Shown here piece after piece: positions 1-64,000 of a stretch of DNA of 64,000 bases (positions are counted from its first letter, which is position 1; the number at the start of each line of letters is the position of its first letter). Both the position numbers and the translations under genes were made by a program. The notes under the pieces were generated by a model, which saw only the letters and a list, made by a program, of their open reading frames with translations, was not told where the DNA came from and did no database searches. Location: positions 153,183 to 217,182 of IMG/VR virus record IMGVR_UViG_3300046808_001241. One strand, given 5' to 3'.

Positions 1-3000
1 GATTTAGTTAAGCTTTTTTTAACTGCTCCAGCTAGTTGGCCAGCAACAGGAGGCTCCTTTAACCATTGGTTTTTTTCTTGCCAGTCATAAAGAGAATCTT
101 GATCCTGTTTTGATAATCCTCTTCCTCCGATATGTACTTTTTCGTTTTCTGTTAAAAACTCCCCAGATAAATTCAAAGTCTTAAGAGATGTAGTAAATTC
201 TTTGTTGATGAATTGAGAAGCTCCAAGATTTTGTGGCAAGAAGTATCCGCCTACATCATCCCTTGTATAGATGTCTTCTAAAACAGGAACCGTTGCAACA
301 GTGGGATAAAATCTATTAGGTAAATTTGCCCAAGGCTTTGGAGAACTAAAAAATAATTCAGGAGTAGGAGTTTCAAGATCTTGAGTAACATCTGTAGATA
401 CAGTCCAAACGAAGCTGCTCAAAGCATAATATAAAATTTCTACAGGCAATCCGTTTTTAGTATTTGTTAGAGTAATCGGAGTAGCAGAGGTATTATAATA
501 TACCGACAAGTCTTCCTGACGTTTAGATCTAAAGATTGAAGAAAGATTTGAAAATTGTGAAGTAGTTGCGGACAGATAACACCATTGTGTATCATCAACG
601 AACGTTTTATAGTTAATTGGCTGTTTCCACTCTAGAGTATAACTTTTTCTATTATAGTCTATAACGCTTCCATAAGATATTTCGAATGGAGAAATTATTG
701 GACTGTGGTTGGGCAAATAGCTATCAATGTAGTTATTTGGATATCCCCAAGAATAAATTCCCTTGAATCTTGTTGATGAAGATTTGTCTAAATAAAGCTC
801 AGCCCAGTATGGTCTTGCTCCTGGAGCATTTTGTTGAGCTTTGTTTGTGTTATAGTTCCAACCAAATAAATCATGTTCGATTAAGAAACCGTTCGTAGAT
901 GTTGTAAAATCCAATAAAACTTCTTCATCAGAAAATTCAGGAACAACTGATATTAAAGGAATATTTGTCGACTCAAAAACTCTTGCTCCTCCAACTTTTG
1001 TTGCAGTGACAGCAATTGAATACGTTCCAGTAATAGGAGGAGTAAATGTTGGGGCGAAGGTGTTTAAAATCCATTGTTGCTCGCCGTCTTCTAATCTTTC
1101 GATTCTCCACGCATTAATTGCAGTAATTTCAGTAAATTGAGTAGAAGGATATTGAGGATCTGTAGATCCAAAAGGCTTTTGTTGGAATGGCCAATTAATT
1201 GCTGTGTAGTTAACATCCGAATTTATTGCAATCTTGTCAAAAGATGACCAAACCGTATTAATGTTTTCTGAAGTATTTTCGACCTCGACAGTTGAAAGCA
1301 AGTACGAAGTTGTAGTAGGCCGTCTTTCATATCTAATAAAGTCTCCGGCATTTAGCTTCATCTGAGAAGACTTTTCAGTAGGAGCCCATGTTCCGTCTGC
1401 TTGCAATTTAGCTTCAGCCCAAACTGTTGCAGGAGTTAAAAATTTATAATTTACGGAATATGGAGGAAATTGTTCTTCTTGGGTTTTTGATGTAGCTCTG
1501 TAATAAAAATATACTTTTCCTGGTTTAAGAGTAAGAGGAGTAGTTGAAAGTAGGTTATTCGAAGTCCAAGCTCCATCACCCCAACTGTGTTTTGTTTTAG
1601 TTTTATACCAAGCAATTTCAGTAGAAGATTCAAACGTACCGCTTAAAGAATCCCTCCATGAACCAAAATCAAATTCATCTAGTTTGTTTGTTGTGTCTTC
1701 GATAACACAATCAGCAAACATATTATTGTCTTGCAATTGTCTTCCGGTATGTCCAAAAGGACTATAATAGACTTGTTTGCAAGTGCACTTTTGCCATTCA
1801 AAGCTAGAGACAGAAGGAGTGTTTGTAGTAAAAGGACAATCAGCACTATGTGGAATAGTAGCAAAAACGTCATTTACACTTGTTTCGGGGCCCTGCCATA
1901 AAAATCTTGTAAAAACTCCAGGAGCAAATAAAGCACTGAATCCGTCTTGTTTGTGAGTTTTATAACCACTTAACTGAACCATTGCTGCAGAAAGCCAAGC
2001 ACATTCAAGAGCGGCATCTGACTCATCTTTATAGTTATTAACTTTGTAAATTTTGTCTGCTAGCTCAAAAGAAGAAGCAGCAATAGATAAAGATGTTGAT
2101 ATGTCTTGAATAGAAACAGCATTGCAAGCTCCTGCAAATGAAATCTTTTCTAAATACGAATTGAATTCAGATTCCTCATTTACCGTTCCATATGGCCACA
2201 AAAGAACGTTTGTGGAGTTAGGAGAAACAGGCAATGAAGTTCTTTCAAAGCGATATAACCAAGCTCCACTTAATTCCCCGTAAGGGATTGTTGTGTCTTC
2301 GGTACGATCTGTTCTAATATAGACTTGATCAGCAAAATTTGGGTTTTTATTAGGAATTGCACCAGAGCTAATCAAAGTTGTGTTATTCAGTAATATAACA
2401 TCATGAGTGTCAGCTGGTAAGGTTTGAGACCAATAAGCTTGATTAACTTGAGCTTTTAAATCTTTTGATAGAAAATCAAACCCTTGTGTAAATTCTAAGC
2501 TCGAACCAGTCCATGGAATATTGATTCCAGATAAACCATATCCCGGAAACGGAAATATAAAAGATGTGGTGGAATTTTGCTTGAGAGAAGACTTAACTGT
2601 TTTCGGTTCTTGTTCAAAGTCTTTATAATAAAGCCAAGCACTTTCAACTCGTTCTCCATTTTTGACAAAGACGACATCTGAATCTTCAATTGTTGCTCCA
2701 GCAGTAGCTCCTTCAATTTTTAGTGAACTCAGAGCTACGGGAGTCAGCTTTCCTTTTATAGCTACACTGTTGTCCAGAGTGCCATACGGATAATAAAAAT
2801 AATTGTTTCCTGCTTGAAGAGGAACGTCTGTTGTTTCTGTTACCGAAGAAGCAGCAGTAAATGTTACTGTATACTTGTCTTCTGAAAGATAATTTTGTAA
2901 AAAACTTCCGTATAAGTCTGCATCAGATGTTTCAAGAATATTAGAAGTAAGTTCAGAAACAAATGATTCAACATCCGAACTTAATGGAAGACTCAATGAA

Positions 3001-3698
3001 CTAAACAACCATTCAGAAGAGGAAAGCACGATTCCTTTTGTGAGGAAGAATTGTTCTGTTGCATCATGAAACAAATTATAGTATCCTGATACAGGAAGGC
3101 TGGTAGATTGATCAAAATAAACGTGATCATCATAAACTTCTTCTACTTGAATTACTAACGAATCTTGAAGAGCAGAAAATTGAGGAACGACAGTTTGTAA
3201 GGATGGGTCTAGTTCGTTGTTTAATGAAGAAAAAGTTTCGAACAAATAGCGGTAAATTTCTTGCTCGATTGATGTAGGAGTTCCAACTGTATTATACTTT
3301 ACTTTGGTGTTTTTAAGTTTATTGCGAAGCTTTAGATAATACAGAGAAATATCTTTAAGCTTTTTAGCAAAGTAAGGAATAGCTAAAAGAAGTTCTTTTT
3401 CGTCAGCTAAATTTACCTTGTTGTACCAAAGGTTTTTTTCTTCTTCAGAAAAGAACAATTGGAGTTGGTCTAGAAGATAAAGATACTTTTGCCTTAAAAC
3501 AAATTTTTGAGAAAGCTGCTTTTCTTTATTGTTAGCAAACCACTCTAAAACATATCTTTGATAGTGGTACGGAGCATCCTTTTCAGCAAGACTAGGTCTG
3601 CGCTGCTTCCATTCAAGATACGAGAACGGAGCATTTAAGTCAGTCTTTGTACCCTGGGGCTCGTTACTAACAATCTGTTTAAGATATTTCGGTTCCAC
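1..3698 (-). CDS. Large virion/baseplate-associated protein (>1230 aa, runs off window start; absent from ORF track)
   Basis: GTG at 3698 (VEPKYLKQIVSNEPQG...), 6 nt after an AATAATTA late-promoter-like motif. Same frame open where spot-checked near 3300-3698, 2460-2515 and 1-65. Co-oriented with baseplate genes. Confidence 0.8.
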   Translation of the reverse strand, partial: MEPKYLKQIVSNEPQGTKTDLNAPFSYLEWKQRRPSLAEKDAPYHYQRYVLEWFANNKEKQLSQKFVLRQKYLYLLDQLQLFFSEEEKNLWYNKVNLADEKELLLAIPYFAKKLKDISLYYLKLRNKLKNTKVKYNTVGTPTSIEQEIYRYLFETFSSLNNELDPSLQTVVPQFSALQDSLVIQVEEVYDDHVYFDQSTSLPVSGYYNLFHDATEQFFLTKGIVLSSSEWLFSSLSLPLSSDVESFVSELTSNILETSDADLYGSFLQNYLSEDKYTVTFTAASSVTETTDVPLQAGNNYFYYPYGTLDNSVAIKGKLTPVALSSLKIEGATAGATIEDSDVVFVKNGERVESAWLYYKDFEQEPKTVKSSLKQNSTTSFIFPFPGYGLSGINIPWTGSSLEFTQGFDFLSKDLKAQVNQAYWSQTLPADTHDVILLNNTTLISSGAIPNKNPNFADQVYIRTDRTEDTTIPYGELSGAWLYRFERTSLPVSPNSTNVLLWPYGTVNEESEFNSYLEKISFAGACNAVSIQDISTSLSIAASSFELADKIYKVNNYKDESDAALECAWLSAAMVQLSGYKTHKQDGFSALFAPGVFTRFLWQGPETSVNDVFATIPHSADCPFTTNTPSVSSFEWQKCTCKQVYYSPFGHTGRQLQDNNMFADCVIEDTTNKLDEFDFGSWRDSLSGTFESSTEIAWYKTKTKHSWGDGAWTSNNLLSTTPLTLKPGKVYFYYRATSKTQEEQFPPYSVNYKFLTPATVWAEAKLQADGTWAPTEKSSQMKLNAGDFIRYERRPTTTSYLLSTVEVENTSENINTVWSSFDKIAINSDVNYTAINWPFQQKPFGSTDPQYPSTQFTEITAINAWRIERLEDGEQQWILNTFAPTFTPPITGTYSIAVTATKVGGARVFESTNIPLISVVPEFSDEEVLLDFTTSTNGFLIEHDLFGWNYNTNKAQQNAPGARPYWAELYLDKSSSTRFKGIYSWGYPNNYIDSYLPNHSPIISPFEISYGSVIDYNRKSYTLEWKQPINYKTFVDDTQWCYLSATTSQFSNLSSIFRSKRQEDLSVYYNTSATPITLTNTKNGLPVEILYYALSSFVWTVSTDVTQDLETPTPELFFSSPKPWANLPNRFYPTVATVPVLEDIYTRDDVGGYFLPQNLGASQFINKEFTTSLKTLNLSGEFLTENEKVHIGGRGLSKQDQDSLYDWQEKNQWLKEPPVAGQLAGAVKKSLTK

Positions 3699-3714
3699 TA
3701 ATAGTAATTATTCG

Positions 3715-4533
3715 TCAAATTGCTAAAAGAGGCACCTTAAATTGCTGTCCGTTAATAGTAATAACCAAGCTAGAAATACATTCTGTAATTGTTTGGCCGG
3801 GTTCTATAGAAACATTGCTCAAAGAGACCGCACCCGTCAAATCCCCTCCGGAAAGAGGCAAAAAGTTTGAGTGAGAATATTGTAAAGAAATTGAGTTGTC
3901 CCAATTTGTTGCAGAATTTGTTTGAACTGTTGAGAATGCGCTATCCCAATTTGCAGAGAGATCCCTTAATTCTGCATCAAATGTATTGTCAATTTCCCAT
4001 GTTGCGGAATTGGTTTGGACGACGGTATAAACCTCATTCCAAGCTCCTGAATTTGACTCTACGAGGGTATATGCAGTTTGCCAGTTTGCTGACAAATCCC
4101 GTAATTCCGTATCAATGGAGTTGTCAGTTTCCCAAGTAGCAGAATTAGCTTGAATCAGAGTATAGCTTTCAATCCACGATGCAGAATTTGATTCAACCGT
4201 TGAAAACGTACTATCCCAATTTGCAGACAAATCCCTTAATTCCGTATCAATGGAGTTGTTAGTTTCCCAAGTAGCAGAATTTGTTTGAATTAACGTATAA
4301 GCTTCTTCCCAAAATGCAGAGTTTGAACTAACAAGAGTATAAACAGATTCCCAATTGCCTGACAAATCTTTTAAATCAGTTCCTTGATATTTAAACAAAT
4401 CAGGAAGACTATCTTGAACTGTTTGAAAAGTTGTTCTTAGTTCCCCTGTAGCACTTGCTTTATATCCTACAAGATAATCCCCACTTTCGAGTGATGTAGA
4501 AAGATCAAAATCTGTTAGCTTCTTGTTTGCCAT
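3715..4533 (-). CDS. Fibre-like structural protein with 45-aa Trp/Ser/Asn repeats
   Basis: ELRDLSANW..(45 aa) units, DNA period 135 nt (3950, 4085, 4220); short C-terminal ITINGQQFKVPL cap. Confidence 0.7.
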   Translation of the reverse strand: MANKKLTDFDLSTSLESGDYLVGYKASATGELRTTFQTVQDSLPDLFKYQGTDLKDLSGNWESVYTLVSSNSAFWEEAYTLIQTNSATWETNNSIDTELRDLSANWDSTFSTVESNSASWIESYTLIQANSATWETDNSIDTELRDLSANWQTAYTLVESNSGAWNEVYTVVQTNSATWEIDNTFDAELRDLSANWDSAFSTVQTNSATNWDNSISLQYSHSNFLPLSGGDLTGAVSLSNVSIEPGQTITECISSLVITINGQQFKVPLLAI

Positions 4534-4537
4534 AATG

Positions 4538-7500
4538 TTAATTATCGCTTATTAAGCGTTTTGTTAAAATGTTGTTGAACATAGTTTCTACCAAACCATT
4601 GTCACCATACCACTCTTCATAGGAGGAAAGTGTATAATCAACGGTTGTGAAATCAGAGTCCCAATTGATTATATTGCCTTTATAACCAATCTGCTCTTCG
4701 TTGTACTCAAAGAAGTAATAATTGTCAAAAATCGGTTCCCTTAATCCTTCAACTTGTATAGCAGAAAGTTGATATTTTAGATTCGGAGAAGGAAGCTCGA
4801 TCGACATATTGTTGATGGTTAAAATGTCTCGTTCGTTTTGAATATCGATTAAGATATTTCCAGCACTTAAAGGAGCAACGTAAACCAGTTGATATTTGTC
4901 GCTGTAAATACGATCTTTTGCAAAAATATACTGACCTGCAGAAACAAATGATGCTTCAGACAACACAGGACCTATGTTTTTGTTTAAATCTGTTTCATAA
5001 ACAACCTGGCCTCTTAATCTGTGTTTTGGTACTGAAAATAGATTTATTAATCTGCTTACTTCTACAGGAAAGTCTGTTCCGTAAATGTTAGCTGGTACAG
5101 ATAATTGTTCTGCAAACGATAATAACTGTGTTATTTCAGCCGTTTCGAAGTCTCCATGAGTCTGTACGAAGTTTGCAATTCTTTCATAGGCCACTCTTCC
5201 GATATCTTCTTTTGTAAGAATTCCGTCTCCAGCAACAGCTGACAAAAATTCATCAAATAAGATAGGATTTTCTTTTAGAATTTCCGGAAGAGCAAGAGAT
5301 TTAAAATACCCAGCACAATCAAACTCTTCATTAACTTTTGCTATATTGAATGAATTGTTTAGATCATACACATTAAACGGGGTAGAAGATCCTCTTACAG
5401 GTAATGAACTATAAGAACCACTATATTTTTGATACCATCTGTTTCCACTCCAATCTCCACCTGCTTGAGCCGACCTTACCTTTTCTTCAGGCAGAGCGCT
5501 TATATAATTTGTTCCACCTATTACTACATAATTTGTGTTTGCAGTAGGAATTAATTCAAATGTGTTCAAACTGCCAAATGGATCAGAAGTTTTAAATACA
5601 AACAACACGTTTTCTTCCGAATCCACAACCCAAACGCGATCAAAAACATCTACTGTCAACCCTCCCCAAATTTCGTTTTCATAATAGGCTTTATGAATAT
5701 CTTCCGGAGTATATCCAGAAACTTCTTCAAACGATTTTGTTGCTCCGTAAAATTTGTAGTGAGTAAATGTTTCGGTTGTATTATTATATTTGCTTAAGAA
5801 ATTGTAGCCGTGGGTAACCCATAGATTGTTGCTACGATCCAACATTATATAGCTTGGTCTGATAGCTCCCTCTATTGTCTTCAGGAGCGTTCCGTCAGTT
5901 CCTGAATGAAGTTGAATTTTATTTGAGTCCCGACAAGCAACCCAAACATTGTTTTCCGGATTTATTGTTAATGAAATAGGAACACTTGTTAAAGGAAGAG
6001 AAGTAGCTCTAAACAACTCTGCTCCAGTGTCTCCATCAAACTTGATCAAAGCAGAGCTGATTGTATGGGAATAACAAGCCCATGCATCGTTGTTGGAGTC
6101 AGTTTCAACTATTGGAGGAGAAACTAGCATCGAACCTTCTGCAGATAAACCAAGTGTTGTGTTTGGGGTGGCTGATAAAACTAAGTTCAATGAAGAATCT
6201 AGCTTTAACAAAACTTCCCTGCTATATAAAGAAATCCAGATATTACTAAAACGGTCAATTGAAATATGAGAAGGGACGTTGTAATCATCTCCAGTATAGC
6301 TAGAAATTGGAATCGTTTGATTAATTCCTAGTCCTCCATTCAAAACATAAAGAACGTCTTGATCCGCGTCTGTTGCATATAGCTTGTTTTGAATTGGATC
6401 AAAAGCCATTCCATAAACGTTCGAAGTACCAGACAATTGATAGTTTGCCAAATTTGCTGCAGTTAAAACAGGAACGCTAACATAAGAAGCAGAGCCCTCT
6501 ACAAGAATTCCCAAATCTTTATAGTATTGAATGTTTCCGCAAATTGTTGAAGAATATGTAACGATATCAATTCTGTTTATTGTGCTAACATTTGGATGGG
6601 AAACATAAACATTCGCATAAATTGGATATCCATCCGGAAAAGAAAAAGCTAAAGTAGAGCTTCCGGTTTCTTGGTTTGCAGCAATTGTGCTTACTGCAAC
6701 TACCACAGAAGAACTAAGAGGAGATAAAGGTGTAATTGTAGTAAAAAGATAACCGCTGGTAGTATTATCTTGTTCGTCAAATGCTTTGAAATACAAAGGG
6801 GCTTCAGAAGAGTTATAAGAAGTACCGTCGACTTCTACTGTATAATAATCTTCAGGAATTAGAGAACCTCCTTCTGCAGACAATACGAGTTTGACTTTGT
6901 TTACACCTCCAAGTTCGTTTGTTCTTGGATACGAAAGAACTTTTGACGGTTGAGTTGATGCATTACCGAACTCGTCAAGCAACGTAGGGTCAAATTCGCA
7001 TGTAATCATCACAGGAATTGGTACGTTTGACCATTTGATTGGATGAATGTCGCTGAGATAGTTTTCTGTGACTTTTAGTCTTGTTGGAATAGCATCATTG
7101 ATCTGCCAAGAAATTACAGCACGAGCAACTTCTGAATTGCTATAACTATAATACGGATATCTTAAAGACTCCGGAGGATATGTAAATCTTTCCGTGCTTA
7201 GCGTTGCAGCTAATAAAAGAGGACAGCCGCCTCCGGAGGCTAAGTCATCAACATAATAAAATGAAGCACTACCAGAAACAGCAACGACTTTATTATTTCT
7301 ATAAATTGGATTGGTTTTTAATACAATAGGACCATCTAAGTCTTGATCAGTTTCGGCATCGACAAACCTCCAACGAGGAACCAAAAATTCCCATTTTTCT
7401 GGAACAGCATAGCTGGGTACTGAGTTTGTGTTAAATGCTTGCAAGACGATTGATAAAGGCTGATCAATTTTTGATGACGTCAATTCAATAGTAAAGGGAG

Positions 7501-7822
7501 AATCAGATTTAACGCTTGGAGTTCCATAAGCACTCGGAAGCTGAGTAAAAATCAAAACATCTCGAAAGATGTAATCAACATCAACATCCGTTTGATCGGT
7601 TAATAAAAACCCTTCGTCCGTCCAAGCTGATAAACCAACTCTATAAACTCCAGGAAATCCATATGTAGCTGTGACAGAAGGAGTGTTATATTCAAATAAT
7701 CCATTTCCTAGATCCCATGAAAATTGAGTATATTCGGCTGGAAATTCTGCTGTGTATATGAAATCTGTTGCATATACATTGCCTTTTTGAGATTCCGGAG
7801 TAACTGTGAAATAGTTAGGCAT
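4538..7822 (-). CDS. Baseplate-region protein with N-terminal PKD-like domain and beta-propeller
   Basis: FSWDLGNG...ATYGFPGVYRVGL (PKD-like), repeated ..D..NN.WV blades, adjacent to gp6-like gene. Confidence 0.65.
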   Translation of the reverse strand: MPNYFTVTPESQKGNVYATDFIYTAEFPAEYTQFSWDLGNGLFEYNTPSVTATYGFPGVYRVGLSAWTDEGFLLTDQTDVDVDYIFRDVLIFTQLPSAYGTPSVKSDSPFTIELTSSKIDQPLSIVLQAFNTNSVPSYAVPEKWEFLVPRWRFVDAETDQDLDGPIVLKTNPIYRNNKVVAVSGSASFYYVDDLASGGGCPLLLAATLSTERFTYPPESLRYPYYSYSNSEVARAVISWQINDAIPTRLKVTENYLSDIHPIKWSNVPIPVMITCEFDPTLLDEFGNASTQPSKVLSYPRTNELGGVNKVKLVLSAEGGSLIPEDYYTVEVDGTSYNSSEAPLYFKAFDEQDNTTSGYLFTTITPLSPLSSSVVVAVSTIAANQETGSSTLAFSFPDGYPIYANVYVSHPNVSTINRIDIVTYSSTICGNIQYYKDLGILVEGSASYVSVPVLTAANLANYQLSGTSNVYGMAFDPIQNKLYATDADQDVLYVLNGGLGINQTIPISSYTGDDYNVPSHISIDRFSNIWISLYSREVLLKLDSSLNLVLSATPNTTLGLSAEGSMLVSPPIVETDSNNDAWACYSHTISSALIKFDGDTGAELFRATSLPLTSVPISLTINPENNVWVACRDSNKIQLHSGTDGTLLKTIEGAIRPSYIMLDRSNNLWVTHGYNFLSKYNNTTETFTHYKFYGATKSFEEVSGYTPEDIHKAYYENEIWGGLTVDVFDRVWVVDSEENVLFVFKTSDPFGSLNTFELIPTANTNYVVIGGTNYISALPEEKVRSAQAGGDWSGNRWYQKYSGSYSSLPVRGSSTPFNVYDLNNSFNIAKVNEEFDCAGYFKSLALPEILKENPILFDEFLSAVAGDGILTKEDIGRVAYERIANFVQTHGDFETAEITQLLSFAEQLSVPANIYGTDFPVEVSRLINLFSVPKHRLRGQVVYETDLNKNIGPVLSEASFVSAGQYIFAKDRIYSDKYQLVYVAPLSAGNILIDIQNERDILTINNMSIELPSPNLKYQLSAIQVEGLREPIFDNYYFFEYNEEQIGYKGNIINWDSDFTTVDYTLSSYEEWYGDNGLVETMFNNILTKRLISDN

Positions 7823-9633
7823 TAAATGACTTTATCTGTTTCTTGTTCCAAGACTTCGATTTGCGAAAAAACACTCTGTAAGTTATCGTAATACACAAAT
7901 TCAAAATCTTTCATTTCTATATCATTGACAATCGATTGTTTGTCTAAATCCGGATACGAAGGATTCCACATAAACAAAGAAAGTCCATTGAACGTTTCGT
8001 CTGTATCCAACCTTCTTGTAATAATTTTCGAAACTCCATCAACTGCTAGAATACTTTTAGCTAAAGAGCTGTATTCAAAAAGACCTCCAAGAGTCGCATT
8101 TGTAGGATTGAAGAAGTCTTTAAAGATCGTTTCTACTTCTGATGCAATAGATCTAGTGGATCTTTTATTGTTCGTTGAACGGATAATTTCCAATCTACAA
8201 AAATCTTTATCAGAAACAACTACTTCGTCATTAGTTTTAACACCAATGGATACTGCTTTAAACACTGGATCTAAAAACGTAATTTCAGAAGTAAGAGTCT
8301 TGAGCGAATCAATGTTTGATTTAATGATTTCTTTTTGAGCAGGCAAAAGGTACTTTAATGTTGATTGCTGACTAACTTTTGGAACACAGCAAATATAAAC
8401 GTTATTGAAATTACAGCTATCTGCATAAGCAATTTGATTCAACAAAATCTGCCTAAATGAAGTTGGAGAAACTTGTATGTCATTAAAATATTTTAAATAA
8501 TCGCTGGTATAATCCCAGTTTGAAAACACTCTTACGTCGTTAATAAAGTTGGAGAAGTTTGTTCTAATGAAGGTTTCGTAGTCTTCTTTTGTTACTAAGC
8601 GATATTGGCTCTTGAAGTTTGCAGGAGCATTTTTTCTAATATCATCTGCTGTTTCAATATCTTTTGGAACGGTTGAGCCCACAACATTATTGAAAAACAA
8701 ATTGTTTAATTGGTTTGTGTTTAAGTATGTGAACTGTTCGTTGTTTACTTCAGTCAGTAACGGTCCAAATGTTGAAGTATTAAAGATTGACTTCGTTCCA
8801 GTAGAAATTTCCCCAGGTCCGATAATTCCTTGCTGGCCAGAGCTTTGCAAATAATAAATTGCTACTTGATCGTTTTCTTCAAGCTTTCTTCCATTAATAC
8901 CATCCCCGAAAGTAACTTCATAAAGAAGATCAGAATTTAATCGTTTTTCGAACGATCTGGAAAAAGCTTGTTCCGTATAAAGTGTTGGAACGTTTGCATA
9001 TTGCACCCAACGATTTTGACGAGACTCATACACATATACATCGATGTTAAAGTGATCCACAAAAATGTTTGAAACGTTAATTGTAACAACTTCATTAGGA
9101 TCTCCGCTAGCTCTATATAATGGATTTTCACGATAAATTCCTTGGTATAAAAGTTTTTTGTTTGTTAAGTCTGTAAGTTCTACTGCTTGCGGGTCTGTTG
9201 ATATTGCAAACGAGACGTCTTCGTTAAACGAAAATGGAACTCCAGCAACAGTCAAATAGGTATAACGAGGTATTGTATAAAATCCTGCATTAAGATTTTG
9301 TGCCGAACATTGAAAAGCAAGAGTCGAAGTCTGATAGCCAATTGGTTTGTAGTCAAGAAGCTTTACAATTCTGCTAATGTTTTCATATAACTGAGCTTCA
9401 GTAAAGATCGACTCCGTACTAGTTCTGTTAAGATAGAACATCAAAGTGTTAAAAGAATATGAAATAATATCAATAATAGCAGCTAGATTTGAACCAATAT
9501 AGTTTTGATCGGTATAGATGCCCTGATCATTCATTCTTTGAATAATCAAATTACGAAGCGATATAGCATCAAATGCTGCGTAGCTATCTTTAGGTAGCGG
9601 ATATTCGTTTGTTGGTACTATTTCGTTGGCCAT
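7822..9633 (-). CDS. Baseplate wedge subunit, T4 gp6-like
   Basis: FDAISLRNLI...GSNLAAIIDIISY and QYRLVTKEDY motifs; next to gp25-like gene. Confidence 0.85.
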   Translation of the reverse strand: MANEIVPTNEYPLPKDSYAAFDAISLRNLIIQRMNDQGIYTDQNYIGSNLAAIIDIISYSFNTLMFYLNRTSTESIFTEAQLYENISRIVKLLDYKPIGYQTSTLAFQCSAQNLNAGFYTIPRYTYLTVAGVPFSFNEDVSFAISTDPQAVELTDLTNKKLLYQGIYRENPLYRASGDPNEVVTINVSNIFVDHFNIDVYVYESRQNRWVQYANVPTLYTEQAFSRSFEKRLNSDLLYEVTFGDGINGRKLEENDQVAIYYLQSSGQQGIIGPGEISTGTKSIFNTSTFGPLLTEVNNEQFTYLNTNQLNNLFFNNVVGSTVPKDIETADDIRKNAPANFKSQYRLVTKEDYETFIRTNFSNFINDVRVFSNWDYTSDYLKYFNDIQVSPTSFRQILLNQIAYADSCNFNNVYICCVPKVSQQSTLKYLLPAQKEIIKSNIDSLKTLTSEITFLDPVFKAVSIGVKTNDEVVVSDKDFCRLEIIRSTNNKRSTRSIASEVETIFKDFFNPTNATLGGLFEYSSLAKSILAVDGVSKIITRRLDTDETFNGLSLFMWNPSYPDLDKQSIVNDIEMKDFEFVYYDNLQSVFSQIEVLEQETDKVI

Positions 9634-9634
9634 A

Positions 9635-10135
9635 TTATCTGTTTCTGGATGTTTCTACAAAAATAAATGATTGTTGTTTGACGTCCAAAATAGTATTTAT
9701 AGACGTTGTTGTATTTAAAATAGGGATTGAAACAATAATTGTTATTTCATATTCATTGTCGTCTGGCTTTGCTACTACATTACAACGTTCCAGCTTGACT
9801 CTCGGTTCATACTTGTCAATAGCTGTTACAATCCTTTCCCCAATCATCTGACCGTTTATTTCAGTTATTGGTTCAAAAAGCCATTGATAGATGTCTAAGC
9901 CATACAAAGGAAATAAAAACCTTTGGCCAGGCAGAGTGTTAAAAAGATTTCTTAAAGAATTTCTGATTGCTCTTTCATCAAAATCTACTTGGGTATCGTT
10001 TCCTTCAATTTTTCTTTGTTGAGACGTGCTAAATTCACTAGACTTAGCAAAATCCAAATGCAGATCTTTAAACACATATTGCTTCTGCTTGAATTGCTCT
10101 GCTATTTGTTCCAGATTAGCGATCTTGATTGCCAT
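9635..10135 (-). CDS. Baseplate wedge subunit, gp25/GPW family
   Basis: AIRNSLRNLFNTLPGQRFLFPLYG...LFEP...IDKYEPRV. Confidence 0.9.
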   Translation of the reverse strand: MAIKIANLEQIAEQFKQKQYVFKDLHLDFAKSSEFSTSQQRKIEGNDTQVDFDERAIRNSLRNLFNTLPGQRFLFPLYGLDIYQWLFEPITEINGQMIGERIVTAIDKYEPRVKLERCNVVAKPDDNEYEITIIVSIPILNTTTSINTILDVKQQSFIFVETSRNR

Positions 10136-10199
10136 TAAAATTACTTATTCAAAGAAAATTTGAATGAGATTTTTGAAATAAAATTGATAAATAAGATTC

Positions 10200-10730
10200 A
10201 TGAGCAAATTTGATACGTTACTTGAAGCTGAAGCAGAGAAGTTTCAGTCTGGAGGATATATGGTAGGACAGAGAATCCGCTTTAAGAAAGACGCTTTACA
10301 AAGCGAATATGTTAAAACACGTGCTCAATCCTTTCAAGATATTATTAAAGCTTGTATGGATCCTGGTTTTGATTTGAACCTTCGCATTGGAGCAACTAAA
10401 TCAATTTATCCAACAACAACACAAAATTACGGTAACGGAACTCAACAATCAGCCGGTGTATTTTTTGACATATATATTGAATATGCCCCTGGTTTGTTTA
10501 GAAATCCAATGACAGTACCACTGGAAATTGTTGAAGAAATCCCAGGAGATGAAGGAAGAGGCCCAATTCCCGACAGTCTCCGTCGTAAAAATAAGATTCA
10601 TGGTCCAGAAGAACAAAAAGCTGAATCAGATATTAAGGCAAACGTGAATTTAACAACTCAGAATGTTAAATTGCCTGGCTCCAATAAATGGGATGACACC
10701 AAACCAGGTGGGGGAAATTTCAAACCGTAA
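10200..10730 (+). CDS. Hypothetical protein, possible head-packaged protein
   Basis: 176 aa ORF; GATAAATA 6 nt upstream; N-terminus MSKFDTLLE. Confidence 0.75.
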   Translation: MSKFDTLLEAEAEKFQSGGYMVGQRIRFKKDALQSEYVKTRAQSFQDIIKACMDPGFDLNLRIGATKSIYPTTTQNYGNGTQQSAGVFFDIYIEYAPGLFRNPMTVPLEIVEEIPGDEGRGPIPDSLRRKNKIHGPEEQKAESDIKANVNLTTQNVKLPGSNKWDDTKPGGGNFKP

Positions 10731-10773
10731 GTAGAAATTTCAAAAAAACCAATTAACCTAATACGCACGACCT

Positions 10774-10971
10774 ATGTTCAAAAATATTTACTACAAAACC
10801 TTAGTTTGGACTTCTTATCAAATTGGAGATATTTTGAGTAATTTTGAATATGAATGGAGTTATAACCTCTATCAAAAATGCATGAGCTTTTCTTTAGATT
10901 GCGATGAGCATATTGATTTTTGGTTTTGGAAAGAACCTCCTTTGAACGACGATGAGGATGACAATTTATGA
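10774..10971 (+). CDS. Small hypothetical protein
   Basis: 65 aa, acidic tail, ATGA overlap with nrdB. Confidence 0.5.
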   Translation: MFKNIYYKTLVWTSYQIGDILSNFEYEWSYNLYQKCMSFSLDCDEHIDFWFWKEPPLNDDEDDNL

Positions 10972-11960
10972 AAACACAAAACAGACCTAAAATATTTGAA
11001 GAACAGATAGCAAGAAAGCCAAATCATTTTTCTTGGACGGACTCGTTCGTCGAGAGTATTCAAAACGGATTTTGGACGCATCGGGAATTTAACTTCAAAT
11101 CAGACATTCAGCAATTTAAAGTTAATTTGACCGATCAAGAAAGAGATATTATTATCCGCACGCTTTCTGCTATTGGACAAATTGAAATTGCTGTAAAAAC
11201 ATTCTGGGGAAAGCTCGGAGAGAATTTGAGATTTCCAAATTTTTCTGACCTAGGTTATACTATGGCCCACACAGAAGTCATTCACAATAATGCTTATGAG
11301 CGTCTTATTGACGTATTAGGCTTAAGTGAAGTGTTTGAAGAAAACTTAAAACTTGATTGGATTCAAGGACGGGTTAACTATCTTCGTAAATACACTCACA
11401 AGTTTTATAAAGATTCAAAGAAACAATATCTTTATGCTATTATCTTGTTCACGTTGTTTGTTGAGAACGTTTCGTTGTTTAGTCAGTTCTATATCATTAA
11501 CTGGTTTGCAAGGTTCAAAAACGTTCTTAAAGATACAGACCAACAAGTCAAATACACACGCAATGAAGAAAACCTCCATGCTTTGATTGGCATTAAAATT
11601 ATCAACACTATTAGAGAAGATTATCCAGAAATGTTCGATGAAGAGCTGGAACAAAAGATTCTTCACGAGGCAGAAGAGGCTTATAAGTCAGAAGCAAAGA
11701 TTGTGGATTGGATGATTAACGGCATTCAAGAAGAAGGATTGACTGCTCCAATCCTCAAAGAATTCATTAAGAACAGAATTAATGAATCGTTAACTCAAAT
11801 TGGTTTTAAAACAGCATTTGAAGTTGATAAAGATCTTTTAAAGACTACAATGTGGTTTAATGAAGAATTGCTTGGAGAGAACGCGACAGATTTTTTTCAT
11901 AGTCGGCCCACTTCATATGCAAAGAACAATCAATCATTTTCTGAAGATGACTTGTTTTAA
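10968..11960 (+). CDS. nrdB: Ribonucleotide reductase class Ia beta subunit
   Basis: FWTHRE, EVIHNNAY, ENVSLFSQF and RNEENLH iron-ligand motifs; DFFHSRPTSY tail. Confidence 0.95.
   Translation: MKTQNRPKIFEEQIARKPNHFSWTDSFVESIQNGFWTHREFNFKSDIQQFKVNLTDQERDIIIRTLSAIGQIEIAVKTFWGKLGENLRFPNFSDLGYTMAHTEVIHNNAYERLIDVLGLSEVFEENLKLDWIQGRVNYLRKYTHKFYKDSKKQYLYAIILFTLFVENVSLFSQFYIINWFARFKNVLKDTDQQVKYTRNEENLHALIGIKIINTIREDYPEMFDEELEQKILHEAEEAYKSEAKIVDWMINGIQEEGLTAPILKEFIKNRINESLTQIGFKTAFEVDKDLLKTTMWFNEELLGENATDFFHSRPTSYAKNNQSFSEDDLF
11925..11960 (+). repeat. 36-bp direct repeat, copy 1 (nrdB 3' end); copy 2 at 13683-13718
   Basis: aacaatcaatcattttctgaagatgacttgttttaa vs aataatcaatcattttccgaagatgacttgttttaa; two synonymous differences; both encode NNQSFSEDDLF*. 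Confidence 0.95.
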
Positions 11961-12014
11961 GTTATAAGCTGACTTTACTCGAAAAAGTACACGACTTAGA
12001 TTAAGTAATCTTGT

Positions 12015-13718
12015 ATGTTTACACGCGTATTTGATACAAAGTCTTTTATCGATAAATCCAAACAGAAATTTAGTTCCAAATTTAGTTACGAGGATACGGT
12101 ATATACAAAATCAACAAATAGACTTAACGTAATTTGCAGCATTCACGGCAAAGTCGAAATTCTTCCAGGAGTGCACTTGTCTGGAGCGGGATGCCCGAGC
12201 TGTTCGAGGGCGTTAAATGGCTTGAGTCATAGAATGGACACTGAAACGTTTATTAAAAGAGCTCAAGCTAAACATAATAATTTTTACAATTACGACAAAG
12301 CAACATTTCAAGGTAGTTTAAAAAACCTAATAGTCACTTGTCCTGTGCACGGAGATTTCGCAATTCAAGCAAGTCGACATATAAATAACGGAGCTGGTTG
12401 CTCAAAGTGTGGTTTTATTCGTCGTGTAAAAAAATGCACTACCCCACTCGATGTGTTTTTAGAAAAGACATCCAAAAAACCAAATTTCGAAAATTATGAT
12501 TTCAGTTTAGTTAACTTTAAAAATAAAAAAGAATGGGTTACCGTTATTTGTAAAAAGCACGGAGAGTATAAAACTAAACCTAGATATATTGATAATAGTG
12601 CGTTTTTCGGTTGTAGTCAGTGCAAATGCGAAAGCAGAACTTTCACTACTGATACTTTTATCGAAAAAGCTAAACAAATACATGCCGAAAGATATCTTTA
12701 TGATAGAGTCGAATATAAAGATTCACACACAGAGGTGACACTAATCTGTAAAACTCACGGAGATTATATTTGCAAACCTTATGTACACTTGGCGGGAGGA
12801 GGCTTTTGTCCAAGCTGCACTAACAATGGTGTAAGTTCTTATGAGAGAGAAATAAAATTATTTTTGCAACAAAACGGCATCAGCATAGAATCTTCTTTTA
12901 GAGGATTTGACGGATTGAAGGAAATAGATTTAATTTGTCACAACAAAAAAATAGGAATTGAAGTTAATGGGTTATATTGGCACTGTGACTTATACAAAGA
13001 AAAAAACTTTCATAAACACAAAACGGAAACTTTGTTAAAGCAGGGATATCGACTAATTCATATATTTGAAGACAGCTGGCTTCTCAAAAAAGACGTTTGT
13101 TTGTCAATTTTATTGAATGCGTTTAATAAAACTCCCAATAAAATTTACGCAAGAAAGTGTGAACTAAAACTAATTTCAGATAAAGAGTCAAAACATTTTT
13201 TAAATGCAAACCACGTACAAGGTTCTTGCGTTTCTAAAATAAGATATGGTTTATTCTATAATAACGAGCTTGTATCGGTTATGACCTTCGGCTCTAACAG
13301 AAAAAATTTGGGCAATAAATCAAAACCAAATGAATACGAACTACTAAGGTTTTGTAACAAAACCTACACCAATGTCGTTGGAGGAGCTTCTAAACTGTTT
13401 GCTTCTTTCATCAAACAACACAACCCTCGGAAAATAACAAGCTATTGCAATAGAAGTATCGGAACGGGAAATCTATACAAGCAGCTTGGATTTCAGTTTT
13501 TATACAATACGCCTCCAAACTATTTTTATGTCAGAGGAAGTACAAGATTGCCGAGATTTAAATTTCGAAAAGATGTGTTAATTAAACAAGGACATGATAA
13601 AAACAAAACAGAAGCTTGCATTATGAAGGAATTAGGGTATAATAGAATTTATGACTGTGGAAGCATGAAATTTGAATGGACAAATAATCAATCATTTTCC
13701 GAAGATGACTTGTTTTAA
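12015..13718 (+). CDS. Free-standing Hef-like homing endonuclease (repeated CxxHG/CPxC zinc modules, PD-(D/E)xK/Vsr-like nuclease domain)
   Basis: Four FIxKA..H..Y.Y...C..HG...CPxC repeats; EIDLICHNKKIGIEVNGLYWH; LIHIFEDSW; ELLRFC..VVGGASKLF; lies between nrdB and nrdA. Confidence 0.8.
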   Translation: MFTRVFDTKSFIDKSKQKFSSKFSYEDTVYTKSTNRLNVICSIHGKVEILPGVHLSGAGCPSCSRALNGLSHRMDTETFIKRAQAKHNNFYNYDKATFQGSLKNLIVTCPVHGDFAIQASRHINNGAGCSKCGFIRRVKKCTTPLDVFLEKTSKKPNFENYDFSLVNFKNKKEWVTVICKKHGEYKTKPRYIDNSAFFGCSQCKCESRTFTTDTFIEKAKQIHAERYLYDRVEYKDSHTEVTLICKTHGDYICKPYVHLAGGGFCPSCTNNGVSSYEREIKLFLQQNGISIESSFRGFDGLKEIDLICHNKKIGIEVNGLYWHCDLYKEKNFHKHKTETLLKQGYRLIHIFEDSWLLKKDVCLSILLNAFNKTPNKIYARKCELKLISDKESKHFLNANHVQGSCVSKIRYGLFYNNELVSVMTFGSNRKNLGNKSKPNEYELLRFCNKTYTNVVGGASKLFASFIKQHNPRKITSYCNRSIGTGNLYKQLGFQFLYNTPPNYFYVRGSTRLPRFKFRKDVLIKQGHDKNKTEACIMKELGYNRIYDCGSMKFEWTNNQSFSEDDLF

Positions 13719-13721
13719 AGT

Positions 13722-14489
13722 ATGAGTAAAAGTCATTCTTGGCTTTCAGACCAACTTAAAGGTTTTCCTAACTTTGCAAAAATGTTTCGAGATGTTCTTG
13801 CAGAGGAATTGCAGCAAACCTATTTGGAAGAAGGTTTGATTGCGTCTTGGGATATTGAAAAATTAATCAAAAGAATATCAAACATTATTGGAGACAAAAT
13901 TTTAGAAGTACAAAAAACTACTCTTCCAGACTTTTTAAAAAATACCAACTACGGAGAAGTCTTTACTGTTAATATATTTTTAAAAGAAAAACTAACAAAA
14001 GAAGAAACAAATCAAGTAGACCAACTTTTGGATTTGTTTGGGTATACTAATGCTTTGTGGATTGAACCAGACGGACTTCAGTTGCAGCTAGAACCAAGGT
14101 ATCCAGTCAAACTTAACGAACTTATAAAACAAACTTCTGACAACTATCTTTTCCATATAACTCAAAAGAAATCGCTAGACAAGATTAAAGAAATAGGATT
14201 AGCTCCAAGACCTTCAGAAACTAAATTTGAACATCCGGGAAATAGAATTTATTTGTTGTGGCTGCCAGCAGTACAAAATAAAGGGTTGATTGTGAACGCT
14301 CTTGTTAAACAGTTAGCAAACAACAAAAAGCTGGAAGAAAAAGATTTTGCTGTTATGATGCTAAAATATAACCCTAAATACGACTACTACCTAGATGATA
14401 CTACAACATTGCTCGATCAAAAAATTATAGCAATGTTCACCACAAATAATATCAACCCAAAAGAAATTGTTAAAATTATAAATTTATGA
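13722..14489 (+). CDS. ADP-ribosyltransferase-fold (Tpt1/KptA/DarT-like) protein, paralog 1
   Basis: LFHIT...L..I...GL.P and HPGNRIYL shared with 31058 and 31792 ORFs. Confidence 0.6.
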   Translation: MSKSHSWLSDQLKGFPNFAKMFRDVLAEELQQTYLEEGLIASWDIEKLIKRISNIIGDKILEVQKTTLPDFLKNTNYGEVFTVNIFLKEKLTKEETNQVDQLLDLFGYTNALWIEPDGLQLQLEPRYPVKLNELIKQTSDNYLFHITQKKSLDKIKEIGLAPRPSETKFEHPGNRIYLLWLPAVQNKGLIVNALVKQLANNKKLEEKDFAVMMLKYNPKYDYYLDDTTTLLDQKIIAMFTTNNINPKEIVKIINL

Positions 14490-14731
14490 AACGAATATAC
14501 AAACATTATCCGAATATATTCAATTTCAAAATTGGTAAAAAACTAAATATCGGACTTTGGAAGTATCAATCTAGTATAGTTTTTAGATGGATAAATCTCC
14601 ATCCAAAAATTTGGAAGTTTTGGAGATTAAATTACTTAAAGGGTAAGTTTGTATACTTTGAGTGCACAATATATAAAAAAATAGAAATTTGGTGGGACGG
14701 ATTTTTATTTCAAATAGTGCTAGATAAATGA
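14486..14731 (+). CDS. Hypothetical basic/aromatic protein
   Basis: 81 aa, ATGA overlap with upstream gene. Confidence 0.45.
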   Translation: MKRIYKHYPNIFNFKIGKKLNIGLWKYQSSIVFRWINLHPKIWKFWRLNYLKGKFVYFECTIYKKIEIWWDGFLFQIVLDK

Positions 14732-14754
14732 GAAATTTTTTATAAGATTAACAT

Positions 14755-16404
14755 ATGACTGAAAAATACTATTGGCTTAACAATGACTCGCGAAAATTTC
14801 TTGAGCGTGGATATCTTCTTGAAGAAGAAACTCCGGAACAACGAATTCGAGACATTGCAGAAGCTGCTGAAAAATATCTTGGTATAAAAGGGTTTGCTGA
14901 TAAATTCGAAGAATACGTTGCAAAAGGTTTCTACAGCTTAAGCTCGCCTGTATGGTCCAACTTTGGAAGAAAACGTGGTCTTCCTATAAGTTGTTTTGGA
15001 TCTTACATATCCGATACAATGGAATCGATTTTGCATAAAGTTTCAGAAGTAGGTATTATGACAAAACACGGAGGAGGAACTTCTGCATACTTTGGAGCAA
15101 TTCGAGGAAGAGGAACTACAATCTCTTGTGGAGGAGAATCTACAGGATCTGTACATTTTATGGAGCTTTACAACAAGCTAATGAATGTCGTTTCGCAAGG
15201 TAATGTTCGTAGAGGCTCATTTGCTGCATATCTTCCCATCGATCACAAAGATATTGAAGAGTTTCTTGAGATTCGTTCAGAAGGACATGACATCCAAGAA
15301 ATGTCGTTTGGTGTATGTGTTTCTGATCAATGGATGAAAGACATGGTTGATGGAGACAAAGACAAACGCAAGATTTGGTCCAAAGTCATTAAAAAGCGGT
15401 TCGAATCTGGTTATCCTTATATCTTTTTTTCTGATACAGCCAATAATAACGCTCCACAAGTTTATAAAGACAAAGGACTAAAGATTCACAATTCCAATCT
15501 TTGCACGGAGATTTTTTTATCCAACTCAGAAGAGGAATCTTTTGTTTGTGATCTATCGTCACTTAATCTCGAAAAGTGGGATGAAATCAAAAATACAGAT
15601 GCTGTTCAAACATTAGTGTACTTCCTCGACGCTGTGATGTCAGAGTTTATTGACAAAACAGAAGGCATGCAATTCATGGAAGCTCCAAGAAAGTTTGCGA
15701 TTAACCAAAGAGCTCTTGGTGTAGGTGTTCTTGGATGGCATTCGCTGCTCCAAACTAAGATGATTGCTTTTGAGTCATTTGATGCGAAGATACTTAATGT
15801 GGATGTTTGGAAGACAATACGGGAACGAGCTGACAAAGCCACAGAAGAACTTGCTGGTCTTTTTGGAGAACCAGAATTGCTTAAGGGCTATGGAAGAAGG
15901 AATACAACAACTCTTGCCATTGCACCCACAACCAGCTCAGCGTTTATCTTGGGCCAAGTATCCCAGTCAATTGAGCCCTATAATTCAAACTATTATGTTC
16001 GCGACTTGGCTAAAGGTAAGTTTTCATACAAAAATCCATACCTTAAATCACTGCTAAAACAAAAGGACAAAGATAATGATGAAACATGGTCTTCGATTCT
16101 TGCTCATGGTGGTTCTGTTCAGCATCTTGATTTCTTATCAGATAATGAAAAAGACGTATTCAAAACTTTTGGAGAGCTTTCCCAAAAAGAAATCGTCATC
16201 CAAGCGGCGCAAAGGCAAAAATACATTGATCAAGGTCAATCCTTAAACGTAATGATTCCTCATGATGCTAAACCAAAAGACGTTAATGAGCTTTTGATAT
16301 TTGGTTGGGAACAGGGAATCAAGAGTTTCTACTACCAAAAATCTACCTCGCCCTCACAAAAGCTAGCTAGATCGATTCTTACCTGCAAATCTTGTGAAGG
16401 GTAA
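14755..16404 (+). CDS. nrdA: Ribonucleotide reductase class Ia alpha subunit (no ATP cone)
   Basis: PISCF, SNLCTEI, CDLSSLNL, AIAPT, KSFYYQ, C-terminal CKSCEG. Confidence 0.95.
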   Translation: MTEKYYWLNNDSRKFLERGYLLEEETPEQRIRDIAEAAEKYLGIKGFADKFEEYVAKGFYSLSSPVWSNFGRKRGLPISCFGSYISDTMESILHKVSEVGIMTKHGGGTSAYFGAIRGRGTTISCGGESTGSVHFMELYNKLMNVVSQGNVRRGSFAAYLPIDHKDIEEFLEIRSEGHDIQEMSFGVCVSDQWMKDMVDGDKDKRKIWSKVIKKRFESGYPYIFFSDTANNNAPQVYKDKGLKIHNSNLCTEIFLSNSEEESFVCDLSSLNLEKWDEIKNTDAVQTLVYFLDAVMSEFIDKTEGMQFMEAPRKFAINQRALGVGVLGWHSLLQTKMIAFESFDAKILNVDVWKTIRERADKATEELAGLFGEPELLKGYGRRNTTTLAIAPTTSSAFILGQVSQSIEPYNSNYYVRDLAKGKFSYKNPYLKSLLKQKDKDNDETWSSILAHGGSVQHLDFLSDNEKDVFKTFGELSQKEIVIQAAQRQKYIDQGQSLNVMIPHDAKPKDVNELLIFGWEQGIKSFYYQKSTSPSQKLARSILTCKSCEG

Positions 16405-16856
16405 TGCAAGGGATTAGTCATAGAGTTTTCAATAGCGTTTTAGCAAGCGACTTGTTGATTTTATTTTATAAACAACAGCCCTTGCTGACATCTATTGTTG
16501 CTGGAGGCATGATTCTGTTTAGCAGTTTTCCTGATAAAGTAGAAGAATTTAATCTTAAACACAGAGGCATAAGCCATTCAATAATATTATATCTTTTACT
16601 TGGAGTATTATATTATTGGTTTTCAATTCATCTTCATAACTATTTTGATTGGATTGTGTATATTGGATATGGTTTAGTAGCAGGATCAATAGGACACATC
16701 CTTGCAGATATGTTTAGTAAAAGAGGAGTAAGAATTCTTGGAGCTAAGTTTAATTACGGTCTATATACTACAGGAAAAGTTTCTGAGCAGATCTTTTTAT
16801 TTGGATTTGCTTTAGTGAATTACCTGTTGATATACTGGTTCGTGTTTTGTAAATAG
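16404..16856 (+). CDS. Membrane-bound metal-dependent hydrolase (YdjM/YbcI-like)
   Basis: GISH, S.FPD, HRGISHS, GHILADMF motifs, hydrophobic segments. Confidence 0.8.
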   Translation: MQGISHRVFNSVLASDLLILFYKQQPLLTSIVAGGMILFSSFPDKVEEFNLKHRGISHSIILYLLLGVLYYWFSIHLHNYFDWIVYIGYGLVAGSIGHILADMFSKRGVRILGAKFNYGLYTTGKVSEQIFLFGFALVNYLLIYWFVFCK

Positions 16857-16896
16857 TCTTTGGCAACACACTGCTTTAGAAAGGACACATATACAC

Positions 16897-17109
16897 ATGA
16901 CAAAAAACGCTTACGAAATCCGTTTGGATGTTCTTCAAATGGCTCATGCAGATGCTCAAATGCGTTATCTTGAAAAACTTAACACAGTTAGAGATAACAC
17001 AGGAAAAGTTACTGACGGAAAACACATTGACGAACTCTTTCCAAAGACCTCAGACATCATTGACAGAGCAGAAGAACTCTATGCTTTTGTTGAAGACAAA
17101 GGTCTTTAA
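16897..17109 (+). CDS. Conserved small phage protein (MTKNAYEIRL family)
   Basis: SD-like AAAGGA upstream, terminator downstream. Confidence 0.75.
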   Translation: MTKNAYEIRLDVLQMAHADAQMRYLEKLNTVRDNTGKVTDGKHIDELFPKTSDIIDRAEELYAFVEDKGL

Positions 17110-17125
17110 TTAGGAGTCGAACCCA

Positions 17126-17166
17126 AGCCCTTCTGAGCTACCAACTTGGAAGGGCTCTTTTTTTTT
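17126..17166 (+). terminator. Rho-independent terminator
   Basis: AGCCCTTC/GAAGGGCT stem followed by T9. Confidence 0.8.
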
Positions 17167-17189
17167 GTTGAGAAATAATTCTTTTGAAG

Positions 17190-17263
17190 GATAAATAAAT
17201 TTGCTCAGTGCTCCAAAGGGCTGAACAACAAACATAACTCGCTTAATAAAGGAGATATTAAAA
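17190..17263 (+). promoter_or_regulatory. Late promoter and structured hsp20 leader with SD
   Basis: GATAAATA 17190-17197; 5' arm 17203-17222 complementary to 17769-17790; TAACTCGCTT motif; AAGGAG. Confidence 0.75.
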
Positions 17264-17758
17264 ATGACAAATAAACTAACTACATACGTACCTGGACACT
17301 ATGCGTCCACAGAGCGTCACTTCAGCCAGCTGCCCGCTCTGTTTTCATCCCGCTGGTTCAACTCAATCTTTGACGATACTTTCCCAGAGAAAGTTCTTGA
17401 AGATCAAAATGCCTTCTACCCTTATAACATTTCCGTTGTAAAAGAAGGAGAAGATACCCAAAAATACATCCTCGAAGTAGCTCTTGCTGGTGTTGGTAAA
17501 AACAACATCTCGATTGACGTCAAAGATGATGTGTTGACAATTGGAGTATTGAAAGAAGATAAGGAACCCGAACAAGGTCAATCTTATCTGAAGCGTGGAA
17601 TTAGTCGTCGAAAGTCGACTTTTTCATACAAGCTTGATACAAACCAAGTAGATGTGAAGAAAATTCAATCTGCTTACATCGATGGTCTTCTAACAGTAAC
17701 AATTCCTGTTAAGAAGAAAGAAACCCATAAAGTTGATATTAAGGTTAATATTGACTAA
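17264..17758 (+). CDS. Small heat shock protein, Hsp20/alpha-crystallin family
   Basis: YPYNI, LEVALAG, YLKRGISRR, YIDGLLTVTIP. Confidence 0.95.
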   Translation: MTNKLTTYVPGHYASTERHFSQLPALFSSRWFNSIFDDTFPEKVLEDQNAFYPYNISVVKEGEDTQKYILEVALAGVGKNNISIDVKDDVLTIGVLKEDKEPEQGQSYLKRGISRRKSTFSYKLDTNQVDVKKIQSAYIDGLLTVTIPVKKKETHKVDIKVNID

Positions 17759-17804
17759 TAACTAAAAAAGCCCTTTTGGAGCACTGGAGCTTTTTTTAAA
17801 AAAC

Positions 17805-18158
17805 CTATTTAGGCTTAGTTGGCCAGACTACTTCTTCAGGGGTTTTAAATGTAGTTGGAACGTCTCTTAGAGTCTGACGATAAGCTAGCCATGCTTCTTT
17901 GGAAGGCTTTGGATTAGCATCTGGAAAGACAGACCAATCAGAGTCTTTTAAAAGAGCATCGCGTTGGGATCTAATTTGTTCCCAAGTAAGAGGATCAACA
18001 GGTTCTGGTGTGTTACCTTTTTCGAGCCAAGCAAGATATGCTTGGTAATCGCTATTAGTAGGATCAAATGCGAAACTAACTTGCGGTGTCACCCCAACGC
18101 TCATAGCGTGATTTGGAACAATTTGACTTGGTGAGGTTTTATAAAGTTTGTACATCAT
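17805..18158 (-). CDS. Tail fibre assembly chaperone-like protein
   Basis: WEQIRSQRDALLKDSDW...WLAYRQTLRDVP; follows fibre gene; start placed at MMYKL. Confidence 0.8.
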   Translation of the reverse strand: MMYKLYKTSPSQIVPNHAMSVGVTPQVSFAFDPTNSDYQAYLAWLEKGNTPEPVDPLTWEQIRSQRDALLKDSDWSVFPDANPKPSKEAWLAYRQTLRDVPTTFKTPEEVVWPTKPK

Positions 18159-18169
18159 AAGGTTTAATA

Positions 18170-19072
18170 TTATAATTCGCATCCAGTCCACAAGATTCTA
18201 CTGCCAGCAGTTTGACATTGCAAATCATATACAGCAGAACTTATAACTCCGCTTCCGCCACCAAGTTGTGCATGGCCAACAGTTAGACTAGCCCATAAAA
18301 ATTGAAATGTTGCTGTCGAAAATGGTACCCCGCTAACAAGAAAAGTGCCTGACACACTTACTCCTGTTGGAGGAATTCGTGGAGTGGTGATAAATTGAAA
18401 CAAAACACTTACATAGCTGGGTGTAGAGTGTCCACGACCCAAACAAATTGTTTCATACCCTGATGTGTAATTATATGCTGGTAAATACCTCTGACACAAA
18501 GCGAGTTCAGTTCCAATAGGTCTGTGCTCAAAAACAGTAGGAACGTTTCCTTTTTCAAGCTGAGGTAATGAAAAAGTTCCTCCAACGAAACTTACTGTAA
18601 CATTTGATCCTCCTGTTAAAGTAAACGTTTCGCCTTTTGTTCTTGCTGTTCCATTTACTGTAGCAGTGGCTGTTCCGGTCCAATTTAAAACATAAGTTCC
18701 AGATTCAACGTTCAGTCCTTCTACTACCTGCTCTACTCCTCCTGCAGGAGCCGTAAAAGTAGCTATGTTCTGGGATGTCAAAAAGGATAAATTCTGACCA
18801 GAAGTAACAACTCTCCATCTATCTACCGTGTATTGATTTGCTTGAGTCGTTGTTGCTCCAGAGATGTAGCCTCTTTGATTAATAAGACCTTGAGCGTTGA
18901 TGAGTTTGTTTCTAAAGCAAAAGTTCAAGCTTGGGATTGAGCTTCTATTTTCAAGCTCACAAACAGCAACATCCAAATTCTTAAAATTATTATTAATTTT
19001 TACGAGAGAATTGCCAATACATTCTGTTCTTTCAATGTTTTGAACATATTGATCACCAGTGCAAGTAGCCAT
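18170..19072 (-). CDS. Tail fibre protein with CIGNSL..IN.NF anchor
   Basis: FRNKLIN...INQRG, YTVDRW, ELALCQRY fibre motifs. Confidence 0.75.
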   Translation of the reverse strand: MATCTGDQYVQNIERTECIGNSLVKINNNFKNLDVAVCELENRSSIPSLNFCFRNKLINAQGLINQRGYISGATTTQANQYTVDRWRVVTSGQNLSFLTSQNIATFTAPAGGVEQVVEGLNVESGTYVLNWTGTATATVNGTARTKGETFTLTGGSNVTVSFVGGTFSLPQLEKGNVPTVFEHRPIGTELALCQRYLPAYNYTSGYETICLGRGHSTPSYVSVLFQFITTPRIPPTGVSVSGTFLVSGVPFSTATFQFLWASLTVGHAQLGGGSGVISSAVYDLQCQTAGSRILWTGCEL

Positions 19073-19098
19073 ATCTTTAATTATTCAAAAGAACTCAA

Positions 19099-20913
19099 TT
19101 AACGACTAACTTCTTCCCAATCCATAGAAGCAAGCATTCCCGAACCATTAACAGTATCCGTAGAAGCAACTAAAGTAATTTCATATGGAGTCTTTGTTAA
19201 ATTGTTTCGTTCTAATTGGAATTTGAATAAAGCCTCTTTAAGAATATCTAAGTTTGGAGAGCCTTGGTTAGAAGCATTCAAGAAGCCACTTGCAAGGATT
19301 CTTCCTCCTGCATAGCTTGTTCCGGTTATATTATACTCAACAGCGCTGTCATCCCCAGCATCAACCCAACTTCCTCCGCTTGTAGCACCGCTAGCTTTTA
19401 TTTGCCAATTATAGTTAATGCCATTTCCTGTTCCAAGAATTGACAGAGCGGTAAGAATAACAATGGCATCTAACCTATCAGGAGTTGTTTTTAACTTAAT
19501 TGAAATAATTGGATAATACGTATTTGTTGCTGCAAATGTTCTTGGTGTAGTAATTGGAATGCTGACTGCTTGTTGCAGACCTCTTAGTTCGTAACCGCCT
19601 TCAGAAATTACTGTGGAGCAGACTTGTTTTAGAGTGCGAGAACCAGACGTTGCACCTTTATTAGTAATTTCATATCTTAAAGGTAAGGAAGCAGTTGTAA
19701 TGTATGTAGAAGCAATTAAATTTGCGTGATGGAATGAATGACAGACAACGAATTGACCATTAATAACAAGGCCACATCTTACCGTTCCGACCCCAAGCCA
19801 TTCAATATCCATCCAAAAGATTTGAGCTTTTGTAATGTCAAGCGTGAGACCAGAAGGGCCGTTTCCGTCAAGTTTGTCCCCATTCCATGCAGAAAGAGGA
19901 ACAATTGTTTCAGAGGAAGGAGAGCCATTAACAAGACTTCTTTCAACAAAGCTAATTGTTCCATCATCCAGCTGAATATAAATTCCATTATCTTGGCCAA
20001 AGTAACCAACTCTTTGTCGAAGATTGGTTGCAGAAGGAGCCATGATAAACGTGTTCATGACTTGTAAAGATTTCCCAGCTTGATAGCTAAAGACTTTTGT
20101 TGTTTCCCGGATGACAGAAGAACCAGACAAGTTACTGACTGTCATGTCAATCAATCCTTGATTTTGGTTGAATGAGGTAGAACCCCCGACTGCAGTTAAA
20201 GAAGACCAAAGATTGTTGTCTCGATACCTGTGAGAAGAATCAAACAAGGTTAGAGGACTGGATGTTCTTAGACGACCAAATGCATCAAAGGTTGGAGAGT
20301 GCGCAAAAGTAACAGGAAACCCAACAGAAGGATCAACGGTTGCAGTAATTGGATTTGTTACATTAACATTTAAAGATGACGTTGCAGAAACAACAGTTAC
20401 ATTATTATTGTTGAGATCTTTTAAAGCAATTGAGTTAAGAACATTAACTCCAGTCGTTGGATTAGTAACGGTAATAGAACCAGAGACTCCAACAGTATTA
20501 GAAATATTAACAGCAGTTACTGGAGCAACTTCAAAGACTCTTAGAGCACTCAGAGTTTTATTGACTGCTGCAAAGTTCCCAGCTTTGTCCCCAATTGTTA
20601 TGTCATCAACAGAAGATTCTAAGTCCTGAGTAAGAACCTTGAGAGCATTTCCTTCTGAACCTCCTAATTGAACGATGGTAGCTCGAATTGTATGATTGAC
20701 TCCATCTGTTAGTTCTACTGCTCCAATGTTAATATCCGAAGCACTTAAAGAGATTGAAAGATCGCTTAAGTTTGTAATATAACCAGCACGAGCAAATAAA
20801 GGTCTATTGGCATCGTTTTCAACAGGAACCCAAGAAAATGTTTCGGCCATTCCAACATTATATGAAGGAGGTTGACCAGGAGTGCCAGTAAGTTTTGGAG
20901 TAAGAGTAGCCAT
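19099..20913 (-). CDS. Large putative virion protein (DAFGRLR family)
   Basis: 604 aa; FDAFGRLRTSSPLTLFDSS motif common in aquatic phage structural regions; GATAAGTA upstream. Confidence 0.7.
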   Translation of the reverse strand: MATLTPKLTGTPGQPPSYNVGMAETFSWVPVENDANRPLFARAGYITNLSDLSISLSASDINIGAVELTDGVNHTIRATIVQLGGSEGNALKVLTQDLESSVDDITIGDKAGNFAAVNKTLSALRVFEVAPVTAVNISNTVGVSGSITVTNPTTGVNVLNSIALKDLNNNNVTVVSATSSLNVNVTNPITATVDPSVGFPVTFAHSPTFDAFGRLRTSSPLTLFDSSHRYRDNNLWSSLTAVGGSTSFNQNQGLIDMTVSNLSGSSVIRETTKVFSYQAGKSLQVMNTFIMAPSATNLRQRVGYFGQDNGIYIQLDDGTISFVERSLVNGSPSSETIVPLSAWNGDKLDGNGPSGLTLDITKAQIFWMDIEWLGVGTVRCGLVINGQFVVCHSFHHANLIASTYITTASLPLRYEITNKGATSGSRTLKQVCSTVISEGGYELRGLQQAVSIPITTPRTFAATNTYYPIISIKLKTTPDRLDAIVILTALSILGTGNGINYNWQIKASGATSGGSWVDAGDDSAVEYNITGTSYAGGRILASGFLNASNQGSPNLDILKEALFKFQLERNNLTKTPYEITLVASTDTVNGSGMLASMDWEEVSR

Positions 20914-20930
20914 TTAGGCTTACTTATCGC

Positions 20931-21137
20931 TTAAACTTCTTTTGCCCAACTGCGCGGAGTCATTTCAAATCCAAGATCTTTAATGGTTTTGTTGGTATTT
21001 CCGCTCAATTCAATTTGATATGTTTCAACTGGAGCTTGGCAAGTGTTTGCAGCAGTTTCGTCAGTATAGACATTGCAAATAGCAAAGTCAAAACCTTTTT
21101 CAGGATCAATATTAATTATGTCGATTCGATGTAGCAT
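20931..21137 (-). CDS. Small hypothetical protein
   Basis: 68 aa with TAAATA 5 nt upstream. Confidence 0.65.
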   Translation of the reverse strand: MLHRIDIINIDPEKGFDFAICNVYTDETAANTCQAPVETYQIELSGNTNKTIKDLGFEMTPRSWAKEV

Positions 21138-21152
21138 AATGTTATTTAGTAT

Positions 21153-22529
21153 TTAAAATTTATTATTAAACGGAGAAGTAACAAAATTCATATCAAGAGA
21201 AACCGTGTCATATGTATTTGTTGGATCGTAGATGCGGGCGGTTGTGCTGTCATGTGGAACGCAAAATACTTTTCCGTTTTGCATGAGTACTGCACCAAAT
21301 CCTGACCCTCCTCCAGTAAAAACTGCACTTGAAGTGATTAAAGTATCCGATACAGGATCGTATATCTTGGCATTTGTTGTAGATGCGTAGGATAAAGGTG
21401 GAATGAACACTTTTCCATTAGGAAGAATAACTCCACCAGCAGCAAACAAACCTCCTGGATATGTTCCGCTTGGTACAGTAGTTGTATCCGTTATAGGATC
21501 ATAAATCCTAGCAGTAGTGTTAGAAGCAGGAACGCAAAAAACTTTTCCGTTAGGTAATAGAACTGCTCCTAGAGAAGAACTGCTTGATGCAAATGTTCCG
21601 CTTGGAGTAGTTAAGGTGTCTGTAACAGGATCATAAATTCTTGCAGTAGGACCATCTTCAGGATTGCAAAATACTCTACCGTCTGAAAGAAGTACTGCTC
21701 CCGAAAAAGAATATGCTGGAAACGTTCCACCCGCAATAGTTGATGAATTTGTTGACGGATTATAAATTACAGATGGTCCAGAAGTACCCATGTGTCTTAG
21801 ACAATAAACTCTACCGTCTGGAAGTAATACTCCTCCATAATAATTATCAGGAAAACTTCCACCAGCAATACTTACGGTATCTGTAGTGGGATTGTATATT
21901 CTAGGACTATTACCTTGATTTGGGATACAAAATACTCTTCCATCTGGAAGCAAAACTCCCCCATTCGAAAAATAACCTCCTGGATACGTTCCGTTCGGAA
22001 CGGTTGTAGTATTGGTTATTGGATCATATATTCTAGCTGTAGTGCTAAAGCAAGGAACACAAAACACTCTTCCGTCTCGCATTAGAACTCCTCCAATAAA
22101 AGCGGACCCACCCGGAAAGGTCCCATTTGGAGTAGTCAATCGATCCCCAACAATCACATCGTTATTCCTAATAGTATCTAACAAGGCAGCTCTATAATTG
22201 ACCCATCCAGACCCAATTTGATTATTTGTAGCGCTTGTTTGAGGAGTTGAGTTCCAAGTTGGAAATGGTCTTGCTCCTCCCCATTGCGTCCCATTGAATG
22301 TCATCATCTGACCAGAAGAAGCTCCAGAAACGCTAACAACTGCTGATAAGACTTTTGAAGTGCTTTGATAAGTCAAATCAATATTAGCAGAATCAACAAT
22401 ATTTAAACTTCCTCCAGTAGCAGATAAGCTTAAAAGGTTTGCAGAAAGTGTTTGGAAAGCTCCATTGAGATATTCAAGAGAGTCCCCAATACATTGATCT
22501 TCAGAAATTGGAATGCCAGCGAGTGTCAT
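21153..22529 (-). CDS. Kelch-like beta-propeller virion protein, paralog 1
   Basis: ~7 repeats GGVLLPDGRVFCVP...ARIYDP; N-terminal CIGDSL anchor. Confidence 0.8.
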   Translation of the reverse strand: MTLAGIPISEDQCIGDSLEYLNGAFQTLSANLLSLSATGGSLNIVDSANIDLTYQSTSKVLSAVVSVSGASSGQMMTFNGTQWGGARPFPTWNSTPQTSATNNQIGSGWVNYRAALLDTIRNNDVIVGDRLTTPNGTFPGGSAFIGGVLMRDGRVFCVPCFSTTARIYDPITNTTTVPNGTYPGGYFSNGGVLLPDGRVFCIPNQGNSPRIYNPTTDTVSIAGGSFPDNYYGGVLLPDGRVYCLRHMGTSGPSVIYNPSTNSSTIAGGTFPAYSFSGAVLLSDGRVFCNPEDGPTARIYDPVTDTLTTPSGTFASSSSSLGAVLLPNGKVFCVPASNTTARIYDPITDTTTVPSGTYPGGLFAAGGVILPNGKVFIPPLSYASTTNAKIYDPVSDTLITSSAVFTGGGSGFGAVLMQNGKVFCVPHDSTTARIYDPTNTYDTVSLDMNFVTSPFNNKF

Positions 22530-22537
22530 GTTAGTAT

Positions 22538-23917
22538 TTATGAGCCAAAGTTTACATATGGACTAGTAACAAAATTCATATCAAGAGAAACTGATTGATA
22601 CGTCGAAGTTGGATCGTAAATTCTTGCTGTAGTACCGTTGTGCACAAACACTTTTCCGTTTTGCATTAAAGTTAATCCACCATATGATACAGAGCTCATT
22701 CCTATATCTACTGAGCGACTCGTATCTGTCAATGGATCGTAAATGTGAGCGCCACCACCAAATCCAACTATTAATACTTTTCCGTTTGGAAGAACACAGG
22801 CATCTCCAGAACCAAAATTAGAGCCCCCACTTGGTGTAGATACTGTATTGGTTATTGGATCATATATTCTTGCTGGAGCTGGGCTTGTATCACTCGCTGT
22901 AGTATAACTAGTGCAAAAAACTTTTCCGTTTGGAAGTAAAACCACCTTTGACGTAAATTGAGGCAGCCCTCCAACGGTTGTAGTCGTTAATGTAGTGACA
23001 GGGTCATATATTCTTGCTGTACCGTCACCTGCAAAAATAGGCACAAATATTTTTCCGTCAGGAAGAAGTGTAGCTGATTGAGCATATGCTCCTCCGGAAA
23101 CGTAGGCATAAATTGGCGTAGCAGGCACGAAAACAGTTCCTGTAACAGGATCCCAAATATGTGCATAGCCACTATAACCCGGAATAGTAAATATTTTTCC
23201 ACTAGGTAAAACTATAGCAACTACTCCTTGACTCGTTAACCCAGACCAAGATCCAGAATTTGTAACTGTTTCGGTTACATAATCCCAAATAGCTGCTTGA
23301 GGAGCTGTATGTGGATTTACAAATACTCTTCCGTCTGGAAGCAAACAAGCTCCAATATATTCCGGACCTCCAAACGTTCCACCTGGAACTGTAATGGCAT
23401 TTGTAGAAGGATTATAAATACGAGCTGTAGTTGTATTTACTGGAGGTAAAAATACTCTTCCGTCTTTAAGTAGAATTCCTCTAGACCATAATCCATTTAT
23501 TGTTCCGCTTGGAGTAGTCAATCTATCCCCAACAATGTCCCTATTATTCCTAATAACATCAGTCAGAGCTCTTTGATAATTTAAAAATCCGCTATTGCCA
23601 ATTTGGTTATTAACAGCGCTTGTTTGAGGAGTTGAGTTCCATGTCGGAAATGATCTTGCTCCAACAAATGCTGACAAAGTGCTGCTATAAGTCATTCTTT
23701 GACCGTCTTGAGCAGTCAGTGCTAAAGTTGCTGTCAAGGTCTTTGTTGAAGAATTATAATCCAAATCAATAGTTGAAGAATCTTTGGCAGACAACGCATT
23801 AAAGCTTGCAGAAACGCTATAAACGTTTGTAGAAAGAGTTTGAAAAGCGCTATTAATATATTGAAGAGAATCGCTTATGCACTGATCTTCTGAAATTGGA
23901 ATGCCATTAAGAACCAT
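22538..23917 (-). CDS. Kelch-like beta-propeller virion protein, paralog 2
   Basis: Same architecture; shared PTWNSTP and LDMNFVTSP segments. Confidence 0.8.
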   Translation of the reverse strand: MVLNGIPISEDQCISDSLQYINSAFQTLSTNVYSVSASFNALSAKDSSTIDLDYNSSTKTLTATLALTAQDGQRMTYSSTLSAFVGARSFPTWNSTPQTSAVNNQIGNSGFLNYQRALTDVIRNNRDIVGDRLTTPSGTINGLWSRGILLKDGRVFLPPVNTTTARIYNPSTNAITVPGGTFGGPEYIGACLLPDGRVFVNPHTAPQAAIWDYVTETVTNSGSWSGLTSQGVVAIVLPSGKIFTIPGYSGYAHIWDPVTGTVFVPATPIYAYVSGGAYAQSATLLPDGKIFVPIFAGDGTARIYDPVTTLTTTTVGGLPQFTSKVVLLPNGKVFCTSYTTASDTSPAPARIYDPITNTVSTPSGGSNFGSGDACVLPNGKVLIVGFGGGAHIYDPLTDTSRSVDIGMSSVSYGGLTLMQNGKVFVHNGTTARIYDPTSTYQSVSLDMNFVTSPYVNFGS

Positions 23918-23921
23918 AATG

Positions 23922-25310
23922 TTAGTATTTATTTACGAATGGGCTTGTTACAAAATTCGTATCAAGAGTAATTGGTTGATAAGAATCTGTTGGATCATAG
24001 ATGCGGGCGGTTGTGCTGTCGCAAGGCACTAAAAACACTTTTCCGTTAGGAAGGAGAACACCTCCAAAAAAAGGAAAACCAAGAGGATAATTCCCACTCG
24101 GCGTAGTCAATGTATCGGTAACAGGATCATATATTTTCGCTGTTGTGTTATTATTATTCGGAATACAAAATACTTTTCCGTTTGGAAGAAGAACTCCTCC
24201 AAAAAAAGATCCAGAATACGTTCCAGCAGGTATTGTCAATGTGTCTGTTACTGGATCATAAATACGAGCGGTTGTAGAGGTATTTGGAACACAAAATACT
24301 TTTCCGTTTGGAAGAAGAACGCCTCCTGCAAAAGCTCCTGCTGTAGGATACGTTCCTGTAGGGGTCGTTAATGTGTCTGTTGCTGGATTGTAAATACGAG
24401 CAGTTGCAGAGTTGTGTGGAACAGAAAAAACTCTACCGTCACCAAGAAGAACGCCTCCTATAAAAGCAAAAGTTCCTGTAGGATATGTTACTGTAGGGAT
24501 CGTTAATGTGTCTGTTGCTGGATTGTAAATACGGGCAGTTGTGGATTGATTAGCTGGAAGACAAAATACTCTACCGTCACCAAGAAGAACACCACCCCTA
24601 AAGGCTCCACCTCCAGGATATGATCCTGTTGGAGTTGATACAGTATTTGTTATTGGATCATAAATACGAGCGGTAGTGCTATAATATGGTACACAAAAAA
24701 CTTTTCCGTTTGGAAGAAGAACGCCTCCTGCAAAGGCATAATTTCCAGGATATGATCCTAATGGAGTTGATACAGTATCTGTTATTGGATCATAAATGCG
24801 AGCGGTTGTAGAGTTGCTCGGTACACAAAATACTTTTCCGTCTGGAAGAATAACTCCTCCTTCAAACGCCTCGCTTCCCGTGTAAGTCCCATTTGGAGTA
24901 GTCAACCTATCTCCACTAATGTCCCTATTATTCCTAATAACATCAGTAAGTGCTCTTTGCCAGTTTGCAAAGCCATTAATAGATGTTCCACTTAATTGCA
25001 AATTTTGAGCACTTGTTGCGGGAGTCGAGTTCCATGTTGGAAAAGGTCTTTGATCAACCCACTTTTGCTGGACTGCATCATAAGTCAAAGTTTCACCAGC
25101 AGAAGCAGGTACAGAAATTGTTGCAGAAAGAACTTTCGATGAGCTGTTATAAAATAGAGCAACTTGGTCATTGCTTAGCACATTTAAATTTGCAGCTCCT
25201 AATGAAATTCCTTTAACATTTGCCGAGAGGGACAAAAAAGCATTGTTGATTGTGTCTAATGAATCTCCAATACAATCATTTTCGGAGATAGGAATGCCGG
25301 ACAAAACCAT
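23922..25310 (-). CDS. Kelch-like beta-propeller virion protein, paralog 3
   Basis: Most regular repeats; near-identical ~129-bp DNA units around 24360-24600. Confidence 0.8.
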   Translation of the reverse strand: MVLSGIPISENDCIGDSLDTINNAFLSLSANVKGISLGAANLNVLSNDQVALFYNSSSKVLSATISVPASAGETLTYDAVQQKWVDQRPFPTWNSTPATSAQNLQLSGTSINGFANWQRALTDVIRNNRDISGDRLTTPNGTYTGSEAFEGGVILPDGKVFCVPSNSTTARIYDPITDTVSTPLGSYPGNYAFAGGVLLPNGKVFCVPYYSTTARIYDPITNTVSTPTGSYPGGGAFRGGVLLGDGRVFCLPANQSTTARIYNPATDTLTIPTVTYPTGTFAFIGGVLLGDGRVFSVPHNSATARIYNPATDTLTTPTGTYPTAGAFAGGVLLPNGKVFCVPNTSTTARIYDPVTDTLTIPAGTYSGSFFGGVLLPNGKVFCIPNNNNTTAKIYDPVTDTLTTPSGNYPLGFPFFGGVLLPNGKVFLVPCDSTTARIYDPTDSYQPITLDTNFVTSPFVNKY

Positions 25311-25318
25311 GTGTATAT

Positions 25319-27307
25319 TTATTGGTTAAAATCCGTTTTCCAACCAAGTACATGAATTGGAATTAACATTTCGTCATTTGTTGCAGCTAGTGAACCTTCT
25401 GCTAAACTATTTCCTGGACGCTTAACAAAGAATCTTACTATTTGACCTTCTTTGTTTCCTTTAAAATCTGTAGAAAGAGATGCAAAAGTTGTATAATTTA
25501 TAATTCCATACTGAGCTGGATAAGCCGAAACTCTAACAACTTCGGTATTTGCAAAATCAAAATTATAATCAGTTCCTTGAGAAACTAATTTACCACCAAA
25601 ATCCCATGAAACACTAGAAAGAGGAACTGTAGAAATACCACCTTCAACATCGCTGATCATTGCAAGATTGTATCTAAAATTGTTATTAACTTTTGAGAAA
25701 TTACCTCCAACAAGAACTGAATTTTGATACTTCGTCAATGAACTATTGATTAAAGAAGGACCGTTCTGAATAGTTGGCTTCCAGTAAACATATTCCCCAG
25801 TTGATGTATCAGAAGTAAAGCTAGTCTTTTTAACAGAGCAGAGATAACTTTGGTGCTCGTCATTAATTCTTGTGAATCTTCCGTAGCAATAGATTTCAGA
25901 ATTCGTGTCTTGATCTTGAGTTACGAAAGAAGTTACAGGACCATTAAACTTTGGTTTCCAAACTGGTTGAATTAACAATGAATTAGTTTGAATCTTATAA
26001 GAGACTGCATTGTAGTAAACTGTCTGTGCTCCATTATCCCTTGGATTTGAGTTAAATTCAGAATCTGTAAAGCATCTGGAAAATTCACCACCAACATAAA
26101 GATAGATTGAACCACCATCAGACGTTGTATCATCCACAGTTAGAGTGTAAACTGGACCATTAATAATTGGCTTCCAAGCAGCAAGTCTAACACCATTTTC
26201 GTCAATACAGCAAAGATTTTGACATGTTAGTGTTGTATTGGTGTTAATTTTAAACTGACCTCCGACAAAAATCTTTGTTCCAGAGTATGCAATAGAATTG
26301 ATCGTACAAGGACCAGAGAAAATTGAAGAAATGTCAGATAACGAAGCTATTGGGTTTGATACAACAGTTGTTAAATCAATTCTGAATAACCCATTGGAAG
26401 TTAATCTAAGTCCAGAAACAACAGAAGCACTTTGTGTTCCATAGTTAACATAGTCAAAAGCTCCTCCAACAAACAAGTAATTTCCAATAATTTGTACAGA
26501 GTTTACAGAGCCGTTAACATAAAATGGATAAGAGACTCCTGTGCTCTTATTATAGAGACAAAGACCTCTTCCTTTAAAGCCTCCTTGGAATGAACCGCCA
26601 ACGATTAAGAAAGTAGAATTAGAAGCAATTGTATCAACAGAACCCAGAGGACCTAAGTCACCTCCAGTTGAGAATGGATTAGAAATATACGAACCAGTAG
26701 CTGATAAAAGAGGCTCCACTGCTCCAGCACTCAAGCTGATGACGCCAAATTTTCTTGAAACCGTTCCTCCAATTTCTAAAAATTCCCCACCAACATAAAG
26801 ATCTGTTCCATCAACAAGTAAACTATTAACTGTATTATCAAACCAGATTGGACCTCTGGAAGAAACGGAAGAAGCACTATTCAAAGCATAGACTGTCATT
26901 CCATCAACTCCGGAAGCAGTCCACAGAAGGGTTACTTGAGGAATTCGATCGGTCAAGCAAATTGTAGAAAATGTTGCAAGAGGCTTTGGATCGGATGTTG
27001 AACTAACATATGGGAACGTCGTAACTTTTACAGAAGTTCCGTCAAGAAGAGAAATTGTAGAAGGAGAAGCAATAGAGGTTGATTCAAAATCCGTTTGCCA
27101 AGTAAAAGAATTCTTAGTAGAGATTTGAACTTCGTGTCTTTGTTGTTCCGTAATAGACTCTTCGATCATCGTTCCCAATCCAGCAATAACAGAAGGAACT
27201 TCACACAAGCCTTGATCAAGAGCAGAAAAATTAGTATTAAATGTTACTAAAGAATCTCCAATGCATTGATTGGCTCCAACTTGTTGTGTAAAATTACAAA
27301 CTGACAT
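25319..27307 (-). CDS. Beta-propeller (delta-60/Rax2-like LYVGGEF repeats) virion protein
   Basis: LYVGGEF/VGGSF repeats; N-terminal CIGDSL..FN.NF. Confidence 0.7.
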   Translation of the reverse strand: MSVCNFTQQVGANQCIGDSLVTFNTNFSALDQGLCEVPSVIAGLGTMIEESITEQQRHEVQISTKNSFTWQTDFESTSIASPSTISLLDGTSVKVTTFPYVSSTSDPKPLATFSTICLTDRIPQVTLLWTASGVDGMTVYALNSASSVSSRGPIWFDNTVNSLLVDGTDLYVGGEFLEIGGTVSRKFGVISLSAGAVEPLLSATGSYISNPFSTGGDLGPLGSVDTIASNSTFLIVGGSFQGGFKGRGLCLYNKSTGVSYPFYVNGSVNSVQIIGNYLFVGGAFDYVNYGTQSASVVSGLRLTSNGLFRIDLTTVVSNPIASLSDISSIFSGPCTINSIAYSGTKIFVGGQFKINTNTTLTCQNLCCIDENGVRLAAWKPIINGPVYTLTVDDTTSDGGSIYLYVGGEFSRCFTDSEFNSNPRDNGAQTVYYNAVSYKIQTNSLLIQPVWKPKFNGPVTSFVTQDQDTNSEIYCYGRFTRINDEHQSYLCSVKKTSFTSDTSTGEYVYWKPTIQNGPSLINSSLTKYQNSVLVGGNFSKVNNNFRYNLAMISDVEGGISTVPLSSVSWDFGGKLVSQGTDYNFDFANTEVVRVSAYPAQYGIINYTTFASLSTDFKGNKEGQIVRFFVKRPGNSLAEGSLAATNDEMLIPIHVLGWKTDFNQ

Positions 27308-27315
27308 GATGTTAT

Positions 27316-27522
27316 TTATTCAACCACTTCTACAACAGAAGCAGGAATCCCTACAAACAACCCACCATATACTGGAAAGTTTGCATTATAGTAAGTGTCT
27401 CCGTCTTGTAAAAAAGTGGCTTTAACTTCTCCAGCTTCTCCGTTTAATGCATCACTAATGTCATCCCATTTTGCGCCAAATTCTGAGACCAGTCCCGTTT
27501 TTTTTATTTTAATTTTAGACAT
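27316..27522 (-). CDS. Small hypothetical protein
   Basis: 68 aa, overlaps stop of upstream gene. Confidence 0.6.
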   Translation of the reverse strand: MSKIKIKKTGLVSEFGAKWDDISDALNGEAGEVKATFLQDGDTYYNANFPVYGGLFVGIPASVVEVVE

Positions 27523-28189
27523 AAAATATATTCATTACCATGCTATTTGCTGCTTGAGCGTTAGTATTGTTGTTGTCAGCAATTCCCGCTACTATTCTAA
27601 ATGAAATTCCATTCTGGAATTTAAAACCAGATGTTGGCCACCTAAGTCCTCCTCCACCTGCAAAGGTTTGGTACCAAAGCGACCAAGCAATTACAAAAAT
27701 AGGAATGTCTGCAGAAGTTGGAGTAGTGGCTTTATCATAAAGTTTCAAATACATCATGGTTCCGTCATTTGAGGGCCATGAATTATAAGTTCCAGCTGAA
27801 AATGACATTTCCCCTATAATTCCAGGCGAAGCTTTAACTACTGTAGCGTTTGTGGTAGCAGCATTAGTGTATCTAAAAATACTTGAATAACCTTCGACAG
27901 CAGGAGAAGAATCTATAACTAATTGCGGAGTATCATAGATTACTTGTAGTTGATCTCCAGAAGAATGAGTGGATGTATCAACTTTAAGAGTTAAGACTTT
28001 TGTTCCGCTGTTCCAACTAAAGTAACCTGTACTAGATTGACCGGTTGCATAAAGAAGCGTTCCTCTTGTTTGATTAAGAACAGCAAGAAGACCAGCTATG
28101 TTAAATCCATTAACAGCGGAAAAGTCAAGAGTTCCAGCGTTTGCTGCACCTGGCGTAAAAGTGGGATTGGTTGATAGTATAGATTTCAT
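27515..28189 (-). CDS. Putative structural protein
   Basis: 224 aa Thr/Ala/Gly-rich; LLAVLNQTRGTLLY N-terminal module. Confidence 0.65.
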   Translation of the reverse strand: MKSILSTNPTFTPGAANAGTLDFSAVNGFNIAGLLAVLNQTRGTLLYATGQSSTGYFSWNSGTKVLTLKVDTSTHSSGDQLQVIYDTPQLVIDSSPAVEGYSSIFRYTNAATTNATVVKASPGIIGEMSFSAGTYNSWPSNDGTMMYLKLYDKATTPTSADIPIFVIAWSLWYQTFAGGGGLRWPTSGFKFQNGISFRIVAGIADNNNTNAQAANSMVMNIFYV

Positions 28190-28197
28190 ATATTAAT

Positions 28198-28434
28198 TTA
28201 TCCAAAAATTAAAGCATAAGGAATGAGAGGAGCTTCTGCAGAAAGAGTCCTTGTGTAAGAATCAAAAGTTAGATCAACTGTTGGACTGTCGACAACATTA
28301 AAAGAATCTACAGCAGTTAATAGCTGACAAACATTATTCCCAAGCACGGAAAAATTCGAGTTGATCTTGGGAAGAGAGTCACCAATACACTCAGTACCTA
28401 AAATTGTTTGAATGGGATTCTGTACACAAGACAT
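28198..28434 (-). CDS. Minimal protein consisting almost only of the CIGDSL anchor module
   Basis: TECIGDSLPKINSNF plus VVDSPTVDLTFDSYTRTLSA, matching the N-termini of the propeller genes. Confidence 0.7.
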   Translation of the reverse strand: MSCVQNPIQTILGTECIGDSLPKINSNFSVLGNNVCQLLTAVDSFNVVDSPTVDLTFDSYTRTLSAEAPLIPYALIFG

Positions 28435-28442
28435 AATAACAA

Positions 28443-28913
28443 TTATTTATCGTCGATTTTCAGAATTTCTTCATTTTCCGGCATTATTAGCTTCTTCATA
28501 ATTTCTTCGCGAGAAGCTACGAGAATGTTGTTGTTAGTGACTTGCTTTGGAGCTTGATTAAGTTGAGCAATTTCTTTTCTTCCTTCAATCCTTACTCGTT
28601 CTAGTTGTTCGTCCCTATCTGCTTTTTTGTCAATTAAATTTGTTTTATTCAAAGCATCTAACATTTGAGCAGTAGAAGCAATGAGTTTGGCTAATGCTTC
28701 AACGTCTTTTGCATCCCCGGAACTTGTTGTAGCTTGAGTCAAATCTTGCACAGCTCCAACACTTGCTTCAATAACAGCTTTGGTCTTGTTTAAAAAATAT
28801 TGTTCCGTATCTTCTTTATTAAGCACTGGATCTGTTTCGAATGCCTTTTTTGTATTTGGTGCAGGCATTTCGAATGAACTTAATTCATCGAGAAGTGTTT
28901 GGATATCGTCCAC
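28443..28913 (-). CDS. Possible terminase small subunit (gp16-like)
   Basis: EALAKLI...D.L helical core and C-terminal VTNNNILVASREEIMKKL resemble T4-like gp16 VTNN..FVGST..L. Confidence 0.5.
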   Translation of the reverse strand: MDDIQTLLDELSSFEMPAPNTKKAFETDPVLNKEDTEQYFLNKTKAVIEASVGAVQDLTQATTSSGDAKDVEALAKLIASTAQMLDALNKTNLIDKKADRDEQLERVRIEGRKEIAQLNQAPKQVTNNNILVASREEIMKKLIMPENEEILKIDDK

Positions 28914-28931
28914 GAATATTATTTAGCACAG

Positions 28932-28959
28932 TTGACTTGTTTTGAAAAGGTTTTATATT
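28932..28959 (+). promoter_or_regulatory. Sigma70-like promoter
   Basis: TTGACT-16-TATATT, ATG 7 nt downstream. Confidence 0.55.
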
Positions 28960-28966
28960 AATTCTG

Positions 28967-29158
28967 ATGCAAATTACTATTCAAACTCGTGCAGGACTAT
29001 TCATTGTCCCAGAACACAAAGAAGCAGAGCTTATTATGTGGCTTCAAACCAACGCCATCAAAGCGGGTCAACAAACGGTATATGAGCAAGGCCAAACAAT
29101 TAGCCAAGGATATACTGGCCGTCAGTTGATTTCGGAGGATCTTGGAAGGGAGTTTTGA
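28967..29158 (+). CDS. Small hypothetical protein
   Basis: 63 aa, overlaps next gene. Confidence 0.7.
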   Translation: MQITIQTRAGLFIVPEHKEAELIMWLQTNAIKAGQQTVYEQGQTISQGYTGRQLISEDLGREF

Positions 29159-29670
29159 TTATGAAACACATTCTAGGACCCAATTCAAGAAGCACTCTTA
29201 CAAACGTTCAAGAAGGAGACAGCCAACCAAATGCTGTTGATCTTCGTTTGGATAAAGTTTTTAAGATTCTTCCAACTGTATTTGAGATTTCTGACACTCA
29301 TAAGAAGTTGAGAGAAACTCAAGAAGTGCTTCCTGATGAAGAAGGATATTTTAATCTTGAAGTAGGAGATTATGAGATAGTTATGAGTAATATTATTAGC
29401 GTAGGAAGTGGAGAATCTGGTTGGATTATTATAAGAAGTTCGTTAAATAGGTCTAACATCTTCACCACGTCGGGCTTGTTTGATAGCAAATACACTGGTT
29501 GCGCTGCGGCCTGTTTGCATGTTGGTACAGGGCCTGCTCGAATCAAAAAAGGAACTCGCGTTGCTCAATATCTAAGTTTTGATGCTGAAATGCTCCATGG
29601 TTATAATGGAAGTTATGGATTTGGAGCAGATGGAAAACCAAAAGCAGATGAAGCAAAATATCACGCGTAG
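29155..29670 (+). CDS. dCTP deaminase/dUTPase family protein
   Basis: QPNAVDLRL, RSSLNRS, SGLFDSKYTG, RVAQ. Confidence 0.85.
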   Translation: MIMKHILGPNSRSTLTNVQEGDSQPNAVDLRLDKVFKILPTVFEISDTHKKLRETQEVLPDEEGYFNLEVGDYEIVMSNIISVGSGESGWIIIRSSLNRSNIFTTSGLFDSKYTGCAAACLHVGTGPARIKKGTRVAQYLSFDAEMLHGYNGSYGFGADGKPKADEAKYHA

Positions 29671-29676
29671 CGACTA

Positions 29677-30771
29677 TTAATAAAGCCGTTCGCATTGCTT
29701 TAAATGACTAGGCTTTCGTCTACCTCCAAAACACCATGCTAAGTCTAAATCTTTTTCTGCATAAGACCAAAGATACCCATGAGCTGATCTTGTTCCATTG
29801 CTTTTTCTGCAGCACTCTATAATCGCAGACGTATGGTTCTTGCCAACTGCCTTGGCTGCGTCAAGAAAACTACGAAACGTTTGTATGTATTCCCCTGAAA
29901 AGTTATATTGAGTTACCGCTCTAACTGCTCTTCCTGTACTCTTTTTCATTTTGGGTCGAGGGTCAATGGGTAGGCCACATTTAAAGGCTGCGACCCTTTG
30001 AGAGCGATTAGTTGGTATATATGGTCCTGGGGACTTGAAAGTAAATGTCCATCTAAATCCCAAAGATATAGAACCTATTCTAGCGCTTTTGTATATATTT
30101 CCTGAACCTTCTTGTCTATAACCTAGTATGCAATCCTTTGCAGTTTGGGCATTGGGATATCGGTTTATGTAGTTCCCGTGCAAATCCCATTGATATACAG
30201 GTCTTTTCTTCTCAAAACACCACTCCAAATCAAGCTGCTCGTTTTCATAAGACCAAAAATATCCTCCGGTAGATTTTTGACCGTCGCTTCTCATGCAACA
30301 CGCACTTACTGCAGAAGAAGTGTTTTGTCCGCAATGTTGCGCAGCAGCCAAACAACTGGGAAACGAGCGAATATATTCTCCGAACAAGTTATATTGCTTG
30401 ACTGGGGAACATAATTTATGACTCGGTTCTTCTCCCAGCTTTATGTTGGTAAGAATACCGCCCTCATCGAGATTGGATCGTCCCCATTTTTGTATCAATC
30501 TTTTTTCTTCATCTAATGCAGTTTGCTCGTCAAAACTTTCAAATACTATTTCATATTTTGGTCCATAACCTAACTTTTTTAATTTTTCTATTTTATTAAA
30601 TTTGTATGGATTGCTCATTTTATCAGAAGACCAGTTGTGATAATGCGCTTCGACTCGCTTTCCTTTTCCCTTTCCAACATAAAAAGGTTGATCATTTCTT
30701 GGGTCTATGAGAACATAGACGTAGTACATAGAATCTGCAGGTAGTTTTTGATTTTCGTTTGTCATAAGCAT
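29677..30771 (-). CDS. Free-standing GIY-YIG homing endonuclease with NUMOD1 repeats
   Basis: YYVYVLIDPR..PFYVGKG..R; three PV.QY...GEYI..F.S...AA modules; likely start is the second ATG at 30765. Confidence 0.85.
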   Translation of the reverse strand: MLMTNENQKLPADSMYYVYVLIDPRNDQPFYVGKGKGKRVEAHYHNWSSDKMSNPYKFNKIEKLKKLGYGPKYEIVFESFDEQTALDEEKRLIQKWGRSNLDEGGILTNIKLGEEPSHKLCSPVKQYNLFGEYIRSFPSCLAAAQHCGQNTSSAVSACCMRSDGQKSTGGYFWSYENEQLDLEWCFEKKRPVYQWDLHGNYINRYPNAQTAKDCILGYRQEGSGNIYKSARIGSISLGFRWTFTFKSPGPYIPTNRSQRVAAFKCGLPIDPRPKMKKSTGRAVRAVTQYNFSGEYIQTFRSFLDAAKAVGKNHTSAIIECCRKSNGTRSAHGYLWSYAEKDLDLAWCFGGRRKPSHLKQCERLY

Positions 30772-30781
30772 AATTACTTAT

Positions 30782-30853
30782 GCTCAAGCGCTTTATTTTT
30801 TGGTTCGTTTGACATAAGCACTCTTCCTACCATTAAAGCGCTTGAGCTTTTTT
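30782..30853 (+). ncRNA. Candidate hairpin small RNA A (antisense to GIY-YIG 5' end)
   Basis: TAATTA 30771-30776, N5, GCTCAAGCGCTTTA/TAAAGCGCTTGAGC 14-bp stem, 38-nt loop, T6; loop 30804-30820 matches 30754-30770 at 16/17. Confidence 0.7.
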
Positions 30854-30875
30854 AATTTCATAGTAAAGTGTCTTC

Positions 30876-31061
30876 ATGCATAAATTTAAAGTAGGGGACA
30901 GAATCTGTAAGCCAAAAGGCTATACATTTGATGGAGAAGTTCGTTCCGTCTTTGAGACAATTAATGGAGACGTGAGAGTTGTTGCTGAGTTGACTACTTC
31001 TAATGGTCTTGGAATGCTTCATATTTTTAGCGAATCTCAGTTAGAATTGAGAGCAGAATGA
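30876..31061 (+). CDS. Small SH3-like phage protein
   Basis: FKVGDRICKPKGYTFDGEVRSVF...VAE..GMLHIF. Confidence 0.7.
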   Translation: MHKFKVGDRICKPKGYTFDGEVRSVFETINGDVRVVAELTTSNGLGMLHIFSESQLELRAE

Positions 31062-31795
31062 ATCACCAGTCGTTTATAGATTACTTCAATAGAGAAGAAC
31101 AACTCATCCTTCAAGAAGGTCTAATAACGACATATCCAGCATCTGCTTTTGAGCATGCTTTAAAAACAAACTTTAAAGAGCATATTAAAGAATTGTTTGT
31201 AGATAAAAACTTTCTTGGTTTCAAAACAAAGTTTGAGCTACATTTAAAAGATGTTTCTAAATTAAAAGAAATTGAAAAATTTGCAAATACTTACGGTTAT
31301 CATTTTGGAGCTTTTAAAGACAATCCTCCAATGGTACAAATCGAACCAAAATATCCTTACAAAGTATTCAAAGATGATCTACCAGAAAAAGCATATCATA
31401 TTACAAGAAACGAACATCTTCAAACAATTCTTAATAAAGGATTGACTCCAAAAGAATCAAAAACGTTTTTTAAACATCCAGGAAATAGAATTTATTTGTT
31501 TGTTACGAAGAATTTGCAAGACGTTTTAAAGCTAAAAGAGCTTCTCAAAAAAACTTTTTCTGCTAGAGAACAAAACGTTGGGTTATCGGTTCTAGAAATA
31601 GATTCGTGGTCAGAAGTTTATTACCTAGATCCTAACCTTGAACCAAAAGATATTTCCAATCATAGCTTAAGAATCTTTACTTTGAGAAACATACCTCCTC
31701 AAATGATAAAATTTTTGCCAGAACTTTCAGATAATAATGGAAAAATCACAAAATCAGTAGAAGATTTCAAGTATCGACAAAATTTAAAGAAATGA
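31058..31795 (+). CDS. ADP-ribosyltransferase-fold protein, paralog 2
   Basis: AYHITRNEHLQTILNKGLTP, HPGNRIYL, YYLDPN. Confidence 0.6.
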   Translation: MNHQSFIDYFNREEQLILQEGLITTYPASAFEHALKTNFKEHIKELFVDKNFLGFKTKFELHLKDVSKLKEIEKFANTYGYHFGAFKDNPPMVQIEPKYPYKVFKDDLPEKAYHITRNEHLQTILNKGLTPKESKTFFKHPGNRIYLFVTKNLQDVLKLKELLKKTFSAREQNVGLSVLEIDSWSEVYYLDPNLEPKDISNHSLRIFTLRNIPPQMIKFLPELSDNNGKITKSVEDFKYRQNLKK

Positions 31796-32574
31796 GTGAC
31801 GATAAAATAGAAAAAATTACTCATATGACTTTTTATGAGTTTTATAAGCAAGAAGAGCGATTAGTGCTTGCTGAAGGTCTTATAAAGTCCTACCCAATTT
31901 TAAATTTTAAATTGGCTGTTTTACATACTTTTAGAGAGCATCTTTTACATATTGGAATCGGCCAATCTTTTGGAATGGATATAAATCTTGTTATCGTTTT
32001 AGATGAAAGAGACGAAGTTGCTCTTAAAGAGATTGAAGAATTTGCTGACACGTATGGTTATCATCTAGGATTTACAAAAAAACTTTTATATAAAGGTAAA
32101 GCTTGTAAAAGCCACCAGTTTGATCCAAAATATCCAATTGTCATCTCCAAAGAATATATTCCAAAAGTAGGCTTTCATATTGCCAGAAACGAACATTTGA
32201 AAAGCATTTTTGAAATTGGGCTAACTCCTAAAACGAGTAAGAGTGATTTTAAACACCCGGGCAACAGAGTATACCTTCTGGTTGCAAACTCTGTTAATTC
32301 AATTCTAAAGACTAAAGAAGTTTTAAGAGGACATGCTAAACGAAAAAAGCCGAACGAGATTGTTGAGTTGTCTGTGCTAAAAGTCAATATTAATGAAGAC
32401 TTGGTTTATTATTTTGACCCCAATCTTGAGCCAGGAGCTATTGATCCGGAATGCTTTGGAATGTTTGTTCTCAGAAACATTCATCCAGCATATGTTGAAC
32501 TTCTTCCGGAATTGTCGGATAATAAAGGAGTTTCGTCGAAATATAAAGAGTACCACAAAAATTTAAAGAAATGA
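31792..32574 (+). CDS. ADP-ribosyltransferase-fold protein, paralog 3 (tandem duplicate)
   Basis: GFHIARNEHLKSIFEIGLTP, HPGNRVYL; same 3' end aaaatttaaagaaatga as paralog 2. Confidence 0.6.
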   Translation: MSDDKIEKITHMTFYEFYKQEERLVLAEGLIKSYPILNFKLAVLHTFREHLLHIGIGQSFGMDINLVIVLDERDEVALKEIEEFADTYGYHLGFTKKLLYKGKACKSHQFDPKYPIVISKEYIPKVGFHIARNEHLKSIFEIGLTPKTSKSDFKHPGNRVYLLVANSVNSILKTKEVLRGHAKRKKPNEIVELSVLKVNINEDLVYYFDPNLEPGAIDPECFGMFVLRNIHPAYVELLPELSDNKGVSSKYKEYHKNLKK

Positions 32575-33503
32575 CCAATCCACTTTCGTCGCTTTGGGTA
32601 GAAGCTTATAGACCAAAAACTCTTGAAGATATAGTCTTATCAAAAGATGATAGAGAGTTTTTTGAATCGCTACTAACAAAAAAAGAGATTCCTCATCTAC
32701 TATTTGCTGGCTCACAAGGTCTGGGAAAAACTTCTTTGAGTCTTATAATTGCAAAACAACTTGCTCCAGCCTCTTACATGATTCTTAATGCTTCCGACAC
32801 AAACGGAATTGACACAGCAAGAGGAACTATTTCGAATTTTGCCAAAACAAAATCAATTGATGGTAATATGAAAATCATTATATGCGATGAGTTTTGCAAT
32901 TTTTCGGTAGAAGGACAGAAATGTCTGCGCAATTTAATGGAGTCTTTTGCAGAAAATACTAGATTTATAATTACAGCAAATTACCTTCACAAAGTAATTG
33001 CTCCAATTCAAAGTCGTTGCCAAATTATAAATTTAAACCCGACTCTTGAATCAACTGTTGCACGAATTGTAGAAATCCTCAAGAAAGAAAACATAACAAT
33101 TCCTCAAGATCAAAAGCCATTGCTGCTTAACCATATTCGCAAGTATCTTCCTGATATCAGAAGAATTGTGAATGATATGCAGAAGTTTAGTGTTACAGGA
33201 ACACTCAACATTAAAACTGATGTTGCTTTGGAATTTGTTGAAAAGATCTTTAAGAAGCTTTGCAATAAACCCAATCTTGTCAACATCCGAAAAGAGATTA
33301 TCGAAAACGAGAGAGCATTTTCTAATGACTATCACTCGTTGCTCAAGCAATTATTTGAAGTAGTTTTTGAGTCTGATCTTCCTTCCGAGAAAAAGACTGA
33401 AGCAATGCTAATCATTTCCAAATCAATGGAACAACAAAGCTTCGTCATTGATAAAGAGATTGGAGCTTTTTCAGCTCTTATAAGCCTTTCCAAAGTCTTT
33501 TAG
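32571..33503 (+). CDS. Sliding clamp loader small subunit (gp44/RFC-like AAA+)
   Basis: LWVEAYRPKTL, GSQGLGKT, LNASD, IICDE, RFIITAN, IQSRC. Confidence 0.95.
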   Translation: MTNPLSSLWVEAYRPKTLEDIVLSKDDREFFESLLTKKEIPHLLFAGSQGLGKTSLSLIIAKQLAPASYMILNASDTNGIDTARGTISNFAKTKSIDGNMKIIICDEFCNFSVEGQKCLRNLMESFAENTRFIITANYLHKVIAPIQSRCQIINLNPTLESTVARIVEILKKENITIPQDQKPLLLNHIRKYLPDIRRIVNDMQKFSVTGTLNIKTDVALEFVEKIFKKLCNKPNLVNIRKEIIENERAFSNDYHSLLKQLFEVVFESDLPSEKKTEAMLIISKSMEQQSFVIDKEIGAFSALISLSKVF

Positions 33504-33793
33504 CTTCTTCCACAGCATCTTCTTGGAGCTTGGGATTGAGGAGCGGTTGCAGCAGTGTTTGAGATAGGACCTGCAGAAGGAGTTGAAGCTTTAAAGACAG
33601 AAGTGGGACGATTTGTGTGCTGAACGGTTGGCAGAGAAGGAGATTGGACTCTGCCAATAAGAATAGACAAATTTCTTGAAGCTATAACAGAATCTTTACA
33701 GGGAGCTGTTTTGGCTTTTACTTCATCGTTTTCCAAAGCATATCCAACATACATTCCGTCTTCTTGAACTATTTTAAGTTTGTATTTGTTCAT
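33500..33793 (-). CDS. Small hypothetical protein
   Basis: 97 aa, ends RRCCGRS, coupled to upstream gene. Confidence 0.6.
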   Translation of the reverse strand: MNKYKLKIVQEDGMYVGYALENDEVKAKTAPCKDSVIASRNLSILIGRVQSPSLPTVQHTNRPTSVFKASTPSAGPISNTAATAPQSQAPRRCCGRS

Positions 33794-35607
33794 AAAACTT
33801 TATCAAATTGAGATTCCTTTTCTTTGAATCTGTGAAGTTTAACAGCATATATCACGTTCATGTAAGAACCAGCTTCAAATAAATGATCTACTTTTACAAC
33901 AAACCACTGGCCGTATAATTTATTATTATAATCATTATCTGCACAACCTGCAACTTTATCAATTCCAATGAATGTTCCAGATTCCCTCAATGTAAGGCCG
34001 TATGTTTTAAAACAAATACAAGCATTTTGGAATAAACCTGTATAAAGCAAATTATGAAATCCGTTTTTTTGCCTGACTATTTCGTTGTCTCCATTCAAAG
34101 TAAACGTTGGAAATACATTGCGGTCTTTTTTTGTTTGATGTAAAGTAGGAAGAAATAGTTGTTCTTCGTCAGTTCCTTTTTTGTATAGCTTTGAAATGTA
34201 AGATTTGCTGATTGCTTTTCTTGCAGATAACACATCGTTTCCTTGAAATTGTATATTGAATTGTCTTTTTCCTATGTCAACAGAATATACTGGCGTTGTA
34301 TTAAACATTGTAGAATTTGTTTCCGGGGACATATCTACAAAACTGTAAGAAATTATTTGTCCATATTTAAAAGTTTTTAAATCAACATCTTTTCCGTTTC
34401 CTCCCATTGGAGCTCTATGAATGACAGCAGCAGGAGTTTCTTCTTGATCAGTATGGGAGGTGACAAAAAAATGTTCCTTTTGCAGTTCGCCTGGACCACT
34501 ATCAGTATTTCCTGCTTTTTCGAAAAAATCTGTTAGAGGAGTTAAAACTAAAGGTTCGATCAAACCATAAGACGTAGCTCGTTCTGTGTGCAATAAACAT
34601 AAATCATTTAATTGAGCTCCTTCAACTCCCTCAATTGATTTAGAACTAACATGATGAGCATAAACGTATTCTAGATCATCAAACGCTGTATATTGTGCAG
34701 GAGATGTATAAAATATACTACTCGATCCAGTGTCCCAACTAATTCCAGGAGATACCGAAAATTCATAACTTCCTCCATACTCTGGTTTTGATAAAGCTTC
34801 GTTTAATATTTCAAGCATTGCCGTTCCTGTCTTTAATGCTCTTGGCGTTCCATTAGATGTTACTCCGTTTGCAAGTCCTTCCACTAACTCCACATCTGGA
34901 CTATTTGCTGTAGAGTACTCCAAATTTGTTGTTTTTAAAATTTGATATCTAACATCATGAAACTTTAGTCTTACACATTTCATGTATGTTGCTAAAGGTC
35001 CTTGAATGCCCGGAATATTGTTTACGTCTTCTATATCGTATATCGAAAACAAATAAGAGAGCGTCCACTTTGTATCATTCTTATCAATTTTAATCCCATC
35101 TCCTTTTTCGCCTGGAGCTGACTCCGGAACAATTATTAATCTTAATAAGTCAAATCCATCTCCTCTAAACTCATACGATTCTAATGCTTTTCCGTTTTGT
35201 CTTGCTGCTTCCTCCACTCTTCCGGAAGTTGAAGTTTTTCTTTTTTGTCCTCCATTTCCGGTTGGAATATTTGGAGTTCCTTCTGGCAAATACATAAAAG
35301 TAATAGCTCCGCCGGCAACCCAATCATTAACTGTATCACTAATTGTCATTCCAAGCACTGCTGCTGGATTTATAAAATATCTTTGAGGGCTGTCAAAGTT
35401 TCCACTATTGTCAAGATATAATTCTATATTGTGTAAAATTTCATTGTATTTTTGTTTGAAAGTATTTCCCGCTGTAAACCCGCTTTTAGGTTGAGTTTGT
35501 TCCCTTCCGTCAATTGACTGAAAGCTCTGAGTTACTGAAGAAGGCAAAGTTCCAGCATTATCCAATGTCGCAAATCCTTGAGCTGTCGAATTTATATTAA
35601 AGCTCAT
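33790..35607 (-). CDS. Baseplate hub protein (gp27-like)
   Basis: C-terminal LTLRESGTFIGID...LYGQWFVVKVDHLF typical of hub proteins; position next to gp53-like gene. Confidence 0.6.
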   Translation of the reverse strand: MSFNINSTAQGFATLDNAGTLPSSVTQSFQSIDGREQTQPKSGFTAGNTFKQKYNEILHNIELYLDNSGNFDSPQRYFINPAAVLGMTISDTVNDWVAGGAITFMYLPEGTPNIPTGNGGQKRKTSTSGRVEEAARQNGKALESYEFRGDGFDLLRLIIVPESAPGEKGDGIKIDKNDTKWTLSYLFSIYDIEDVNNIPGIQGPLATYMKCVRLKFHDVRYQILKTTNLEYSTANSPDVELVEGLANGVTSNGTPRALKTGTAMLEILNEALSKPEYGGSYEFSVSPGISWDTGSSSIFYTSPAQYTAFDDLEYVYAHHVSSKSIEGVEGAQLNDLCLLHTERATSYGLIEPLVLTPLTDFFEKAGNTDSGPGELQKEHFFVTSHTDQEETPAAVIHRAPMGGNGKDVDLKTFKYGQIISYSFVDMSPETNSTMFNTTPVYSVDIGKRQFNIQFQGNDVLSARKAISKSYISKLYKKGTDEEQLFLPTLHQTKKDRNVFPTFTLNGDNEIVRQKNGFHNLLYTGLFQNACICFKTYGLTLRESGTFIGIDKVAGCADNDYNNKLYGQWFVVKVDHLFEAGSYMNVIYAVKLHRFKEKESQFDKVL

Positions 35608-35610
35608 AGT

Positions 35611-35955
35611 TTATTTTTGAATTTGAGTTAATATTTCAGTAACAACTGTTTTTATGGGAATTCTAATTACATTACCATGAACAAGAGGCTTTGTTGGATC
35701 TTGTAGACCATTGGCCATCAAAATAACCCACCAAAGATTTGGAGTTTTATATTTTTTATACGAGATGTATGGCCAAGTATCCCCAAACTTGATAGCATAA
35801 CTTTCAAATAAATTGTCCGGAAGATCGGTTGGAAAGACCACAGTCTGAAGCAAATTATAAAAATACATGCCGTTCTGGTCTTGATAAACGTTGAAAATAT
35901 TTTCAAGATGCTCAATATCTAATCTTGGCAATTCTTTTATTTGATTTTGTTTCAT
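35611..35955 (-). CDS. Baseplate wedge gp53-like (LysM-like) protein
   Basis: GDTWPYISYKKYKTPNLWWVILMANGLQDP. Confidence 0.8.
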   Translation of the reverse strand: MKQNQIKELPRLDIEHLENIFNVYQDQNGMYFYNLLQTVVFPTDLPDNLFESYAIKFGDTWPYISYKKYKTPNLWWVILMANGLQDPTKPLVHGNVIRIPIKTVVTEILTQIQK

Positions 35956-35957
35956 TG

Positions 35958-37205
35958 TTACTTGGTAATTTGTCTTTGAGCAGCGGCTGCAGCCGCATCA
36001 GCTCTGCCTCCTCTTGTTATGCTTCCGGCTGCTCTTAGATTGCCTCCGAGCGCAGCAGTAGCTGCGTCTGCTCGACTAGGTTCGTTCGTTTGTTGTTGTG
36101 CAGCTCTTGCGGCAGTTTCTTCTGCAATCGACCGTGTGCGTTCAGCGCGATCAGATGAAATTGTACTAGTACTGACGAACTTTTTAGCAGCCCCATTAAC
36201 AACTGCTTCAAATTGATTTTTGCTCGGCATTGTCATTTCTGATAATGTTAAAGTAACTTGATATGCATCTGGAATGATATATGATTCTCCGTCCATCATT
36301 CTTACGTTTCCTAAATTTTCTACATTAATATTTGTCATTGCTGCTGCATAGCAATAATATTGACCAGGTATAAAAACATCATAAAACACAGGAGGAACGC
36401 CAGTAATATAGTCTCGTTTGTTAAAAAGATTTTGACTCATTAACAAGTAAATTAAGTCTCGGTTTTTTGCCCAAGCCCAATCATTAAGAGTATTATACAA
36501 AGGAAAAGAAATTGTAATTTGTCTTCCGGAATGACCGGCAAAGATTCTTGGCCTATCAAAAACACCTACAGAAGGATATTGCCAAGCGAGAGATGTTTGA
36601 GCAGCTGCTGCAGCAAATTCCCCAGTTTTAGTCATATTTTCTACAGTTCCTGCTAATGCCTTACCCGTAGATCCAAACATACCCAATAATCCAGATACTC
36701 CTCCACCAAGTTGCTTTAAACTTTCCCCAATTGGATCTAGCTGTTGCCATTCTGGTGTTCCAAGCTCAAATCCAGTTTTATTAAAATATGGAAACCAATA
36801 AGAAAAATCCGTTGGTTCATCTTTGGCAAAAATTTCTTGATATACATCTAAAACTTCGCGAGTCTCCCCTCCTTTACCTATAGCATTGAAAAACGTTTGA
36901 GGAGTAAGCTTTGAGTACAAATCTAATTGCTTTTTGATAGATGTTTCATTGCACTTATATTCAATTAATCTTACATATGGAATATCGTCTCTATTTTTGC
37001 GAGGAGAAGGTGTCCAATCATAGTCCTTAACAACATTTATAGTTCCGCTAGACCAACCGTCTTCCAATTTAGGAGCGAGGCTATTTGCTAAGCTTCCTTC
37101 TCCTTTGTCTTTTGAGAAGGTGTCTTTAGCAAAGGATGCAACTCCTCCAAGCGCTTGATTCAACGCAGTGAACGTTCTTTGAAGAGGAATTGCTTGACTG
37201 CTCAT
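35958..37205 (-). CDS. Tail tube initiator/baseplate protein (gp48/gp54-like)
   Basis: PRIF..HSGRQITISFPLYNT...PPVFYDV tube-fold motifs; module context. Confidence 0.55.
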   Translation of the reverse strand: MSSQAIPLQRTFTALNQALGGVASFAKDTFSKDKGEGSLANSLAPKLEDGWSSGTINVVKDYDWTPSPRKNRDDIPYVRLIEYKCNETSIKKQLDLYSKLTPQTFFNAIGKGGETREVLDVYQEIFAKDEPTDFSYWFPYFNKTGFELGTPEWQQLDPIGESLKQLGGGVSGLLGMFGSTGKALAGTVENMTKTGEFAAAAAQTSLAWQYPSVGVFDRPRIFAGHSGRQITISFPLYNTLNDWAWAKNRDLIYLLMSQNLFNKRDYITGVPPVFYDVFIPGQYYCYAAAMTNINVENLGNVRMMDGESYIIPDAYQVTLTLSEMTMPSKNQFEAVVNGAAKKFVSTSTISSDRAERTRSIAEETAARAAQQQTNEPSRADAATAALGGNLRAAGSITRGGRADAAAAAAQRQITK

Positions 37206-37213
37206 AATATTAT

Positions 37214-39412
37214 TTATACCGCAACAAACCTCGAAGCTTCAACTACTCCAAGTCTAAAATTAGAAATATCTGGATTTCCCAACCCTGCTACTTGAGAAGA
37301 TGTTGCTCTTGGTGCTTGAGGAGACATTTGAGAATTGTTTACTACTACAGGGGCTTGAGCAATTGTTCCAGATTCTTTAAGTGCTTTTGCTAAGTTATTA
37401 AATCCGTTAATAAGATTTGATAAACCTTGATTTGTTGAACCTGTATTGTTTGCAATTTTTTCAAGAATAGTTTCAGCTTTTGCAAACGAGTTACTCTTCA
37501 AAGAAGTTAAGTCAAACTTATTCAAAGGGATGACAGCTTCTGGACCTGCTTCCCCCACTAGAGCTTTTGTAGGCTTAGTGACAACTCCACCTTCAGCCAT
37601 AGCAACGTCAACTTTATCAGTTTTTTCTAAGTAATCATTGACTTTTTTTAAACGACTTTCAGCTGTACGTATTTCTCCTTGAAGTTTAAATATCCTATCT
37701 TCCCTAATTTTGTACTTCTCCATTTCTTGTTTATCGGAGCGGTCTAATTTATTAAAGCTCGTTTGAGCTAACTTTTCTTCTTCTAGCTGTTTGTTTAATG
37801 CACTAAACTCTTCTTCTATTTTTTTCTTTTCTTCTGTACGTTGAGCTTTTTTTTCTTCCGCCCTTTCTTCTATGGGTTGAAATAACCGCTGAGCTTCAGA
37901 AGACGACATAGCATTAAAAAGATCTTCACCTAATTCTGCAGACTTTTTGTCATTTGAGGGCAAATTTTTGTCGACGTTGATTGGAGTTGCAGTTGGAGCA
38001 GAGGCTGTAGTCGATGTGACACCAGCTTCTATTTGTTTGTCGAGCTCGGCTATTTTATTTTCAATGTCACCTTTATTTCTAGTTCTTGGATTTTTTAGTT
38101 GAGCTTCTAATTTTTGCTTCTCTGCTTGTAAATCTTCTTTAGACTTAACAATTGGTAATTGATCGTCAGACATTGGTTCGCTATTTACTTCGTCTGCAAA
38201 GTATTGCATTTCGATATCAGACAAAGCACTAAACTCTTTCCAGAGCTGATACAAGTCATAAGCTGTCCAAATAGTAAAACCAATATTAATTGCTGCTCCT
38301 ACCCACCCAACAACAGGAATAGCTGCCAATCCTGCTGCTGCAGCTAATTTAGTACCAATCTTTGCAAAAATCGAGGGAGCTTTACGTTTTATATAAACCA
38401 TGAACACCCTCCACACTCTAGTTGCTTTAGCTGATGCAACAAGTTTAGTGGCTACTTTTTGACCGGCCATAAAGCCCGTATAACCTGCAACGGTTTGAGC
38501 TCCTTCTATTTTTACGTCTTTCTTTTGAGCCTGTGTTTGAGCTTTAGCTAATTCTGTATCTTTTGCGTTATTTGTTTCTTTCGCTTGCTCAGCAAATTGT
38601 TTTAAATCTTCTGTATTGACTTTTTCGAGCTCTTCGTCTTTTCCAAGTAATTTACCAGTAGCCCAAGAAGCTCCTGCTGCAAGAACTGCTCCTCCTAACA
38701 TACTAGCTAAACCAAGGCCTGCTCGTCTCGGACCTCCTTTTACTGCTGCTGAAGGCTTTCCAGGAGCTCCTGCTTTGGGAGGCTTTCCCGCTTTTCCTTT
38801 TCCGCCTCCAAATAGCGAACTTAAACCTAATGCTTCGAGTATTCCGCCACCTGCACCTCCTGCTTCTTGCTCCTCAACTGCTTTTGCAAGATTTTTGAGA
38901 GTTTTATTGAGATCTTTAGCAAAGTCTTTTAATCCTTCTTTGATTGCTTGAGGCAATACATCTAAGAGAGACTTATTCAAGCTTTCTAAACTATTACCAC
39001 CAAAAGCATCAATGGAAACTGATTGTATTTCTTCTAATTGCTGGAGTTTGGTGTTTTGAGCTTGATCTGCTGGTTTTGAACCAACGTTTTCGACTTTAGC
39101 TGGCTTTTGTTCTTTTGTATCTTTTGCTAGAACGGTAGTGGCAGATGAGAGGGTTGGGCTTTTTTGTTTCGTTGATTCTATTGCTTTTAAAATTTTTTCA
39201 AGAGGCCTGGCAAAAACAGAAGAAAACGTATTTACAAAACTATTTTGAGATTCTAATTTTAACGTTCTTTCTATATTTTGCAGAGACTCTTGCTGTTTGT
39301 ACAACGACTTGGCGATAGATTGGAAAATCTTTACATTTTCTGCGTTTTGCAAATTTGAACGCACAGACGTTTGTTTTAAAGCGTCTATTAAAATTTGATT
39401 TTGATCAGCCAT
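37214..39412 (-). CDS. Tape measure/baseplate hub protein (gp29-like)
   Basis: Coiled-coil and Gly/Ala hydrophobic segments; MAEGGVVTKPTKALVGEAGPEAVIPL motif. Confidence 0.7.
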   Translation of the reverse strand: MADQNQILIDALKQTSVRSNLQNAENVKIFQSIAKSLYKQQESLQNIERTLKLESQNSFVNTFSSVFARPLEKILKAIESTKQKSPTLSSATTVLAKDTKEQKPAKVENVGSKPADQAQNTKLQQLEEIQSVSIDAFGGNSLESLNKSLLDVLPQAIKEGLKDFAKDLNKTLKNLAKAVEEQEAGGAGGGILEALGLSSLFGGGKGKAGKPPKAGAPGKPSAAVKGGPRRAGLGLASMLGGAVLAAGASWATGKLLGKDEELEKVNTEDLKQFAEQAKETNNAKDTELAKAQTQAQKKDVKIEGAQTVAGYTGFMAGQKVATKLVASAKATRVWRVFMVYIKRKAPSIFAKIGTKLAAAAGLAAIPVVGWVGAAINIGFTIWTAYDLYQLWKEFSALSDIEMQYFADEVNSEPMSDDQLPIVKSKEDLQAEKQKLEAQLKNPRTRNKGDIENKIAELDKQIEAGVTSTTASAPTATPINVDKNLPSNDKKSAELGEDLFNAMSSSEAQRLFQPIEERAEEKKAQRTEEKKKIEEEFSALNKQLEEEKLAQTSFNKLDRSDKQEMEKYKIREDRIFKLQGEIRTAESRLKKVNDYLEKTDKVDVAMAEGGVVTKPTKALVGEAGPEAVIPLNKFDLTSLKSNSFAKAETILEKIANNTGSTNQGLSNLINGFNNLAKALKESGTIAQAPVVVNNSQMSPQAPRATSSQVAGLGNPDISNFRLGVVEASRFVAV

Positions 39413-39455
39413 TTTTGTTTATATTACTTAACAAAACAGCTTCAAGATAGGGTTA

Positions 39456-40229
39456 TTAACGAATAGTAAAGAACGTACTATCAATTGCTAAATAAAAACC
39501 ATTAACGATCAAACAACCATCAATCAATGTTTTTTGCTTTTCGATATATTCTGCTAGTTGTTGAACAATTTTAGCTGGTAATTTTTCAAAAATATCTAAG
39601 CGTTCTTTAAATGACATAGAATTGATTTCAATTTGCTTGTCATCGATTGCAACAGTTTTAATGTATTTGACTAATTCGTTTATAAAAGCTTCTCCTAAAA
39701 ATTTTTTTAGTTCATCTGAATCACTAGAATTTACAGAAATATCTTTATAATATTTGTTTAATTCGTGTTCAGTTTGAAGAGAAGGAGTTTCAAGAGTCAG
39801 AGTAACCTTTCCTTCAGTAATTGCTTTTTCTTGAAACAATTCCTTATTGCTTTTAATCGATTGCAAAATTTGTTGTTTTACCGAACTTACATCTATTTCG
39901 GTTTTTGCGTCATCGTCATTTGTAAATTGAATGAGTGGAGAAATAGTTTGAGCACGAGTTTCTAATAAGAATAACAACTTGTCTAAAATGTTTATTTCAT
40001 TAAGAGATGGTTTATTAACGAGAGAGTCTACAAAGATTTTAGTAGTAGTTTCGTTAAAAGCTGATTGAGTAAACGGAGAATCAATTGTTGCTTTAATAAT
40101 TTCCCGAAGTTGGGACGTTGTAAGAGGCTTGCACTTTACTGTTGAGTCATTTGTTAATTCTAGATCAAACGTTTGTTCATTAACAAGTTCGTTCAATAAA
40201 TCATAAAATTCTTTGTTTTCTTGACTCAT
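39456..40229 (-). CDS. Baseplate hub assembly chaperone (gp26/gp51-like)
   Basis: KCKPLT..Q.REI; LDKLLFLLETRAQT; module context. Confidence 0.6.
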   Translation of the reverse strand: MSQENKEFYDLLNELVNEQTFDLELTNDSTVKCKPLTTSQLREIIKATIDSPFTQSAFNETTTKIFVDSLVNKPSLNEINILDKLLFLLETRAQTISPLIQFTNDDDAKTEIDVSSVKQQILQSIKSNKELFQEKAITEGKVTLTLETPSLQTEHELNKYYKDISVNSSDSDELKKFLGEAFINELVKYIKTVAIDDKQIEINSMSFKERLDIFEKLPAKIVQQLAEYIEKQKTLIDGCLIVNGFYLAIDSTFFTIR

Positions 40230-40237
40230 ACCGGTAT

Positions 40238-41137
40238 TTAGTTTTGTTCTTCAAACATTCCACTGTCATCAAACCCCTCATCTGAAGCATCTTGAATGTC
40301 TTGATCTGAAGATGTATCTGGAGATCTTGCTTTCAGAGATTGTTCTAGCTTGCGGACCATATATGTATATTCCCCCGGACTTAGCGTTTCTACATAACTT
40401 AAATCCAAATGTCCTAGATGAGATAGATAAAACAAATTATCATAGAATACATCCAAAGGCTCGTTAAAAAGAAGTTTTGTAAACCAAATTAAAGATTCTA
40501 AAGAAGGTGTAAACGTTAGAGTTTGATCCACTCCATATTTTTTAAGAAAGTTGTTTTTTGCAGATTTAATAAAAAAATCTTCAAAACAATCTATAAATTG
40601 TAACGCGAGCTTGGGAGGAAGATTATCAAACACATTTGTTGCTTCTGTATTTGTTTTAAACTCGAACGATTTATTTTTAATGCAAACTTCATTTAAAAAA
40701 TAAATGTATTCGTCTTTTACTCCTTCTTCACACAATCTTGCTAAAGAAGGACTGTTGAATCGTATTTGGATATTATTGTCTGCCAACTGTATTTCACTAA
40801 ATGGTTTATAAAATTCGATAATACTATTTTTGATATAGTTTAAATCTAACTCCAGGCCCATTTGCTTTTCGTCTTTTGTAACAGAAAGTTTTATCGAATC
40901 TCCTTGAGAGTTAATTCTTAATTGCAAAACAATTAAAAGAATATCAACAACCGACATTTGCTTGATTTGTTCAGAAGGCTTGTTAAGCAAAGAGCTAAAG
41001 ATATCAGAAACAGTTTCGCAGAAGATATCTTTGTCGGGCTCATCGCCAAACGAACACTTTAGCAATTCTTTATACTGCTTTATGTTCAACTCAGAACAAA
41101 AAAACTTGTCTGATAATGTTTCTATGGAAAACTTCAC
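40238..41137 (-). CDS. Baseplate hub assembly chaperone (gp26+gp51-like)
   Basis: DILLIVLQLRINSQGD; C-terminal FYLSHLGHLDLSYVETLSP.EY. Confidence 0.65.
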   Translation of the reverse strand: MKFSIETLSDKFFCSELNIKQYKELLKCSFGDEPDKDIFCETVSDIFSSLLNKPSEQIKQMSVVDILLIVLQLRINSQGDSIKLSVTKDEKQMGLELDLNYIKNSIIEFYKPFSEIQLADNNIQIRFNSPSLARLCEEGVKDEYIYFLNEVCIKNKSFEFKTNTEATNVFDNLPPKLALQFIDCFEDFFIKSAKNNFLKKYGVDQTLTFTPSLESLIWFTKLLFNEPLDVFYDNLFYLSHLGHLDLSYVETLSPGEYTYMVRKLEQSLKARSPDTSSDQDIQDASDEGFDDSGMFEEQN

Positions 41138-41147
41138 TTATAGGGAC

Positions 41148-41972
41148 TTATTGCCCCGCTACTTGATTTCCTACTGCTTCTGGAGAAAGACTTATCCTTT
41201 CTTCGGAAGTAAGAGAAATATTAGGCCTGTATTCTGGCTGATATTGCATCATTGGAGCGTTTACCGGAGTTGCTACTTCAACCCTACCGTTCATTGTTAT
41301 TTCCGGAGAGTTTCCAGATTCTGTATCGACGGTATAGTTGTTGTAAACAAACCTTGCCTCCCTTAGCACTGGAGAAGTAACCGGTCCGTATTGATACTCT
41401 TCTTCAGAAACTCCAATACAGCAAATGTCTTTGAACTTCATTGTCTGAATAATGAACGGACCTTTTGGAGTAATTGCGAACTTATGACAAGTCAGATTCG
41501 TTCTATACTTTATATCAGACCGCATTATCAAACCAAAATTAGCTGTTGCTAATGACCAACCTCTGAGAAACGAATCCGCAAACGAAACGTTTGTGTCAAG
41601 AAATGTCATCCGCATAATAGGTAAATCGTTTCGACCAGCACCTACATATGAACGAAGAAACCCATTGTATTTTATGTTTCCTTCTACAATAGCTTCTGTT
41701 CCATCCCCAGGCAAACCAACTGCTTGACAGAACATACAACCTCTGTTCTTTTGATAGTAATCTGTCAATATTGTGCTTGCTGTATCGAGTGTTGCCCACT
41801 TACCAATATTGTTTGGTTCGTAGTCATATGCTTTTTGAATTGCACTTACGAGGCTGCCAAGATCATCAAAAGAAACAATCCATTGAGCTCCTTTGGGAAT
41901 TGCAGACGCAGGACGAGTTAAAAATCCTTGAAGGAACTCGTAAGCGTTTTGTTTAACAAGATCAGTAGCCAT
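41148..41972 (-). CDS. Tail tube-fold protein (gp54/gp19-like)
   Basis: CQAVGLPG, MRMTFLDTN, FKDICCIGVS...Y motifs. Confidence 0.6.
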   Translation of the reverse strand: MATDLVKQNAYEFLQGFLTRPASAIPKGAQWIVSFDDLGSLVSAIQKAYDYEPNNIGKWATLDTASTILTDYYQKNRGCMFCQAVGLPGDGTEAIVEGNIKYNGFLRSYVGAGRNDLPIMRMTFLDTNVSFADSFLRGWSLATANFGLIMRSDIKYRTNLTCHKFAITPKGPFIIQTMKFKDICCIGVSEEEYQYGPVTSPVLREARFVYNNYTVDTESGNSPEITMNGRVEVATPVNAPMMQYQPEYRPNISLTSEERISLSPEAVGNQVAGQ

Positions 41973-41991
41973 CTTATAAGCTACTTAAGGT

Positions 41992-42471
41992 TTAAACCTT
42001 TGGCAAAGCAGATTGTTCAGCACCAGGTTGGGCTTCTGCTCCTTCGGAAGGAGGCATTTGATCCACAGCAGCTTCCGGTGCAAGACCCTTCATAGCAGAA
42101 GTTTTAATGTATTCAACAACATCATCAAAGATCGTTTCAAGCATTGAGTTCGTAAACTCTTTTTGTTCTTCAGGCTTTTCGAGATTGATTGCAGTGACAG
42201 AGAATGATTCAGAATCCGATTCTTGTTTGACCTTAAGCTTCATTGCAGGAAGACTTTGTTCCTGAGTGTCTAAAGTAATTTCCTTGACGTTGTTTGGCTG
42301 ACTGGCAACTTGCTTAACCATAGTTTCAACGTCTTTAGTTTTTGAAACATAATCGTTATCCTTAAGAATTTTGATAAGTGAACGAAGGTTATCCTCAAAC
42401 GTAGCATCAACATATTCCCGTTCGTGGAGGGCACACATAGCCTTTTCAAAAATCAGATCAAATTTCTTCAT
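41992..42471 (-). CDS. Hypothetical acidic protein, possibly head-packaged
   Basis: Start reassigned to MKKFDLIFE (42471); TAAATA 5 nt upstream, overlapping the clpC stop. Confidence 0.7.
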   Translation of the reverse strand: MKKFDLIFEKAMCALHEREYVDATFEDNLRSLIKILKDNDYVSKTKDVETMVKQVASQPNNVKEITLDTQEQSLPAMKLKVKQESDSESFSVTAINLEKPEEQKEFTNSMLETIFDDVVEYIKTSAMKGLAPEAAVDQMPPSEGAEAQPGAEQSALPKV

Positions 42472-42475
42472 GGAA

Positions 42476-44965
42476 TTATTTAATGGTTTTGGACGAATTT
42501 TTGACAGAAGAAAATGATATTGCATCATTCTTGATAGTCACTTTAATCTTCGAGCCGTTTGTGAACTTGCCTTCCAACAAGCAGTCAGCTAGAGGATCTT
42601 CAATATATTTTTCAATTGACCTACGAAGCTGTCTTGCTCCGTACTTTGAACTGTAACCTTTTTCGAAAAGAAAGTCATAAACCTTAGTATCAAAGACCAA
42701 TTCCATATTCTTTTCCTTTAGACGATCTGATACTTTGTCGACTTCAAGCTTTACAATCTTGGAAATATCTTCCTTTGTTAAAGAGCGGAAGACAATAATA
42801 CTACTCAAACGATTTATAAACTCTGGTTTAAAGTGCCTCTTTGCTTCTTCTGACATCTTCTGAGCTGTGTCTTCGTGAGTATCATTTTCTGCAACTGGAG
42901 CTCCGAATCCAAGAGTAGTTTGTTTTTTAATCAACTCTGCTCCAAGGTTGGAGGTCATAATGATAATAGTATTTCGGAAATCAATCTTCCGTCCAAGCGA
43001 ATCCGTAACATTACCTTGCTCCAGAATTTGAAGAAGAATATTCACAACGTCCGGATGAGCCTTTTCAATTTCATCAAAGAGTACTACCGAATACGGACGG
43101 CGTCTTACTTGTTCAGTTAGTTGTCCTCCTTCTTCATAACCAATATAGCCTGGAGCTGCTCCAATAAGTCTGGTCAAAGAAATCTTGTCCATGTATTCAG
43201 ACATATCGAATTGGATCAAGCAGTCTTTAGATCCAAACATATATTCAGCAATCGTGCGAGTAAGAAATGTCTTTCCAACGCCTGTCGGACCCAGAAACAA
43301 AAACGAACCGATTGGTCGATTTGGATCTTTCAAATTGACTCTTGCTCGTTTGATTGCCTTCACTACAGCATCCACAGCTTCGTCTTGACCAATCACATGC
43401 TTCTGCAAAGTCTTGTGCATGTCGATCAGTTTTGCAGATTCTTTCTGATCAATCTTTGTTACAGGAATGCCAGTCCACTTAGACAAGACGTGCGCAATGT
43501 CTTCCCGTGTTACATCTACAACAATTTCGTGTTGGTTCTTTTTCCATTGATCAATCGTTTCTGTTAGTTTTGATTTGAGTTTGTTTTCTTCATCCCTCAG
43601 CAAAGCAGCTTTTTCAAACTCTTGATTTTTAATTGCTTGCTGCTTTTCTTCATCAATCCGTTTGACAGACTCTTCGAGTTCTTTAGTAATTGGTTGCTTA
43701 ACCGTAGCTGCAATTCTAGCCTTTGCTCCAGCTTCATCCATCAGGTCAATTGCCTTGTCAGGAAGAAAGCGATTTGTAATGTACCTGTCGGATAGAATGG
43801 CGGATTCTTCCAAAGCTTCGTCAGAAAACTTAGCTTTATGATGCTCTTCGTACTTTGGTCTAATTCCCTTCAAGATTTGAATAGTGTCTTTTACAGAAGG
43901 AGGTTCGACAGAAACTTGCTGGAACCTTCTTTCCAGAGCACTATCCTTTTCAATATACTTCCTGTACTCAGTTACTGTAGTTGCTCCAATACATTGCAAC
44001 AACCCCCTACTCAATGCAGGCTTGATCATATTAGAAGCATCCATCGTTCCTTCTGCAGAACCAGCTCCAACAATTGTATGCAGCTCGTCAATGAATAGAA
44101 TTATGTTCTTATCCTCTTCAATTTCTTTCATGACACCTTTGAGACGCTCTTCAAACTGTCCTCTGTACTTTGTCCCAGCAACCATCAAAGCCATGTCGAG
44201 AGCAATGATCTTTTTGTTTTTGAGAATTTCAGGAACCCTTTCTTCTGCAATTTCGATAGCAAGACCTTCTGCAATTGCTGTTTTACCCACTCCCGCTTCC
44301 CCAACGAGGACAGGATTGTTCTTGGACCTCCTGCAAAGGATTTGAATGACCCGCTCGATTTCATCTGCTCGACCGACTACTGGATCAAGCTTGTGTTCTT
44401 TTGCTTCGTCTGTTAGATTCCTTCCGTATGCTTTAAGGTTTGGAGTCTTCTTATTTGACTTCTTGGTTGTGTTTTGTTTTGGAGGACCGGCAGCCACTGG
44501 TTCTTTTTTGTTATAGTTAGGATCCAACTCAGCAAGAATTTCCTCGCGAGCTAGTTCCAAATCAATATCAAGCTGGTTTAGAACATATACAGCAAGACCA
44601 TCGCCTTCTGCAAGAAGTCCCAACAACAAGTGTTCCGTGCCAATATAAGAATGGCCCATGTCCTTTGCTTCTTTTTCCGCAAGACGGAACACTCTTTCTA
44701 GTCGAGGAGTAGCAGTCGGTATTTCGTTTTTTGGAGACGTTTGAGTATCTGCATCCTCAAGTTCTTTATGAATAGCTTTCTTAATATCTTCAAAGCTTGC
44801 TCCCATCTTCTGCAATACACTTACAGCAATTCCTTGGTTTAATTTAAGTAGTCCAAGGAGCAAATGTTCCGTGCCCACATAATCGTGGTTCATTTGCCTT
44901 GCTTCTTTTTGAGATTGGTTGATTGCTTCAACGGCTCTTGGCGTAAAATTATTAGGAAAATCCAT
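42476..44965 (-). CDS. clpC: ATP-dependent Clp protease ATP-binding subunit ClpC
   Basis: Double Clp-N (GTEHLLLGLL x2), NBD1 GEAGVGKT, UVR middle domain (QEFEKAALLRDEE), NBD2 GPTGVGKT, IGAAPGYIGY. Confidence 0.95.
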   Translation of the reverse strand: MDFPNNFTPRAVEAINQSQKEARQMNHDYVGTEHLLLGLLKLNQGIAVSVLQKMGASFEDIKKAIHKELEDADTQTSPKNEIPTATPRLERVFRLAEKEAKDMGHSYIGTEHLLLGLLAEGDGLAVYVLNQLDIDLELAREEILAELDPNYNKKEPVAAGPPKQNTTKKSNKKTPNLKAYGRNLTDEAKEHKLDPVVGRADEIERVIQILCRRSKNNPVLVGEAGVGKTAIAEGLAIEIAEERVPEILKNKKIIALDMALMVAGTKYRGQFEERLKGVMKEIEEDKNIILFIDELHTIVGAGSAEGTMDASNMIKPALSRGLLQCIGATTVTEYRKYIEKDSALERRFQQVSVEPPSVKDTIQILKGIRPKYEEHHKAKFSDEALEESAILSDRYITNRFLPDKAIDLMDEAGAKARIAATVKQPITKELEESVKRIDEEKQQAIKNQEFEKAALLRDEENKLKSKLTETIDQWKKNQHEIVVDVTREDIAHVLSKWTGIPVTKIDQKESAKLIDMHKTLQKHVIGQDEAVDAVVKAIKRARVNLKDPNRPIGSFLFLGPTGVGKTFLTRTIAEYMFGSKDCLIQFDMSEYMDKISLTRLIGAAPGYIGYEEGGQLTEQVRRRPYSVVLFDEIEKAHPDVVNILLQILEQGNVTDSLGRKIDFRNTIIIMTSNLGAELIKKQTTLGFGAPVAENDTHEDTAQKMSEEAKRHFKPEFINRLSSIIVFRSLTKEDISKIVKLEVDKVSDRLKEKNMELVFDTKVYDFLFEKGYSSKYGARQLRRSIEKYIEDPLADCLLEGKFTNGSKIKVTIKNDAISFSSVKNSSKTIK

Positions 44966-44973
44966 GCCAAGCT

Positions 44974-45001
44974 ATCCTAAAACAACATGGAGATATGTCA
45001 A
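44974..45001 (-). promoter_or_regulatory. Sigma70-like promoter of clpC
   Basis: TTGACA-16-TAGGAT on minus strand, ATG 8 nt downstream. Confidence 0.6.
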
Positions 45002-45170
45002 CCTCGTAACGATAATTACATCTGTGTTAAACTTTATTGATGTTCTTTTAAAAAATAGTTCTTCGCTGCAAGCGAAGATCTATACGGCTGCTTCCAAAGC
45101 TGCAGAAAATCCTGCTATTGGAATTACAATTATTAATCCTGCTGCATCCCATGTCATCAAAGACTGTGCA

Positions 45171-45503
45171 ATGATTACAATGAAGTGTTTGCCTTTGTAT
45201 GTATTTGCGGAATATAAAGAACCTTTCAAAGAACTTTGTGGAAAATTTACCAAGAAAGACATCAACGAATTTGTAGAAGAGACAAAGAGCGATTCTGTAT
45301 TAAATCTTCTTTTGACAGCAATCCTAGCAAGAGCTCAAAAAGAAATGCCGAATATTTTTAAGCCAACAAAAGTAGCAGAAGCTCCTCTTAATGTTCTTGG
45401 AGATGGAATCGATCCTTACGGTGGCTACTACTCAGAGCAAGTTGTCGTGGAGACTAAAGAACGTTCTACGGAAGAAATATTGCAAGAAGCATTCAAGTGT
45501 TGA
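45171..45503 (+). CDS. Hypothetical protein (start uncertain)
   Basis: C-terminal part of ORF 44919-45503 looks protein-like; overlaps the convergent nucleotidase 3' end. Confidence 0.4.
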   Translation: MITMKCLPLYVFAEYKEPFKELCGKFTKKDINEFVEETKSDSVLNLLLTAILARAQKEMPNIFKPTKVAEAPLNVLGDGIDPYGGYYSEQVVVETKERSTEEILQEAFKC

Positions 45504-46012
45504 GTGATGTAGTTTGAGACTTGTTCCGAGCTGTTAAAGTCAATTGCCTTGCACTTGATTGGAGTTCCTCCCTTTTGTTCCCATCTTTCCAAGAAGTCGT
45601 GCCAGTCATCAATTAATATATTTCCTGAAGCTCTTCCGTTTGCACTCTTGTCTTGTACAAGCAGTATATCTTTAGGAGGACAGAATGCTAAATGCTTTTC
45701 AACCCATTTGATCTTTGCTCGCTTTGATCCATTTATATCCAACTTGCAAGGACGAGAGAGGATTGTATATTCCCCAGCAAAGTCCACGACTGCTTTGATC
45801 AGAGCTTCGTTGAATGGAAACGGTTCCAGGTCTTCAAACATTTGTTCCGCTCCTTCTGGAAATGTATGGTCGAAGTACGTTTTATTTCGAAAGTACATTC
45901 GCAGAATAGCTAACTGATTTTCATTCAACTCCACGAACTTCTTTTGAAACATTCGGAGTGTCATATAATCATACAGATTAGCAAGCACTCCATCCATATC
46001 TACGTAAATCAT
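45428..46012 (-). CDS. 5'(3')-deoxyribonucleotidase, HAD family
   Basis: IYVDMDGVLAN, ILSRP, K..W, ILIDDW. Confidence 0.85.
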   Translation of the reverse strand: MIYVDMDGVLANLYDYMTLRMFQKKFVELNENQLAILRMYFRNKTYFDHTFPEGAEQMFEDLEPFPFNEALIKAVVDFAGEYTILSRPCKLDINGSKRAKIKWVEKHLAFCPPKDILLVQDKSANGRASGNILIDDWHDFLERWEQKGGTPIKCKAIDFNSSEQVSNYITQHLNASCNISSVERSLVSTTTCSE

Positions 46013-46668
46013 TTTGAAGCTACTAGTAGAGTTGTATTGCCTTGTTTTTCTGAAATTGTATCAACGAAAACGTTTGGAAAGTTTTTACTATACATCGTTT
46101 CAATAATTCTTTTATACAATTTCAGCCGTTTAGATTCAGAGTTATCCACCCTAATAACAAATCCTCTTAGATTAGTTCTACCATAAAAGCTTTGATTAAT
46201 TGCTCGTTCAATACCTCTAAACAGTTCTACGGAATAAATTCCAGTTGTTCCTGTCAACTTTGTACCAGAGCTTTCATCCACAAACATAACATAAGCCATT
46301 TGTTCGTTATTTTTTAAATCTTTAAAGTTGTTCTTATAATTGTCAGAAACGGTATTGTCATACTTGGCTGTGTTCATCTGGTTTCCAACAAGAAACTGCT
46401 TTGTAAGATCTGATGTGATAAAATTAATCTTCACAAAAAACTTCTGACCGTTCTTTAAAACAATTTCGTAAACATCTTCTTCGCCATGTTCCGTCTTCTT
46501 TCCTTTTTCAATTTGTTCAATGCTTTCAAACAACCAAGCCGAGCTGCTATTCAAAAAGAAATCATCAGAAAGAACTTCATCAAGGTTGGACTCATTTATC
46601 AAAGCTTCAATATCTTTCATCTTTTGATAGATGTCCTCCAAAGTCAAATTGTACGAATAAGGTTTCAC
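46009..46668 (-). CDS. Hypothetical protein
   Basis: 219 aa ORF coupled to the nucleotidase gene. Confidence 0.7.
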   Translation of the reverse strand: MKPYSYNLTLEDIYQKMKDIEALINESNLDEVLSDDFFLNSSSAWLFESIEQIEKGKKTEHGEEDVYEIVLKNGQKFFVKINFITSDLTKQFLVGNQMNTAKYDNTVSDNYKNNFKDLKNNEQMAYVMFVDESSGTKLTGTTGIYSVELFRGIERAINQSFYGRTNLRGFVIRVDNSESKRLKLYKRIIETMYSKNFPNVFVDTISEKQGNTTLLVASK

Positions 46669-46820
46669 GAGAAAATATTCTAAAAGATTTTTGTTGATTG
46701 TCCACTAAGAATTTTGTAACGTTTAGCAAAGAACTATTTTTTGATATTGGACAAGCTGATTATTTTTCAGTTGTGTTGTCCATTTGTTTTATTGATTATA
46801 TTTGCATAGTCAAACAACAC

Positions 46821-47735
46821 ATGAACGTACTCAATATCAACTCCGCTAACAAGAACTTTACGCGAGCTCAAGACGTTGTCATTCCGGAAATATACGGACG
46901 GCGCTTCAAGACTGGTTATGGAGCTCTTGATGAGCTATTCGGCAATCAAGGATTTATTCCTGGTCAGATGATTACTGTTGCAGCTGGAGCAGGAACCGGA
47001 AAATCTTGCTTTTTGCTGCAGATGATGCAAGCTCTTGAAAATGTTGGTAAGCGCACTGCCTACATTTCCGGAGAAGAGAATTTAGAACAAGTTTCGTTTA
47101 CTTGCAAACGCCTTGGAGTTAGCACAGTTCCTCTTGCAAACATGACCGACATCGATGAGATTGAGCAAGCTGTGGTTGAGCACAAGATCGAGTTTCTTGT
47201 TCTTGATTCATATCCAACTCTGACAACTAAGAAGAAAATGAATCTTCGTCAGAAAGAAGAGTATATTGTTGGACGTCTTGTTCGCATCGCAAAAGAGAAT
47301 GAAGCTTGCATTGCAATTGTGCTTCATATGAATAAAGATGGCAAAACATTTCGCGGAACGACTTTACTCAACCACTCGATTGATACTTTCTTGACTATTG
47401 GTAAGAATCCTGATGATATGCACCTTCGAGACTTTATGATTCATAAGAATCGTTTTGGAGGTGGTTCGTTTGTATCTTTTGAGTTCGGAGTTCAAGGTTA
47501 TACTTTTGAAGCTGTGGAGGATACTTCAAATGAAACTCCAATGACGAAGACTAAGAAGACTTCCAAAGCTGATATTATTCTTGGAGCTTTGACTACTCCG
47601 AAGACTGCTGCACAGATTGTTGAAGAGACAAATGTTGGAGGAGCATATCTTACTTCAATTTTGAGAGAGCTCGTTACTCAAGGCAAAGCTGAGAAGAACG
47701 GTCGTGGAGCAGAAGCAACTTACATCAAAAAATAA
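46821..47735 (+). CDS. RadA/Sms-like RecA-fold ATPase with C-terminal HTH-like region
   Basis: KTGYGALDELFG, AGAGTGKS, YISGEE, LVLDS, KNRFG; start reassigned to MNVLN. Confidence 0.8.
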   Translation: MNVLNINSANKNFTRAQDVVIPEIYGRRFKTGYGALDELFGNQGFIPGQMITVAAGAGTGKSCFLLQMMQALENVGKRTAYISGEENLEQVSFTCKRLGVSTVPLANMTDIDEIEQAVVEHKIEFLVLDSYPTLTTKKKMNLRQKEEYIVGRLVRIAKENEACIAIVLHMNKDGKTFRGTTLLNHSIDTFLTIGKNPDDMHLRDFMIHKNRFGGGSFVSFEFGVQGYTFEAVEDTSNETPMTKTKKTSKADIILGALTTPKTAAQIVEETNVGGAYLTSILRELVTQGKAEKNGRGAEATYIKK

Positions 47736-47777
47736 TTTGTTGACTAGTTTTAAAACTTAAACTATTATATCAAAATT

Positions 47778-47837
47778 ATGTTGCTGACCGATATACTACT
47801 AATCGTAATTGTTATTATTCTGCTCGTCCGTCGATGA
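47778..47837 (+). CDS. 19-aa hydrophobic micropeptide
   Basis: MLLTDILLIVIVIILLVRR; behind TTGACT-17-TATTAT; ATGA overlap with next gene. Confidence 0.45.
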   Translation: MLLTDILLIVIVIILLVRR

Positions 47838-48070
47838 AGGTCAAAGAACTCATTCAAAAGCTATCCAAATTCGATCCAGAAATGCGAGTGGTCGTTGATG
47901 GATACGAATGTGGCTATGACGAAGTTGATAAGATTAGAACAGTTCGCATTACTCCAAATCCTAAAGCAAAAGAAAAGGATTGGGAAGGAGAGTTCGAATT
48001 TGTTATTGACGGAGATAAGGAAGAGTCTCGACAACTAGAGCTTGCTTTGTATCTTCCGAGAAAATCATAA
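47834..48070 (+). CDS. Small conserved phage protein
   Basis: MKVKELIQKLSKFDPEMRVVVDGYE.GY. Confidence 0.75.
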   Translation: MKVKELIQKLSKFDPEMRVVVDGYECGYDEVDKIRTVRITPNPKAKEKDWEGEFEFVIDGDKEESRQLELALYLPRKS

Positions 48071-48165
48071 GTATGGAGATGTTGAGCTCCAAAACACTAT
48101 CCTTAATCATTGTTGTAGCTACATTCTTTTTAGTAGTGCTGTTTGATTTGCTTTGCCAATAAACG

Positions 48166-48197
48166 AAAAAGCTCCCAAGAGTTACCAAGGGAGCTTT
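48166..48197. terminator. Bidirectional terminator
   Basis: A5-GCTCCC...GGGAGC-TTT; related to 59614-59648. Confidence 0.7.
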
Positions 48198-48217
48198 AAC
48201 TTTAACAATAAACTGAA

Positions 48218-48532
48218 TTAGACTTCTTCAGAAGCTACTGGAATAAGAGCAGCTGCTTCTTCCATAGAAATGACTTCTACTTGCGAGAAGAGATCGGTAT
48301 CCAAGAGACCAAAGCCTTGAGCATAGAGACCTCCAGGTTGGATCTCAGTAAGAAGATCTGCGCAAAGCATAAATCGACCATCTGTAAGTTCTACTGGAGA
48401 AGCTTTATGCTTAGATTGAAAGGTTTCTTGAGTGGACTCTAGAATGTTTTTGAGAGAAGAATTAAGGATCAAAGCCAAAGACTTAAGTTCTTCGTATGAT
48501 TTGTTTTGTTGGATGAGTTCTTGTAAGTTCAT
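48218..48532 (-). CDS. Cassette 1 gene B (ASEEV family)
   Basis: ASPVELTDGRFMLCADLLTE; close paralog of 54080-54394. Confidence 0.8.
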   Translation of the reverse strand: MNLQELIQQNKSYEELKSLALILNSSLKNILESTQETFQSKHKASPVELTDGRFMLCADLLTEIQPGGLYAQGFGLLDTDLFSQVEVISMEEAAALIPVASEEV

Positions 48533-48543
48533 AATAAGAAAGA

Positions 48544-49371
48544 TTAGATTGCTGCTTGGATTGCTGTCATGAGGTTTGTTACTCTAGTGTCGAGGAGGGC
48601 GAGGTCGATGGACTCGCCGATGGAGTAAAAGGAGAGGCGGGAATTGCTGTATGTAGTAGCCCCGTTTGTTCGGTAAACAAAAATTTCTGCGGATAAAGGC
48701 TCAACAGAGGTTCTTGTTAGAGTGTGAGAGCCTTGTTTTGCTCTGAAAATATAATTTAAATTATTGTTTCGGCTTAGTCCTAAAAGACCAGTGGCATCCC
48801 CTTTTGATGAAATGGTATCATAGGTGGTGGCGGGGTTTCGGCTTCTCGTAGTCAGGTTTTGAGTTGCGGAGCTTCTGACAAAGTATGTCTGTCCGCTGTT
48901 TGAATTTCCTGCTCCAATATAGGCAGGCCCACCAATTGTTTGCGCGGTCGTTGCATAAACGCTTAAATGCTGGTTATCTTGCGGGTCGGCGTTGTTATTT
49001 CGCCGAGAGTTTAAATACTTAGTTGAGCCGTTTCCGATCAAACCTGTTTCTCGATTATAATCATCAGAAACAAAGTTAAAATTGGTAGGAGCAGCTCCAA
49101 CAAGAGGAACCAAAGCTCCGTTTAATGTCCTTGCTCCAGCAAGAATGCAAGATGCTTTTAAAGAGTTCCAAATACCATCAGACTTACATCCAATGATAAA
49201 AGAATCAATTGCTTGCTTAACAGGATCTTCCAAAGAAGCTCCGTCAGCAGCCTCTACTGCAGAGATATAAGCTGCAGCATTTGCATCAGATACCGAATAA
49301 CCAGCAGGACCGGTTTCAAATATAGTTTTACCTTGTATTTTTGTGTTACCTTGTAGTTTAATTAGTGCCAT
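48544..49371 (-). CDS. Cassette 1 gene A, putative virion accessory protein
   Basis: AYISAVEAADG...KASCILAGARTLNGALVPL; paralog of 54406-55218. Confidence 0.8.
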   Translation of the reverse strand: MALIKLQGNTKIQGKTIFETGPAGYSVSDANAAAYISAVEAADGASLEDPVKQAIDSFIIGCKSDGIWNSLKASCILAGARTLNGALVPLVGAAPTNFNFVSDDYNRETGLIGNGSTKYLNSRRNNNADPQDNQHLSVYATTAQTIGGPAYIGAGNSNSGQTYFVRSSATQNLTTRSRNPATTYDTISSKGDATGLLGLSRNNNLNYIFRAKQGSHTLTRTSVEPLSAEIFVYRTNGATTYSNSRLSFYSIGESIDLALLDTRVTNLMTAIQAAI

Positions 49372-49430
49372 ATGTGGGATTTATTTATCAAAAAAAACAA
49401 ATTTTCAAACCTTGCATAAATAATTTCCTC

Positions 49431-50417
49431 ATGAATATTTTAATTACTGGGGGATTAGGCTTTATTGGTTCAAATTTTATTGAGTTAATCATTAATAAAC
49501 CGGAAGTAACCTGTGTTGTTAATATTGATTGTCCTTCTAGGCTTTCCGCTGCAGCAGACACAGAAAACTGTAAACAATTTAAAGAAAATCCAAAATACCA
49601 ATTCCATGACATTTGGTTGGAGCACTTGGACGTAAAGTTAAACATTGATAGATTCAAACAAATTATCGAAACCAACGAGATTACACACATTGTTCACTTT
49701 GCCGCAGAATCGCATGTTGATAATTCCATAACAGGTCCCAGACAGTTTGTATTGTCAAACATTATGGGAACGTTTAATCTTTTAGAGCTTTGCAGACAGT
49801 TTTATCCAACGATTCGTTTCCATCACATTTCTACCGATGAAGTTTATGGAAGCTTAGGAGAATTTGGAGCATTCACAGAAGAAACTCCTTATGATCCTTC
49901 TTCCCCATATTCAGCTTCTAAGGCAGCTTCGGACCATCTTGTAAGAGCTTATTTTAGAACATACAAGCTCCCAGTTACTATTTCAAATTGTTCAAACAAC
50001 TATGGACCAAACCAACATTTGGAAAAGTTCATGCCAGTTGTTATTAGTTCCATTTTAAACAATAAAAAAATTCCTGTCTATGGAACTGGATCAAACGTTA
50101 GAGATTGGATATATGTCGAAGACCATTGTGAAGCAGTTTGGAATGTTCTAATCAAAGGCAAACTTGGAGAATCATATAACATTGGAGGAAATTGTGAAAA
50201 ACAAAACCTAGAAATTATTACTGAAATATGCAAGCAAATGGATAAAGATCCGAATGACTTTATCGTATTTGTAGAAGACAGAAAAGGTCATGATTACAGA
50301 TATGCCATTGACAATATCAAATATTTGAGTACTATTGGAGAGAAACCAAAAACATCTTTTGAAGAAGGTGTTCAAAAAACAATTCAATATTATGAAAACC
50401 GAATACTACACACCTGA
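49431..50417 (+). CDS. rfbB: dTDP-glucose 4,6-dehydratase
   Basis: ILITGGLGFIGSNF, HFAAESHVD, STDEVYG, YSASK, NNYGP, RDWIYVEDH; start reassigned to 49431. Confidence 0.92.
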   Translation: MNILITGGLGFIGSNFIELIINKPEVTCVVNIDCPSRLSAAADTENCKQFKENPKYQFHDIWLEHLDVKLNIDRFKQIIETNEITHIVHFAAESHVDNSITGPRQFVLSNIMGTFNLLELCRQFYPTIRFHHISTDEVYGSLGEFGAFTEETPYDPSSPYSASKAASDHLVRAYFRTYKLPVTISNCSNNYGPNQHLEKFMPVVISSILNNKKIPVYGTGSNVRDWIYVEDHCEAVWNVLIKGKLGESYNIGGNCEKQNLEIITEICKQMDKDPNDFIVFVEDRKGHDYRYAIDNIKYLSTIGEKPKTSFEEGVQKTIQYYENRILHT

Positions 50418-50649
50418 TGGCCAACATCCCGATGATGCTATTGCGAACGTAAAAAACTTCATTAACGAACTATCAAACGTTCAAGAACAATACTTCAACA
50501 AGCTTGTAGAGGATTTGCGATTGACAGATGAAGGAGCTGATTGGTTGTTTGATTACATCTACAACTCCGGAGAAGATGGCAAGTATCTGACCTTTGAAGA
50601 GCATATGTCATTTTACAAGAAGACCTACGACGAGCTCGTTGAACAATGA
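50392..50649 (+). CDS. Small hypothetical protein
   Basis: MKTEYYTPDG...; phage-like codon usage. Confidence 0.65.
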   Translation: MKTEYYTPDGQHPDDAIANVKNFINELSNVQEQYFNKLVEDLRLTDEGADWLFDYIYNSGEDGKYLTFEEHMSFYKKTYDELVEQ

Positions 50650-50801
50650 AACGAGAACTCCTCAAACAAAAGATCCAAATGCTTAAACAGGATTTAGCAA
50701 TGATAACAGAAGATTCCATTGCTTTTGAGAATCTTAAGATGGAGTTGAACTATTACGAAAATCAGCTAAGGTTGATGGATGAAGCTGCTAAAAACATTTA
50801 G
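50646..50801 (+). CDS. Small coiled-coil protein (not in track)
   Basis: MKRELLKQKIQMLKQDL..., 51 aa, ATGA overlap. Confidence 0.55.
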   Translation: MKRELLKQKIQMLKQDLAMITEDSIAFENLKMELNYYENQLRLMDEAAKNI

Positions 50802-51339
50802 AGAATACATTTATAGAAAGTATCACATTTGGGACGCTTTGGACTTGCTTCCTTATCGTTTCCGAATGTATTATTACGATCACTTTAAGCCAATCTTTTT
50901 TCCAAAACACAAAAAGGTTCGTGCTGCTGTTCCCAGGACTTGGGCAGATATTACTTCAATGATTGTTGATGTAAACTTTGCAATGATTAAAGAATTTTAT
51001 GAGGATGAATATCTTGATGGAATGGTTGATTGGGAAGGCTCCAGTGAGGGTCATAAGAAGTTCGAACAATGGCTGAAAGAAGCTTATGTGTATGCAGCTC
51101 ATAAACGTCCTTCATTAGAAGCAGAACGAGACAATTCTTATCCTCCATCAAGACCTTTTGATGAATGGTTCGAAGAAAAGACTGATGAGAAAGGAAGAAG
51201 AGTCCTTCAAATGAAAGACGATGGAGTTCCTTATGAAGTAAAGTATAAAGATGTCATTCGTCTCGACAAAAAAATTGAAGAGAACGATACAAAGTTTCTC
51301 AAAGAAATGATTGAATATAGGGAGTACTTTTGGACATGA
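50779..51339 (+). CDS. Hypothetical protein
   Basis: 186 aa ORF in co-oriented cluster. Confidence 0.75.
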   Translation: MKLLKTFREYIYRKYHIWDALDLLPYRFRMYYYDHFKPIFFPKHKKVRAAVPRTWADITSMIVDVNFAMIKEFYEDEYLDGMVDWEGSSEGHKKFEQWLKEAYVYAAHKRPSLEAERDNSYPPSRPFDEWFEEKTDEKGRRVLQMKDDGVPYEVKYKDVIRLDKKIEENDTKFLKEMIEYREYFWT

Positions 51340-51569
51340 AAATTTTTAAAGACTGGAAAGAGAATGACATTGCATCGTTTGTAATGTTTCTTGCAAAAGA
51401 AGCACAAAGACAAAAGAGAAGGATGAGGTATTATCATCAACGTTTCATGAAAGACGGAGAAGTCAATTCAATGAACATATATCAAATTCAACAAGGACAA
51501 GCTGTAGAAGCTGATACGTTGTTTATTATTGCCAAAGAACATTTTAATTTTGGTAAAAGGAAGTCCTAA
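51330..51569 (+). CDS. Small hypothetical protein
   Basis: ORF in co-oriented cluster. Confidence 0.6.
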   Translation: MDMKIFKDWKENDIASFVMFLAKEAQRQKRRMRYYHQRFMKDGEVNSMNIYQIQQGQAVEADTLFIIAKEHFNFGKRKS

Positions 51570-51651
51570 TTATATGAATGGGATTTCTGATCGATTTTTT
51601 GATATATCTGTTGTTTCTTAGTTGACCCGTCCTTCTTAAGAGGAGATCGTA

Positions 51652-51915
51652 TTGTTAATGGAAGAACACAAACCTCTAAAAGTTGATGGGTTCGATGACT
51701 GCATTGTTGGTCTTGTTGAACGATTTGGAATGGATCCAGTCTTTTGTTATGACAAGCAGAAGATCGTCGCGAAGATTATGACAGAGGAAGGTATTCATTT
51801 CGAGCAAGCTATCGAGCACTTTGAGTACAACATCGTCGGTTCATGGGTTGGTAAAGGCACACCTTGCTTTTTGACAAGACATATTGATTGTTGCCTTGTC
51901 CATCACGAGGACTGA
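51652..51915 (+). CDS. Conserved small phage protein
   Basis: DGFDDCIVG...FEYNIVGSWVGKGTPCF. Confidence 0.75.
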   Translation: MLMEEHKPLKVDGFDDCIVGLVERFGMDPVFCYDKQKIVAKIMTEEGIHFEQAIEHFEYNIVGSWVGKGTPCFLTRHIDCCLVHHED

Positions 51916-51926
51916 TAGTATCCATA

Positions 51927-52259
51927 ATGAAGGCTAAGAAAGATGAATTTGTATATTTGGTTTACTGCAACAAGGAACCGATTGTTTATGGATGCTATAA
52001 ATCAAAGCATGATGCTGTGCGCTATGCTGTTACTCTAATTCGCTACAGAAAGAATTTAGCAAAAGAACGGAATCAGACGTTTGGTTATTATCATTTTTTG
52101 CCTTTGTTGCAACCATCTCAAATTAAGTGGATGAATGATCCAGATAGTCCATGCTACAGTGATTTGTTAATCTTTTCAGCTTGTCTAATGGGAGAAAAGA
52201 AAGAGGAATGGAGTGACGATGGTTGTCAGGTTAAAGTAGTGAGAAGGATTTTGAGTTGA
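51927..52259 (+). CDS. Hypothetical protein
   Basis: Start at MKAKK, 7 nt after TTGCCT-17-GATAGT. Confidence 0.7.
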   Translation: MKAKKDEFVYLVYCNKEPIVYGCYKSKHDAVRYAVTLIRYRKNLAKERNQTFGYYHFLPLLQPSQIKWMNDPDSPCYSDLLIFSACLMGEKKEEWSDDGCQVKVVRRILS

Positions 52260-52290
52260 CCAGTCCGCTTAGTTGAAGGAATATATCAAT

Positions 52291-52554
52291 ATGAGAAACA
52301 AATTAACTACTGAGACTTTTTTAGATAAAGCATTCGATAAACTATTTCAAGCTGTTGGTTTTGAGAAATGGGATAGAGAGTTTACAAAGCAAGACAGTTG
52401 GTATATGCAAAAGACTTGGACCACTGATCAATCAAATGAATATAAGAAGTGGTTTCTTACAGAAGTTAAAAAAGATTTGAAGCTTAAAAAAACTCAAGCT
52501 GAAAAAGAATGGAATTGGTTCAACCTTATGTGGGGTTGGAAAGAACAAAATTGA
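52291..52554 (+). CDS. Hypothetical Trp-rich protein
   Basis: Start at MRNKL, 6 nt after TTGACC-17-GAATAT. Confidence 0.7.
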   Translation: MRNKLTTETFLDKAFDKLFQAVGFEKWDREFTKQDSWYMQKTWTTDQSNEYKKWFLTEVKKDLKLKKTQAEKEWNWFNLMWGWKEQN

Positions 52555-52556
52555 TT

Positions 52557-52823
52557 ATGTTAAAATTTATCAAATCCCTTTATAAACGTTATAGAAATCG
52601 TTCTGTAATGAAAGAATATCTCGAGGAGCTTAAAAAGGATAACTCCTTTTATTACACGGATGAAGATGCTTTCTATGAACTTGAAAAAAGACTACAACAT
52701 TTTGAAGTAGGACGGAATACAAACTCATTTGTTGTTGATCTTCCAGAAGAAATACCTGAATCGATTGTTGGCGATGATAAAGCAAGCTTTGTGTCATACA
52801 ACGGAGTTCGGTATCACAAATAA
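52557..52823 (+). CDS. Hypothetical protein
   Basis: MLKFIKSL... Confidence 0.6.
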   Translation: MLKFIKSLYKRYRNRSVMKEYLEELKKDNSFYYTDEDAFYELEKRLQHFEVGRNTNSFVVDLPEEIPESIVGDDKASFVSYNGVRYHK

Positions 52824-52830
52824 AACTAAT

Positions 52831-53085
52831 ATGTACTGTAAAAATTGTGCCGATCAAATCGAACCAGAGCGTCTCGAAATTCTACCAGCAACTGTCTTTT
52901 GTTCAAGCTGTGCCAGGACTTTGAATGTGGTCAAACCTCGAAAAGGAATTATGGTTTGGCATTCGAAAGATTGTGCTGAATTGCAAACAATGTCTGCAGA
53001 TTATTTTGAGAAAAATCGAGACTACTTTACTCCCAATGGAACCAGGAGTGTAATGAAAACCTTTTTTTCGAAAGAAACTTACTAA
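52831..53085 (+). CDS. DksA/TraR-type C4 zinc finger protein
   Basis: MYCKNCADQIEPERLEILPATVFCSSCA. Confidence 0.8.
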   Translation: MYCKNCADQIEPERLEILPATVFCSSCARTLNVVKPRKGIMVWHSKDCAELQTMSADYFEKNRDYFTPNGTRSVMKTFFSKETY

Positions 53086-53089
53086 AACT

Positions 53090-53257
53090 ATGAAAGAAAA
53101 ACACTACATCAAGCAACTGGAAGACAAAGCGTTTGAGTTAGTTCAAATGCTAACTGATAATTCATTGTATAGTTTTTTGTCAGATAGGGAACGCAAGCAA
53201 GTGGGTCAGATTCTTCGAGACATTAGCCAAGCAAAGACCGAATATCAGACTGCTTAA
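53090..53257 (+). CDS. Small hypothetical protein (not in track)
   Basis: MKEKHYIKQLEDKAF..., 55 aa, fills the gap. Confidence 0.55.
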   Translation: MKEKHYIKQLEDKAFELVQMLTDNSLYSFLSDRERKQVGQILRDISQAKTEYQTA

Positions 53258-53273
53258 ATGATTAAGTAAGTGA

Positions 53274-53672
53274 ATGAAGTCAAAAGACCAAATTCTTTTA
53301 GAAAATGCATACGCTCGTACCTATGGAATCAGAAATGTAAAAGATTCTGAAGTAGAGCAAATGATTGAAGCTCTTAATAAGATTCAATCTCAAGTAAGTG
53401 TTATGCATCATGGTCAACTTACAAATCTTAAACAACATCTCGAGAGTGTTGTTGGTAAGATCGACAGTCGTCTGACTTCAAGCAAGACAACAAAAGATCT
53501 TGCAGACAAACATGGAGTTTCTGTTGAAGAGATCGAAGCCCAACTCGAAAAGGGAGTTAAGGTTGAGATGGAGCATACAAAGAACACAGACTCTGCTCGT
53601 AAGATTGCTCTTGATCATCTTGCAGAAGTTCCAAACTATTACGACAAGCTTGCTCAAGTAGAAGCAAAGTAA
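53274..53672 (+). CDS. DUF5661-like protein
   Basis: QLEKGVKVEMEHT...KIALDHLAEVPNYYDKL. Confidence 0.75.
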   Translation: MKSKDQILLENAYARTYGIRNVKDSEVEQMIEALNKIQSQVSVMHHGQLTNLKQHLESVVGKIDSRLTSSKTTKDLADKHGVSVEEIEAQLEKGVKVEMEHTKNTDSARKIALDHLAEVPNYYDKLAQVEAK

Positions 53673-53673
53673 T

Positions 53674-54036
53674 ATGAAATTTGATTTGCTTGTTGAATCG
53701 TTCCTTAAGGGAGTCAAAGACGATCCAGAAGATCTCAAACTTTTTATTGAAAAGCGTTCAGCAGGAGCAAAGAAGATTGCAGAATCCACAGAGAAGAAAG
53801 GAAAGTATGCAACGCTTACTGCTATTCACTTTAAAGCAAAAGAGATTCCTTATAACCAAGCTTTAAAGCATTGGAATGATGAAGATTCAAAGTTTATTGA
53901 ACAGAAATCAGACGAATGCTTTGATAAGCTAAAGAATTGGAAAAATATGTCTCAGCGAGAGTTTCAGCATGTGATGGGACAGCTAGAAGCTTACGGAGAG
54001 GTTTTCATCCGTTCCGTCGAGACTAAACAAAAATAA
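53674..54036 (+). CDS. Hypothetical protein, possibly head-packaged
   Basis: N-terminus MKFDLLVE. Confidence 0.7.
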   Translation: MKFDLLVESFLKGVKDDPEDLKLFIEKRSAGAKKIAESTEKKGKYATLTAIHFKAKEIPYNQALKHWNDEDSKFIEQKSDECFDKLKNWKNMSQREFQHVMGQLEAYGEVFIRSVETKQK

Positions 54037-54063
54037 AAAAAAGCCCTCCGAAGAGGGCTTCTT
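54036..54063. terminator. Bidirectional terminator
   Basis: A-run, AAGCCCTC CGAA GAGGGCTT, cttt. Confidence 0.75.
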
Positions 54064-54079
54064 TATCTAGCACTAATTG

Positions 54080-54394
54080 TTAGACTTCTTCAGAAGCTAC
54101 TGGTAGAAGAGCAGAAGCTTCTTCCATTGTAATAACAGATACTTGTGTAAAGAGGTCTGTGTCAAGGAGACCAAACCCTTGAGCGTAGAGCCCCTTTTGT
54201 CCAATTTCTGTTAAGAGATCTGCGCAGAGCATGTAAGAGCCATCGGTAAGCTCTACTGGAGATGCCTTATGCTTTGATTCAAGAGTAGCTTGAGTTGATT
54301 CCAAGATGTTTTTAAGATTTACATCAAAGACTAAAGCTAGATCTTTAAGCTCTTCGTATGATTTATTTTGTTGAATGAGTTCGAGTAGGTTCAT
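54080..54394 (-). CDS. Cassette 2 gene B (ASEEV family)
   Basis: Close paralog of 48218-48532. Confidence 0.8.
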   Translation of the reverse strand: MNLLELIQQNKSYEELKDLALVFDVNLKNILESTQATLESKHKASPVELTDGSYMLCADLLTEIGQKGLYAQGFGLLDTDLFTQVSVITMEEASALLPVASEEV

Positions 54395-54405
54395 AGTATT
54401 AAAGA

Positions 54406-55218
54406 TTAGATTGCGGCTGCGAGGGCGGTCATGAGGTCAGAGACGCGGGTGTCAAGGAGCGCAAGGTTAAGGGATTCGCCGATGGAGTAAAAGTTTAAAC
54501 GACTGTTGGTTGGGCCGTTTAACGCTCCATTATATGATCTAGCAAAAACAAATAAATTGGTGGAAGACGGAGCCGAGCTTGCCGCGGCGCTAGTCCCCGT
54601 GCTTTTTAGATATCTCATTTGTGTAGTTGTTGGTCCAGATCTGGAAGCACCAATAAAACCAACAGGATAATTTCCAACATTTACTGCTTGCCAACTAGCC
54701 GCACGTACTATAAAACCTGTATTTGCAATGATGTGAGAAGTAGAACCTCCGCTAGCGACACTTGCACCAAATAGATACCCATCTGTTCCAACAATGCTAG
54801 TCGAGTGTTTATTTACAGCCATATGAAAATTGTCTTGTGGATCGGCGTTGTTTGCTCTGTTAGAATTTAAATATTTCGTTGAACCATTGCCTTTAAGTCC
54901 TGTCTCGCGGTTATAATCTGCGGAGACAAAATTAAAATTGGTTGGGGCAGTTCCAACAAGAGGAACCAAAGCTCCATTCAATGTCCTTGCTCCAGCAAGA
55001 ATACAAGAAGCTTTTAAAGAGTTCCAAATACCATCAGACTTACATCCGACAATAAAGTTTTCAATAGCAATCTTAACAGGATCTTCAAGAGTAGCTCCAT
55101 CAGCAGCCTCTACTGCAGAGATATAAGCTGCAGCGTTTGCATCGGATACCGAATAACCAGTATCGAAAATAGTTTTACCTTGAATGTTTGTTTTACCGAG
55201 TAGTTTGATCATTGACAT
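54406..55218 (-). CDS. Cassette 2 gene A
   Basis: Paralog of 48544-49371; start reassigned to MSMIKL. Confidence 0.8.
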   Translation of the reverse strand: MSMIKLLGKTNIQGKTIFDTGYSVSDANAAAYISAVEAADGATLEDPVKIAIENFIVGCKSDGIWNSLKASCILAGARTLNGALVPLVGTAPTNFNFVSADYNRETGLKGNGSTKYLNSNRANNADPQDNFHMAVNKHSTSIVGTDGYLFGASVASGGSTSHIIANTGFIVRAASWQAVNVGNYPVGFIGASRSGPTTTQMRYLKSTGTSAAASSAPSSTNLFVFARSYNGALNGPTNSRLNFYSIGESLNLALLDTRVSDLMTALAAAI

Positions 55219-55251
55219 ATGGGACTTATTTATCAAAAAAAAACAAATTTT

Positions 55252-56145
55252 CTAACCTCTTACGAAAAATTCTTTAAAACTTTCAGAGGTTTGTGTGCGA
55301 GCTCGTAAACTAGCCATTGTATCTTTGGGTCCCAGCATCTTTTGAGCGGTAAGTTGAGAACCTTTCAATACTTCATCAGAGATTCCATACTTCTTTGGAT
55401 CCAAGCCATGTTTCGTTAACAGTTTCTTTAGCTGCACTCGAATCTTTTCTTTGTCTGGTCCAGTTGACATATGAAGTTGTTTGATCAGCTCCACGATTTC
55501 CTTTTCATGTGGTTGGAGTTCTTTTACCTCTGCAGTCGAAGATGCTTTGTAGTAACCATCTTCTAACGGACTTTCGATAAGAATGTCATCTTCTGGAACG
55601 TTTGGATAAACATGCTTGGCAAATGGAATGATATATTTGTCTAATATTTCTTGTTGAGTATCCCAAATGGAAACGACGACATTGTTCTTGATCTTCCACA
55701 TTCTTCCGAGCTTGTAGTGATCTGCAGTTTCGATATTATATTTCGTATAGACCGTGAAGTTTGGATACTTCTTTTCTAGTTGTTCGAAGTAGCTGTCCAA
55801 GTCTTTATCTGGAGAGAAGAACCGAACTCCGAGTTCTTTCAAGCTATTATAATCAAATTCAAGATGACCCAAGAGTTCAAAGAAGTTTGTGTGAGAAGTA
55901 GCGTGCTCCCCTTCTTCTCCAATGTCTTTAGAAACAACGCACAGGCCAAGCTTTGAATCAAACGAATTGATTTCGTCCTTATCTTTGTTCCATGGATTTA
56001 AATGATCAGGAACAATAAGAAGTTCATCAACAATGAATGTGATTGGATTTCCTTCCTGTTCATCATAGGCATAGTATTCATCTTCGAACTTAATAGTGTC
56101 CGGAGATTCGAACAATACATTCCTAACAATCTGGTTAAAATCCAT
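55252..56145 (-). CDS. Hypothetical acidic protein, possibly head-packaged
   Basis: Start MDFNQIVRNVLFE, 5 nt after TATAAATA. Confidence 0.75.
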   Translation of the reverse strand: MDFNQIVRNVLFESPDTIKFEDEYYAYDEQEGNPITFIVDELLIVPDHLNPWNKDKDEINSFDSKLGLCVVSKDIGEEGEHATSHTNFFELLGHLEFDYNSLKELGVRFFSPDKDLDSYFEQLEKKYPNFTVYTKYNIETADHYKLGRMWKIKNNVVVSIWDTQQEILDKYIIPFAKHVYPNVPEDDILIESPLEDGYYKASSTAEVKELQPHEKEIVELIKQLHMSTGPDKEKIRVQLKKLLTKHGLDPKKYGISDEVLKGSQLTAQKMLGPKDTMASLRARTQTSESFKEFFVRG

Positions 56146-56167
56146 AGGATTATTTATAAGTACTTGG
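56146..56167. promoter_or_regulatory. 22-bp bidirectional late promoter
   Basis: CAT-aggat-TATTTATAAGTA-cttgg-GTG: TATAAATA (-) and TATAAGTA (+) share a central TATA. Confidence 0.7.
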
Positions 56168-57064
56168 GTGAAGTTCGACCAGTTCAGTACAATTATATTA
56201 GAAGCTAAGTTCCGACAAAGTTCTAAGCAATTGGTGGAACAGGTCAAGAAGATTGCTTCCATCTATTTTAATCGATATAATTCAAATAACGTTAATATAA
56301 AAGAACTGATTGAGCAGGATAAAATCGCTTCATTCAAGGACAACAAGCATTACAAAGAGTACTTTGATTACTTTGAGCTTAAGAAGATGCCGAAGTACTT
56401 TACTCCTTCGGATAATTTATTAGCAACTGTGACAATAACTGACTTGGAAACAAAGGAACCCAAGAAAATTGATGTTTATTGCATATATGGAGACATTGGA
56501 GATACTGACTATGCAGCTTATGGACATGAATATAATTCAATCAATATCTATGACAATAACATAAAAGGTCTTTCCGAACGTCTTGTTCAATCAAAGATCC
56601 TTCATGAACTCACACATGGGTTTCAACAACATAAAGAGCAAACAAAGAAGTTCCAACAAATGATTGGAAAGGATAAAGTATTTGATTGGGAAACGTACTT
56701 TAAAGAACCAATCGAGTTTGACGCCCATCTGAACGAAATTGCATACAATATCAATCAAAAGCACAGAGAGTTCTTGAAGGGTATCATGGCAACAAAAGAA
56801 CTTCCAATCAAAAAATTGCTGAAGATGAGACTGGAAACGTTCATGAAAGAATTGAAAGTCTTTATTCAGGCTCCGCTTGAAGCATATACAGAACTGAAAG
56901 AACTTCCTTTACCGAAGTGGACCGAATCATTCCAAGACTTTATTTCTACAATTAAGACCAACAAGAAGCTTTGGAATAAATTTAAGTTAAAGCTCCAGAA
57001 CCTTTATAATGATTTAGAAAAGAAGAGTGTTAGAATCATGCAGAGAAATTCCCTTATAAGCTGA
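56168..57064 (+). CDS. HExxH zinc metallopeptidase-like protein
   Basis: ILHELTHGFQ followed by Y...P.EFDAH; GTG start (MKFDQFSTIILE). Confidence 0.7.
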   Translation: MKFDQFSTIILEAKFRQSSKQLVEQVKKIASIYFNRYNSNNVNIKELIEQDKIASFKDNKHYKEYFDYFELKKMPKYFTPSDNLLATVTITDLETKEPKKIDVYCIYGDIGDTDYAAYGHEYNSINIYDNNIKGLSERLVQSKILHELTHGFQQHKEQTKKFQQMIGKDKVFDWETYFKEPIEFDAHLNEIAYNINQKHREFLKGIMATKELPIKKLLKMRLETFMKELKVFIQAPLEAYTELKELPLPKWTESFQDFISTIKTNKKLWNKFKLKLQNLYNDLEKKSVRIMQRNSLIS

Positions 57065-57104
57065 ATAATCTGCTTGATTGTTGTCTGGATTCATAAGTAA
57101 TAGA

Positions 57105-57380
57105 ATGAGATCCGCTTGCAGAAATTTTGTACAAAGATTACAAAAACATAGAACGATTGCTTTGCCGCCGAAGCACGAATTGTTTCACAGACAAACAACT
57201 ACATCAATAGCTCAACCAATTAACTATCTACCAGAAGAAAATTTTACATTCAATCTTTCCAATTCAACCGATACAGACGGAGACGGTTATACAGACGAAG
57301 TAGAAACACTAGCAGGGACAGACATTAATGATTCAGCAGACTTTCCTGTTTCCCTTTTTAATGTATTCAATGGAGTTTAA
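57105..57380 (+). CDS. Small protein with Ca-binding DTDGDG repeat
   Basis: TDTDGDGYTDEVETLAGTD; CATAAGTA 5 nt upstream of ATG. Confidence 0.6.
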   Translation: MRSACRNFVQRLQKHRTIALPPKHELFHRQTTTSIAQPINYLPEENFTFNLSNSTDTDGDGYTDEVETLAGTDINDSADFPVSLFNVFNGV

Positions 57381-57382
57381 AC

Positions 57383-58861
57383 ATGCAGAATAAAATTCAA
57401 TTAAACAATACCGGAACATTTACAAAGCAGAATTCTGTAAGTTTTGATCCATCATTGTGGGCAGCAACTAACGGAACGATCAATTGGTCGTCAGTGCCAG
57501 ACGAGACCCCATATACAGAAGCCGATGTCTTTCATACTCAGCTTACACACACCCCAGCAACGAGTGCAGATATTGGTTGGACGATAAGAGTTGGTAAAGG
57601 AGGACAGCTTTATTATATCGATTTAGAAGGTTTGGGACAAATAATATGCCCTAATAGATCATTTTCCCCTTGGAATGATGATTGCATGACAACAACTGTT
57701 TATAGTTCTGATGTCGTTGATACCGATGATGAATTAAAGGTTGGATCCTATAACGACAATTGGGTTAATGGTTATATTCACGGTTCTGGTATGTATGTCA
57801 AACCTCACATGGATCCGCTAAACAATAAAGCATTTTTTAATCCGATCTTGCACGAAGAGTTTAATGGTAGCGACAGAAGTTATTCGATTATTAACTGGGG
57901 TCTTGTTCCAAAGCCTTCCATTAATCGCGGAGATGTATTATTTTATTCCAGATATAGAGATATTGGCAATGGAGTTCTGGAAATTACATTCTATTGCTAT
58001 AATTTTGGAAACAGAGTTTATGATTTTGCAGAAACTCCATGGTGGGCTGTGCGACCCAGCAGATTTCCAAATATGGTTGAAGGAATAAATGGAACGTCGT
58101 CGTTTAAAGTAAATAACAGAGTATTTGGAACCGGTTCAATCCCACCCAAAGGAGGTTGGGGAGCACATACAGTCAATCCTTCGGATCCAAATTCAATAGC
58201 ATGTGCATTAGTTTGGGGTTCAACGAGCACGGGAATGGGTGTAAATTTTGGAGTAGTTAATACTGGAGAAAGAGACATGGCTTTAATTGCTCCATCGAAA
58301 TCGGTCTTTTCGATGCCGTACGGTACAGGAATTAGATATAGAAGGTATTGCGTTTTTGGAAAGCTATCAAACGTTGCAGATATATGTTCAAAATTAGATC
58401 AATATTCATTCTTTGAAGAAATAGAATTTCCTGAAACAAATTCAGGTAAGCTTCCTCTATACAACGGACTTGCAGAAGGACAAACGATTTTATCAAAAAC
58501 TCCGAACGGTTCGCCAGTTTGTTATACATATCCAATTCCTGTTAAAGATTCCTTGCCTTTGTTATTAATGAAGAACAAATCAACCAATACATATTTCTTA
58601 ACAACCGATCCGTATGCTGCTTGCAATAAAGATCCTTTTACAAATCCTTATCCAGTTGGTCATCCAAAATATGCAACGTATCAAAATAGACACGTTTATC
58701 AAGTCTATGATGACAATTCAGAATGGATTTCATTGCTTGGTTTCGTAAAAATAATTGATAGTCCGCTTCTTCCTGGTTTCGTACCGTTGTCGGATGTCGT
58801 TTCCACTCCTTTTGTTACTGGAGAAAAGACACCAGCGGGCCAACTAATGGTAATGGTTTAG
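57383..58861 (+). CDS. Large beta-rich hypothetical protein (possibly glycan-related)
   Basis: 492 aa; W.IRVGKGGQLY start suggests a galactose-mutarotase-like beta sandwich (weak). Confidence 0.7.
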   Translation: MQNKIQLNNTGTFTKQNSVSFDPSLWAATNGTINWSSVPDETPYTEADVFHTQLTHTPATSADIGWTIRVGKGGQLYYIDLEGLGQIICPNRSFSPWNDDCMTTTVYSSDVVDTDDELKVGSYNDNWVNGYIHGSGMYVKPHMDPLNNKAFFNPILHEEFNGSDRSYSIINWGLVPKPSINRGDVLFYSRYRDIGNGVLEITFYCYNFGNRVYDFAETPWWAVRPSRFPNMVEGINGTSSFKVNNRVFGTGSIPPKGGWGAHTVNPSDPNSIACALVWGSTSTGMGVNFGVVNTGERDMALIAPSKSVFSMPYGTGIRYRRYCVFGKLSNVADICSKLDQYSFFEEIEFPETNSGKLPLYNGLAEGQTILSKTPNGSPVCYTYPIPVKDSLPLLLMKNKSTNTYFLTTDPYAACNKDPFTNPYPVGHPKYATYQNRHVYQVYDDNSEWISLLGFVKIIDSPLLPGFVPLSDVVSTPFVTGEKTPAGQLMVMV

Positions 58862-58895
58862 AATTGACCTGCAAAATTCCCTTATAAATAGAATT

Positions 58896-59225
58896 CTAAT
58901 GCAGTTTCCCAAACCAATAAGCAGCATCAGCGACAACGTCTGGATTGATCTTCTTGTAGTCTCCCAGATGACCAAAATGAAGATGGTGGTTGCAAGACTT
59001 GATTCCTTCGCATAATGTAATCAAATTGGTTGGATCCAGTTCTTTAGAAGGATCGGCAGAAAAAGAGATAATATGGTGGATTTCCAATTTCTTTGTTCCT
59101 CCACATACTGCACAAGTTGGAAACATTTGCAGATGCTTCTTCCTAACCGCTGGCCACTTGGAAGAACGCTTGGAACCAACCTTGGCTTTTCCTTGAATAA
59201 CGTCCTTTATGTGCTTTAGGATCAC
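58896..59225 (-). CDS. Small HNH endonuclease
   Basis: CAVCG...EIHHI...NLITLC...HHL.FGH. Confidence 0.85.
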   Translation of the reverse strand: MILKHIKDVIQGKAKVGSKRSSKWPAVRKKHLQMFPTCAVCGGTKKLEIHHIISFSADPSKELDPTNLITLCEGIKSCNHHLHFGHLGDYKKINPDVVADAAYWFGKLH

Positions 59226-59238
59226 AACAGTATTTAGT

Positions 59239-59472
59239 TTAGATGGTCTTCTTCAGGCGATCGTCCTGCCTCTTGATTTCTTCCAGATAATGAATGAGGA
59301 TCTTAATATCCTGATCTTTCATGTAGATCTCTTTGCCAGCTCGTTCTAAAGCCCGGCCAGCTTCATTCATCCTCTTCTTATACTCATCAGCAACAAATCC
59401 ATCATAATATAAGCCGACTCCAATTGCTCCGAAACATATTCCCAAAAGCCAGCTTGAAATGATATCCTTCAC
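59239..59472 (-). CDS. Small membrane-anchored coiled-coil protein
   Basis: N-terminal TM segment followed by coiled coil. Confidence 0.65.
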   Translation of the reverse strand: MKDIISSWLLGICFGAIGVGLYYDGFVADEYKKRMNEAGRALERAGKEIYMKDQDIKILIHYLEEIKRQDDRLKKTI

Positions 59473-59489
59473 AACAACTAATTAAGATT

Positions 59490-59615
59490 ATGACTGCAGA
59501 AGAACTACAGGAAGAAAACAAAGAACTTAAAGAACAAATCGAAGAACTAAAACAAATTATAGATAGCCTTCGAAACGTTACAGCAACAAACAACCTGAAG
59601 ACCTTTGGAAATTAA
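59490..59615 (+). CDS. 41-aa coiled-coil peptide (not in track)
   Basis: MTAEELQEENKELKEQIEELK...; 5 nt after palindromic TAATTA, terminator follows. Confidence 0.6.
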   Translation: MTAEELQEENKELKEQIEELKQIIDSLRNVTATNNLKTFGN

Positions 59616-59648
59616 AAAAGCTCCCAAAGACTAGCTAAGGGAGCTTTT
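59614..59648. terminator. Bidirectional terminator
   Basis: A6-GCTCCC...GGGAGC-TTTT. Confidence 0.7.
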
Positions 59649-59664
59649 GTTAGGAGAGAAGAGC

Positions 59665-59919
59665 TTAAACTTCCTCAGAAGCTACTGGAAGGAGAGCCTC
59701 ATACTGTTCTTGAGTAAGTTCATCACAAGCCTCAGCAGCAAACCTCTGAGCAATTGGTTCGATAGCTGCAATTAAGCAGCAACCATCTTCTGCCTTTGTT
59801 GCTTCTGCTGCGGGAGTAAACCATGTAGAAGCATGATTATTAGGATAACCAGACTCTGCATCCATAGCAAGTCTAATTGTTTCGTATTTATCGGGCATGA
59901 TTTTGAAGTATTTGTTCAT
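59665..59919 (-). CDS. Cassette 3 gene B (unrelated body, LLPVASEEV end)
   Basis: Shares only the C-terminal ~9 codons with cassette 1/2 gene B. Confidence 0.75.
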   Translation of the reverse strand: MNKYFKIMPDKYETIRLAMDAESGYPNNHASTWFTPAAEATKAEDGCCLIAAIEPIAQRFAAEACDELTQEQYEALLPVASEEV

Positions 59920-59928
59920 ATGATTTTA

Positions 59929-60744
59929 TTAGTAAAGGTTCCACTTATTGTTGAGGTATAATTCAACTCCTTGTCGTTGGGATGTCGTTAATACCGAGTT
60001 GTAGATAATCACCTCTGCAATATCTCCATTTAGGTAATCTGGGGCGTAGGTGTCGCCGCCGAGGGAGGTCACGGCTGAGTTGGTGTCTGGAGTGCTCCCG
60101 GCAGTCTGGAATCCCCCCACTCGATCTGTTCCCGCTCCGTTTTTGTACGCAGTAAGAGCAGCGGATCCGTAGTTGTGAACTGATCCAGCAAGCACCCATT
60201 CGTTGGTAGACATGCTCGCAGCTTTCACAAATTGGTATCCATTACTATCAAGGCGACGGCCACCGGCTTCTATGGTGGTGGTCAGGTAGATTGTGGCGCG
60301 TGTAGTGTTGGATAACCCACCTATGCTGTTATGAATAATAGCTTGAGAACCAGATAATGCTTTTGCAGTTTTGCAAACAGCGAACATTGTTAGGCCGGTT
60401 GTGTTGCGTACAATCGGACTGGACGAAAGAGTCAAGATGTCGTTTGATCCGTCGAATCTTAAAACGTTTTTGCCGTTTTTAATCCCGGTTTTTAAAATCG
60501 GCCTTGCATTGGCAGTGTCTTGCGTTAAGTGACGAGCGTTTCCGGATTTATCTTCAATCCGAGCCACAGCAGATCCATCAGTAGTAACTAATGATCCTCC
60601 AACAGTAGAATCATAAAGCGTATTAGAATCTGCAGCATCCAACCAAAGCTGCAGCCCTGAAATGTCTGAAGGCGTTTGCGGACCAGTATCGAATATAGTT
60701 TTGCCTTGAATGTTTGTTTTACCGAGTAGTTTAATTAGTGACAT
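59929..60744 (-). CDS. Cassette 3 gene A, LamG/concanavalin-like domain protein
   Basis: LQLWLDAAD, LRFDGSND, YLNGDIAEVIIYNSVL...VELYLNNKW; first 21 aa shared with cassettes 1/2. Confidence 0.8.
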   Translation of the reverse strand: MSLIKLLGKTNIQGKTIFDTGPQTPSDISGLQLWLDAADSNTLYDSTVGGSLVTTDGSAVARIEDKSGNARHLTQDTANARPILKTGIKNGKNVLRFDGSNDILTLSSSPIVRNTTGLTMFAVCKTAKALSGSQAIIHNSIGGLSNTTRATIYLTTTIEAGGRRLDSNGYQFVKAASMSTNEWVLAGSVHNYGSAALTAYKNGAGTDRVGGFQTAGSTPDTNSAVTSLGGDTYAPDYLNGDIAEVIIYNSVLTTSQRQGVELYLNNKWNLY

Positions 60745-61103
60745 ATGTGCCTTTTATTTATCCAATTCATTTTTTTTTTGCCTATGAATAAAGAAAAATT
60801 TATAAGACCAACCCATAAAATAATACACGAGAATTTTAAACGATTTCCCGTAGCTAGAATAATAATAAAATAATATCAAAAATAGTAATATAATCTCCAG
60901 AGCAGAGCCCAATTAGCTAAAAATTAATAAAAATTCCCCTGATAACCTTACAGAAATATATTACCAGAATTTTTCCGTAGAAATTTAATAAGTTCTCGAC
61001 GCTAGAAAAGATAAAAAAATAATAACAAAATTGTCCAATAAATTCCGCTTAGCAAATAAAAGAATACTTGTCCTGTCCAATGCTTCAGGAGAGACTAATA
61101 AAG

Positions 61104-61712
61104 ATGAAGACACAAGCACAAGAGATAGCTTCTTATATCCAAGAAGAGTACGAGAAAGAACTCAACAAGAGGAATTCTGAGGAATGTTCACGAAGTGAAG
61201 AGAATTCGCGTAGCAGTGACCAGATCAAAGAGAATTCGCGTAGCAGTGCAGAGATCTCTACAGATACTGAGAAATTGTCACGAAGTGAGAGGAATTCCGG
61301 AGAGTACTTTAGAGACAGTAAGCAGGCCCATACAAAGGCTTCTCTCAACATTCGGATAAACAATCTCCAATTCCGCTCTACGAGCCAATCTTCTGGAGAG
61401 TTCATCAAGTGGTCTGTCAATCCTCTTCACAACAATCTCCTCTCTTACCTGGACAATGGCTGGGAAGATCATGGAGATCGTATTACTAAGTCTCATTGCT
61501 CTATGCAGAAGTCTCTCTTCAGTCTTCCAGAGACTTGTATAGTTATTGGTTGGCTAACAGTTTGTCCAGATGAGAATTGTTGTGATCTCTCTTCTGTAGG
61601 TCCTCGGATTCTTGAGTTGTCTCTCTCTGAAAGGAATGACTTCTTTGAGGTCTATACTCTAGCTGAAACTAAACTTCTTACTCTCTCTAATGAATCAGAA
61701 AACGAAAATTGA
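61104..61712 (+). CDS. Hypothetical protein with Ser/Arg/Glu repeats
   Basis: ATG 7 nt after TTGTCC-17-GAGACT; ENSRSS repeated. Confidence 0.5.
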   Translation: MKTQAQEIASYIQEEYEKELNKRNSEECSRSEENSRSSDQIKENSRSSAEISTDTEKLSRSERNSGEYFRDSKQAHTKASLNIRINNLQFRSTSQSSGEFIKWSVNPLHNNLLSYLDNGWEDHGDRITKSHCSMQKSLFSLPETCIVIGWLTVCPDENCCDLSSVGPRILELSLSERNDFFEVYTLAETKLLTLSNESENEN

Positions 61713-61941
61713 AATCTATGAAAAGCTTCTCTATAAGCTGGCACATTATTACTCTACTTCTGAAGCTGGAGGAGTTGATGAGCTTTGTAAGAATGTTGAC
61801 CGATGGGTCTATAGTCTCTCTCAGGAGAATTCTGAAGAAACAGATAGGTTAATTGACTGGGCTTATAGGACTTTGGATAAGACTCCTCATACTGATAGGA
61901 CTATTAGGCACCGGTTGAAGAAATCAAAAGTTCTTGTATAG
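61690..61941 (+). CDS. Hypothetical protein
   Basis: 83 aa ORF. Confidence 0.6.
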   Translation: MNQKTKIEIYEKLLYKLAHYYSTSEAGGVDELCKNVDRWVYSLSQENSEETDRLIDWAYRTLDKTPHTDRTIRHRLKKSKVLV

Positions 61942-61950
61942 TATTTTTAA

Positions 61951-62166
61951 ATGAAAATTAAAGACTTCGAAGATAGTTTCTACTGGTGGCTTGAAGAGAT
62001 TCCTGTAGATGAGATTGAGGATGTAGAGGCTCAGAAGATCATTGAGGACTATAGGGAAGGTACCTATGATGTTACTCAAGCTTCCACAATGCTTGAAACA
62101 TTCTGTGCGGAATCTATTAAGAGTTGGATTGACATGAACAAGCAATACGGAAAGATGTTCAAATGA
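61951..62166 (+). CDS. Small acidic hypothetical protein
   Basis: 71 aa ORF. Confidence 0.65.
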   Translation: MKIKDFEDSFYWWLEEIPVDEIEDVEAQKIIEDYREGTYDVTQASTMLETFCAESIKSWIDMNKQYGKMFK

Positions 62167-62324
62167 TCACTATTCTTTACTTCATTTGGATTGCATATAC
62201 AGTAACTTCTCTCTCTGTAATTCTTGGGCTGGTTTTTCTCTCGATTCTTGCAAAGGCTGAGAAGAAAAAGAATGATCTAAGGATTCGAGAAATGCTTACA
62301 AAGAGACCGACTGATTCAGAATAG
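62163..62324 (+). CDS. Small membrane protein (not in track)
   Basis: MITILYFIWIAYTVTSLSVILGLVFLSILAKAEKKK..., ATGA overlap. Confidence 0.6.
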   Translation: MITILYFIWIAYTVTSLSVILGLVFLSILAKAEKKKNDLRIREMLTKRPTDSE

Positions 62325-62336
62325 ATTCTCTCTCTC

Positions 62337-62410
62337 GCAGTATTAGTTTAATGGTAGAACGGAGCTCTTCCAAAGCCCAGACGAGAGTTCGATTCTCTCA
62401 TGCTGCACCA
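62337..62410 (+). tRNA. tRNA-Gly(TCC)
   Basis: GCAGTAT/ATGCTGC acceptor stem, D arm GTTT..GAAC, loop CTTCCAA, T arm GAGAG-TTCGATT-CTCTC, encoded CCA; one A-C mismatch in the anticodon stem. Confidence 0.92.
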
Positions 62411-62554
62411 TTCTCTACCAGAACATTTTCTCTCCCTTCTCTCTACACTCTTCTCTCCCGAAGGACAGATCAACAGTTTACACAGCTCTTGATTCTCAAT
62501 ACTTTACATCAGTTCTAACAAAAAGAACAACAACAAGTTACAAACTGTCCCAAT

Positions 62555-63175
62555 TCTTATAAAGCTTTTCAAATCAACAAGTAACGTAAACCCTTTAAAG
62601 CCAACGAGCTACACAAGATAAAATCTATATACCCCTGAGTAACAAACCTTGAAAGAGATTGATCTCTCGTTAGCCCTGTCCTTGTTTTTGGTCATCCGAG
62701 GCTCGCTGACCTTTTCCGAATATGATTCTATCTTCAGAGCTTTGGTTGGACAAGTCACCAAGAATTTTGGGGCCTTTAAGTCTCACTCAATGACTTTTTC
62801 GGTTAGGTGGCGCTGTGGACATAATCCCCCCGTGGACCCTTTTGAAAGGGTTGGGAGGATTATTTGACACTTCAATACTTTTCGTATGAGTCTGTATGCC
62901 GCGTAAGGTCTTTCGACCGTAGTTCTTCAGATTACTTCTAATCAACGACTCTGGTTCCTATATCATCGATTCGAACTACTCCCCACATTCGGAACGGGTT
63001 TTCATTCATTCAGATTTGGTTAGCTAGCAGTCCACTCCTACACTCCAGACAAGAGCTTATAGTGGATGTTGTTTAACGAGTGACGTTCTCATTGAGTCCT
63101 TTGACTCGAACCAAACTATTCGTTGATGGTCGTCCTAACTCGCTTCAACCATTACAGTTAAAGCTTTATGTTCAT
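62555..63175 (-). ncRNA. Large structured ncRNA candidate (ROOL/GOLLD-like)
   Basis: No credible ORF; GATAAATA promoter at 63180-63187; 10-bp end-to-end helix 63160-63169/62559-62568; many hairpins including GGUC-GAAA-GACC; next to a tRNA. Confidence 0.65.
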
Positions 63176-63239
63176 ATTTTATTTATCTATTTCCTTGAAA
63201 TTTTTTTGAATTATTGTATGTTTTGTATAAATAATTTTT

Positions 63240-63311
63240 GCTCCAGTACAGAGATTATTCTTTAAACTCGCTTTAAGGCTTTATGTTCACCCTCTGTACT
63301 GGAGCTTTTTT
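63240..63311 (+). ncRNA. Candidate hairpin small RNA B (antisense to large ncRNA 5' end)
   Basis: TATAAATA 63226-63233, GCTCCAGTACAGAG/CTCTGTACTGGAGC 14-bp stem, 38-nt loop, T6; loop 63274-63289 matches 63159-63174 at 15/16. Confidence 0.7.
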
Positions 63312-63327
63312 AATAATTAAATTTCCA

Positions 63328-63531
63328 ATGAATTACAATTTTGAAGTCAAAATAAGAAACAACGAGCCGATCGACAGAGCACTGAAAGTATTAAAAGGCA
63401 AGCTTGAATCAGATGGCCTCTTTGATGTAGTCCGTTCGAAGAGATCGTTTGAGACTCCGACCCAAAAGAAGAAGAGGAAACTCAAAGCTGCCCACAAGAA
63501 GGCCAAGCAGGCCAGATCTCGCAGAGACTAG
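63328..63531 (+). CDS. rpsU: Ribosomal protein bS21
   Basis: EVKIRNNEPIDRALKVLK...RSFETPTQKKKRK; start reassigned to MNYNF, 8 nt after AATAATTA. Confidence 0.88.
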   Translation: MNYNFEVKIRNNEPIDRALKVLKGKLESDGLFDVVRSKRSFETPTQKKKRKLKAAHKKAKQARSRRD

Positions 63532-63683
63532 TCTTTTCTATACAGTTCAACGTAGAGTTGATCAAAACGATTTATACGCGATCCTAGTGCCAAGACGGCC
63601 TGGATTTGCGTACGGGCTTTGTCTAGAGATCTTGAACAAAGATGTTGCCTTGTCCAAAAGGATTCTCGAATATAGACAGCGTT

Positions 63684-63890
63684 ATGAATACAAAATTGTC
63701 AGATGCACAAAAGCAACTAATCGACGACCTGATTGCAAATACTATCCTTCCTGCTTTGCAAGAAGACGTTTGCATTCCAAATATGGATGACATGGATGAA
63801 GGACATCCAGCACACGATCTAGTCTATGAAGATCGTGTAGATGTGCTTTATGGTGAAGCACTTAACTATCTCAAGAACAACCTCCTCTAA
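63684..63890 (+). CDS. Small acidic hypothetical protein
   Basis: Start MNTKL, behind TTGCCT-17-GAATAT. Confidence 0.65.
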   Translation: MNTKLSDAQKQLIDDLIANTILPALQEDVCIPNMDDMDEGHPAHDLVYEDRVDVLYGEALNYLKNNLL

Positions 63891-63905
63891 TAGAAAGAAT
63901 TGTAT

Positions 63906-64000
63906 ATGAAAGTAAATAGCCTAATCCTCCTAGCACTAATGCTTCCACTCGTTGGCTGTTCGACTGTTGATCAAGCCAAGAAGGATTTCAAGAACTTTAA
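63906..64000 (+). CDS. Putative lipoprotein (partial)
   Basis: MKVNSLILLALMLPLVGC lipobox; runs off the window end. Confidence 0.65.
   Translation, partial: MKVNSLILLALMLPLVGCSTVDQAKKDFKNF

What the first reader, a model, noticed from the sequence alone, without database searches (positions are those of the whole stretch)
3698..59490. Most late genes have their own promoter 5-10 nt from the start codon: large-scale leaderless translation
Seen in sequence: TAA[A/G/T]TA precedes more than 25 start codons, most often with a 5-nt spacer (4533, 21137, 22529, 25310, 27307, 35958-gene at 37205, 40229, 42471, 53274, 56145, 56168, 57105, 59225, 59490) and otherwise 6-10 nt (3698, 10135, 10200, 12015, 20913, 23917, 28434, 28913, 49371, 49431). 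There is no room for an SD; clear SDs are seen only at hsp20 and 16897. Established: T4 gp55 late promoters are TATAAATA, with initiation a few nt downstream. Inference: +1 falls on or near the start codon, gene by gene, even within apparent operons.
Basis: partly seen in the sequence, partly recalled or inferred. Interest (0 to 1): 0.7.

Follow-up and report, generated by a model that had tools for sequence, protein, structure and literature searches.

The report
Phage late promoters abut start codons
In this uncultured freshwater T4-like phage the late-promoter box TAAATA sits 5-10 bases before about a third of all start codons and ribosome-binding sites are essentially absent, so many messages probably begin at the start codon itself, which T4 and its cyanophage relatives do not do.

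Summary
In the window, TAA[A/G/T]TA-N5-ATG occurs 16 times against 3.2 expected. Across the 217-kb genome, 32 of 220 TAAATA copies lie exactly 5 nt before an ATG, and 45 of 49 such ATGs open an ORF. The phage has a T4-type capsid gene and a gp55 late-sigma homologue. The motif precedes structural genes (terminase, sheath, tube, portal, baseplate), not replication genes. T4's TATAAATA box spans -13 to -6, so a 5-nt spacer puts +1 on the A of ATG. Shine-Dalgarno motifs are not enriched (28/273 against 33-43 in control windows; T4 control 23/33). Early and replication genes carry sigma70-like -35/-10 promoters 6-10 nt from their ATGs, so the design is genome-wide. T4 and Syn9 place the box about 20-30 nt upstream. 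Eighty related metagenomic loci, and 12 genes of the SAR11 phage HTVC008M, share the N5 spacing. Limits: no start-site data could be obtained, RNA contigs span gene junctions, and only about 40% of window genes have their own box, many others being coupled by overlapping stop/start codons. Promoter identity is well supported; leaderless translation is a strong inference. The phage also encodes ribosomal protein bS21.

The parts
3696..3710 (-). TAATTA-N6-GTG, start of a 1625-aa structural ORF that runs off the window
4531..4544 (-). TAATTA-N5-ATG, 272-aa ORF
10133..10147 (-). TAAGTA-N6-ATG, gp25 baseplate wedge gene (PF04965). The next two genes (starts 9633 and 7822) are coupled by a 1-nt gap or overlap
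10188..10202 (+). TAAATA-N6-ATG, 176-aa ORF, divergent partner of 10135
12002..12017 (+). TAAGTA-N7-ATG, HNH homing-endonuclease gene
19070..19083 (-). TAATTA-N5-ATG, 300-aa ORF
20911..20926 (-). TAAGTA-N7-ATG, virion structural protein (phrog_1645)
21135..21148 (-). TAAATA-N5-ATG, 68-aa ORF
22527..22540 (-). TAAATA-N5-ATG, 458-aa paralogue 1. The TAA of the box is the stop codon of the upstream gene
23915..23931 (-). TAAATA-N8-ATG, 459-aa paralogue 2
25308..25321 (-). TAAATA-N5-ATG, 462-aa paralogue 3
27305..27318 (-). TAAATA-N5-ATG, 662-aa ORF. The same 25-nt upstream sequence recurs at genome position 113138
28432..28449 (-). TAAATA-N9-ATG, 78-aa ORF
28911..28925 (-). TAAATA-N6-GTG, 156-aa ORF
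30769..30780 (-). TAAGTA-N3-ATG, 364-aa ORF (atypically short spacer; doubtful member)
37203..37216 (-). TATAAATA-N5-ATG, 415-aa ORF (full T4 consensus)
40227..40240 (-). TAAATA-N5-ATG, T4_baseplate protein (PF12322)
41970..41987 (-). TAAGTA-N9-ATG, 274-aa ORF
42469..42482 (-). TAAATA-N5-ATG, 159-aa ORF (in-frame ATG inside the longer mechanical ORF 41992-42528)
49369..49387 (-). TAAATA-N10-ATG, 275-aa ORF
49417..49433 (+). TAAATA-N8-ATG, 328-aa ORF, divergent partner of 49371
53263..53276 (+). TAAGTA-N5-ATG, 132-aa ORF (DUF5661)
55216..55232 (-). TAAATA-N8-ATG, 270-aa paralogue of 48544-49371
56143..56170 (.). Back-to-back divergent boxes: TATAAATA-N5-ATG on the minus strand (start 56145) and TATAAGTA-N5-GTG on the plus strand (start 56168)
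57094..57107 (+). TAAGTA-N5-ATG, 91-aa ORF
59223..59236 (-). TAAATA-N5-GTG, 109-aa ORF
59479..59492 (+). TAATTA-N5-ATG, 41-aa ORF (weakest gene evidence)
60742..60760 (-). TAAATA-N10-ATG, 271-aa Laminin_G_3 protein
63314..63531 (+). TAATTA-N8-ATG (63328) and the phage-encoded ribosomal protein bS21 gene
28930..28969 (+). sigma70-like TTGACT-N17-TAnnnT with a 7-nt gap to the ATG at 28967 (approximate span)
44963..45003 (-). sigma70-like TTGACA...TAnnnT with an 8-nt gap to the ATG at 44965 of the Lon-like protease gene (approximate span)
17240..17758 (+). hsp20 with a genuine AAGGAG Shine-Dalgarno site: the contrast case

Best explanation
TAAATA (less often TAAGTA or TAATTA, usually preceded by A) is the core of this phage's gp55-dependent late promoter. 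In this lineage the box has been moved right up against the coding sequence. It lies at -11 to -6 relative to the start codon in the commonest class (N5) and 1-5 nt further upstream in the rest. Host RNA polymerase carrying the phage's gp55-like sigma would then start transcription on the A of the AUG or within about 5 nt of it. The resulting mRNAs are leaderless or nearly so. They would be translated without a Shine-Dalgarno interaction, presumably by direct binding of ribosomes to a 5'-terminal AUG. Genes that follow without their own box are mostly joined to the upstream gene by overlapping or abutting stop and start codons, which suggests termination-reinitiation. Early and replication genes use the same layout with sigma70-like -35/-10 promoters. 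What is shown: the motif, its spacing, its statistics, its gene class, its conservation, the gp55 homologue, the lack of SD sites and the contrast with T4 and Syn9. What is inferred: the position of +1, and that the leaderless RNA is the species that gets translated.
For: Spacing statistics are. The extended consensus is A(-13) 53%, A(-12) 60%, TAAATA, A(-5) 64%, T(-1) 62%, with nothing conserved from -30 to -14. A gp55 homologue is present (phrog_234, E 1e-17), as are a T4-type capsid gene and a weak gp45-like clamp hit. Genes carrying the motif include the large terminase, tail sheath, tail tube, portal, head-tail adaptor, gp25 and T4_baseplate proteins and virion proteins. DNA polymerase, helicases, gp46/47, UvsX and gp55 itself lack the motif. 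The T4 box occupies -13 to -6 (PMC2988020), so N5 gives +1 on the A of ATG. SD sites are not enriched, and the same test works on T4. 68 of 70 motif-adjacent starts are ATG. The TAA of the box is the upstream stop codon in only 11 of 45 N5 cases, and 17 of 45 have no upstream ORF end nearby. 22 copies of TTGACnnGTCC carry an ATG 35-39 nt downstream, which leaves a 6-10 nt gap between the -10 element and the ATG. Spacer histograms peak at N5 in this phage (29) and in HTVC008M (12), but at about N25-29 in T4 and N20-28 in Syn9. The HTVC008M N5 sites coincide with the annotated starts of its tape measure, DNA end protector, head closure and tail-tube-cap genes. 29 related loci give N5/N6 counts of 56/48. 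Orthologous and paralogous starts keep the box while the spacer sequence drifts.
Against: No 5' ends were mapped. The one metatranscriptome that holds this phage is shallow, and its contigs bridge the starts at 23917, 25310 and 27307 and the sheath/tube junction, so read-through RNA (or contaminating DNA) exists. No gp33 homologue was found, and gp45 was found only weakly. T at -13 of the T4 consensus is not conserved (9%). The capsid gene, probably the most heavily expressed, has no adjacent box and in relatives carries AGGAG on a leader. So the host ribosome can use SD sites, and leaderless initiation is not obligatory. The host is unknown, so its ability to translate leaderless mRNA efficiently is unknown.
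Confidence: 0.68

Rival explanations
1. The boxes are late promoters, but the translated molecules are mainly long overlapping read-through transcripts, as in T4 late transcription. Internal AUGs would be found by SD-independent initiation on unstructured A/U-rich RNA (for example via ribosomal protein S1) or by reinitiation. Leaderless RNAs would be a minor by-product of genome compaction.
For: RNA contigs cross several promoter/start junctions. 88 of 273 genes are coupled by overlap or a gap of 4 nt or less. The 5' ends of coding regions are weakly structured in all gene classes, not only the motif class. In 18 of 45 N5 cases an upstream stop codon lies inside or beside the box.
Against: Compaction alone does not explain a spacer peak one nucleotide wide at the distance that puts +1 on the AUG. 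It also does not explain why two unrelated promoter types show the same geometry, or the near-exclusive use of ATG.
Confidence: 0.17
2. TAAATA-N5-AUG is read at the RNA level and not as a promoter. It could be a ribosome-recruiting element for ribosomes that carry the phage's own bS21, or a cleavage site for an endoribonuclease that trims polycistronic RNA just before each AUG.
For: The phage encodes bS21, a protein that sits beside the anti-SD sequence (PMC9723584; PMC10491246). The fixed distance to the AUG would also suit an RNA signal.
Against: The sequence is the known gp55 box and a gp55 homologue is present. The motif is confined to late-type genes, while early genes have a sigma70-type promoter at the same place. 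In T4 and Syn9 the same box sits about 20-30 nt upstream, where it is established or predicted as a promoter.
Confidence: 0.08
3. The pattern has no function: it is a by-product of TAA stop codons, A+T-rich intergenic DNA and short gene spacing.
For: The genome is 36.7% G+C, and 11 of 45 N5 boxes contain the upstream stop codon.
Against: Dinucleotide shuffles give 3.2 against 16 observed. Same-composition hexamers and the reverse complement show no peak. 17 of 45 N5 cases have no upstream ORF end nearby, and the box also occurs in divergent intergenic regions. It is conserved in relatives.
Confidence: 0.02

Closest known systems
Bacteriophage T4 late transcription (gp55 sigma, gp33 co-activator, gp45 clamp; TATAAATA box at -13 to -6)
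   Same: The core box is the same, there is no -35 element, a gp55 homologue is present and the box precedes structural genes.
   Different: In T4 the box-to-ATG distance peaks near 25-29 nt and SD sites are the rule. Here the peak is 5 nt and SD sites are absent. The T at -13 is not conserved. gp33 was not found.
Late promoters of cyanomyoviruses (S-PM2 NATAAATA, Syn9; Kyanoviridae)
   Same: The relaxed consensus NATAAATA fits this phage (PMC2984593). Some virion proteins are 65-68% identical.
   Different: Syn9, S-PM2 and P-SSM2 show no N5 excess (3-6 hits against 3-6 in the control). The Syn9 spacer is about 20-28 nt. The capsid protein here is only about 34% identical to any isolate's, and there is no psbA.
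Pelagibacter (SAR11) myophage HTVC008M
   Same: It has a sharp N5 peak (12 ORF-opening sites), at the annotated starts of structural genes. It also encodes bS21 (PMC9723584, PMC7029224).
   Different: HTVC008M keeps SD sites at about half of its genes (101 of 191 against 26 and 12 in control windows). The arrangement has not been described for it. Late-promoter prediction was reported as unsuccessful in pelagimyophages (PMC7029224).
Thermus phages phiYS40 and Lalka27a (experimentally leaderless transcripts)
   Same: Most of these phages' transcripts begin with the A or G of the initiator codon (bioRxiv 10.64898/2026.04.20.719267). This is the same design principle.
   Different: They are unrelated phages with different promoters (for example a TAGGGT -10 element), and their host phylum is rich in leaderless genes. 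There the 5' ends were mapped; here they are inferred.
Lambda cI leaderless mRNA from pRM; leaderless genes of Actinobacteria and Deinococcus
   Same: A -10-type element lies a fixed 6-7 nt before an AUG, with no SD site and a requirement for AUG (PMC10491246; the rest is from my own knowledge).
   Different: Those are single genes or host-wide traits. They do not involve a phage late sigma factor applied to dozens of structural genes.
Poxvirus late promoters (TAAATG initiator overlapping the start codon)
   Same: An analogy only, recalled from my own knowledge: a late-promoter element fused to the start codon.
   Different: This is a eukaryotic virus with its own polymerase and 5' poly(A) heads. 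No homology is implied.

Membership tests
T4-type gp55-dependent late promoter | An 8-bp A+T box, TATAAATA or a close variant, about one helical turn upstream of +1 | tested here: met
   The TAAATA core is enriched and is preceded by A at -12 in 60% of N5 sites. T at -13 occurs in only 9%, so the consensus is nATAAATA, as reported for S-PM2.
T4-type gp55-dependent late promoter | No conserved -35 element | tested here: met
   Base frequencies from -30 to -14 in 45 N5 sites are near background.
T4-type gp55-dependent late promoter | The phage encodes a gp55 late sigma factor | tested here: met
   ORF at genome positions 44849-45382: T4 gp55 E 6e-5; phrog_234 'late sigma transcription factor' E 1e-17.
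T4-type gp55-dependent late promoter | gp33 co-activator and gp45 sliding clamp present | tested here: inconclusive
   Syn9 gp33 found nothing. T4 gp45 and PF09116 found nothing. One 242-aa ORF matches phrog_947, a processivity factor, at E 6e-7. These proteins are small or divergent, so the negative results are weak.
T4-type gp55-dependent late promoter | Located before late (virion) genes and not before replication genes | tested here: met
T4-type gp55-dependent late promoter | Transcription starts about 6 nt after the box, dependent on gp55 | not testable with these tools
   Only low-depth assembled metatranscriptome contigs were available.
Leaderless mRNA | The primary 5' end lies at the start codon or within about 5 nt of it | not testable with these tools
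   Inferred from geometry only. RNA contigs gave no 5'-end resolution.
Leaderless mRNA | No Shine-Dalgarno site upstream | tested here: met
   28 of 273 against 33-43 in control windows. Positive control in T4: 23 of 33 against 3-4.
Leaderless mRNA | A promoter -10-type element at a fixed short distance from the start codon | tested here: met
   Late box peak at N5. Gap between the sigma70-like -10 element and the ATG is 6-10 nt.
Leaderless mRNA | Strong preference for AUG as initiator | tested here: met
   68 of 70 motif-adjacent longest-ORF starts are ATG. A few GVG cases exist (3698, 28913, 59225).

The most novel reading that the evidence does not exclude
An abundant aquatic branch of the T4 superfamily has given up SD-led translation. 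It includes this freshwater clade (335 capsid relatives in IMG/VR) and, in part, the SAR11 myophage HTVC008M. Both temporal classes of promoter are fused to the start codons, so the phage proteome is made from leaderless mRNAs. The phage-encoded ribosomal protein bS21, whose role in viruses is unexplained, would be the matching adaptation: it would retune host ribosomes near the anti-SD sequence and mRNA exit channel to favour leaderless or SD-less phage messages late in infection.
Probability: 0.2. Interest if true: 0.85.

Novelty: new variant of a known kind. Interest (0 to 1): 0.62.

Why it matters
If the start sites are where the geometry predicts, this is a T4-like phage lineage whose structural proteins are made from leaderless mRNAs. 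That would be a major departure from the textbook T4 scheme of leader plus SD site, which translational repressors act on. It would show that the gp55 system can be combined with a translation mode so far documented phage-wide only in Thermus phages.

It has practical value for annotation. The box pins down start codons in these genomes, including four ORFs in the window whose longest-ORF starts are probably wrong. It may also explain why standard late-promoter searches failed in pelagimyophages (PMC7029224).

It also gives a concrete and testable idea for the unexplained bS21 genes of aquatic phages. A cultured system, HTVC008M on Pelagibacter, is available in which to test it.

Tried and rejected
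- **Megablast of 8.4 kb against isolate phages:** no match. The phage has no close cultured relative.
- **psbA search:** none found, so there is no evidence that this is a cyanophage.
- **Metatranscriptome contigs (2 read-laying runs, runs X3, X17, X18, X20):** depth was 2-19 and the contigs are assembled, so there are no 5'-end pile-ups. They show only that structural genes are present in an RNA library and that contigs cross junctions. The look-up of encoding contigs for the tail tube protein returned the same RNA contig and nothing new.
- **Adapter sequence after genome position 72813:** considered as an RNA 3' end, but no terminator is visible there, so it was dropped.
- **Stop-codon artefact explanation:** rejected.
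- **Folding energy of +1 to +40:** weaker than in internal windows in every gene class, so it does not discriminate.
- **gp33 and gp45 searches:** negative or weak.
- **tblastn of the bS21 protein against isolate phages:** no hit. The idea of correlating bS21 with the N5 layout across many phages could therefore not be pursued beyond HTVC008M (bS21 known from the literature) against T4, Syn9, S-PM2 and P-SSM2.
- **Literature searches for leaderless T4-like or cyanophage late genes:** found no description. The Syn9 start-site paper (Doron et al., recalled from memory) is not in the searchable library and could not be checked.
- **Host identification:** not achieved. The atlas neighbours of the bS21 protein hint weakly at Pseudomonadota.
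Full report
**What the window is.** The window is bases 153183-217182 of a 217,182-bp IMG/VR virus record with terminal repeats, which indicates a circular assembly. Its G+C content is 36.7%. The genome encodes a T4-type major capsid protein (PF07068, E 2e-89). Replication genes found are a gp43-type DNA polymerase, gp41-type helicase, gp46/47, UvsX and gp32. Virion genes found are a T4-type large terminase, tail sheath, tail tube, portal, prohead protease and gp25/baseplate proteins. The capsid protein is at most about 34% identical to that of any isolate. Yet 335 relatives (the 80 kept are 76-96% identical) occur in IMG/VR, and the DNA is found in freshwater metagenomes. This is therefore a deep, uncultured freshwater branch of the T4 superfamily. 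It has no psbA and its host is unknown.

**Check of the observation.**
- In the window, TAADTA-N5-ATG occurs 16 times against 3.16 +/- 1.84 in dinucleotide shuffles (0 of 100 reached 16).
- Genome-wide, without any gene model, 32 of 220 TAAATA copies are followed by ATG after exactly 5 nt and 14 after 6 nt. The background is about 3. The reverse-complement word TATTTA is flat.
- TAAATA is the rarest of the 15 permutations of its letters but has the highest N5-ATG count.
- 45 of 49 TAA[AGT]TA-N5-ATGs open an ORF of at least 40 aa.
- 29% of all TAAATA copies lie within 14 nt upstream of a called start.
- With crude gene calls, 86 of 273 genes (28 of 69 in the window) have the box 3-11 nt from the start. 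N5 is the mode, then N6, with a tail to N10.
- G and T at the fourth position are also enriched; C is not.

**It is not a stop-codon artefact.** In the 45 N5 cases, the TAA of the box is the upstream gene's stop codon in 11. A stop codon overlaps the last two letters of the box in 7. In 17 cases no ORF ends nearby. The box also occurs on both sides of divergent intergenic regions (10135/10200, 49371/49431, 56145/56168).

**It is the late promoter.**
- The genome encodes a gp55 homologue (T4 gp55 E 6e-5; phrog_234 'late sigma transcription factor' E 1e-17).
- The aligned N5 sites give the consensus A-A-TAAATA-A, with nothing conserved between -30 and -14. This matches the description of T4 late promoters as a lone 8-bp TATA box without a -35 site (PMC2988020). 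It also matches the relaxed NATAAATA consensus of S-PM2 (PMC2984593).
- The box precedes the large terminase, tail sheath, tail tube, portal, head-tail adaptor, gp25, T4_baseplate proteins, tail-fibre-like proteins and virion proteins.
- DNA polymerase, helicases, gp46/47, UvsX and gp55 itself lack it.
- gp33 was not found, and a gp45-like clamp was found only weakly. These results are inconclusive because the proteins are small or divergent.

**Geometry.** The review places the T4 box at -13 to -6. TAAATA followed by 5 nt and then ATG therefore puts the A of the start codon at +1. N6 to N10 would give leaders of 1-5 nt, too short for an SD site. SD-like cores are indeed not enriched: 28 of 273 genes in the -18 to -4 window, against 33-43 in control windows. 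The same test on annotated T4 genes gives 23 of 33 against 3-4. The few real SD sites include hsp20 (AAGGAG). 68 of 70 motif-adjacent starts are ATG, as expected if ribosomes must recognise a 5'-terminal AUG.

**The same layout holds for early genes.** A family of 22 sigma70-like promoters (TTGACnnGTCC, 17-nt spacer, TAnnnT-like -10 element) mostly lies in the first 25 kb of the genome. In 20 of them an ATG lies 33-39 nt from the T of TTGAC, with modes at 36 and 39. That leaves 7 or 10 nt between the -10 element and the ATG, and each ATG opens a 53-288-aa ORF. DNA polymerase, gp46, UvsX and, in the window, the Lon-like protease (start 44965) and small ORFs at 28967, 30876, 50779 and 61951 have similar -35/-10 pairs 5-8 nt from the ATG. 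Two unrelated promoter classes both end where +1 would fall on or just before the AUG. This is the strongest argument from sequence alone for leaderless transcripts.

**Genes without their own box.** 88 of 273 genes (17 of 69 in the window) start within 4 nt of, or overlap, the upstream stop codon. One example is the run gp25 (10135, own box), then the baseplate wedge gene (9633), then a 1094-aa protein (7822). The units are therefore short operons whose first cistron is leaderless and whose later cistrons are coupled. 'Gene by gene' is true for some runs: of the eleven genes from 19072 to 28913, eight have a box. These include three paralogues (45-57% identical) that each kept it. It is not true for all late genes.

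**Comparison with other phages.** Box-to-ATG spacer histograms, counting only ATGs that open ORFs of 60 aa or more, give the following.

| Phage | Result |
|---|---|
| This phage | sharp peak at N5 (29) |
| T4 | broad peak at N25-29 |
| Syn9 | broad peak at N20-28 |
| Pelagibacter phage HTVC008M | sharp peak at N5 (12) |

The N5 pattern is at background in Syn9, S-PM2 and P-SSM2. In HTVC008M the N5 sites coincide with the annotated starts of the tape measure, DNA end protector, head closure and tail-tube-cap genes, among others. HTVC008M nevertheless keeps SD sites at about half of its genes (101 of 191 against 26 and 12 in control windows). In 29 long loci from relatives of the present phage, N5 and N6 are again the peaks (56 and 48). 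Orthologous starts (adaptor, scaffold-like gene, protease and others) keep the box while the spacer sequence varies. The capsid gene is the exception: it has no adjacent box, and in most relatives it has AGGAG on an A-rich leader. The host ribosome can therefore use SD sites.

**RNA evidence.** One freshwater metatranscriptome (X3) holds this phage. Its assembled contigs cover structural genes at depth 2-19. Some of them cross the starts at 23917, 25310 and 27307 and the sheath/tube junction. This shows that junction-spanning RNA exists (or DNA carry-over). It says nothing about primary 5' ends. The central inference is therefore untested.

**Literature.** I found no description of leaderless late genes in T4-like phages or cyanophages. 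For pelagimyophages, late-promoter prediction by the cyanophage method was reported as unsuccessful (PMC7029224). Phage-wide leaderless transcription is documented for Thermus phages phiYS40 and Lalka27a.

**A possibly connected feature.** The window encodes ribosomal protein bS21 (63328-63531; PF01165, E 6e-17), preceded by TAATTA-N8. bS21 is a core gene of pelagimyophages and is absent from cyanomyophages (PMC7029224). HTVC008M bS21 enters E. coli ribosomes (cited in PMC9723584). bS21 supports the anti-SD region, and E. coli ribosomes lacking uS2 and bS21 handle the lambda cI leaderless mRNA differently (PMC10491246). Phage bS21 and the N5 layout co-occur in the two lineages examined and are both absent from T4, Syn9, S-PM2 and P-SSM2. 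That is suggestive, but it rests on very few independent cases.

**Verdict.** The box is very probably the gp55-type late promoter. Its placement predicts leaderless or near-leaderless late mRNAs, and a parallel placement of sigma70-like promoters predicts the same for early genes. This is a new variant of known things: the T4 late promoter and leaderless phage transcripts. It is shared by an abundant freshwater clade and partly by a cultured SAR11 phage. It still needs start-site mapping.

Noticed in passing
window 63328-63531 (+); upstream 63228-63310: A phage-encoded ribosomal protein bS21 (PF01165, E 6e-17). Upstream lie a TAAATA box, then a 13-bp inverted repeat (ctccagtacagag / ctctgtactggag) with a T-run, then TAATTA-N8-ATG. 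This may be a terminator or attenuator in front of the gene.
   Followed up: partly
genome 185-25,400 (outside the window; L091/L092), also window about 51,620 and 52,255 (genome 204804, 205438): A family of 22 early-type promoters, TTGACnnGTCC-N12-TAnnnT-like. Each lies 35-39 nt before the ATG of a small ORF, often with a conserved aCTGTT just before the ATG. They predict leaders of 0-4 nt for early genes as well.
   Followed up: partly
L092:9603-10036 (genome 24603-25036) and L092:10054-12047: A phage-encoded tmRNA (RF00023, 125.7 bits) with an unusually long predicted tag ending in YELAA, next to a cluster of about 11 tRNA genes. With bS21 this makes a sizeable translation-related gene set.
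   Followed up: partly
window 21153-25310 (-) and genome 110,300-115,500 (+): Three tandem paralogues of about 460 aa (45-57% identical), each with its own TAAATA box. The 25 nt upstream of window start 27307 are identical to those upstream of genome position 113138, and small ATGTCTTGT ORFs recur in both places. This suggests two related tail-fibre-like gene clusters in opposite orientation.
   Followed up: partly
window 48218-49371 (-), 54080-55236 (-), 59665-60744 (-): A repeated two-gene cassette: a 104-aa protein (81% identical between two copies) plus a protein of about 272 aa (59% identical). A third, more distant copy carries a Laminin_G_3 domain. Each larger gene has TAAATA at N8-N10.
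   Followed up: partly
window 12015-13718 (+) and genome 104560-105993 (-): Two related HNH homing-endonuclease genes (phrog_559/3339). One sits just upstream of the ribonucleotide reductase region in the window and the other immediately downstream of the capsid gene. The reductase large-subunit match (14755-16404, 549 aa) covers only profile positions 204-795 of 975, and unannotated ORFs of 255 and 81 aa precede it. The gene may therefore be split.
   Followed up: no
L004 / genome 107538-107580 and related loci: The capsid gene has no adjacent late box. Most relatives have AGGAG 8-12 nt upstream on an A-rich leader. In this genome only AAAGGAAAA about 22 nt upstream remains.
   Followed up: partly
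window 42476-44965 (-): An 829-aa Lon-like ATP-dependent protease (phrog_4871, E 8e-263), with a sigma70-like promoter whose -10 element ends 8 nt before its ATG.
   Followed up: no
window 56143-56170: Two late boxes share one 12-bp core, TATTTATAAGTA, and fire in opposite directions towards starts 23 nt apart (ATG 56145 on the minus strand, GTG 56168 on the plus strand).
   Followed up: partly
L095:12813 (genome 72813): In RNA run X3 a 2.1-kb contig covering the sheath 3' half and the tail tube ends in Illumina adapter sequence 48 nt past the tube stop codon. No terminator hairpin is evident there.
   Followed up: partly

What the first reader, a model, noticed from the sequence alone, without database searches (positions are those of the whole stretch)
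11925..13718. Endonuclease inserted into the nrdB 3' end and fused to a duplicate NrdB C-terminal tail
Seen in sequence: NrdB and the Hef-like ORF both end in NNQSFSEDDLF, encoded by a 36-bp repeat with only synonymous differences. Inference: the element inserted 11 codons before the nrdB stop, supplied a replacement 3' end, and now reads into the original one. Established: the beta-subunit C-terminal peptide is the alpha-binding determinant of class Ia RNRs, and such peptides inhibit holoenzyme assembly. The endonuclease might therefore dock on NrdA or compete with NrdB.
Basis: partly seen in the sequence, partly recalled or inferred. Interest (0 to 1): 0.68.

Follow-up and report, generated by a model that had tools for sequence, protein, structure and literature searches.

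The report
Homing endonuclease carrying NrdB's tail
A selfish DNA-cutting gene sitting just behind a phage's ribonucleotide reductase small-subunit gene ends in a second copy of that gene's last 11 codons; relatives show this is a real, inherited junction scar that recombination keeps similar and that sometimes decays, with no sign so far that the borrowed tail does anything.

Summary
nrdB (10968-11960) and the 567-aa endonuclease ORF (12015-13718) both end in NNQSFSEDDLF. The two 36-nt copies differ at two synonymous positions, and they are the only two copies in the 217-kb phage genome.

The ORF is an intact free-standing Hef-type (EDxHD, Vsr-like) homing endonuclease.
- A relative without the element (L005) has nrdB followed directly by the 13722 gene, with the same 3-nt spacing.
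- The nearest endonuclease relatives (67-72% identical) sit at the same place and carry the same fused tail. They form one clade.
- Its sister clade also sits right after nrdB but ends with its own stop and has no duplication. The fusion is therefore a derived change at the right-hand junction.
- An unrelated Hef-like gene in another phage (L186) independently ends in its own nrdB's last five codons.

The two tail copies within a genome are more alike than copies from different genomes. In one genome they share a non-synonymous variant. One subclade carries two different nonsense mutations and a missense in the fused tail.

The best reading is a double-strand-break repair scar, homogenised by recombination and possibly serving as a right-hand homology arm. 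This is a new variant of a known kind.

The parts
10968..11960 (+). nrdB, class I ribonucleotide reductase small subunit, complete (330 aa)
   Evidence: Pfam Ribonuc_red_sm 3.5e-44; phrog_86 1.1e-61; 75-97% identical to NrdB of 80 related viral contigs.
11925..11960 (+). Tail copy 1: the last 11 codons of nrdB plus TAA (NNQSFSEDDLF*)
   Evidence: The tail is the conserved end of NrdB in relatives: 37 of 80 end in KNQSFSEDDLF, and the others differ by one to a few residues.
11961..12014 (+). 54-nt spacer, the 5' flank of the endonuclease gene, with four stops in the nrdB frame
   Evidence: Blocks of it are conserved in L109, L110, L183, L184, L185 and, more loosely, in the unfused elements L177, L179 and L181. 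No sigma-70-type promoter or terminator site falls in the spacer, and site counts over 11800-14000 do not exceed shuffles.
12015..13718 (+). Free-standing Hef-type homing endonuclease ORF, 567 aa, ending at the duplicated nrdB stop
   Evidence: phrog_559 3.5e-111 and phrog_3339 3e-96. There are 916 phage records with homologues, among which 'Hef-like homing endonuclease' recurs as an annotation, and 4253 relatives at E<=1e-10. AlphaFold2 mean pLDDT is 88.9.
12087..12824 (+). Four DUF723-type Cys/His zinc-ribbon-like modules (about aa 25-270), the presumed DNA-binding part
   Evidence: Pfam DUF723 2.8e-10. Invariant or near-invariant C/H columns are C41/H44/C60/C63, C109/H112/C129/C132, C179/H182/C200/C203 and C245/H248/C265/C268.
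12831..13094 (+). Vsr-like (EDxHD) nuclease domain, aa 273-360
   Evidence: A profile of 46 family members hits PDB 3r3p (I-Bth0305I catalytic domain) at E 3e-5. The alignment puts D305, E316/N318 and H323 on that enzyme's D196, E/N208 and H213. Pfam MTES_1575 is below its cutoff.
13137..13682 (+). C-terminal domain with a GNAT/Mom-like fold, aa 375-556; the last conserved family residue is W555
   Evidence: Foldseek best hit is phage Mu Mom 8bv8, E 7.8e-7. Pfam Mom 1.7e-4 is below its cutoff. Family members normally stop 0-15 residues after the conserved aromatic (W or Y), most within 2-6.
13683..13718 (+). Tail copy 2: a duplicate of the last 11 nrdB codons plus TAA, read as aa 557-567 of the endonuclease
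   Evidence: pLDDT is below 50 for residues 561-567, so the tail lies outside the fold. It is followed by a 3-nt gap and the ATG of the next gene, as after nrdB in L005.
13722..14489 (+). Downstream gene (255 aa, unknown function), the right neighbour of the element
   Evidence: 87% identical to the gene that follows nrdB directly in L005. No Pfam or PHROG hit.
14755..16404 (+). nrdA, large subunit (549 aa), the natural partner of the NrdB tail
   Evidence: Pfam Ribonuc_red_lgC 7.3e-97. In most relatives it follows nrdB within 100 nt.

Best explanation
A free-standing Hef-type (EDxHD, Vsr-like) homing endonuclease gene occupies the site just behind nrdB in this 217-kb freshwater phage.

In one small clade of these elements the endonuclease has lost its own last few codons, its stop and its 3' flank. 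Directly after its last conserved tryptophan it is joined in frame to a second copy of the last 10-12 codons plus stop of nrdB. nrdB itself stays whole.

The most likely origin (inferred) is an aberrant repair of a break in the 3' end of nrdB.
- The left end copied the nrdB end, the spacer and the endonuclease gene from a donor.
- The right end, which began with the tail codons, was joined illegitimately to the end of the endonuclease gene.

Since then the copy has been kept like the genuine nrdB tail by recombination, either with the copy in the same genome or with nrdB alleles of co-infecting phages. That explains the mostly synonymous differences.

The copy may also help the element (inferred). 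It gives right-hand homology to any nrdB allele, whichever gene follows nrdB.

The NrdB peptide on the endonuclease is a by-product. It is exposed and could touch NrdA, but it is dispensable.
For: Shown:
- Family and intactness of the endonuclease.
- The element-free allele L005 has nrdB, a 3-nt gap, then the 13722 gene.
- Relatives at 67-72% identity (L109, L110, L185, L183, L184, P0003, P0005) sit at the same site. Those with the nrdB end in view show a homologous spacer and a 34-36-nt flanking repeat. They form one clade with SH-aLRT 99.
- The sister clade (L177, L179, L181) sits directly after nrdB but has its own stop 2-15 residues after the tryptophan and no repeat.
- The right neighbour of tail copy 2 varies. 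It is nrdA in L109, L110, L185 and P0005; the 81-aa ORF in L183 and L184; the 255-aa gene in the window.
- 22 of 75 element-free relatives carry 0.2-1.8 kb of other cargo between nrdB and nrdA.
- Within-genome copies are more alike than between-genome copies: summed distance 16 against a mean of 24.4, with 4 of 120 permutations as low.
- L183 shares the non-synonymous Ser-to-Asp variant in both copies.
- 14 of the 16 nucleotide differences between paired copies are synonymous.
- The tail decays in one subclade. L184 has CAA to TAA with the rest of the tail intact behind it. P0005 has Asn-to-Lys plus a stop. L183 has Asp-to-Val.
- A second, independent capture exists. L186 (P0036) is sister to an unfused protein and ends in the last five codons of its own, different nrdB tail, with a 28-nt flanking repeat.
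Against: - No cleavage site is known, so the link between the repeat boundary and a break is inference.
- Both independent fusions are in frame (chance about 1 in 9). This hints at selection for an open frame or for the peptide.
- In four lineages the ten core tail residues are unchanged, although the endonucleases have diverged by about 30%.
- The homogenisation test rests on only five genomes and 30 nt (p about 0.03).
- A homology arm of 33 nt is short.
- No reads or contigs showing precise loss of the element were found.
Confidence: 0.6

Rival explanations
1. The borrowed tail works at the protein level. It docks the endonuclease on NrdA, or competes with NrdB for the tail-binding site. That would recruit the enzyme to the nucleotide-synthesis and replication machinery, or modulate reductase activity.
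For: - The tail is identical to the peptide that, by established knowledge of class I reductases, binds the large subunit.
- It is predicted to be disordered and outside the fold (pLDDT below 50).
- The ten core residues are unchanged in the window, P0002, P0003 and P0004 despite about 30% endonuclease divergence.
- Two independent fusions are both in frame.
Against: - Three members of one subclade carry three different lesions in the tail: two nonsense and one missense. P0005 alone was found on three contigs from three samples.
- The L186 fusion contributes only five nrdB-derived residues.
- Conservation has a non-protein explanation: within-genome homogenisation, including a shared non-synonymous variant.
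- The sister clade at the same site does without any tail.
- From general knowledge, homing endonucleases are usually made at low levels. Competition with an abundant NrdB is therefore unlikely.
Confidence: 0.12
2. The point is where translation ends, not the peptide. By reading to the native nrdB stop, the endonuclease ORF keeps the stop-3 nt-ATG arrangement that couples translation of the next gene (nrdA or other cargo) to the upstream reading frame.
For: - The pattern of stop, 3 nt, ATG follows nrdB in most element-free relatives inspected (L003, L004, L005, L007, L011; not L006 or L048) and follows the fused endonuclease in the window and L109. L183 and L184 have an overlapping TAATG.
- Both independent fusions are in frame.
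Against:
- Unfused relatives have gaps of 14-48 nt before nrdA.
- L110 has a 6-nt gap.
- This model does not explain amino-acid conservation.
Confidence: 0.1
3. A purely neutral scar. A single illegitimate recombination produced the duplication. It gives no benefit to the element and is simply not yet erased, with occasional gene conversion from the nrdB copy.
For: - The fusion arose once in this clade.
- Only five protein clusters among 5.8 billion carry it, and none was found in IMG/VR by pattern.
- It is decaying in one subclade.
Against: - It recurs independently in L186.
- It has persisted through about 30% endonuclease divergence and through changes of the right-hand neighbour.
Confidence: 0.15
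4. An assembly artefact or chimeric contig created the second copy.
For: The window comes from a metagenome assembly, and short repeats can mis-join contigs.
Against: - Identical contigs from a run of a different study span both junctions, and a run from a third study also spans both.
- The same architecture is present in at least six independent assemblies from other samples.
Confidence: 0.01

Closest known systems
Hef of T4-related phage U5 (Sandegren, Nord and Sjoberg 2005, as summarised in PMC2988022)
   Same: A free-standing endonuclease gene lying between the two aerobic reductase genes and cutting nrdB. Homologues of the window's protein recur in phage records under the annotation 'Hef-like homing endonuclease'. 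PMC3239194 places Hef-type enzymes in the Vsr-like EDxHD family.
   Different: No fusion to a duplicated end of the target gene is described in the review read here. The gene order in T-even phages is nrdA, endonuclease, nrdB; here it is nrdB, endonuclease, (cargo), nrdA. The U5 sequence and the original paper were not available, so direct homology to U5 Hef was not tested.
I-Bth0305I, prototype of the EDxHD family (PDB 3R3P; PMC3239194)
   Same: The catalytic domain. The profile hit is E 3e-5, and the Asp, Glu/Asn and His positions align.
   Different: I-Bth0305I is encoded in a group I intron of recA and binds DNA through NUMOD/HTH motifs. Here there is no intron (no Rfam hit). The protein has four zinc-ribbon-like modules and a GNAT/Mom-like C-terminal domain. 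The position of the fifth motif residue is an invariant His (H333) in this family.
mobE in Aeromonas phage Aeh1 nrdA (Crona et al. 2011, PMC3045599); also mobE and I-TevIII at T4 nrdB (PMC2988022)
   Same: Homing endonuclease genes target phage reductase genes, and the insertion event creates new terminal peptides.
   Different: In Aeh1 the host protein fragments gained element-derived tails that are essential for assembly. Here the host gene is untouched, and it is the endonuclease that gained a host-derived tail, with no shown function.
Integrative elements that insert into the 3' end of a gene and carry a replacement end (att-type direct repeats; general knowledge)
   Same: The element is flanked by direct repeats made of the target's 3' end. 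The target gene stays intact. Recombination between the repeats would excise the element precisely.
   Different: There is no integrase or recombinase. The element has a single ORF, the endonuclease. The sister clade inserts without any repeat.
C-terminal peptides of the reductase small subunit as inhibitors of subunit association (established knowledge, not checked here)
   Same: The 11 residues on the endonuclease are identical to the NrdB end.
   Different: Those are free peptides or the natural long flexible tail of NrdB. Here 11 residues follow directly on the last strand of a folded domain. Binding was not shown.

Membership tests
EDxHD / Hef-type (Vsr-like) homing endonucleases | Vsr-like catalytic domain carrying the conserved acidic and histidine residues | tested here: met
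   The profile of 46 members hits 3r3p at E 3e-5. D305, E316, N318 and H323 align with D196, E, N208 and H213 of I-Bth0305I. D305, E316, H323, H333 and D353 are invariant in the alignment. The residue aligned with D222 is His here.
EDxHD / Hef-type (Vsr-like) homing endonucleases | Sequence membership in the phage Hef-like family | tested here: met
   phrog_559 3.5e-111 over residues 72-559. tblastn finds 916 phage records; 'Hef-like homing endonuclease' recurs among the annotations of the listed hits.
EDxHD / Hef-type (Vsr-like) homing endonucleases | Patchy presence at one conserved site among related genomes, with an element-free allele | tested here: met
   Absent from this site in all 80 best IMG/VR relatives, including L003 (97% NrdB identity) and L005 (empty site). 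Present at the same site in L109, L110, L183-L185, L177, L179 and L181.
EDxHD / Hef-type (Vsr-like) homing endonucleases | Site-specific cleavage of the element-free allele and super-Mendelian inheritance | not testable with these tools
   Needs a cleavage assay and mixed infections.
Intron- or intein-borne endonuclease | Self-splicing RNA or an in-frame protein-splicing element interrupting the host gene | tested here: not met
   nrdB is complete and ends with its own stop. There are four in-frame stops in the spacer. No Rfam family matches at E<=1 in 10900-14800, and there are no intein domains.
Integrase-type element with a replacement 3' end of the target gene | A site-specific recombinase encoded in the element | tested here: not met
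   The only ORF between the repeats with family hits is the endonuclease.
NrdA-binding C-terminal peptide of class I NrdB | Same sequence as the partner-binding end of the phage's own NrdB | tested here: met
   11 of 11 residues are identical.
NrdA-binding C-terminal peptide of class I NrdB | Flexible and exposed, not part of a fold | tested here: met
   The last strand ends at residue 556. Residues 561-567 have pLDDT below 50. This is a prediction only.
NrdA-binding C-terminal peptide of class I NrdB | Binds NrdA when carried by the endonuclease | not testable with these tools
   Needs pull-down, SPR or ITC with and without the last 11 residues.
NrdA-binding C-terminal peptide of class I NrdB | Maintained by selection in the endonuclease lineage | tested here: inconclusive
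   Intact in four lineages, and 14 of 16 paired differences are synonymous. However, one subclade has two nonsense mutations and one missense. Homogenisation with the nrdB copy explains the pattern equally well.

The most novel reading that the evidence does not exclude
The endonuclease uses the captured NrdB peptide to dock on the phage NrdA. This would place a homing endonuclease in the nucleotide-synthesis and replication complex, or let a selfish element tune the enzyme encoded by its own target gene. Capture of the target's interaction peptide would then be a recurrent adaptive strategy of Hef-like elements, seen twice independently here.
Probability: 0.1. Interest if true: 0.7.

Novelty: new variant of a known kind. 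Interest (0 to 1): 0.4.

Why it matters
Homing endonuclease genes in phage reductase genes are textbook cases. How a free-standing one gets into a new genomic context and stays mobile there is much less clear.

This locus gives a natural series at one site: an empty site, a plain insertion, and an insertion fused to a duplicated target end. A second, independent fusion exists in another phage.

If the boundary of the duplication marks the break, it predicts the cleavage site of an uncharacterised Hef-type enzyme. If the duplicated end acts as a portable homology arm, it would explain how such an element keeps homing at a site where the downstream gene is often exchanged.

The more exciting idea, that the enzyme borrows its target's protein-binding peptide, is cheap to test. 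The decay seen in one subclade makes it unlikely.

Tried and rejected
- Complex prediction of NrdA with endonuclease residues 375-567: no verdict, best score 0.31 against a mark of 0.32. It is not used as evidence either way.
- Pattern scan of IMG/VR for the endonuclease-tail junction: no matches.
- Endonuclease-based scans of viral and metagenome contigs: only relatives at 42% identity or less, so all close relatives came from the protein word search.
- A second protein search restricted to residues 528-567: no further fused proteins.
- Laying contigs of four runs on the locus: no contig joins copy 1 to the sequence behind copy 2. Precise loss was therefore not seen, but contigs drop rare variants.
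- Co-conversion tract in nrdB: the last 90 nt are somewhat less like L003 (77% against about 88%). The gene is mosaic throughout, so no boundary could be called.
- The 8-nt extension of the repeat past the stop: rejected as chance, because those bases lie in the spacer conserved among elements.
- Promoter and terminator scan: no promoter or terminator site in the spacer, and counts over the region scanned do not exceed shuffles.
- Rfam: no hits.
- Search for element-free close relatives of L186: the best has 73% NrdB identity, so its empty site is unknown.
- The original Hef paper (PMC1275590) is not held.
- One literature search for a prior description of such a fusion found none. This search was not exhaustive.
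- DNA for the P0003, P0005 and P0013 contigs was not available. The inferred remnant behind the P0005 stop therefore rests on gene spacing only.
Full report
**Observation**

The window is the last 64 kb of a 217,182-bp virus record with direct terminal repeats, from freshwater metagenomes.
- nrdB is at 10968-11960. A 567-aa ORF is at 12015-13718. Both end in NNQSFSEDDLF followed by TAA.
- The repeat finder reports copies at 11925-11968 and 13683-13726, 39 of 44 identical.
- Over the 11 codons plus stop, 34 of 36 nt match, and both differences are synonymous.
- The 36-mer occurs twice in the window with up to 3 mismatches and never in shuffles.
- A degenerate version of the tail occurs exactly twice in the whole genome.
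- The 8 nt that the tool adds after the stop are probably chance. In the left copy these bases belong to a spacer shared by related elements.
- Contigs identical to the window, from a metatranscriptome run of another study, span both junctions. A run from a third study also spans both. The arrangement is therefore not an assembly artefact. That library does not prove transcription.

**What the ORF is**

- It matches phrog_559 at 3.5e-111 and phrog_3339 at 3e-96.
- It has homologues in 916 phage records, where 'Hef-like homing endonuclease' is a recurring annotation, and more than 4000 relatives in the large protein collection.
- It has four DUF723-type Cys/His modules.
- It has a Vsr-like nuclease domain at residues 273-360. 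A family profile hits the I-Bth0305I catalytic domain (3r3p) at E 3e-5, with the Asp, Glu/Asn and His positions aligned.
- It has a C-terminal domain at residues 375-556 whose predicted fold is closest to phage Mu Mom and GNAT enzymes.
- PMC3239194 names Hef-type phage enzymes as members of this EDxHD family. PMC2988022 records that hef of phage U5 cuts nrdB.
- There is no intron or intein.
- A 39%-identical paralogue with its own stop lies elsewhere in the same genome.

**The site in relatives**

- Among the 80 best NrdB relatives in IMG/VR, none has this endonuclease after nrdB.
- L005 is an empty site. nrdB is followed after 3 nt by a gene 87% identical to the 13722 gene.
- L003 is the closest relative (97% NrdB, 93% NrdA). 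It carries unrelated cargo there.
- 22 of 75 relatives have 0.2-1.8 kb between nrdB and nrdA.
- After nrdB, the junction reads stop, 3 nt, ATG in most of the relatives inspected.

**The fused clade**

- The nearest endonucleases are P0002, P0003, P0004/P0122 and the cluster P0005/P0123/P0124, at 67-72% identity. Wherever the contig reaches that far, each lies about 55 nt behind nrdB.
- They lie directly in front of nrdA or of a homologue of the 81-aa ORF.
- L109, L110, L185 and L183 carry the same 34-36-nt flanking repeat.
- On a quick maximum-likelihood tree these eight proteins form one clade (SH-aLRT 99).
- Their sister group contains P0006, P0007 and P0008. These three also lie directly behind nrdB with a recognisably related spacer. 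They end 2-15 residues after the conserved tryptophan with their own stop and have no repeat.
- The fusion is therefore a derived change at the right-hand junction of an element that was already resident at this site. The element does not bring a replacement end as part of its normal structure.

**Is the tail selected?**

For selection:
- The ten core residues are unchanged in four lineages, while the endonucleases differ by about 30% and NrdA by 13-17%.
- 14 of the 16 nucleotide differences between paired copies in five genomes are synonymous.
- A variant in another run shows two further synonymous changes.

Against selection, or neutral to it:
- Paired copies within a genome are more alike than copies from different genomes: summed distance 16 against a mean of 24.4, with 4 of 120 permutations as low.
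- L183 has Asp instead of Ser in both its nrdB tail and its endonuclease tail. The second copy is therefore homogenised with real nrdB tails. This supplies variation that has already been filtered by selection on NrdB.
- The subclade P0005/P0123/P0124 (87-96% identical to each other) carries three different lesions:
  - L184 (P0124) has CAA to TAA at the second tail codon, with the rest of the tail intact behind it.
  - P0005 has an Asn-to-Lys change plus a stop after QSF.
  - L183 (P0123) has Asp to Val.
- The tail peptide is thus dispensable, at least in that subclade.

**A second case**

- P0036 (L186) is a 492-aa Hef-like protein of another subfamily, in a different phage. It also sits between nrdB and nrdA.
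- Its NrdB ends in DEDDLI, and the endonuclease ends in YIYEDDLI.
- A 28-nt repeat with three mismatches flanks the gene. The left copy spans the overlap of the nrdB stop with the endonuclease start.
- Its sister on the tree, P0044, ends without such a tail.
- Capture of the nrdB end has therefore happened at least twice, both times in frame.

**Mechanism (inferred)**

- The simplest account is a break in the 3' end of nrdB in a recipient.
- The left end copies the nrdB end, the spacer and the endonuclease gene from a donor. The right end, starting with the tail codons, is joined to the end of the endonuclease gene without homology.
- This keeps nrdB whole and keeps the native stop in front of the next gene.
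- It predicts that the left edge of the duplication marks the cut.
- Because the gene after nrdB is often exchanged, a copy of the conserved nrdB end at the right border would give the element homology on both sides with any nrdB allele.
- The three different right neighbours of copy 2 fit this idea.
- Recombination between the two copies would remove the element precisely, but no such product was seen.

- The tail is predicted to be disordered, with pLDDT below 50 for residues 561-567, so contact with NrdA is physically possible.
- No computation here supports or excludes binding.
- The lesions in one subclade, the tail-less sister clade at the same site, and the five-residue L186 fusion argue that a protein-level role is not needed.
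- I put it at about 0.1.

**Verdict**

This is a real feature. The endonuclease family and the target gene are known. The in-frame capture of the target's 3' end, seen in one clade and once more independently, is a new variant. I found no description of it in the papers read or in one literature search, which was not exhaustive.

Noticed in passing
L186:2990-3015 and L186:4455-4490: Second, independent capture of an nrdB tail by a Hef-like endonuclease of another subfamily. NrdB ends in DEDDLI and the endonuclease ends in YIYEDDLI. A 28-nt flanking repeat also covers the first four codons of the endonuclease.
   Followed up: partly
window 11961-14754; loci L003-L082: The space between nrdB and nrdA is a cargo hotspot. 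22 of 75 relatives carry 0.2-1.8 kb there. L003 has a 353-aa protein with several HTH motifs at 7743-8804, possibly another mobile endonuclease; Pfam found no nuclease domain.
   Followed up: partly
G000:C1:104569-105477 (outside the window; L002:1492-2925, minus strand): A second Hef-like endonuclease gene in the same phage, 477 aa and 39% identical. It has its own stop and no flanking repeat. It lies about 100 nt from a gene that looks like a major capsid or structural gene.
   Followed up: partly
window 13137-13682: The C-terminal domain of the Hef-like family has a predicted GNAT fold closest to the phage Mu DNA-modification protein Mom (Foldseek E 7.8e-7; Pfam Mom below cutoff). Its role in an endonuclease is unknown.
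   Followed up: partly
window 13722-14489; L003:5262-6011: The 255-aa gene behind the element has no family hit. A 29-30% identical paralogue lies upstream of nrdB in L003-L005. The protein atlas gives only a weak lead (0.90) to a DarT/PARP-named cluster.
   Followed up: partly
L110:5654-7018: A gene with a Cas12f1-like TNB (TnpB-type) domain sits directly after nrdA in a related element-bearing phage contig.
   Followed up: no
contig of P0013 (no DNA held): A related contig has Hef-like genes on both sides of nrdB. Its nrdA carries an intein with a LAGLIDADG domain, so three mobile elements sit at one reductase locus.
   Followed up: no
window 11150-11315 (nrdB nt about 180-345): A tract of nrdB is 100% identical in DNA to L003, within a background of about 85-90% identity. 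This is a sign of recent recombination inside the gene.
   Followed up: no
window 16404-16856: A small membrane protein of the YdjM family (Pfam 8.5e-10) overlaps the nrdA stop codon.
   Followed up: no
L051, L053, L056 (about 7700-8530 and 12130-12960, minus strand): Related phages without the element at nrdB carry a 42%-identical Hef-like gene about 3-4 kb downstream of nrdA on the other strand.
   Followed up: no

Follow-up and report, generated by a model that had tools for sequence, protein, structure and literature searches.

A mobile endonuclease gene in an uncultured T4-like phage travels with a small terminator hairpin whose loop stays complementary to the start-codon region of the endonuclease in 14 diverged copies. 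This arrangement points to a built-in antisense RNA brake, although no RNA has yet been observed. The element lies within a 64-kb stretch of DNA (hereafter the window) that is part of a 217-kb uncultured viral contig, IMGVR_UViG_3300046808_001241. The window carries T4-type replication and structural genes, including those for the clamp loader, ribonucleotide reductase, baseplate wedge and hub, and tail fibre. BLAST searches of the region against 50,697 deposited phage genomes, in near and distant modes, gave no match. The features of the element are as follows.

29671-30873, no strand assigned: approximate extent of the mobile cassette, flanked by a duplicated junction (TCACGCGTAG at 29661-29670 and TCATGCATAA at 30874-30883)
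29677-30765, minus strand: GIY-YIG + NUMOD1 homing endonuclease gene (362 aa, start at the second ATG)
30754-30770, minus strand: predicted target, the 5' end of the endonuclease mRNA (UGCUUAUGACAAACGAA; AUG at 30765-30763)
30775-30782, minus strand: promoter-like motif CATAAGTA for the endonuclease mRNA, with a predicted +1 near 30769-30770
30769-30776, plus strand: promoter-like motif CATAATTA for the predicted small RNA, 5 nt before the stem base
30782-30853, plus strand: predicted ~72-nt small RNA with a 14-bp stem, a 38-nt loop and a T6 intrinsic-terminator tail
30801-30832, plus strand: short inner helix (TGGT at 30801-30804 with ACCA at 30829-30832) that closes the apical loop
30804-30820, plus strand: anti-start sequence in the apical loop, the complement of the endonuclease mRNA from -5 to +12
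30821-30828, plus strand: conserved pyrimidine tract in the loop (CTCTTCCT), function unexplained
30864-30869, plus strand: TANNNT (-10-like) box, an inferred promoter, 6 nt before the ATG of the next plus-strand gene (30876) at the cassette edge

The hairpin described in the earlier note is present in the sequence. The 5' arm of the perfect 14-bp stem, GCTCAAGCGCTTTA, occupies 30782-30795 and the 3' arm, TAAAGCGCTTGAGC, occupies 30834-30847; these arms enclose a 38-nt loop (30796-30833) and are followed by T6 at 30848-30853. The sequences TTCGTTTGTCATAAGCA (30754-30770) and TTCGTTTGACATAAGCA (30804-30820) match at 16/17 positions, and the 17-mer occurs only at these two places in the window at up to 3 mismatches. 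The plus-strand RNA is predicted to fold at -25.2 kcal/mol with z = -5.9, and 0 of 200 shuffled sequences fold as well. The minus-strand ORF at 29677-30771 encodes an endonuclease with Pfam matches to LEM-3_GIY-YIG and two NUMOD1 domains. Comparison with relatives reveals that its real start is the second ATG at 30765 (MTNEN...), because the first ATG at 30771 is out of frame in one relative (L003) and absent in another (L232). The positions that the note gave for the overlapping promoter motifs are close to those determined here.

The hairpin belongs to the mobile cassette rather than to the phage backbone. In L001, an endonuclease-free relative, the dCTP-deaminase stop codon overlaps the start of a 61-aa ORF, which is followed by the clamp-loader gene (gp44), and neither the endonuclease nor the hairpin is present. 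In the window, a cassette of about 1.2 kb sits exactly in that junction, flanked by a duplicated and partly decayed copy of it. The GIY-YIG domain, the DNA-binding module and the presence or absence of the gene at an intergenic site (empty in L001; filled in the window, L003 and L223-L232) fit a free-standing, Seg-like homing endonuclease. DNA pattern scans of IMG/VR and of JGI metagenomes, together with a protein search that identified 50 homologues and was followed by examination of contigs, yielded 14 distinct cassettes: the window, L002a and L002b (both carried by L002), L003, L134, L138, L223, L225, L226, L228, L229, L230, L231 and L232. A scan of IMG/VR with the invariant 14-mer alone had returned only chance hits. 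The endonucleases of these cassettes are 36-79% identical to that of the window, and the hairpin is present in every one. The cassettes occupy at least three kinds of insertion context: the junction between dCTP deaminase and the small ORF or gp44 (most copies), the inside of a duplicated 5' end of gp44 (L002a), and the region 3' of gp44 (L002b and L231). Two more distant relatives at the same site, L236 and L238, lack the hairpin and instead have a promoter-like motif, a GC-rich leader hairpin and a classical Shine-Dalgarno sequence. A covariance model built from the 14 copies found no further members in the window or in 30 loci.

Alignment of the 14 copies indicates that the stem is a conserved RNA structure. 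Compensatory double changes occur in 9 of the 14 stem pairs and 96.4% of cells form standard pairs, values that are approached by none of 500 shuffles and by no slid register; RNAalifold recovers the same stem. Strand-specific signs favor the plus strand. Non-Watson-Crick cells are G.U on the plus strand 11 times and A.C 3 times, although this bias falls to 4:1 if the basal column (32/104, stem base or T-run) is discounted. A T-run of at least 5 follows the stem only on the plus strand, in 12 of 14 copies; it is degenerate in L134 and L231. The G+C-containing stem followed directly by T6 conforms to an intrinsic terminator, but a 38-nt loop is unusually large for such an element, and a consensus scan for sigma-70 promoters and terminators, which has a loop limit of 8 nt, listed neither the promoters (the region has no TTGACA-17-TATAAT) nor the hairpin. 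A short inner helix of 4-7 bp closes an apical loop of about 20 nt at the same place in 13 of 14 copies, with different sequences (TTGGY/RCCAA, replaced by GAGTC/GACTC or AGCT/AGCT). Support for this helix is modest, with a mean of -5.3 kcal/mol compared with -2.6 kcal/mol for shuffles. The element matches no family in Rfam 15 at its gathering score; the best hits are 15-25 bits against thresholds of 48-90.

The loop tracks the 5' end of the endonuclease gene. When the real start and the loop copy were aligned on their AUGs, positions -5 to +8 were almost always identical within a cassette (183 of 210 cells over -5 to +9) but differed between cassettes. The pre-AUG block and first codons read UGCUU-AUG-UCAAAC in the majority form, UGCA-AUG-ACAAAC in L003, UGCC-AUG-ACAG in L134, UAUC-AUG-ACAG in L232, UGCUU-AUG-UCUAC in L002b and UGCUU-AUG-UCAGAC in L228. 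Five variable positions (-3, -2, -1, +5 and +6) each take 2-3 states among copies and match in 14 of 14. Identity collapses to 1 of 14 at -6, about where a transcript from the adjacent promoter-like motif should start. Of the 27 differences within the block, 9 are G.U-compatible, 4 are the opposite transition and 14 are other mismatches; the window's own pair has an A.A mismatch at +4. Predicted loop:mRNA duplexes range from -18 to -28 kcal/mol. Cognate pairs average -22.0 kcal/mol compared with -15.6 kcal/mol for non-cognate pairs (permutation p < 5e-5), and the four divergent haplotypes (L003, L134, L232 and L002b) each rank their own target first. The duplex in the window is -24.1 kcal/mol, whereas a shuffled loop gives -6.4 +/- 2.1 kcal/mol. 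The related cassettes show repeats of 11-14 nt exact and 13-19 nt with a mismatch or wobble, spaced 46-51 nt apart. In contrast, among 79 other GIY-YIG loci from IMG/VR, the longest exact repeat between a start region and its upstream 200 nt is 5-9 nt. The 14 copies are related, and we count about five independent matched changes rather than fourteen. Loss of this co-variation was the comparative result that the earlier note had specified as contradicting its antisense interpretation; the opposite was found.

Between the endonuclease start and the stem, all copies keep a nearly invariant 14 nt (GCATAATTACTTAT in the window) that reads [CT]ATAA[ATG]TA on both strands, and the two motifs overlap by 2 nt. 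Variants stay within the motif: CATAAATA on both strands in L229, TATAAGTA/CATAAATA in L228 and CATAAGTA/TATAAGTA in L232. In the window, ATAA[AGT]TA ends 5-10 nt before the ATG of 14 of 47 genes, many of them structural, against 0.24 expected, and these genes lack Shine-Dalgarno sequences. This pattern fits the note's claims of a late-promoter motif and an almost absent leader. The motif resembles what appears to be the T4 late promoter, TATAAATA, from which transcription would start a few nucleotides downstream, implying leaderless or near-leaderless mRNAs. On the small-RNA side the motif is kept as CATAATTA, CATAAATA or TATAAGTA without a conserved ORF; a plus-strand peptide beginning at the ATG at 30780 was rejected because this ATG is absent in L003 and the frame is not kept. 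Conservation on this side is therefore better explained by transcription than by translation. Interestingly, the distance from motif to stem (5 nt) equals the commonest distance from motif to ATG. These assignments remain inferences, inasmuch as no RNA data exist and the host, with its RNA polymerase and sigma factors, is unknown; the motif could be something other than a promoter. A reading of TGCTTA as a T4 MotA box was rejected, because the block becomes TGCA, TGCC or TATC in relatives.

Considered together, these results suggest a model in which the endonuclease cassette carries its own regulator. Two back-to-back phage promoters would fire in opposite directions, one leftwards to give a nearly leaderless endonuclease mRNA with about 5 nt before the AUG, and the other rightwards to give a ~72-nt RNA that is little more than a long terminator hairpin. 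The apical loop of that RNA would display 13-19 nt complementary to the first nucleotides of the mRNA (+1 to about +18), including the AUG and codons 2-4. Pairing would occlude the start codon, and perhaps expose the duplex to RNases, so that endonuclease synthesis stays low or is delayed. The cassette also ends with a TANNNT box (TATTAT, TATGAT, TATCAT, TATACT, TAATAT or TAAAGT) 6-7 nt before the downstream ATG, which suggests that it restores expression of the downstream host gene after its own terminator, a known theme for free-standing endonucleases (PMC2988022). We have high confidence in a functional plus-strand RNA structure that co-evolves with the endonuclease start. Our confidence in the full mechanism, an independent small RNA that represses translation, is only moderate; both promoters, the two transcription start points, accumulation of the RNA and the direction of the effect are inferred. 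The conserved tract at 30821-30828 is also not explained by the model; it is purine-rich in mRNA sense in all 14 copies at -12 to -7 of the loop AUG and is not complementary to the real mRNA.

Other explanations appear less likely. The hairpin could be only a plus-strand terminator or insulator that stops transcription running antisense through the endonuclease before a cassette-borne promoter restarts the downstream gene, with the loop repeat a leftover duplication kept alike by gene conversion. The plus-strand T-run and the TANNNT box are consistent with this view, and the repeat seems to extend as a second, weaker block (CAAAAA) after a 2-nt indel, as expected of an old duplication. However, a neutral remnant should have decayed between endonucleases that are only 36-50% identical; instead, a block with the same sharp borders (-5 to about +8) is kept in all 14 copies while the flanking loop sequence diverges, and conversion tracts of 13-17 nt with a fixed border at the predicted +1 are unlikely. 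An insulator role is compatible with the antisense model rather than exclusive of it. Similarly doubtful is a cis-acting role in a longer minus-strand mRNA, in which the hairpin is a 5' leader whose loop shows a Shine-Dalgarno-like tract, an AUG and a short upstream ORF. Translation of this ORF would melt the stem and deliver ribosomes to the SD-less endonuclease start, or the loop copy would act as a decoy start site for a translational repressor protein. In support of this possibility, a conserved purine tract lies 6-11 nt before the loop AUG in mRNA sense, short upstream ORFs of 4-13 codons end in or just after the stem, and an upstream gene is co-oriented with the endonuclease in L002b and L231. 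Nevertheless, the frame, length and stop of these ORFs are not conserved, nothing in the model requires their first 13 nt to track the endonuclease start, and the G.U pairs of the stem become A.C mismatches on this strand. In the commonest context the neighbors to the right are plus-strand genes, so that no source of minus-strand read-through is evident, and the phage motif directly before the endonuclease predicts a transcript that excludes the hairpin.

It is less probable still that the two direct repeats are DNA operators for a protein such as the endonuclease itself. I-TevI binds an operator overlapping its late promoter (PMC2988022), NUMOD1 domains bind DNA, and one repeat lies next to the promoter. 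Yet the best match of the repeat to the empty homing site in L001 is 11/17, typical of random windows, which also led us to reject homing-site mimicry. Spacing between the repeats varies from 46 to 51 bp, the repeat changes with synonymous and non-synonymous codon changes of the endonuclease N-terminus, which protein recognition would not require, and G.U-compatible differences outnumber the opposite transition. Least likely is a recombination switch in which deletion of the ~50 bp between the 13-17 nt repeats fuses the SD-like tract of the loop to the endonuclease, whose real start lacks such a tract. No deletion variant was seen among the loci recovered, and this model does not explain the stem covariation or the T-run. 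Ribosomal bypass (gene 60-like) across the spacing was rejected, given that the spacing is 46-51 nt and the landing copy has its own AUG.

The closest functional analog is the control of IS10/Tn10 transposase by RNA-OUT, which appears to be a ~70-nt stem-loop RNA made from a promoter facing away from the transposase gene, whose loop pairs with the extreme 5' end of RNA-IN and covers the start codon. RNA-OUT probably overlaps RNA-IN and is encoded by the same DNA, whereas the two transcripts predicted here would not overlap (30782 and about 30770, heading apart); complementarity comes from a separate 13-17 nt copy in the loop, which must co-evolve with the target, and does. The divergent type I toxin-antitoxin loci tisB/istR-1, zorO/orzO, shoB/ohsC and dinQ/agrB encode, as is inferred here, a small RNA next to and divergent from its target that acts through a short stretch of complementarity (PMC4147584). 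Those antitoxins pair within long 5' UTRs and do not cover the start site, and their targets are small membrane-toxic peptides rather than a 362-aa nuclease. The comparison with a type I antitoxin made in the earlier note is thus a functional analogy only. CfrI of cyanophage S-PM2, the one reported antisense RNA linked to a phage homing endonuclease, is a ~225-nt cis-antisense transcript of unknown function that overlaps the endonuclease gene and psbA (PMC2984593; PMC12197685); it is not a hairpin with a separate anti-start loop and is not reported as part of the mobile cassette. The cis hairpins of the T4-type endonuclease genes I-TevI, I-TevII, I-TevIII, segB and mobE sit next to a late promoter and limit translation, as is proposed here, but they contain the RBS in the same RNA (PMC2988022). 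The hairpin described here does not contain the real start, folds best on the opposite strand and carries a terminator tail; the leader hairpins of L236 and L238 appear closer to the T4 arrangement. The c4 antisense RNA of phages P1 and P7 pairs, as is proposed here, through loop-exposed sequences with short sites in a nearby target mRNA, but it is processed from the same transcript as its target and controls immunity (ant), not a mobile nuclease (PMC12197685).

A second hairpin lies at 63240-63305 in the window, with the same 14-bp stem, 38-nt loop and T6 geometry, a perfect TATAAATA 6 nt before its stem, and a loop complementary to the start of a predicted divergent transcript. The covariance model did not detect this hairpin, and a search for relatives of the bS21 gene, made to test it, returned only the window's own contig. 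It is possible, though tentative, that this phage lineage uses a general class of promoter-plus-terminator loop-antisense RNAs to control leaderless mRNAs by pairing with their very 5' ends. The endonuclease-linked RNA would then be a portable, co-evolving version that makes each cassette self-limiting and that could also be orthogonal to other cassettes in the same genome, as L002 carries two cassettes with different anti-start sequences.

Homing endonucleases must be expressed enough to spread, but not so much that they harm their carrier. The controls known in T4-type phages are cis hairpins, promoter choice and autorepression (PMC2988022). A regulator RNA that moves with the endonuclease gene and co-evolves with its start site would add a fourth, self-contained solution, mechanistically closest to RNA-OUT of IS10. 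It would also be a clear case of small-RNA control of a leaderless-type mRNA, where there is no Shine-Dalgarno sequence to mask.

Further analysis of the window revealed a second hairpin with geometry identical to that of the hairpin beside the GIY-YIG endonuclease. This element occupies positions 63226–63311 on the + strand, together with 63134–63176, and is organized as follows:

63226–63233 (+), a perfect TATAAATA, separated by 6 nt from the stem
63240–63253 and 63292–63305 (+), the two arms of a 14-bp stem that encloses a 38-nt loop and is followed by T6 (z = -5.8)
63160–63176, the segment that the loop repeats at 16/17

The two hairpins are the only ones in the window that combine a stem of at least 12 pairs, a 38-nt loop, and a T-run. 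The loop of the second hairpin also shares AACTCGCTT. On the minus strand, the copy at 63160–63176 follows a GATAAATAA motif, so the loop would be complementary to the 5' end of a predicted divergent transcript; no relatives were found in which co-variation between the loop and this copy could be assessed. The second hairpin lies just upstream of a bS21-like gene. The bS21-like assignment was made from the sequence by eye rather than through a family search. The stretch between this ORF and a tRNA gene (62500–63160) contains no convincing ORF. The genes in this region, and other notable ORFs in the window, are:

62337–62410 (+), tRNA-Gly(TCC)
63328–63531 (+), phage-encoded ribosomal protein bS21-like ORF
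12015–13718 (+), 567-aa HNH-type homing endonuclease ORF
31058–31795 and 31792–32574 (+), two paralogous ORFs (42% identity)
42476–44965 (-), 829-aa ORF with a very strong match to a phage ATP-dependent (Lon-like) protease family

The HNH-type ORF, which is preceded by ATTAAGTAA, lies between the genes for the small (10968–11960) and large (14755–16404) subunits of ribonucleotide reductase. The two paralogous ORFs, neither of which matched Pfam or PHROG, are located between the 61-aa ORF and the clamp loader. They are absent at this position from L001 (the endonuclease-free relative) and from L002 and L003 (two relatives that carry the endonuclease cassette).

More distant endonuclease relatives use a different 5' design. 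In two such loci at the same dCTP-deaminase junction (L236, positions 1–141, and L238, positions 1–135), a promoter-like CATAAGTA or AATAAATA is accompanied by a GC-rich hairpin at the start of a leader of about 75 nt and by an AAGGAG Shine-Dalgarno sequence. These loci contain no loop copy of the start. In L002, the cassette is flanked by a duplicated 5' end of the clamp-loader gene (L002:5521–5625 versus L002:6728–6835). The upstream copy is truncated after about 35 codons, as expected if the cassette carried a replacement 5' end into the target gene.

The single genome L002 carries two endonuclease cassettes (5621–6706 and 7641–8532) whose anti-start loops differ (UCAAAC versus UCUAC). Cross-pair duplexes are weaker than cognate ones (-20.0 versus -27.8 and -15.1 versus -20.4 kcal/mol), which could reflect orthogonality.

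Throughout the window, ATAA[AGT]TA ends 5–10 nt before the ATG of 14 of 47 genes, whereas 0.24 are expected; examples are found at 9635–10135, 19099–20913, 21153–27307, 35958–37205, and 48544–49371. These genes have no Shine-Dalgarno sequence, although other genes do have GGAG-type sites. This pattern suggests the presence of T4-late-like promoters that give leaderless or near-leaderless late mRNAs.

What the first reader, a model, noticed from the sequence alone, without database searches (positions are those of the whole stretch)
48166..60770. Three minus-strand two-gene cassettes with conserved ends and swapped interiors
Seen in sequence: units at ~48166-49406, ~54036-55252 and ~59614-60770 each read GATAAATA, gene A starting M[AS][LM]IKL[QL]G.T.IQGKTIF[ED]TG, gene B ending [LI]PVASEEV, then a terminator. 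Units 1 and 2 are paralogous and share an upstream ~26 bp; their gene A middles diverge and look more GC-rich. Unit 3 keeps only the first ~21 and last ~9 codons around an unrelated LamG-like gene and partner. All interrupt plus-strand regions. Inference: short homology arms allow payload exchange, or the N-terminal peptide is a virion-docking tag for interchangeable glycan-binding decorations.
Basis: partly seen in the sequence, partly recalled or inferred. Interest (0 to 1): 0.6.

Follow-up and report, generated by a model that had tools for sequence, protein, structure and literature searches.

The report
Swappable lectin-gene cassettes in a phage
A large T4-like freshwater phage carries three self-contained late-gene cassettes: each has the same 21-residue N-terminal peptide and the same short 3' end, but a different lectin-fold protein and partner between them, and related phages show these interiors being exchanged, as in receptor-binding tail proteins of other phages.

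Summary
Three minus-strand units each consist of a GATAAATA motif, gene A (270-275 aa), gene B (84-104 aa) and a terminator. They are the only three copies of this 21-residue N-terminal tag in the 217-kb genome.

GATAAATA is this phage's T4-type late-promoter motif, so the units are autonomous late transcription units.

The A1/A2 and A3 bodies show no sequence homology, but both fold as ConA-like/LamG beta-sandwiches. Both resemble the solved tail protein gp15 of cyanopodophage Pan3. The B subtype always follows the A body type.

In metagenomes, at least six alternative N-terminal tags occur on both body families. Tags track phage lineage, not body.

At the locus syntenic with unit 3, a related phage keeps the promoter+tag arm and the B-tail+terminator arm. 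Between them it carries a family-1/B1 interior instead of LamG/B3. The other two loci are empty or differently filled in relatives.

Best reading: these are exchangeable late virion lectin-like proteins, probably on the tail. They would be docked by a lineage-specific N-terminal peptide, each with a cognate partner, and shuffled by recombination in the conserved ends. Docking, location and ligand are inferred, not shown.

The parts
49382..49389 (-). U1 late-promoter-type motif GATAAATA, 10 nt before the A1 ATG
   Evidence: NATAAATA occurs 74 times in the genome, and 42 copies lie within 40 nt upstream of an ATG
48544..49371 (-). A1, 275 aa. Residues 1-21 are the tag (49309-49371). The body is family 1 (phrog_17104): helical N-part, ConA-like beta-sandwich, C-terminal helix
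48218..48532 (-). B1, 104 aa, B1-type partner. The conserved acidic tail is the last 9 codons (48218-48247)
48160..48197 (-). U1 intrinsic terminator (9-bp GC-rich stem plus U run); the stem sequence is nearly the same as in U3
55227..55234 (-). U2 late-promoter-type motif GATAAATA, 8 nt before the A2 ATG
54406..55218 (-). A2, 270 aa. The tag is 55156-55218; family-1 body, paralog of A1 with a hypervariable core
54080..54394 (-). B2, 104 aa, B1-type partner (81% identical to B1)
54027..54064 (-). U2 intrinsic terminator
60755..60762 (-). U3 late-promoter-type motif GATAAATA, 10 nt before the A3 ATG
59929..60744 (-). A3, 271 aa. The tag is 60682-60744; the body is LamG (Pfam Laminin_G_3, phrog_10356 'virion structural protein')
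59665..59919 (-). B3, 84 aa, B3-type partner, a distant homolog of B1/B2 with the same last 9 residues
59610..59648 (-). U3 intrinsic terminator. A contig of a related strain departs from the window at 59609
49390..49425 (.). Upstream segment shared by U1 and U2 (81% over 36 nt). In U1 it also holds the divergent CATAAATA motif of the rmlB gene

Best explanation
Each unit is an autonomous late transcription unit: a T4-type late promoter, gene A, gene B and a terminator.

A is a small virion protein with a ConA-like/LamG lectin fold. It is probably an accessory receptor-binding or adhesion module on the tail. Its first ~21 residues would be a lineage-specific docking peptide that plugs the body into a fixed socket of this phage's virion. 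The rest of A is an exchangeable head.

B is a small acidic partner that co-varies with the head type. It is most likely an assembly chaperone or co-subunit.

Both ends are kept constant within a lineage: the promoter+tag at the 5' end and the B tail+terminator at the 3' end. They therefore also act as short homology arms, and recombination between arms replaces, adds or removes interiors.

Shown here: the anatomy, the late-promoter motif, the fold class, tag/body reassortment, the B/body co-variation and the interior replacement at a syntenic locus.

Inferred: virion incorporation, the docking role of the tag, tail location, sugar binding, the role of B, and homologous recombination as the mechanism of exchange.
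For: Late unit:
- NATAAATA is under-represented genome-wide (74 seen against ~139 expected).
- 42 of the 74 copies sit within 40 nt, mostly 5-10 nt, before an ATG. These include the prohead protease gene and all three units.
- The genome has a T4 gp21-type protease and a gp55-like ORF.
- NATAAATA is the reported late promoter of T4-like cyanophages (PMC2984593).
- All three units have terminators.

Structural role:
- Family-1 homologs lie in the tail-fibre modules of S-CBWM1, S-CBS4 and KBS-S-2A.
- A3 matches phrog_10356 'virion structural protein'. RefSeq names its isolate homologs virion structural proteins.
- A3 (Foldseek E 7e-9, TM 0.60) and A1 (Z 9.6, 212 residues aligned) both resemble PDB 9vyh tailspike gp15 of Pan3. 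That is a 270-aa protein encoded right after the tail spike gene.
- The family-1 fold also occurs as a domain of long collagen-repeat and Ig-like phage proteins.

Tag:
- The tag is low-confidence and unstructured in the monomer models.
- At least six tag classes occur on both body families.
- Two related siphoviruses carry the same tag on different bodies.
- Tag class follows the phage backbone and GC content.

B:
- The B subtype matches the A body in all 15 distinct loci examined.

Exchange:
Against: There is no proteomic, structural or binding evidence for these proteins. The socket is unidentified.

The similarity to Pan3 gp15 is fold-level only (hhalign probability under 1%), and ConA-like folds are common.

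Most family-1 homologs have no B gene nearby: more than 6000 A-family hits against 133 B hits, and no B in S-CBS4 or KBS-S-2A. B is therefore not generally required.

The B tail does not co-vary strictly with the tag.

The arms are short and 78-93% identical, so homologous recombination through them is plausible but not demonstrated.
Confidence: 0.55

Rival explanations
1. The conserved ends are only regulatory and recombination modules, a late-gene counterpart of PeSLs. On this reading the 21 codons are conserved for expression of near-leaderless late mRNAs or as a recombination substrate, and the peptide has no docking role.
For: The arms include the promoter and the terminator. The ATG lies 8-10 nt after the motif, so the transcripts would be nearly leaderless. 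Exchange is bounded by the arms.
Against: About 40 other genes share the motif and spacing but not the tag. The copies differ at synonymous sites while the peptide is kept. The tag is conserved as a peptide in distant metagenomic relatives, and quite different peptide tags behave the same way in other lineages.
Confidence: 0.15
2. A is a capsid decoration displayed on the head. The tag would dock it onto the major capsid protein rather than the tail.
For: Lectin and Ig-like decorations on T4-like heads are known (own knowledge). The tag docking logic would be the same. No test here locates the protein.
Against: Homologs in smaller phages lie in tail-fibre modules next to tail fibre or tail spike genes. 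The nearest solved analogue is a tail component. The fold is fused to collagen-like fibre proteins.
Confidence: 0.12
3. A and B are non-structural late proteins, for example a surface-acting or exclusion factor with an immunity-like partner. The tag would serve another purpose.
For: A two-gene unit with a small acidic second protein, moron-like insertion, and no proteomic evidence.
Against: There is no signal peptide or membrane segment in the sequences. The promoter is of late type. Homologs sit in the tail modules of other phages, and some are annotated as virion proteins.
Confidence: 0.1
4. The tag is a T4-type capsid-targeting propeptide. It would deliver A into the prohead and be removed by the gp21-like protease.
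For: The genome encodes Peptidase_S77. The tag is N-terminal and about 20 residues long. A1 ends its tag with I-F-E, which resembles the T4 cleavage pattern (own knowledge).
Against: A2 and A3 have Asp at that place, and many tagged relatives have neither Asp nor Glu there. The same bodies occur in tail modules of sipho- and podoviruses. A lectin fold inside the head has no obvious use.
Confidence: 0.05

Closest known systems
Conserved N-terminal docking peptide of secondary receptor-binding proteins in branched RBP systems (Klebsiella phage KP32 RBP2; PMC13352976)
   Same: A short N-terminal peptide (29 aa in KP32 RBP2) is kept constant while the rest of the protein is exchangeable. In KP32 it is necessary for incorporation into the virion and can carry a foreign head. 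Here a 21-aa peptide is constant on sequence-unrelated heads.
   Different: There is no sequence similarity. Here the heads are small lectin-fold proteins rather than beta-helix depolymerases. The genes are dispersed in three separate late units instead of sitting beside the primary RBP. The socket is unknown, and nothing was tested experimentally.
[quoted passage not shown]
   Same: Short conserved promoter and terminator elements in variable regions of T4-like genomes mark the junctions of insertions, deletions and replacements between close relatives. The same pattern appears here between the window and L024, L012, L015 and L021.
   Different: PeSLs are non-coding, carry sigma-70-type early promoters and flank early ORFans. 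Here the 5' arm is a late-promoter motif plus 21 codons, and the 3' arm is 10 codons plus a terminator. The payload is a late protein pair.
Pan3 tailspike gp15 (PDB 9vyh; Hou et al., Structure 2026, cited in PMC13730344)
   Same: A ~270-aa ConA-like/LamG protein that is part of a cyanophage tail and is encoded just after the tail spike gene. Both A3 and A1 models align over almost its whole length.
   Different: The similarity is fold-level only. Pan3 has a different N-terminus and no B-like gene, and it is a small podovirus. I could not read the paper.
Receptor-binding protein plus downstream assembly chaperone pairs (e.g. Pam3 tail fibre and chaperone, PMC9608196; T4 and lambda Tfa-type proteins, own knowledge)
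   Same: A small gene lies immediately downstream of the binding protein, and its type follows the type of the distal domain.
   Different: B matches no known chaperone family. B is absent next to most family-1 homologs. Its conserved acidic C-terminal tail has no described counterpart.
Morons of lambdoid phages (own knowledge)
   Same: A self-contained promoter-gene-terminator unit, inserted between other genes, often on the other strand, with deviating base composition, and present or absent among relatives.
   Different: Morons are typically expressed from the prophage and benefit the host. These units carry a late promoter and look like virion parts.

Membership tests
Pfam Laminin_G_3 / ConA-like lectin superfamily | Sequence match above the Pfam gathering score | tested here: met
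   A3 scores 35.2 bits against a 27.6 cut-off, residues 98-255. A1 and A2 have no Pfam match.
Pfam Laminin_G_3 / ConA-like lectin superfamily | Jelly-roll beta-sandwich fold | tested here: met
   A3 model (pLDDT 89): 429 PDB matches at E<=1e-3, all listed ones of this fold class. A1 model (pLDDT 84.5): Z 11.5 to 5hon, 180 residues at 3.5 A, plus many LamG, pentraxin and CBM40 chains.
PHROG 17104 (unknown function) | Profile match over the whole profile | tested here: met
   A1 E 5e-88 and A2 E 6e-85. The matches start at residue 16-24, so the tag lies outside the family profile.
T4-type late genes | NATAAATA/TATAAATA motif just upstream of the gene | tested here: met
   All three units have it. 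Genome-wide, 42 of 74 motifs lie within 40 nt upstream of an ATG.
T4-type late genes | Phage encodes the late sigma factor gp55 | tested here: inconclusive
   A 189-aa ORF matches T4 gp55 residues 46-124 at 34% identity, E 6e-5. The match is weak and partial. gp33 and gp45 were not sought.
T4-type late genes | Transcription starts at the motif late in infection | not testable with these tools
   Only assembled contigs of one metatranscriptome were available. They hold exact A3 contigs but cannot show starts or timing.
PeSL cassettes | Composite of a sigma-70-type early promoter and a stem-loop terminator | tested here: not met
   A terminator is present, but the promoter is the late-type motif. 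No sigma-70-like site is placed upstream of the A genes, and such sites in the region are no more frequent than in shuffles.
PeSL cassettes | Lies at the junctions of indels or replacements between related genomes | tested here: met
Docking-peptide RBPs (KP32 RBP2 type) | N-terminal peptide of 30 aa or less, conserved within a lineage on otherwise unrelated bodies | tested here: met
Docking-peptide RBPs (KP32 RBP2 type) | The peptide binds a branching domain of another virion protein and is needed for incorporation | not testable with these tools
   No partner was identified. Pfam and PHROG scans of neighbouring baseplate and late proteins gave no gp10-like domain.
Tail-fibre assembly chaperones | Membership of a described chaperone family | tested here: not met
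   B1-B3 have no match in Pfam, PHROGs, NCBIfam or PDB sequences.
Tail-fibre assembly chaperones | Encoded directly downstream of the binding protein and specific to its distal domain | tested here: met
   The B1-type always follows family-1 bodies and the B3-type always follows LamG bodies, in 15 distinct loci.
Tail-fibre assembly chaperones | Physical interaction with the binding protein | tested here: inconclusive
   The complex prediction gave no verdict.

The most novel reading that the evidence does not exclude
Aquatic phages of all three tail types may share a plug-and-socket system. A small repertoire of ~15-40-residue N-terminal peptides would define lineage-specific virion sockets, and lectin-fold heads, with their B partners where present, would be traded among lineages. 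In T4-like members the trade unit would be a late-gene cassette whose arms are half regulatory and half coding: promoter+tag, and B tail+terminator. That would be a late, structural-gene counterpart of PeSL shuffling, and it would let one phage carry several adhesins at once.
Probability: 0.35. Interest if true: 0.75.

Novelty: new variant of a known kind. Interest (0 to 1): 0.6.

Why it matters
If the tag is a docking peptide, it gives a sequence-readable rule for which proteins of uncultured aquatic phages are exchangeable adhesins. Both body families are very abundant in metagenomes: more than 6000 hits for family 1 and 434 hits for the LamG family.

It would also show that host-recognition modules can sit in dispersed late cassettes, outside the tail gene block. 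It extends promoter/terminator-mediated shuffling from early ORFans to structural genes. A 21-residue tag that accepts unrelated heads would also be a ready handle for engineering display on such phages.

Tried and rejected
Searches and tests that gave nothing:
- Megablast of 48000-61000 against isolate phages gave no match.
- Pfam, NCBIfam, PHROGs and PDB sequence searches gave nothing for B, and nothing beyond phrog_17104 for A1/A2.
- The protein-atlas look-up of B1 gave no usable hit, and the look-up for B3 did not complete.
- The complex prediction of A1 with B1 scored 0.88, 0.88 and 0.79, but one unrelated control scored 0.72. The verdict was 'no answer', so it is not used as evidence either way.
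- Profile-profile tests of family 1 vs LamG, and of either family vs Pan3 gp15, found no sequence homology.
- Scans of baseplate and late proteins in the window for a gp10-like socket found nothing.
- The Pan3 structure paper is not held.

Method problem:
- My gapped global nucleotide identities for unrelated segments (about 74% for the A1 vs A3 bodies) are an artefact of the scoring. I disregard them. I use only the values for the arms, which I counted by hand from the sequences one search printed, together with the ungapped repeats.

Ideas considered and rejected:
- Strict co-variation between the tag and the B tail. The same tag class occurs with different tails.
- A diversity-generating retroelement as the source of the A1/A2 hypervariable core. 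No template-like repeat of that segment appeared among the 20 largest repeat families shown for 47500-61500. No reverse transcriptase was looked for.
- Recent gene conversion as the reason for the identical ends. The arms carry synonymous differences, and between phages they diverge at about the rate of the flanking genes.
- The joints reported by read laying (55258 to 59665, and others). These are paralog cross-mapping of the U1 contig, not real rearrangements.


Full report
**Setting**

The window is the last 64 kb of a single 217,182-bp virus record with direct terminal repeats, rated complete. It is a distant member of the T4-like myoviruses:
- It has gp6- and gp25-type baseplate wedge proteins.
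- It has a T4 gp21-type prohead protease, Peptidase_S77, at 88.8 bits.
- It has a weak gp55-like ORF (E 6e-5).
- Its baseplate protein is only 22-23% identical to those of cyanomyoviruses.

No isolate phage matches the region at the DNA level. Its DNA occurs in freshwater metagenomes. One independent sample holds 55105-60669 letter for letter. The host is unknown.

**The observation**

Three minus-strand units have the same layout:
- the motif GATAAATA, followed 8-10 nt later by the ATG of gene A (270-275 aa);
- after a gap of about 10 nt, gene B (84-104 aa);
- then a stem-loop with a U run.

Repeats and their statistics:
- The first 21 residues of A are 17/22 identical between A1 and A3, and similarity stops there.
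- The last nine residues of B are the same in all three units apart from one L/I change.
- At the DNA level an 86-nt repeat (71-84%) and a 33-nt repeat (88-94%) occur in three copies each.
- A profile of the tag finds only these three ORFs in the genome.

First, B3 is a homolog of B1/B2: 35% identity over its whole length (E 1e-4), and it sits in one family alignment with shared invariant positions. Second, U2 and U3 have further minus-strand neighbours. A2 starts at 55218.

**GATAAATA is the late promoter**

NATAAATA occurs 74 times in the genome, fewer than the ~139 that base composition predicts. Of these, 42 lie within 40 nt upstream of a called ATG, mostly 5-10 nt. They include the prohead protease gene and a run of large late genes in the window.

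NATAAATA is the late promoter reported for T4-like cyanophages, close to T4's TATAAATA (PMC2984593). The units are therefore autonomous late transcription units. With so short a spacing, their mRNAs would be nearly leaderless; that is an inference.

A metatranscriptome holds exact contigs of A3 at the highest contig depth of the laid stretch. This fits expression but does not prove it.

**The A proteins**

A1 and A2 belong to phrog_17104 (unknown function), and the match begins after the tag. A3 is a Pfam Laminin_G_3 protein and matches phrog_10356, 'virion structural protein'.

Profile-profile comparison of the two families finds no homology (probability 0.3%). Yet both AlphaFold models are ConA-like/LamG beta-sandwiches that end in a long helix (pLDDT 84.5 and 89.4; the tags have low confidence).

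Both models align over nearly the full length of PDB 9vyh:
- A3: Foldseek E 7e-9, TM 0.60.
- A1: Z 9.6, 212 residues aligned.

I verified that 9vyh is Pan3 gp15, a 270-aa protein encoded right after the tail spike gene of that cyanopodophage. The resemblance is structural only.

Other evidence on the A bodies:
- The family-1 fold also appears as a domain of long collagen-repeat and Ig-like phage proteins.
- In isolates, family-1 and LamG homologs lie in tail-fibre neighbourhoods of cyanophages with myo-, sipho- and podovirus morphology.
- Matches to the lectin-like subdomain of clostridial neurotoxin binding domains are fold-class matches and nothing more.

The interiors are thus sequence-unrelated members of one broad fold class.

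**The tag is a module of its own**

I examined the best 120 metagenomic hits of each body family. N-termini fall into a small number of classes, and at least six classes occur on both families. They include this phage's class (18 and 18 proteins) and several quite different peptides.

The related siphoviruses S-CBS4 and KBS-S-2A carry three tag types each. One tag sits on a LamG body in one phage and on a family-1 body in the other.

Tag class follows the phage backbone. Low-GC T4-like contigs have this phage's class, and high-GC contigs have another. The three copies in the window differ at synonymous sites while keeping the peptide. About 40 other late genes share the promoter but not the tag.

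This is the pattern expected of a lineage-specific attachment peptide. The experimentally proven precedent is the 29-residue conserved peptide of Klebsiella phage KP32 RBP2. It is required for incorporation into the virion and can carry a foreign head (PMC13352976). Docking here is inferred; no socket was found.

**The B proteins**

B is a small family (133 hits against more than 6000 for family 1) with two subtypes. In all 15 distinct loci examined, the 104-aa subtype follows family-1 bodies and the 84-aa subtype follows LamG bodies.

The family ends in a hydrophobic L-L-P followed by a short acidic tail. In this genome and its close relatives, both subtypes carry the same tail. B fits no known family.

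Its position and its co-variation with the head are those of a cognate assembly chaperone or co-subunit. Most family-1 genes elsewhere lack a B gene. The complex prediction gave no verdict.

**Exchange**

Comparative evidence from relatives:
- Relative L024 (122.6-kb contig; 83% nucleotide identity in the neighbouring 492-aa gene) has one cassette at the locus syntenic with U3. Homology to the window runs through the upstream flank. It then covers the promoter and tag (86.6% over 82 nt, ending at codon 22).
- It resumes 30 nt before the B stop and runs through the terminator (90.5% over 84 nt).
- Between these arms L024 has a family-1 A and a B1-type B, where the window has LamG and B3.
- L012 combines a 5' arm closest to U1 (89% over 85 nt) with a U3-like interior and terminator.
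- The U2 position is unoccupied in L024.
- At the U1 position, L015 lacks the whole block 47834-50779.
- L021 has, directly after the same RadA-like gene, a LamG/B3 cassette in the other orientation.
- A contig of another strain departs from the window one base-step beyond the U3 terminator.

Within the window the parts are also mosaic:
- The tag DNA is closest between U2 and U3 (58/63).
- The bodies and the upstream DNA are closest between U1 and U2.
- The terminator stems are closest between U1 and U3.

This matches the logic of PeSL-mediated shuffling in T4-type phages (PMC2839356, PMC4122927). The differences are a late promoter, arms that are partly coding, and a structural payload. That recombination occurs through the arms is the simplest reading, but it is not demonstrated.

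**Verdict**

The finding is real and non-trivial. It is best filed as a new variant of two known principles combined: docking-peptide receptor-binding modules, and promoter/terminator-bounded cassette shuffling. The open points are location in the virion, the socket, the ligand and the role of B.

Noticed in passing
whole genome; in the window e.g. 22542, 23933, 25323, 27320 (minus strand): NATAAATA lies 5-10 nt before the ATG of about 40 genes. Late mRNAs of this phage would therefore be leaderless or nearly so. The motif is under-represented elsewhere in the genome.
   Followed up: partly
window 21153-27307 (-): Four tandem late paralogs (458, 459, 462 and 662 aa) share a ~40-residue N-terminus with a C-I-G-D-S-L ... 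I-N ... F motif. It is followed by repeated A-R-I-Y-D-P ... G-G-V-L-L-P-D-G-R-V-F units that look like a beta-propeller. The 662-aa protein shares only the N-terminal piece. This is a second 'same head piece, different body' set in this genome.
   Followed up: partly
window 48544-49371 vs 54406-55218: A1 and A2 are 95-100% identical over residues 61-120 but only 15-25% identical over residues 141-220. The same hypervariable core appears across the family alignment, as in the binding faces of receptor-binding proteins.
   Followed up: partly
window 58896-59225 (-); L024 19778-19989 and 13396-14637: An HNH endonuclease gene sits next to U3, and its homolog lies elsewhere in relative L024. L024 instead has an IS605 OrfB/TnpB-type gene beside the TSP3-repeat gene.
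   Followed up: no
window ~49431-50417 (+): A dTDP-glucose 4,6-dehydratase gene (TIGR01181, 410 bits) is transcribed divergently from A1. It has its own CATAAATA motif 8 nt before the ATG. The whole block 47834-50779 is missing in relative L015.
   Followed up: partly
window 59893-60602: A freshwater metatranscriptome run holds exact contigs of A3 at the highest contig depth of the 6-kb stretch laid. It also holds a contig closer to A1 across the A2 5' part. Contigs cannot show strand, ends or level.
   Followed up: partly
L004 6293-6643: In a 154-kb relative contig, a 116-aa ORF just upstream of the A/B cassette starts, from an internal Met, with a tag-like peptide on a third, small body. Longer A proteins (360-390 aa) with an extra domain between the tag and the LamG body are common in metagenomes.
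   Followed up: no
window 61174-61297: 30-nt and 90-nt direct repeats inside ORF 61068-61712 encode a serine/arginine/glutamate-rich repeat.
   Followed up: no
window 12015-13718 (+) and 14755-16404 (+): A 567-aa HNH/homing-endonuclease-like protein lies just upstream of the ribonucleotide reductase large subunit.
   Followed up: no
window 62337-62410 (+): A tRNA-Gly (TCC) gene.
   Followed up: no
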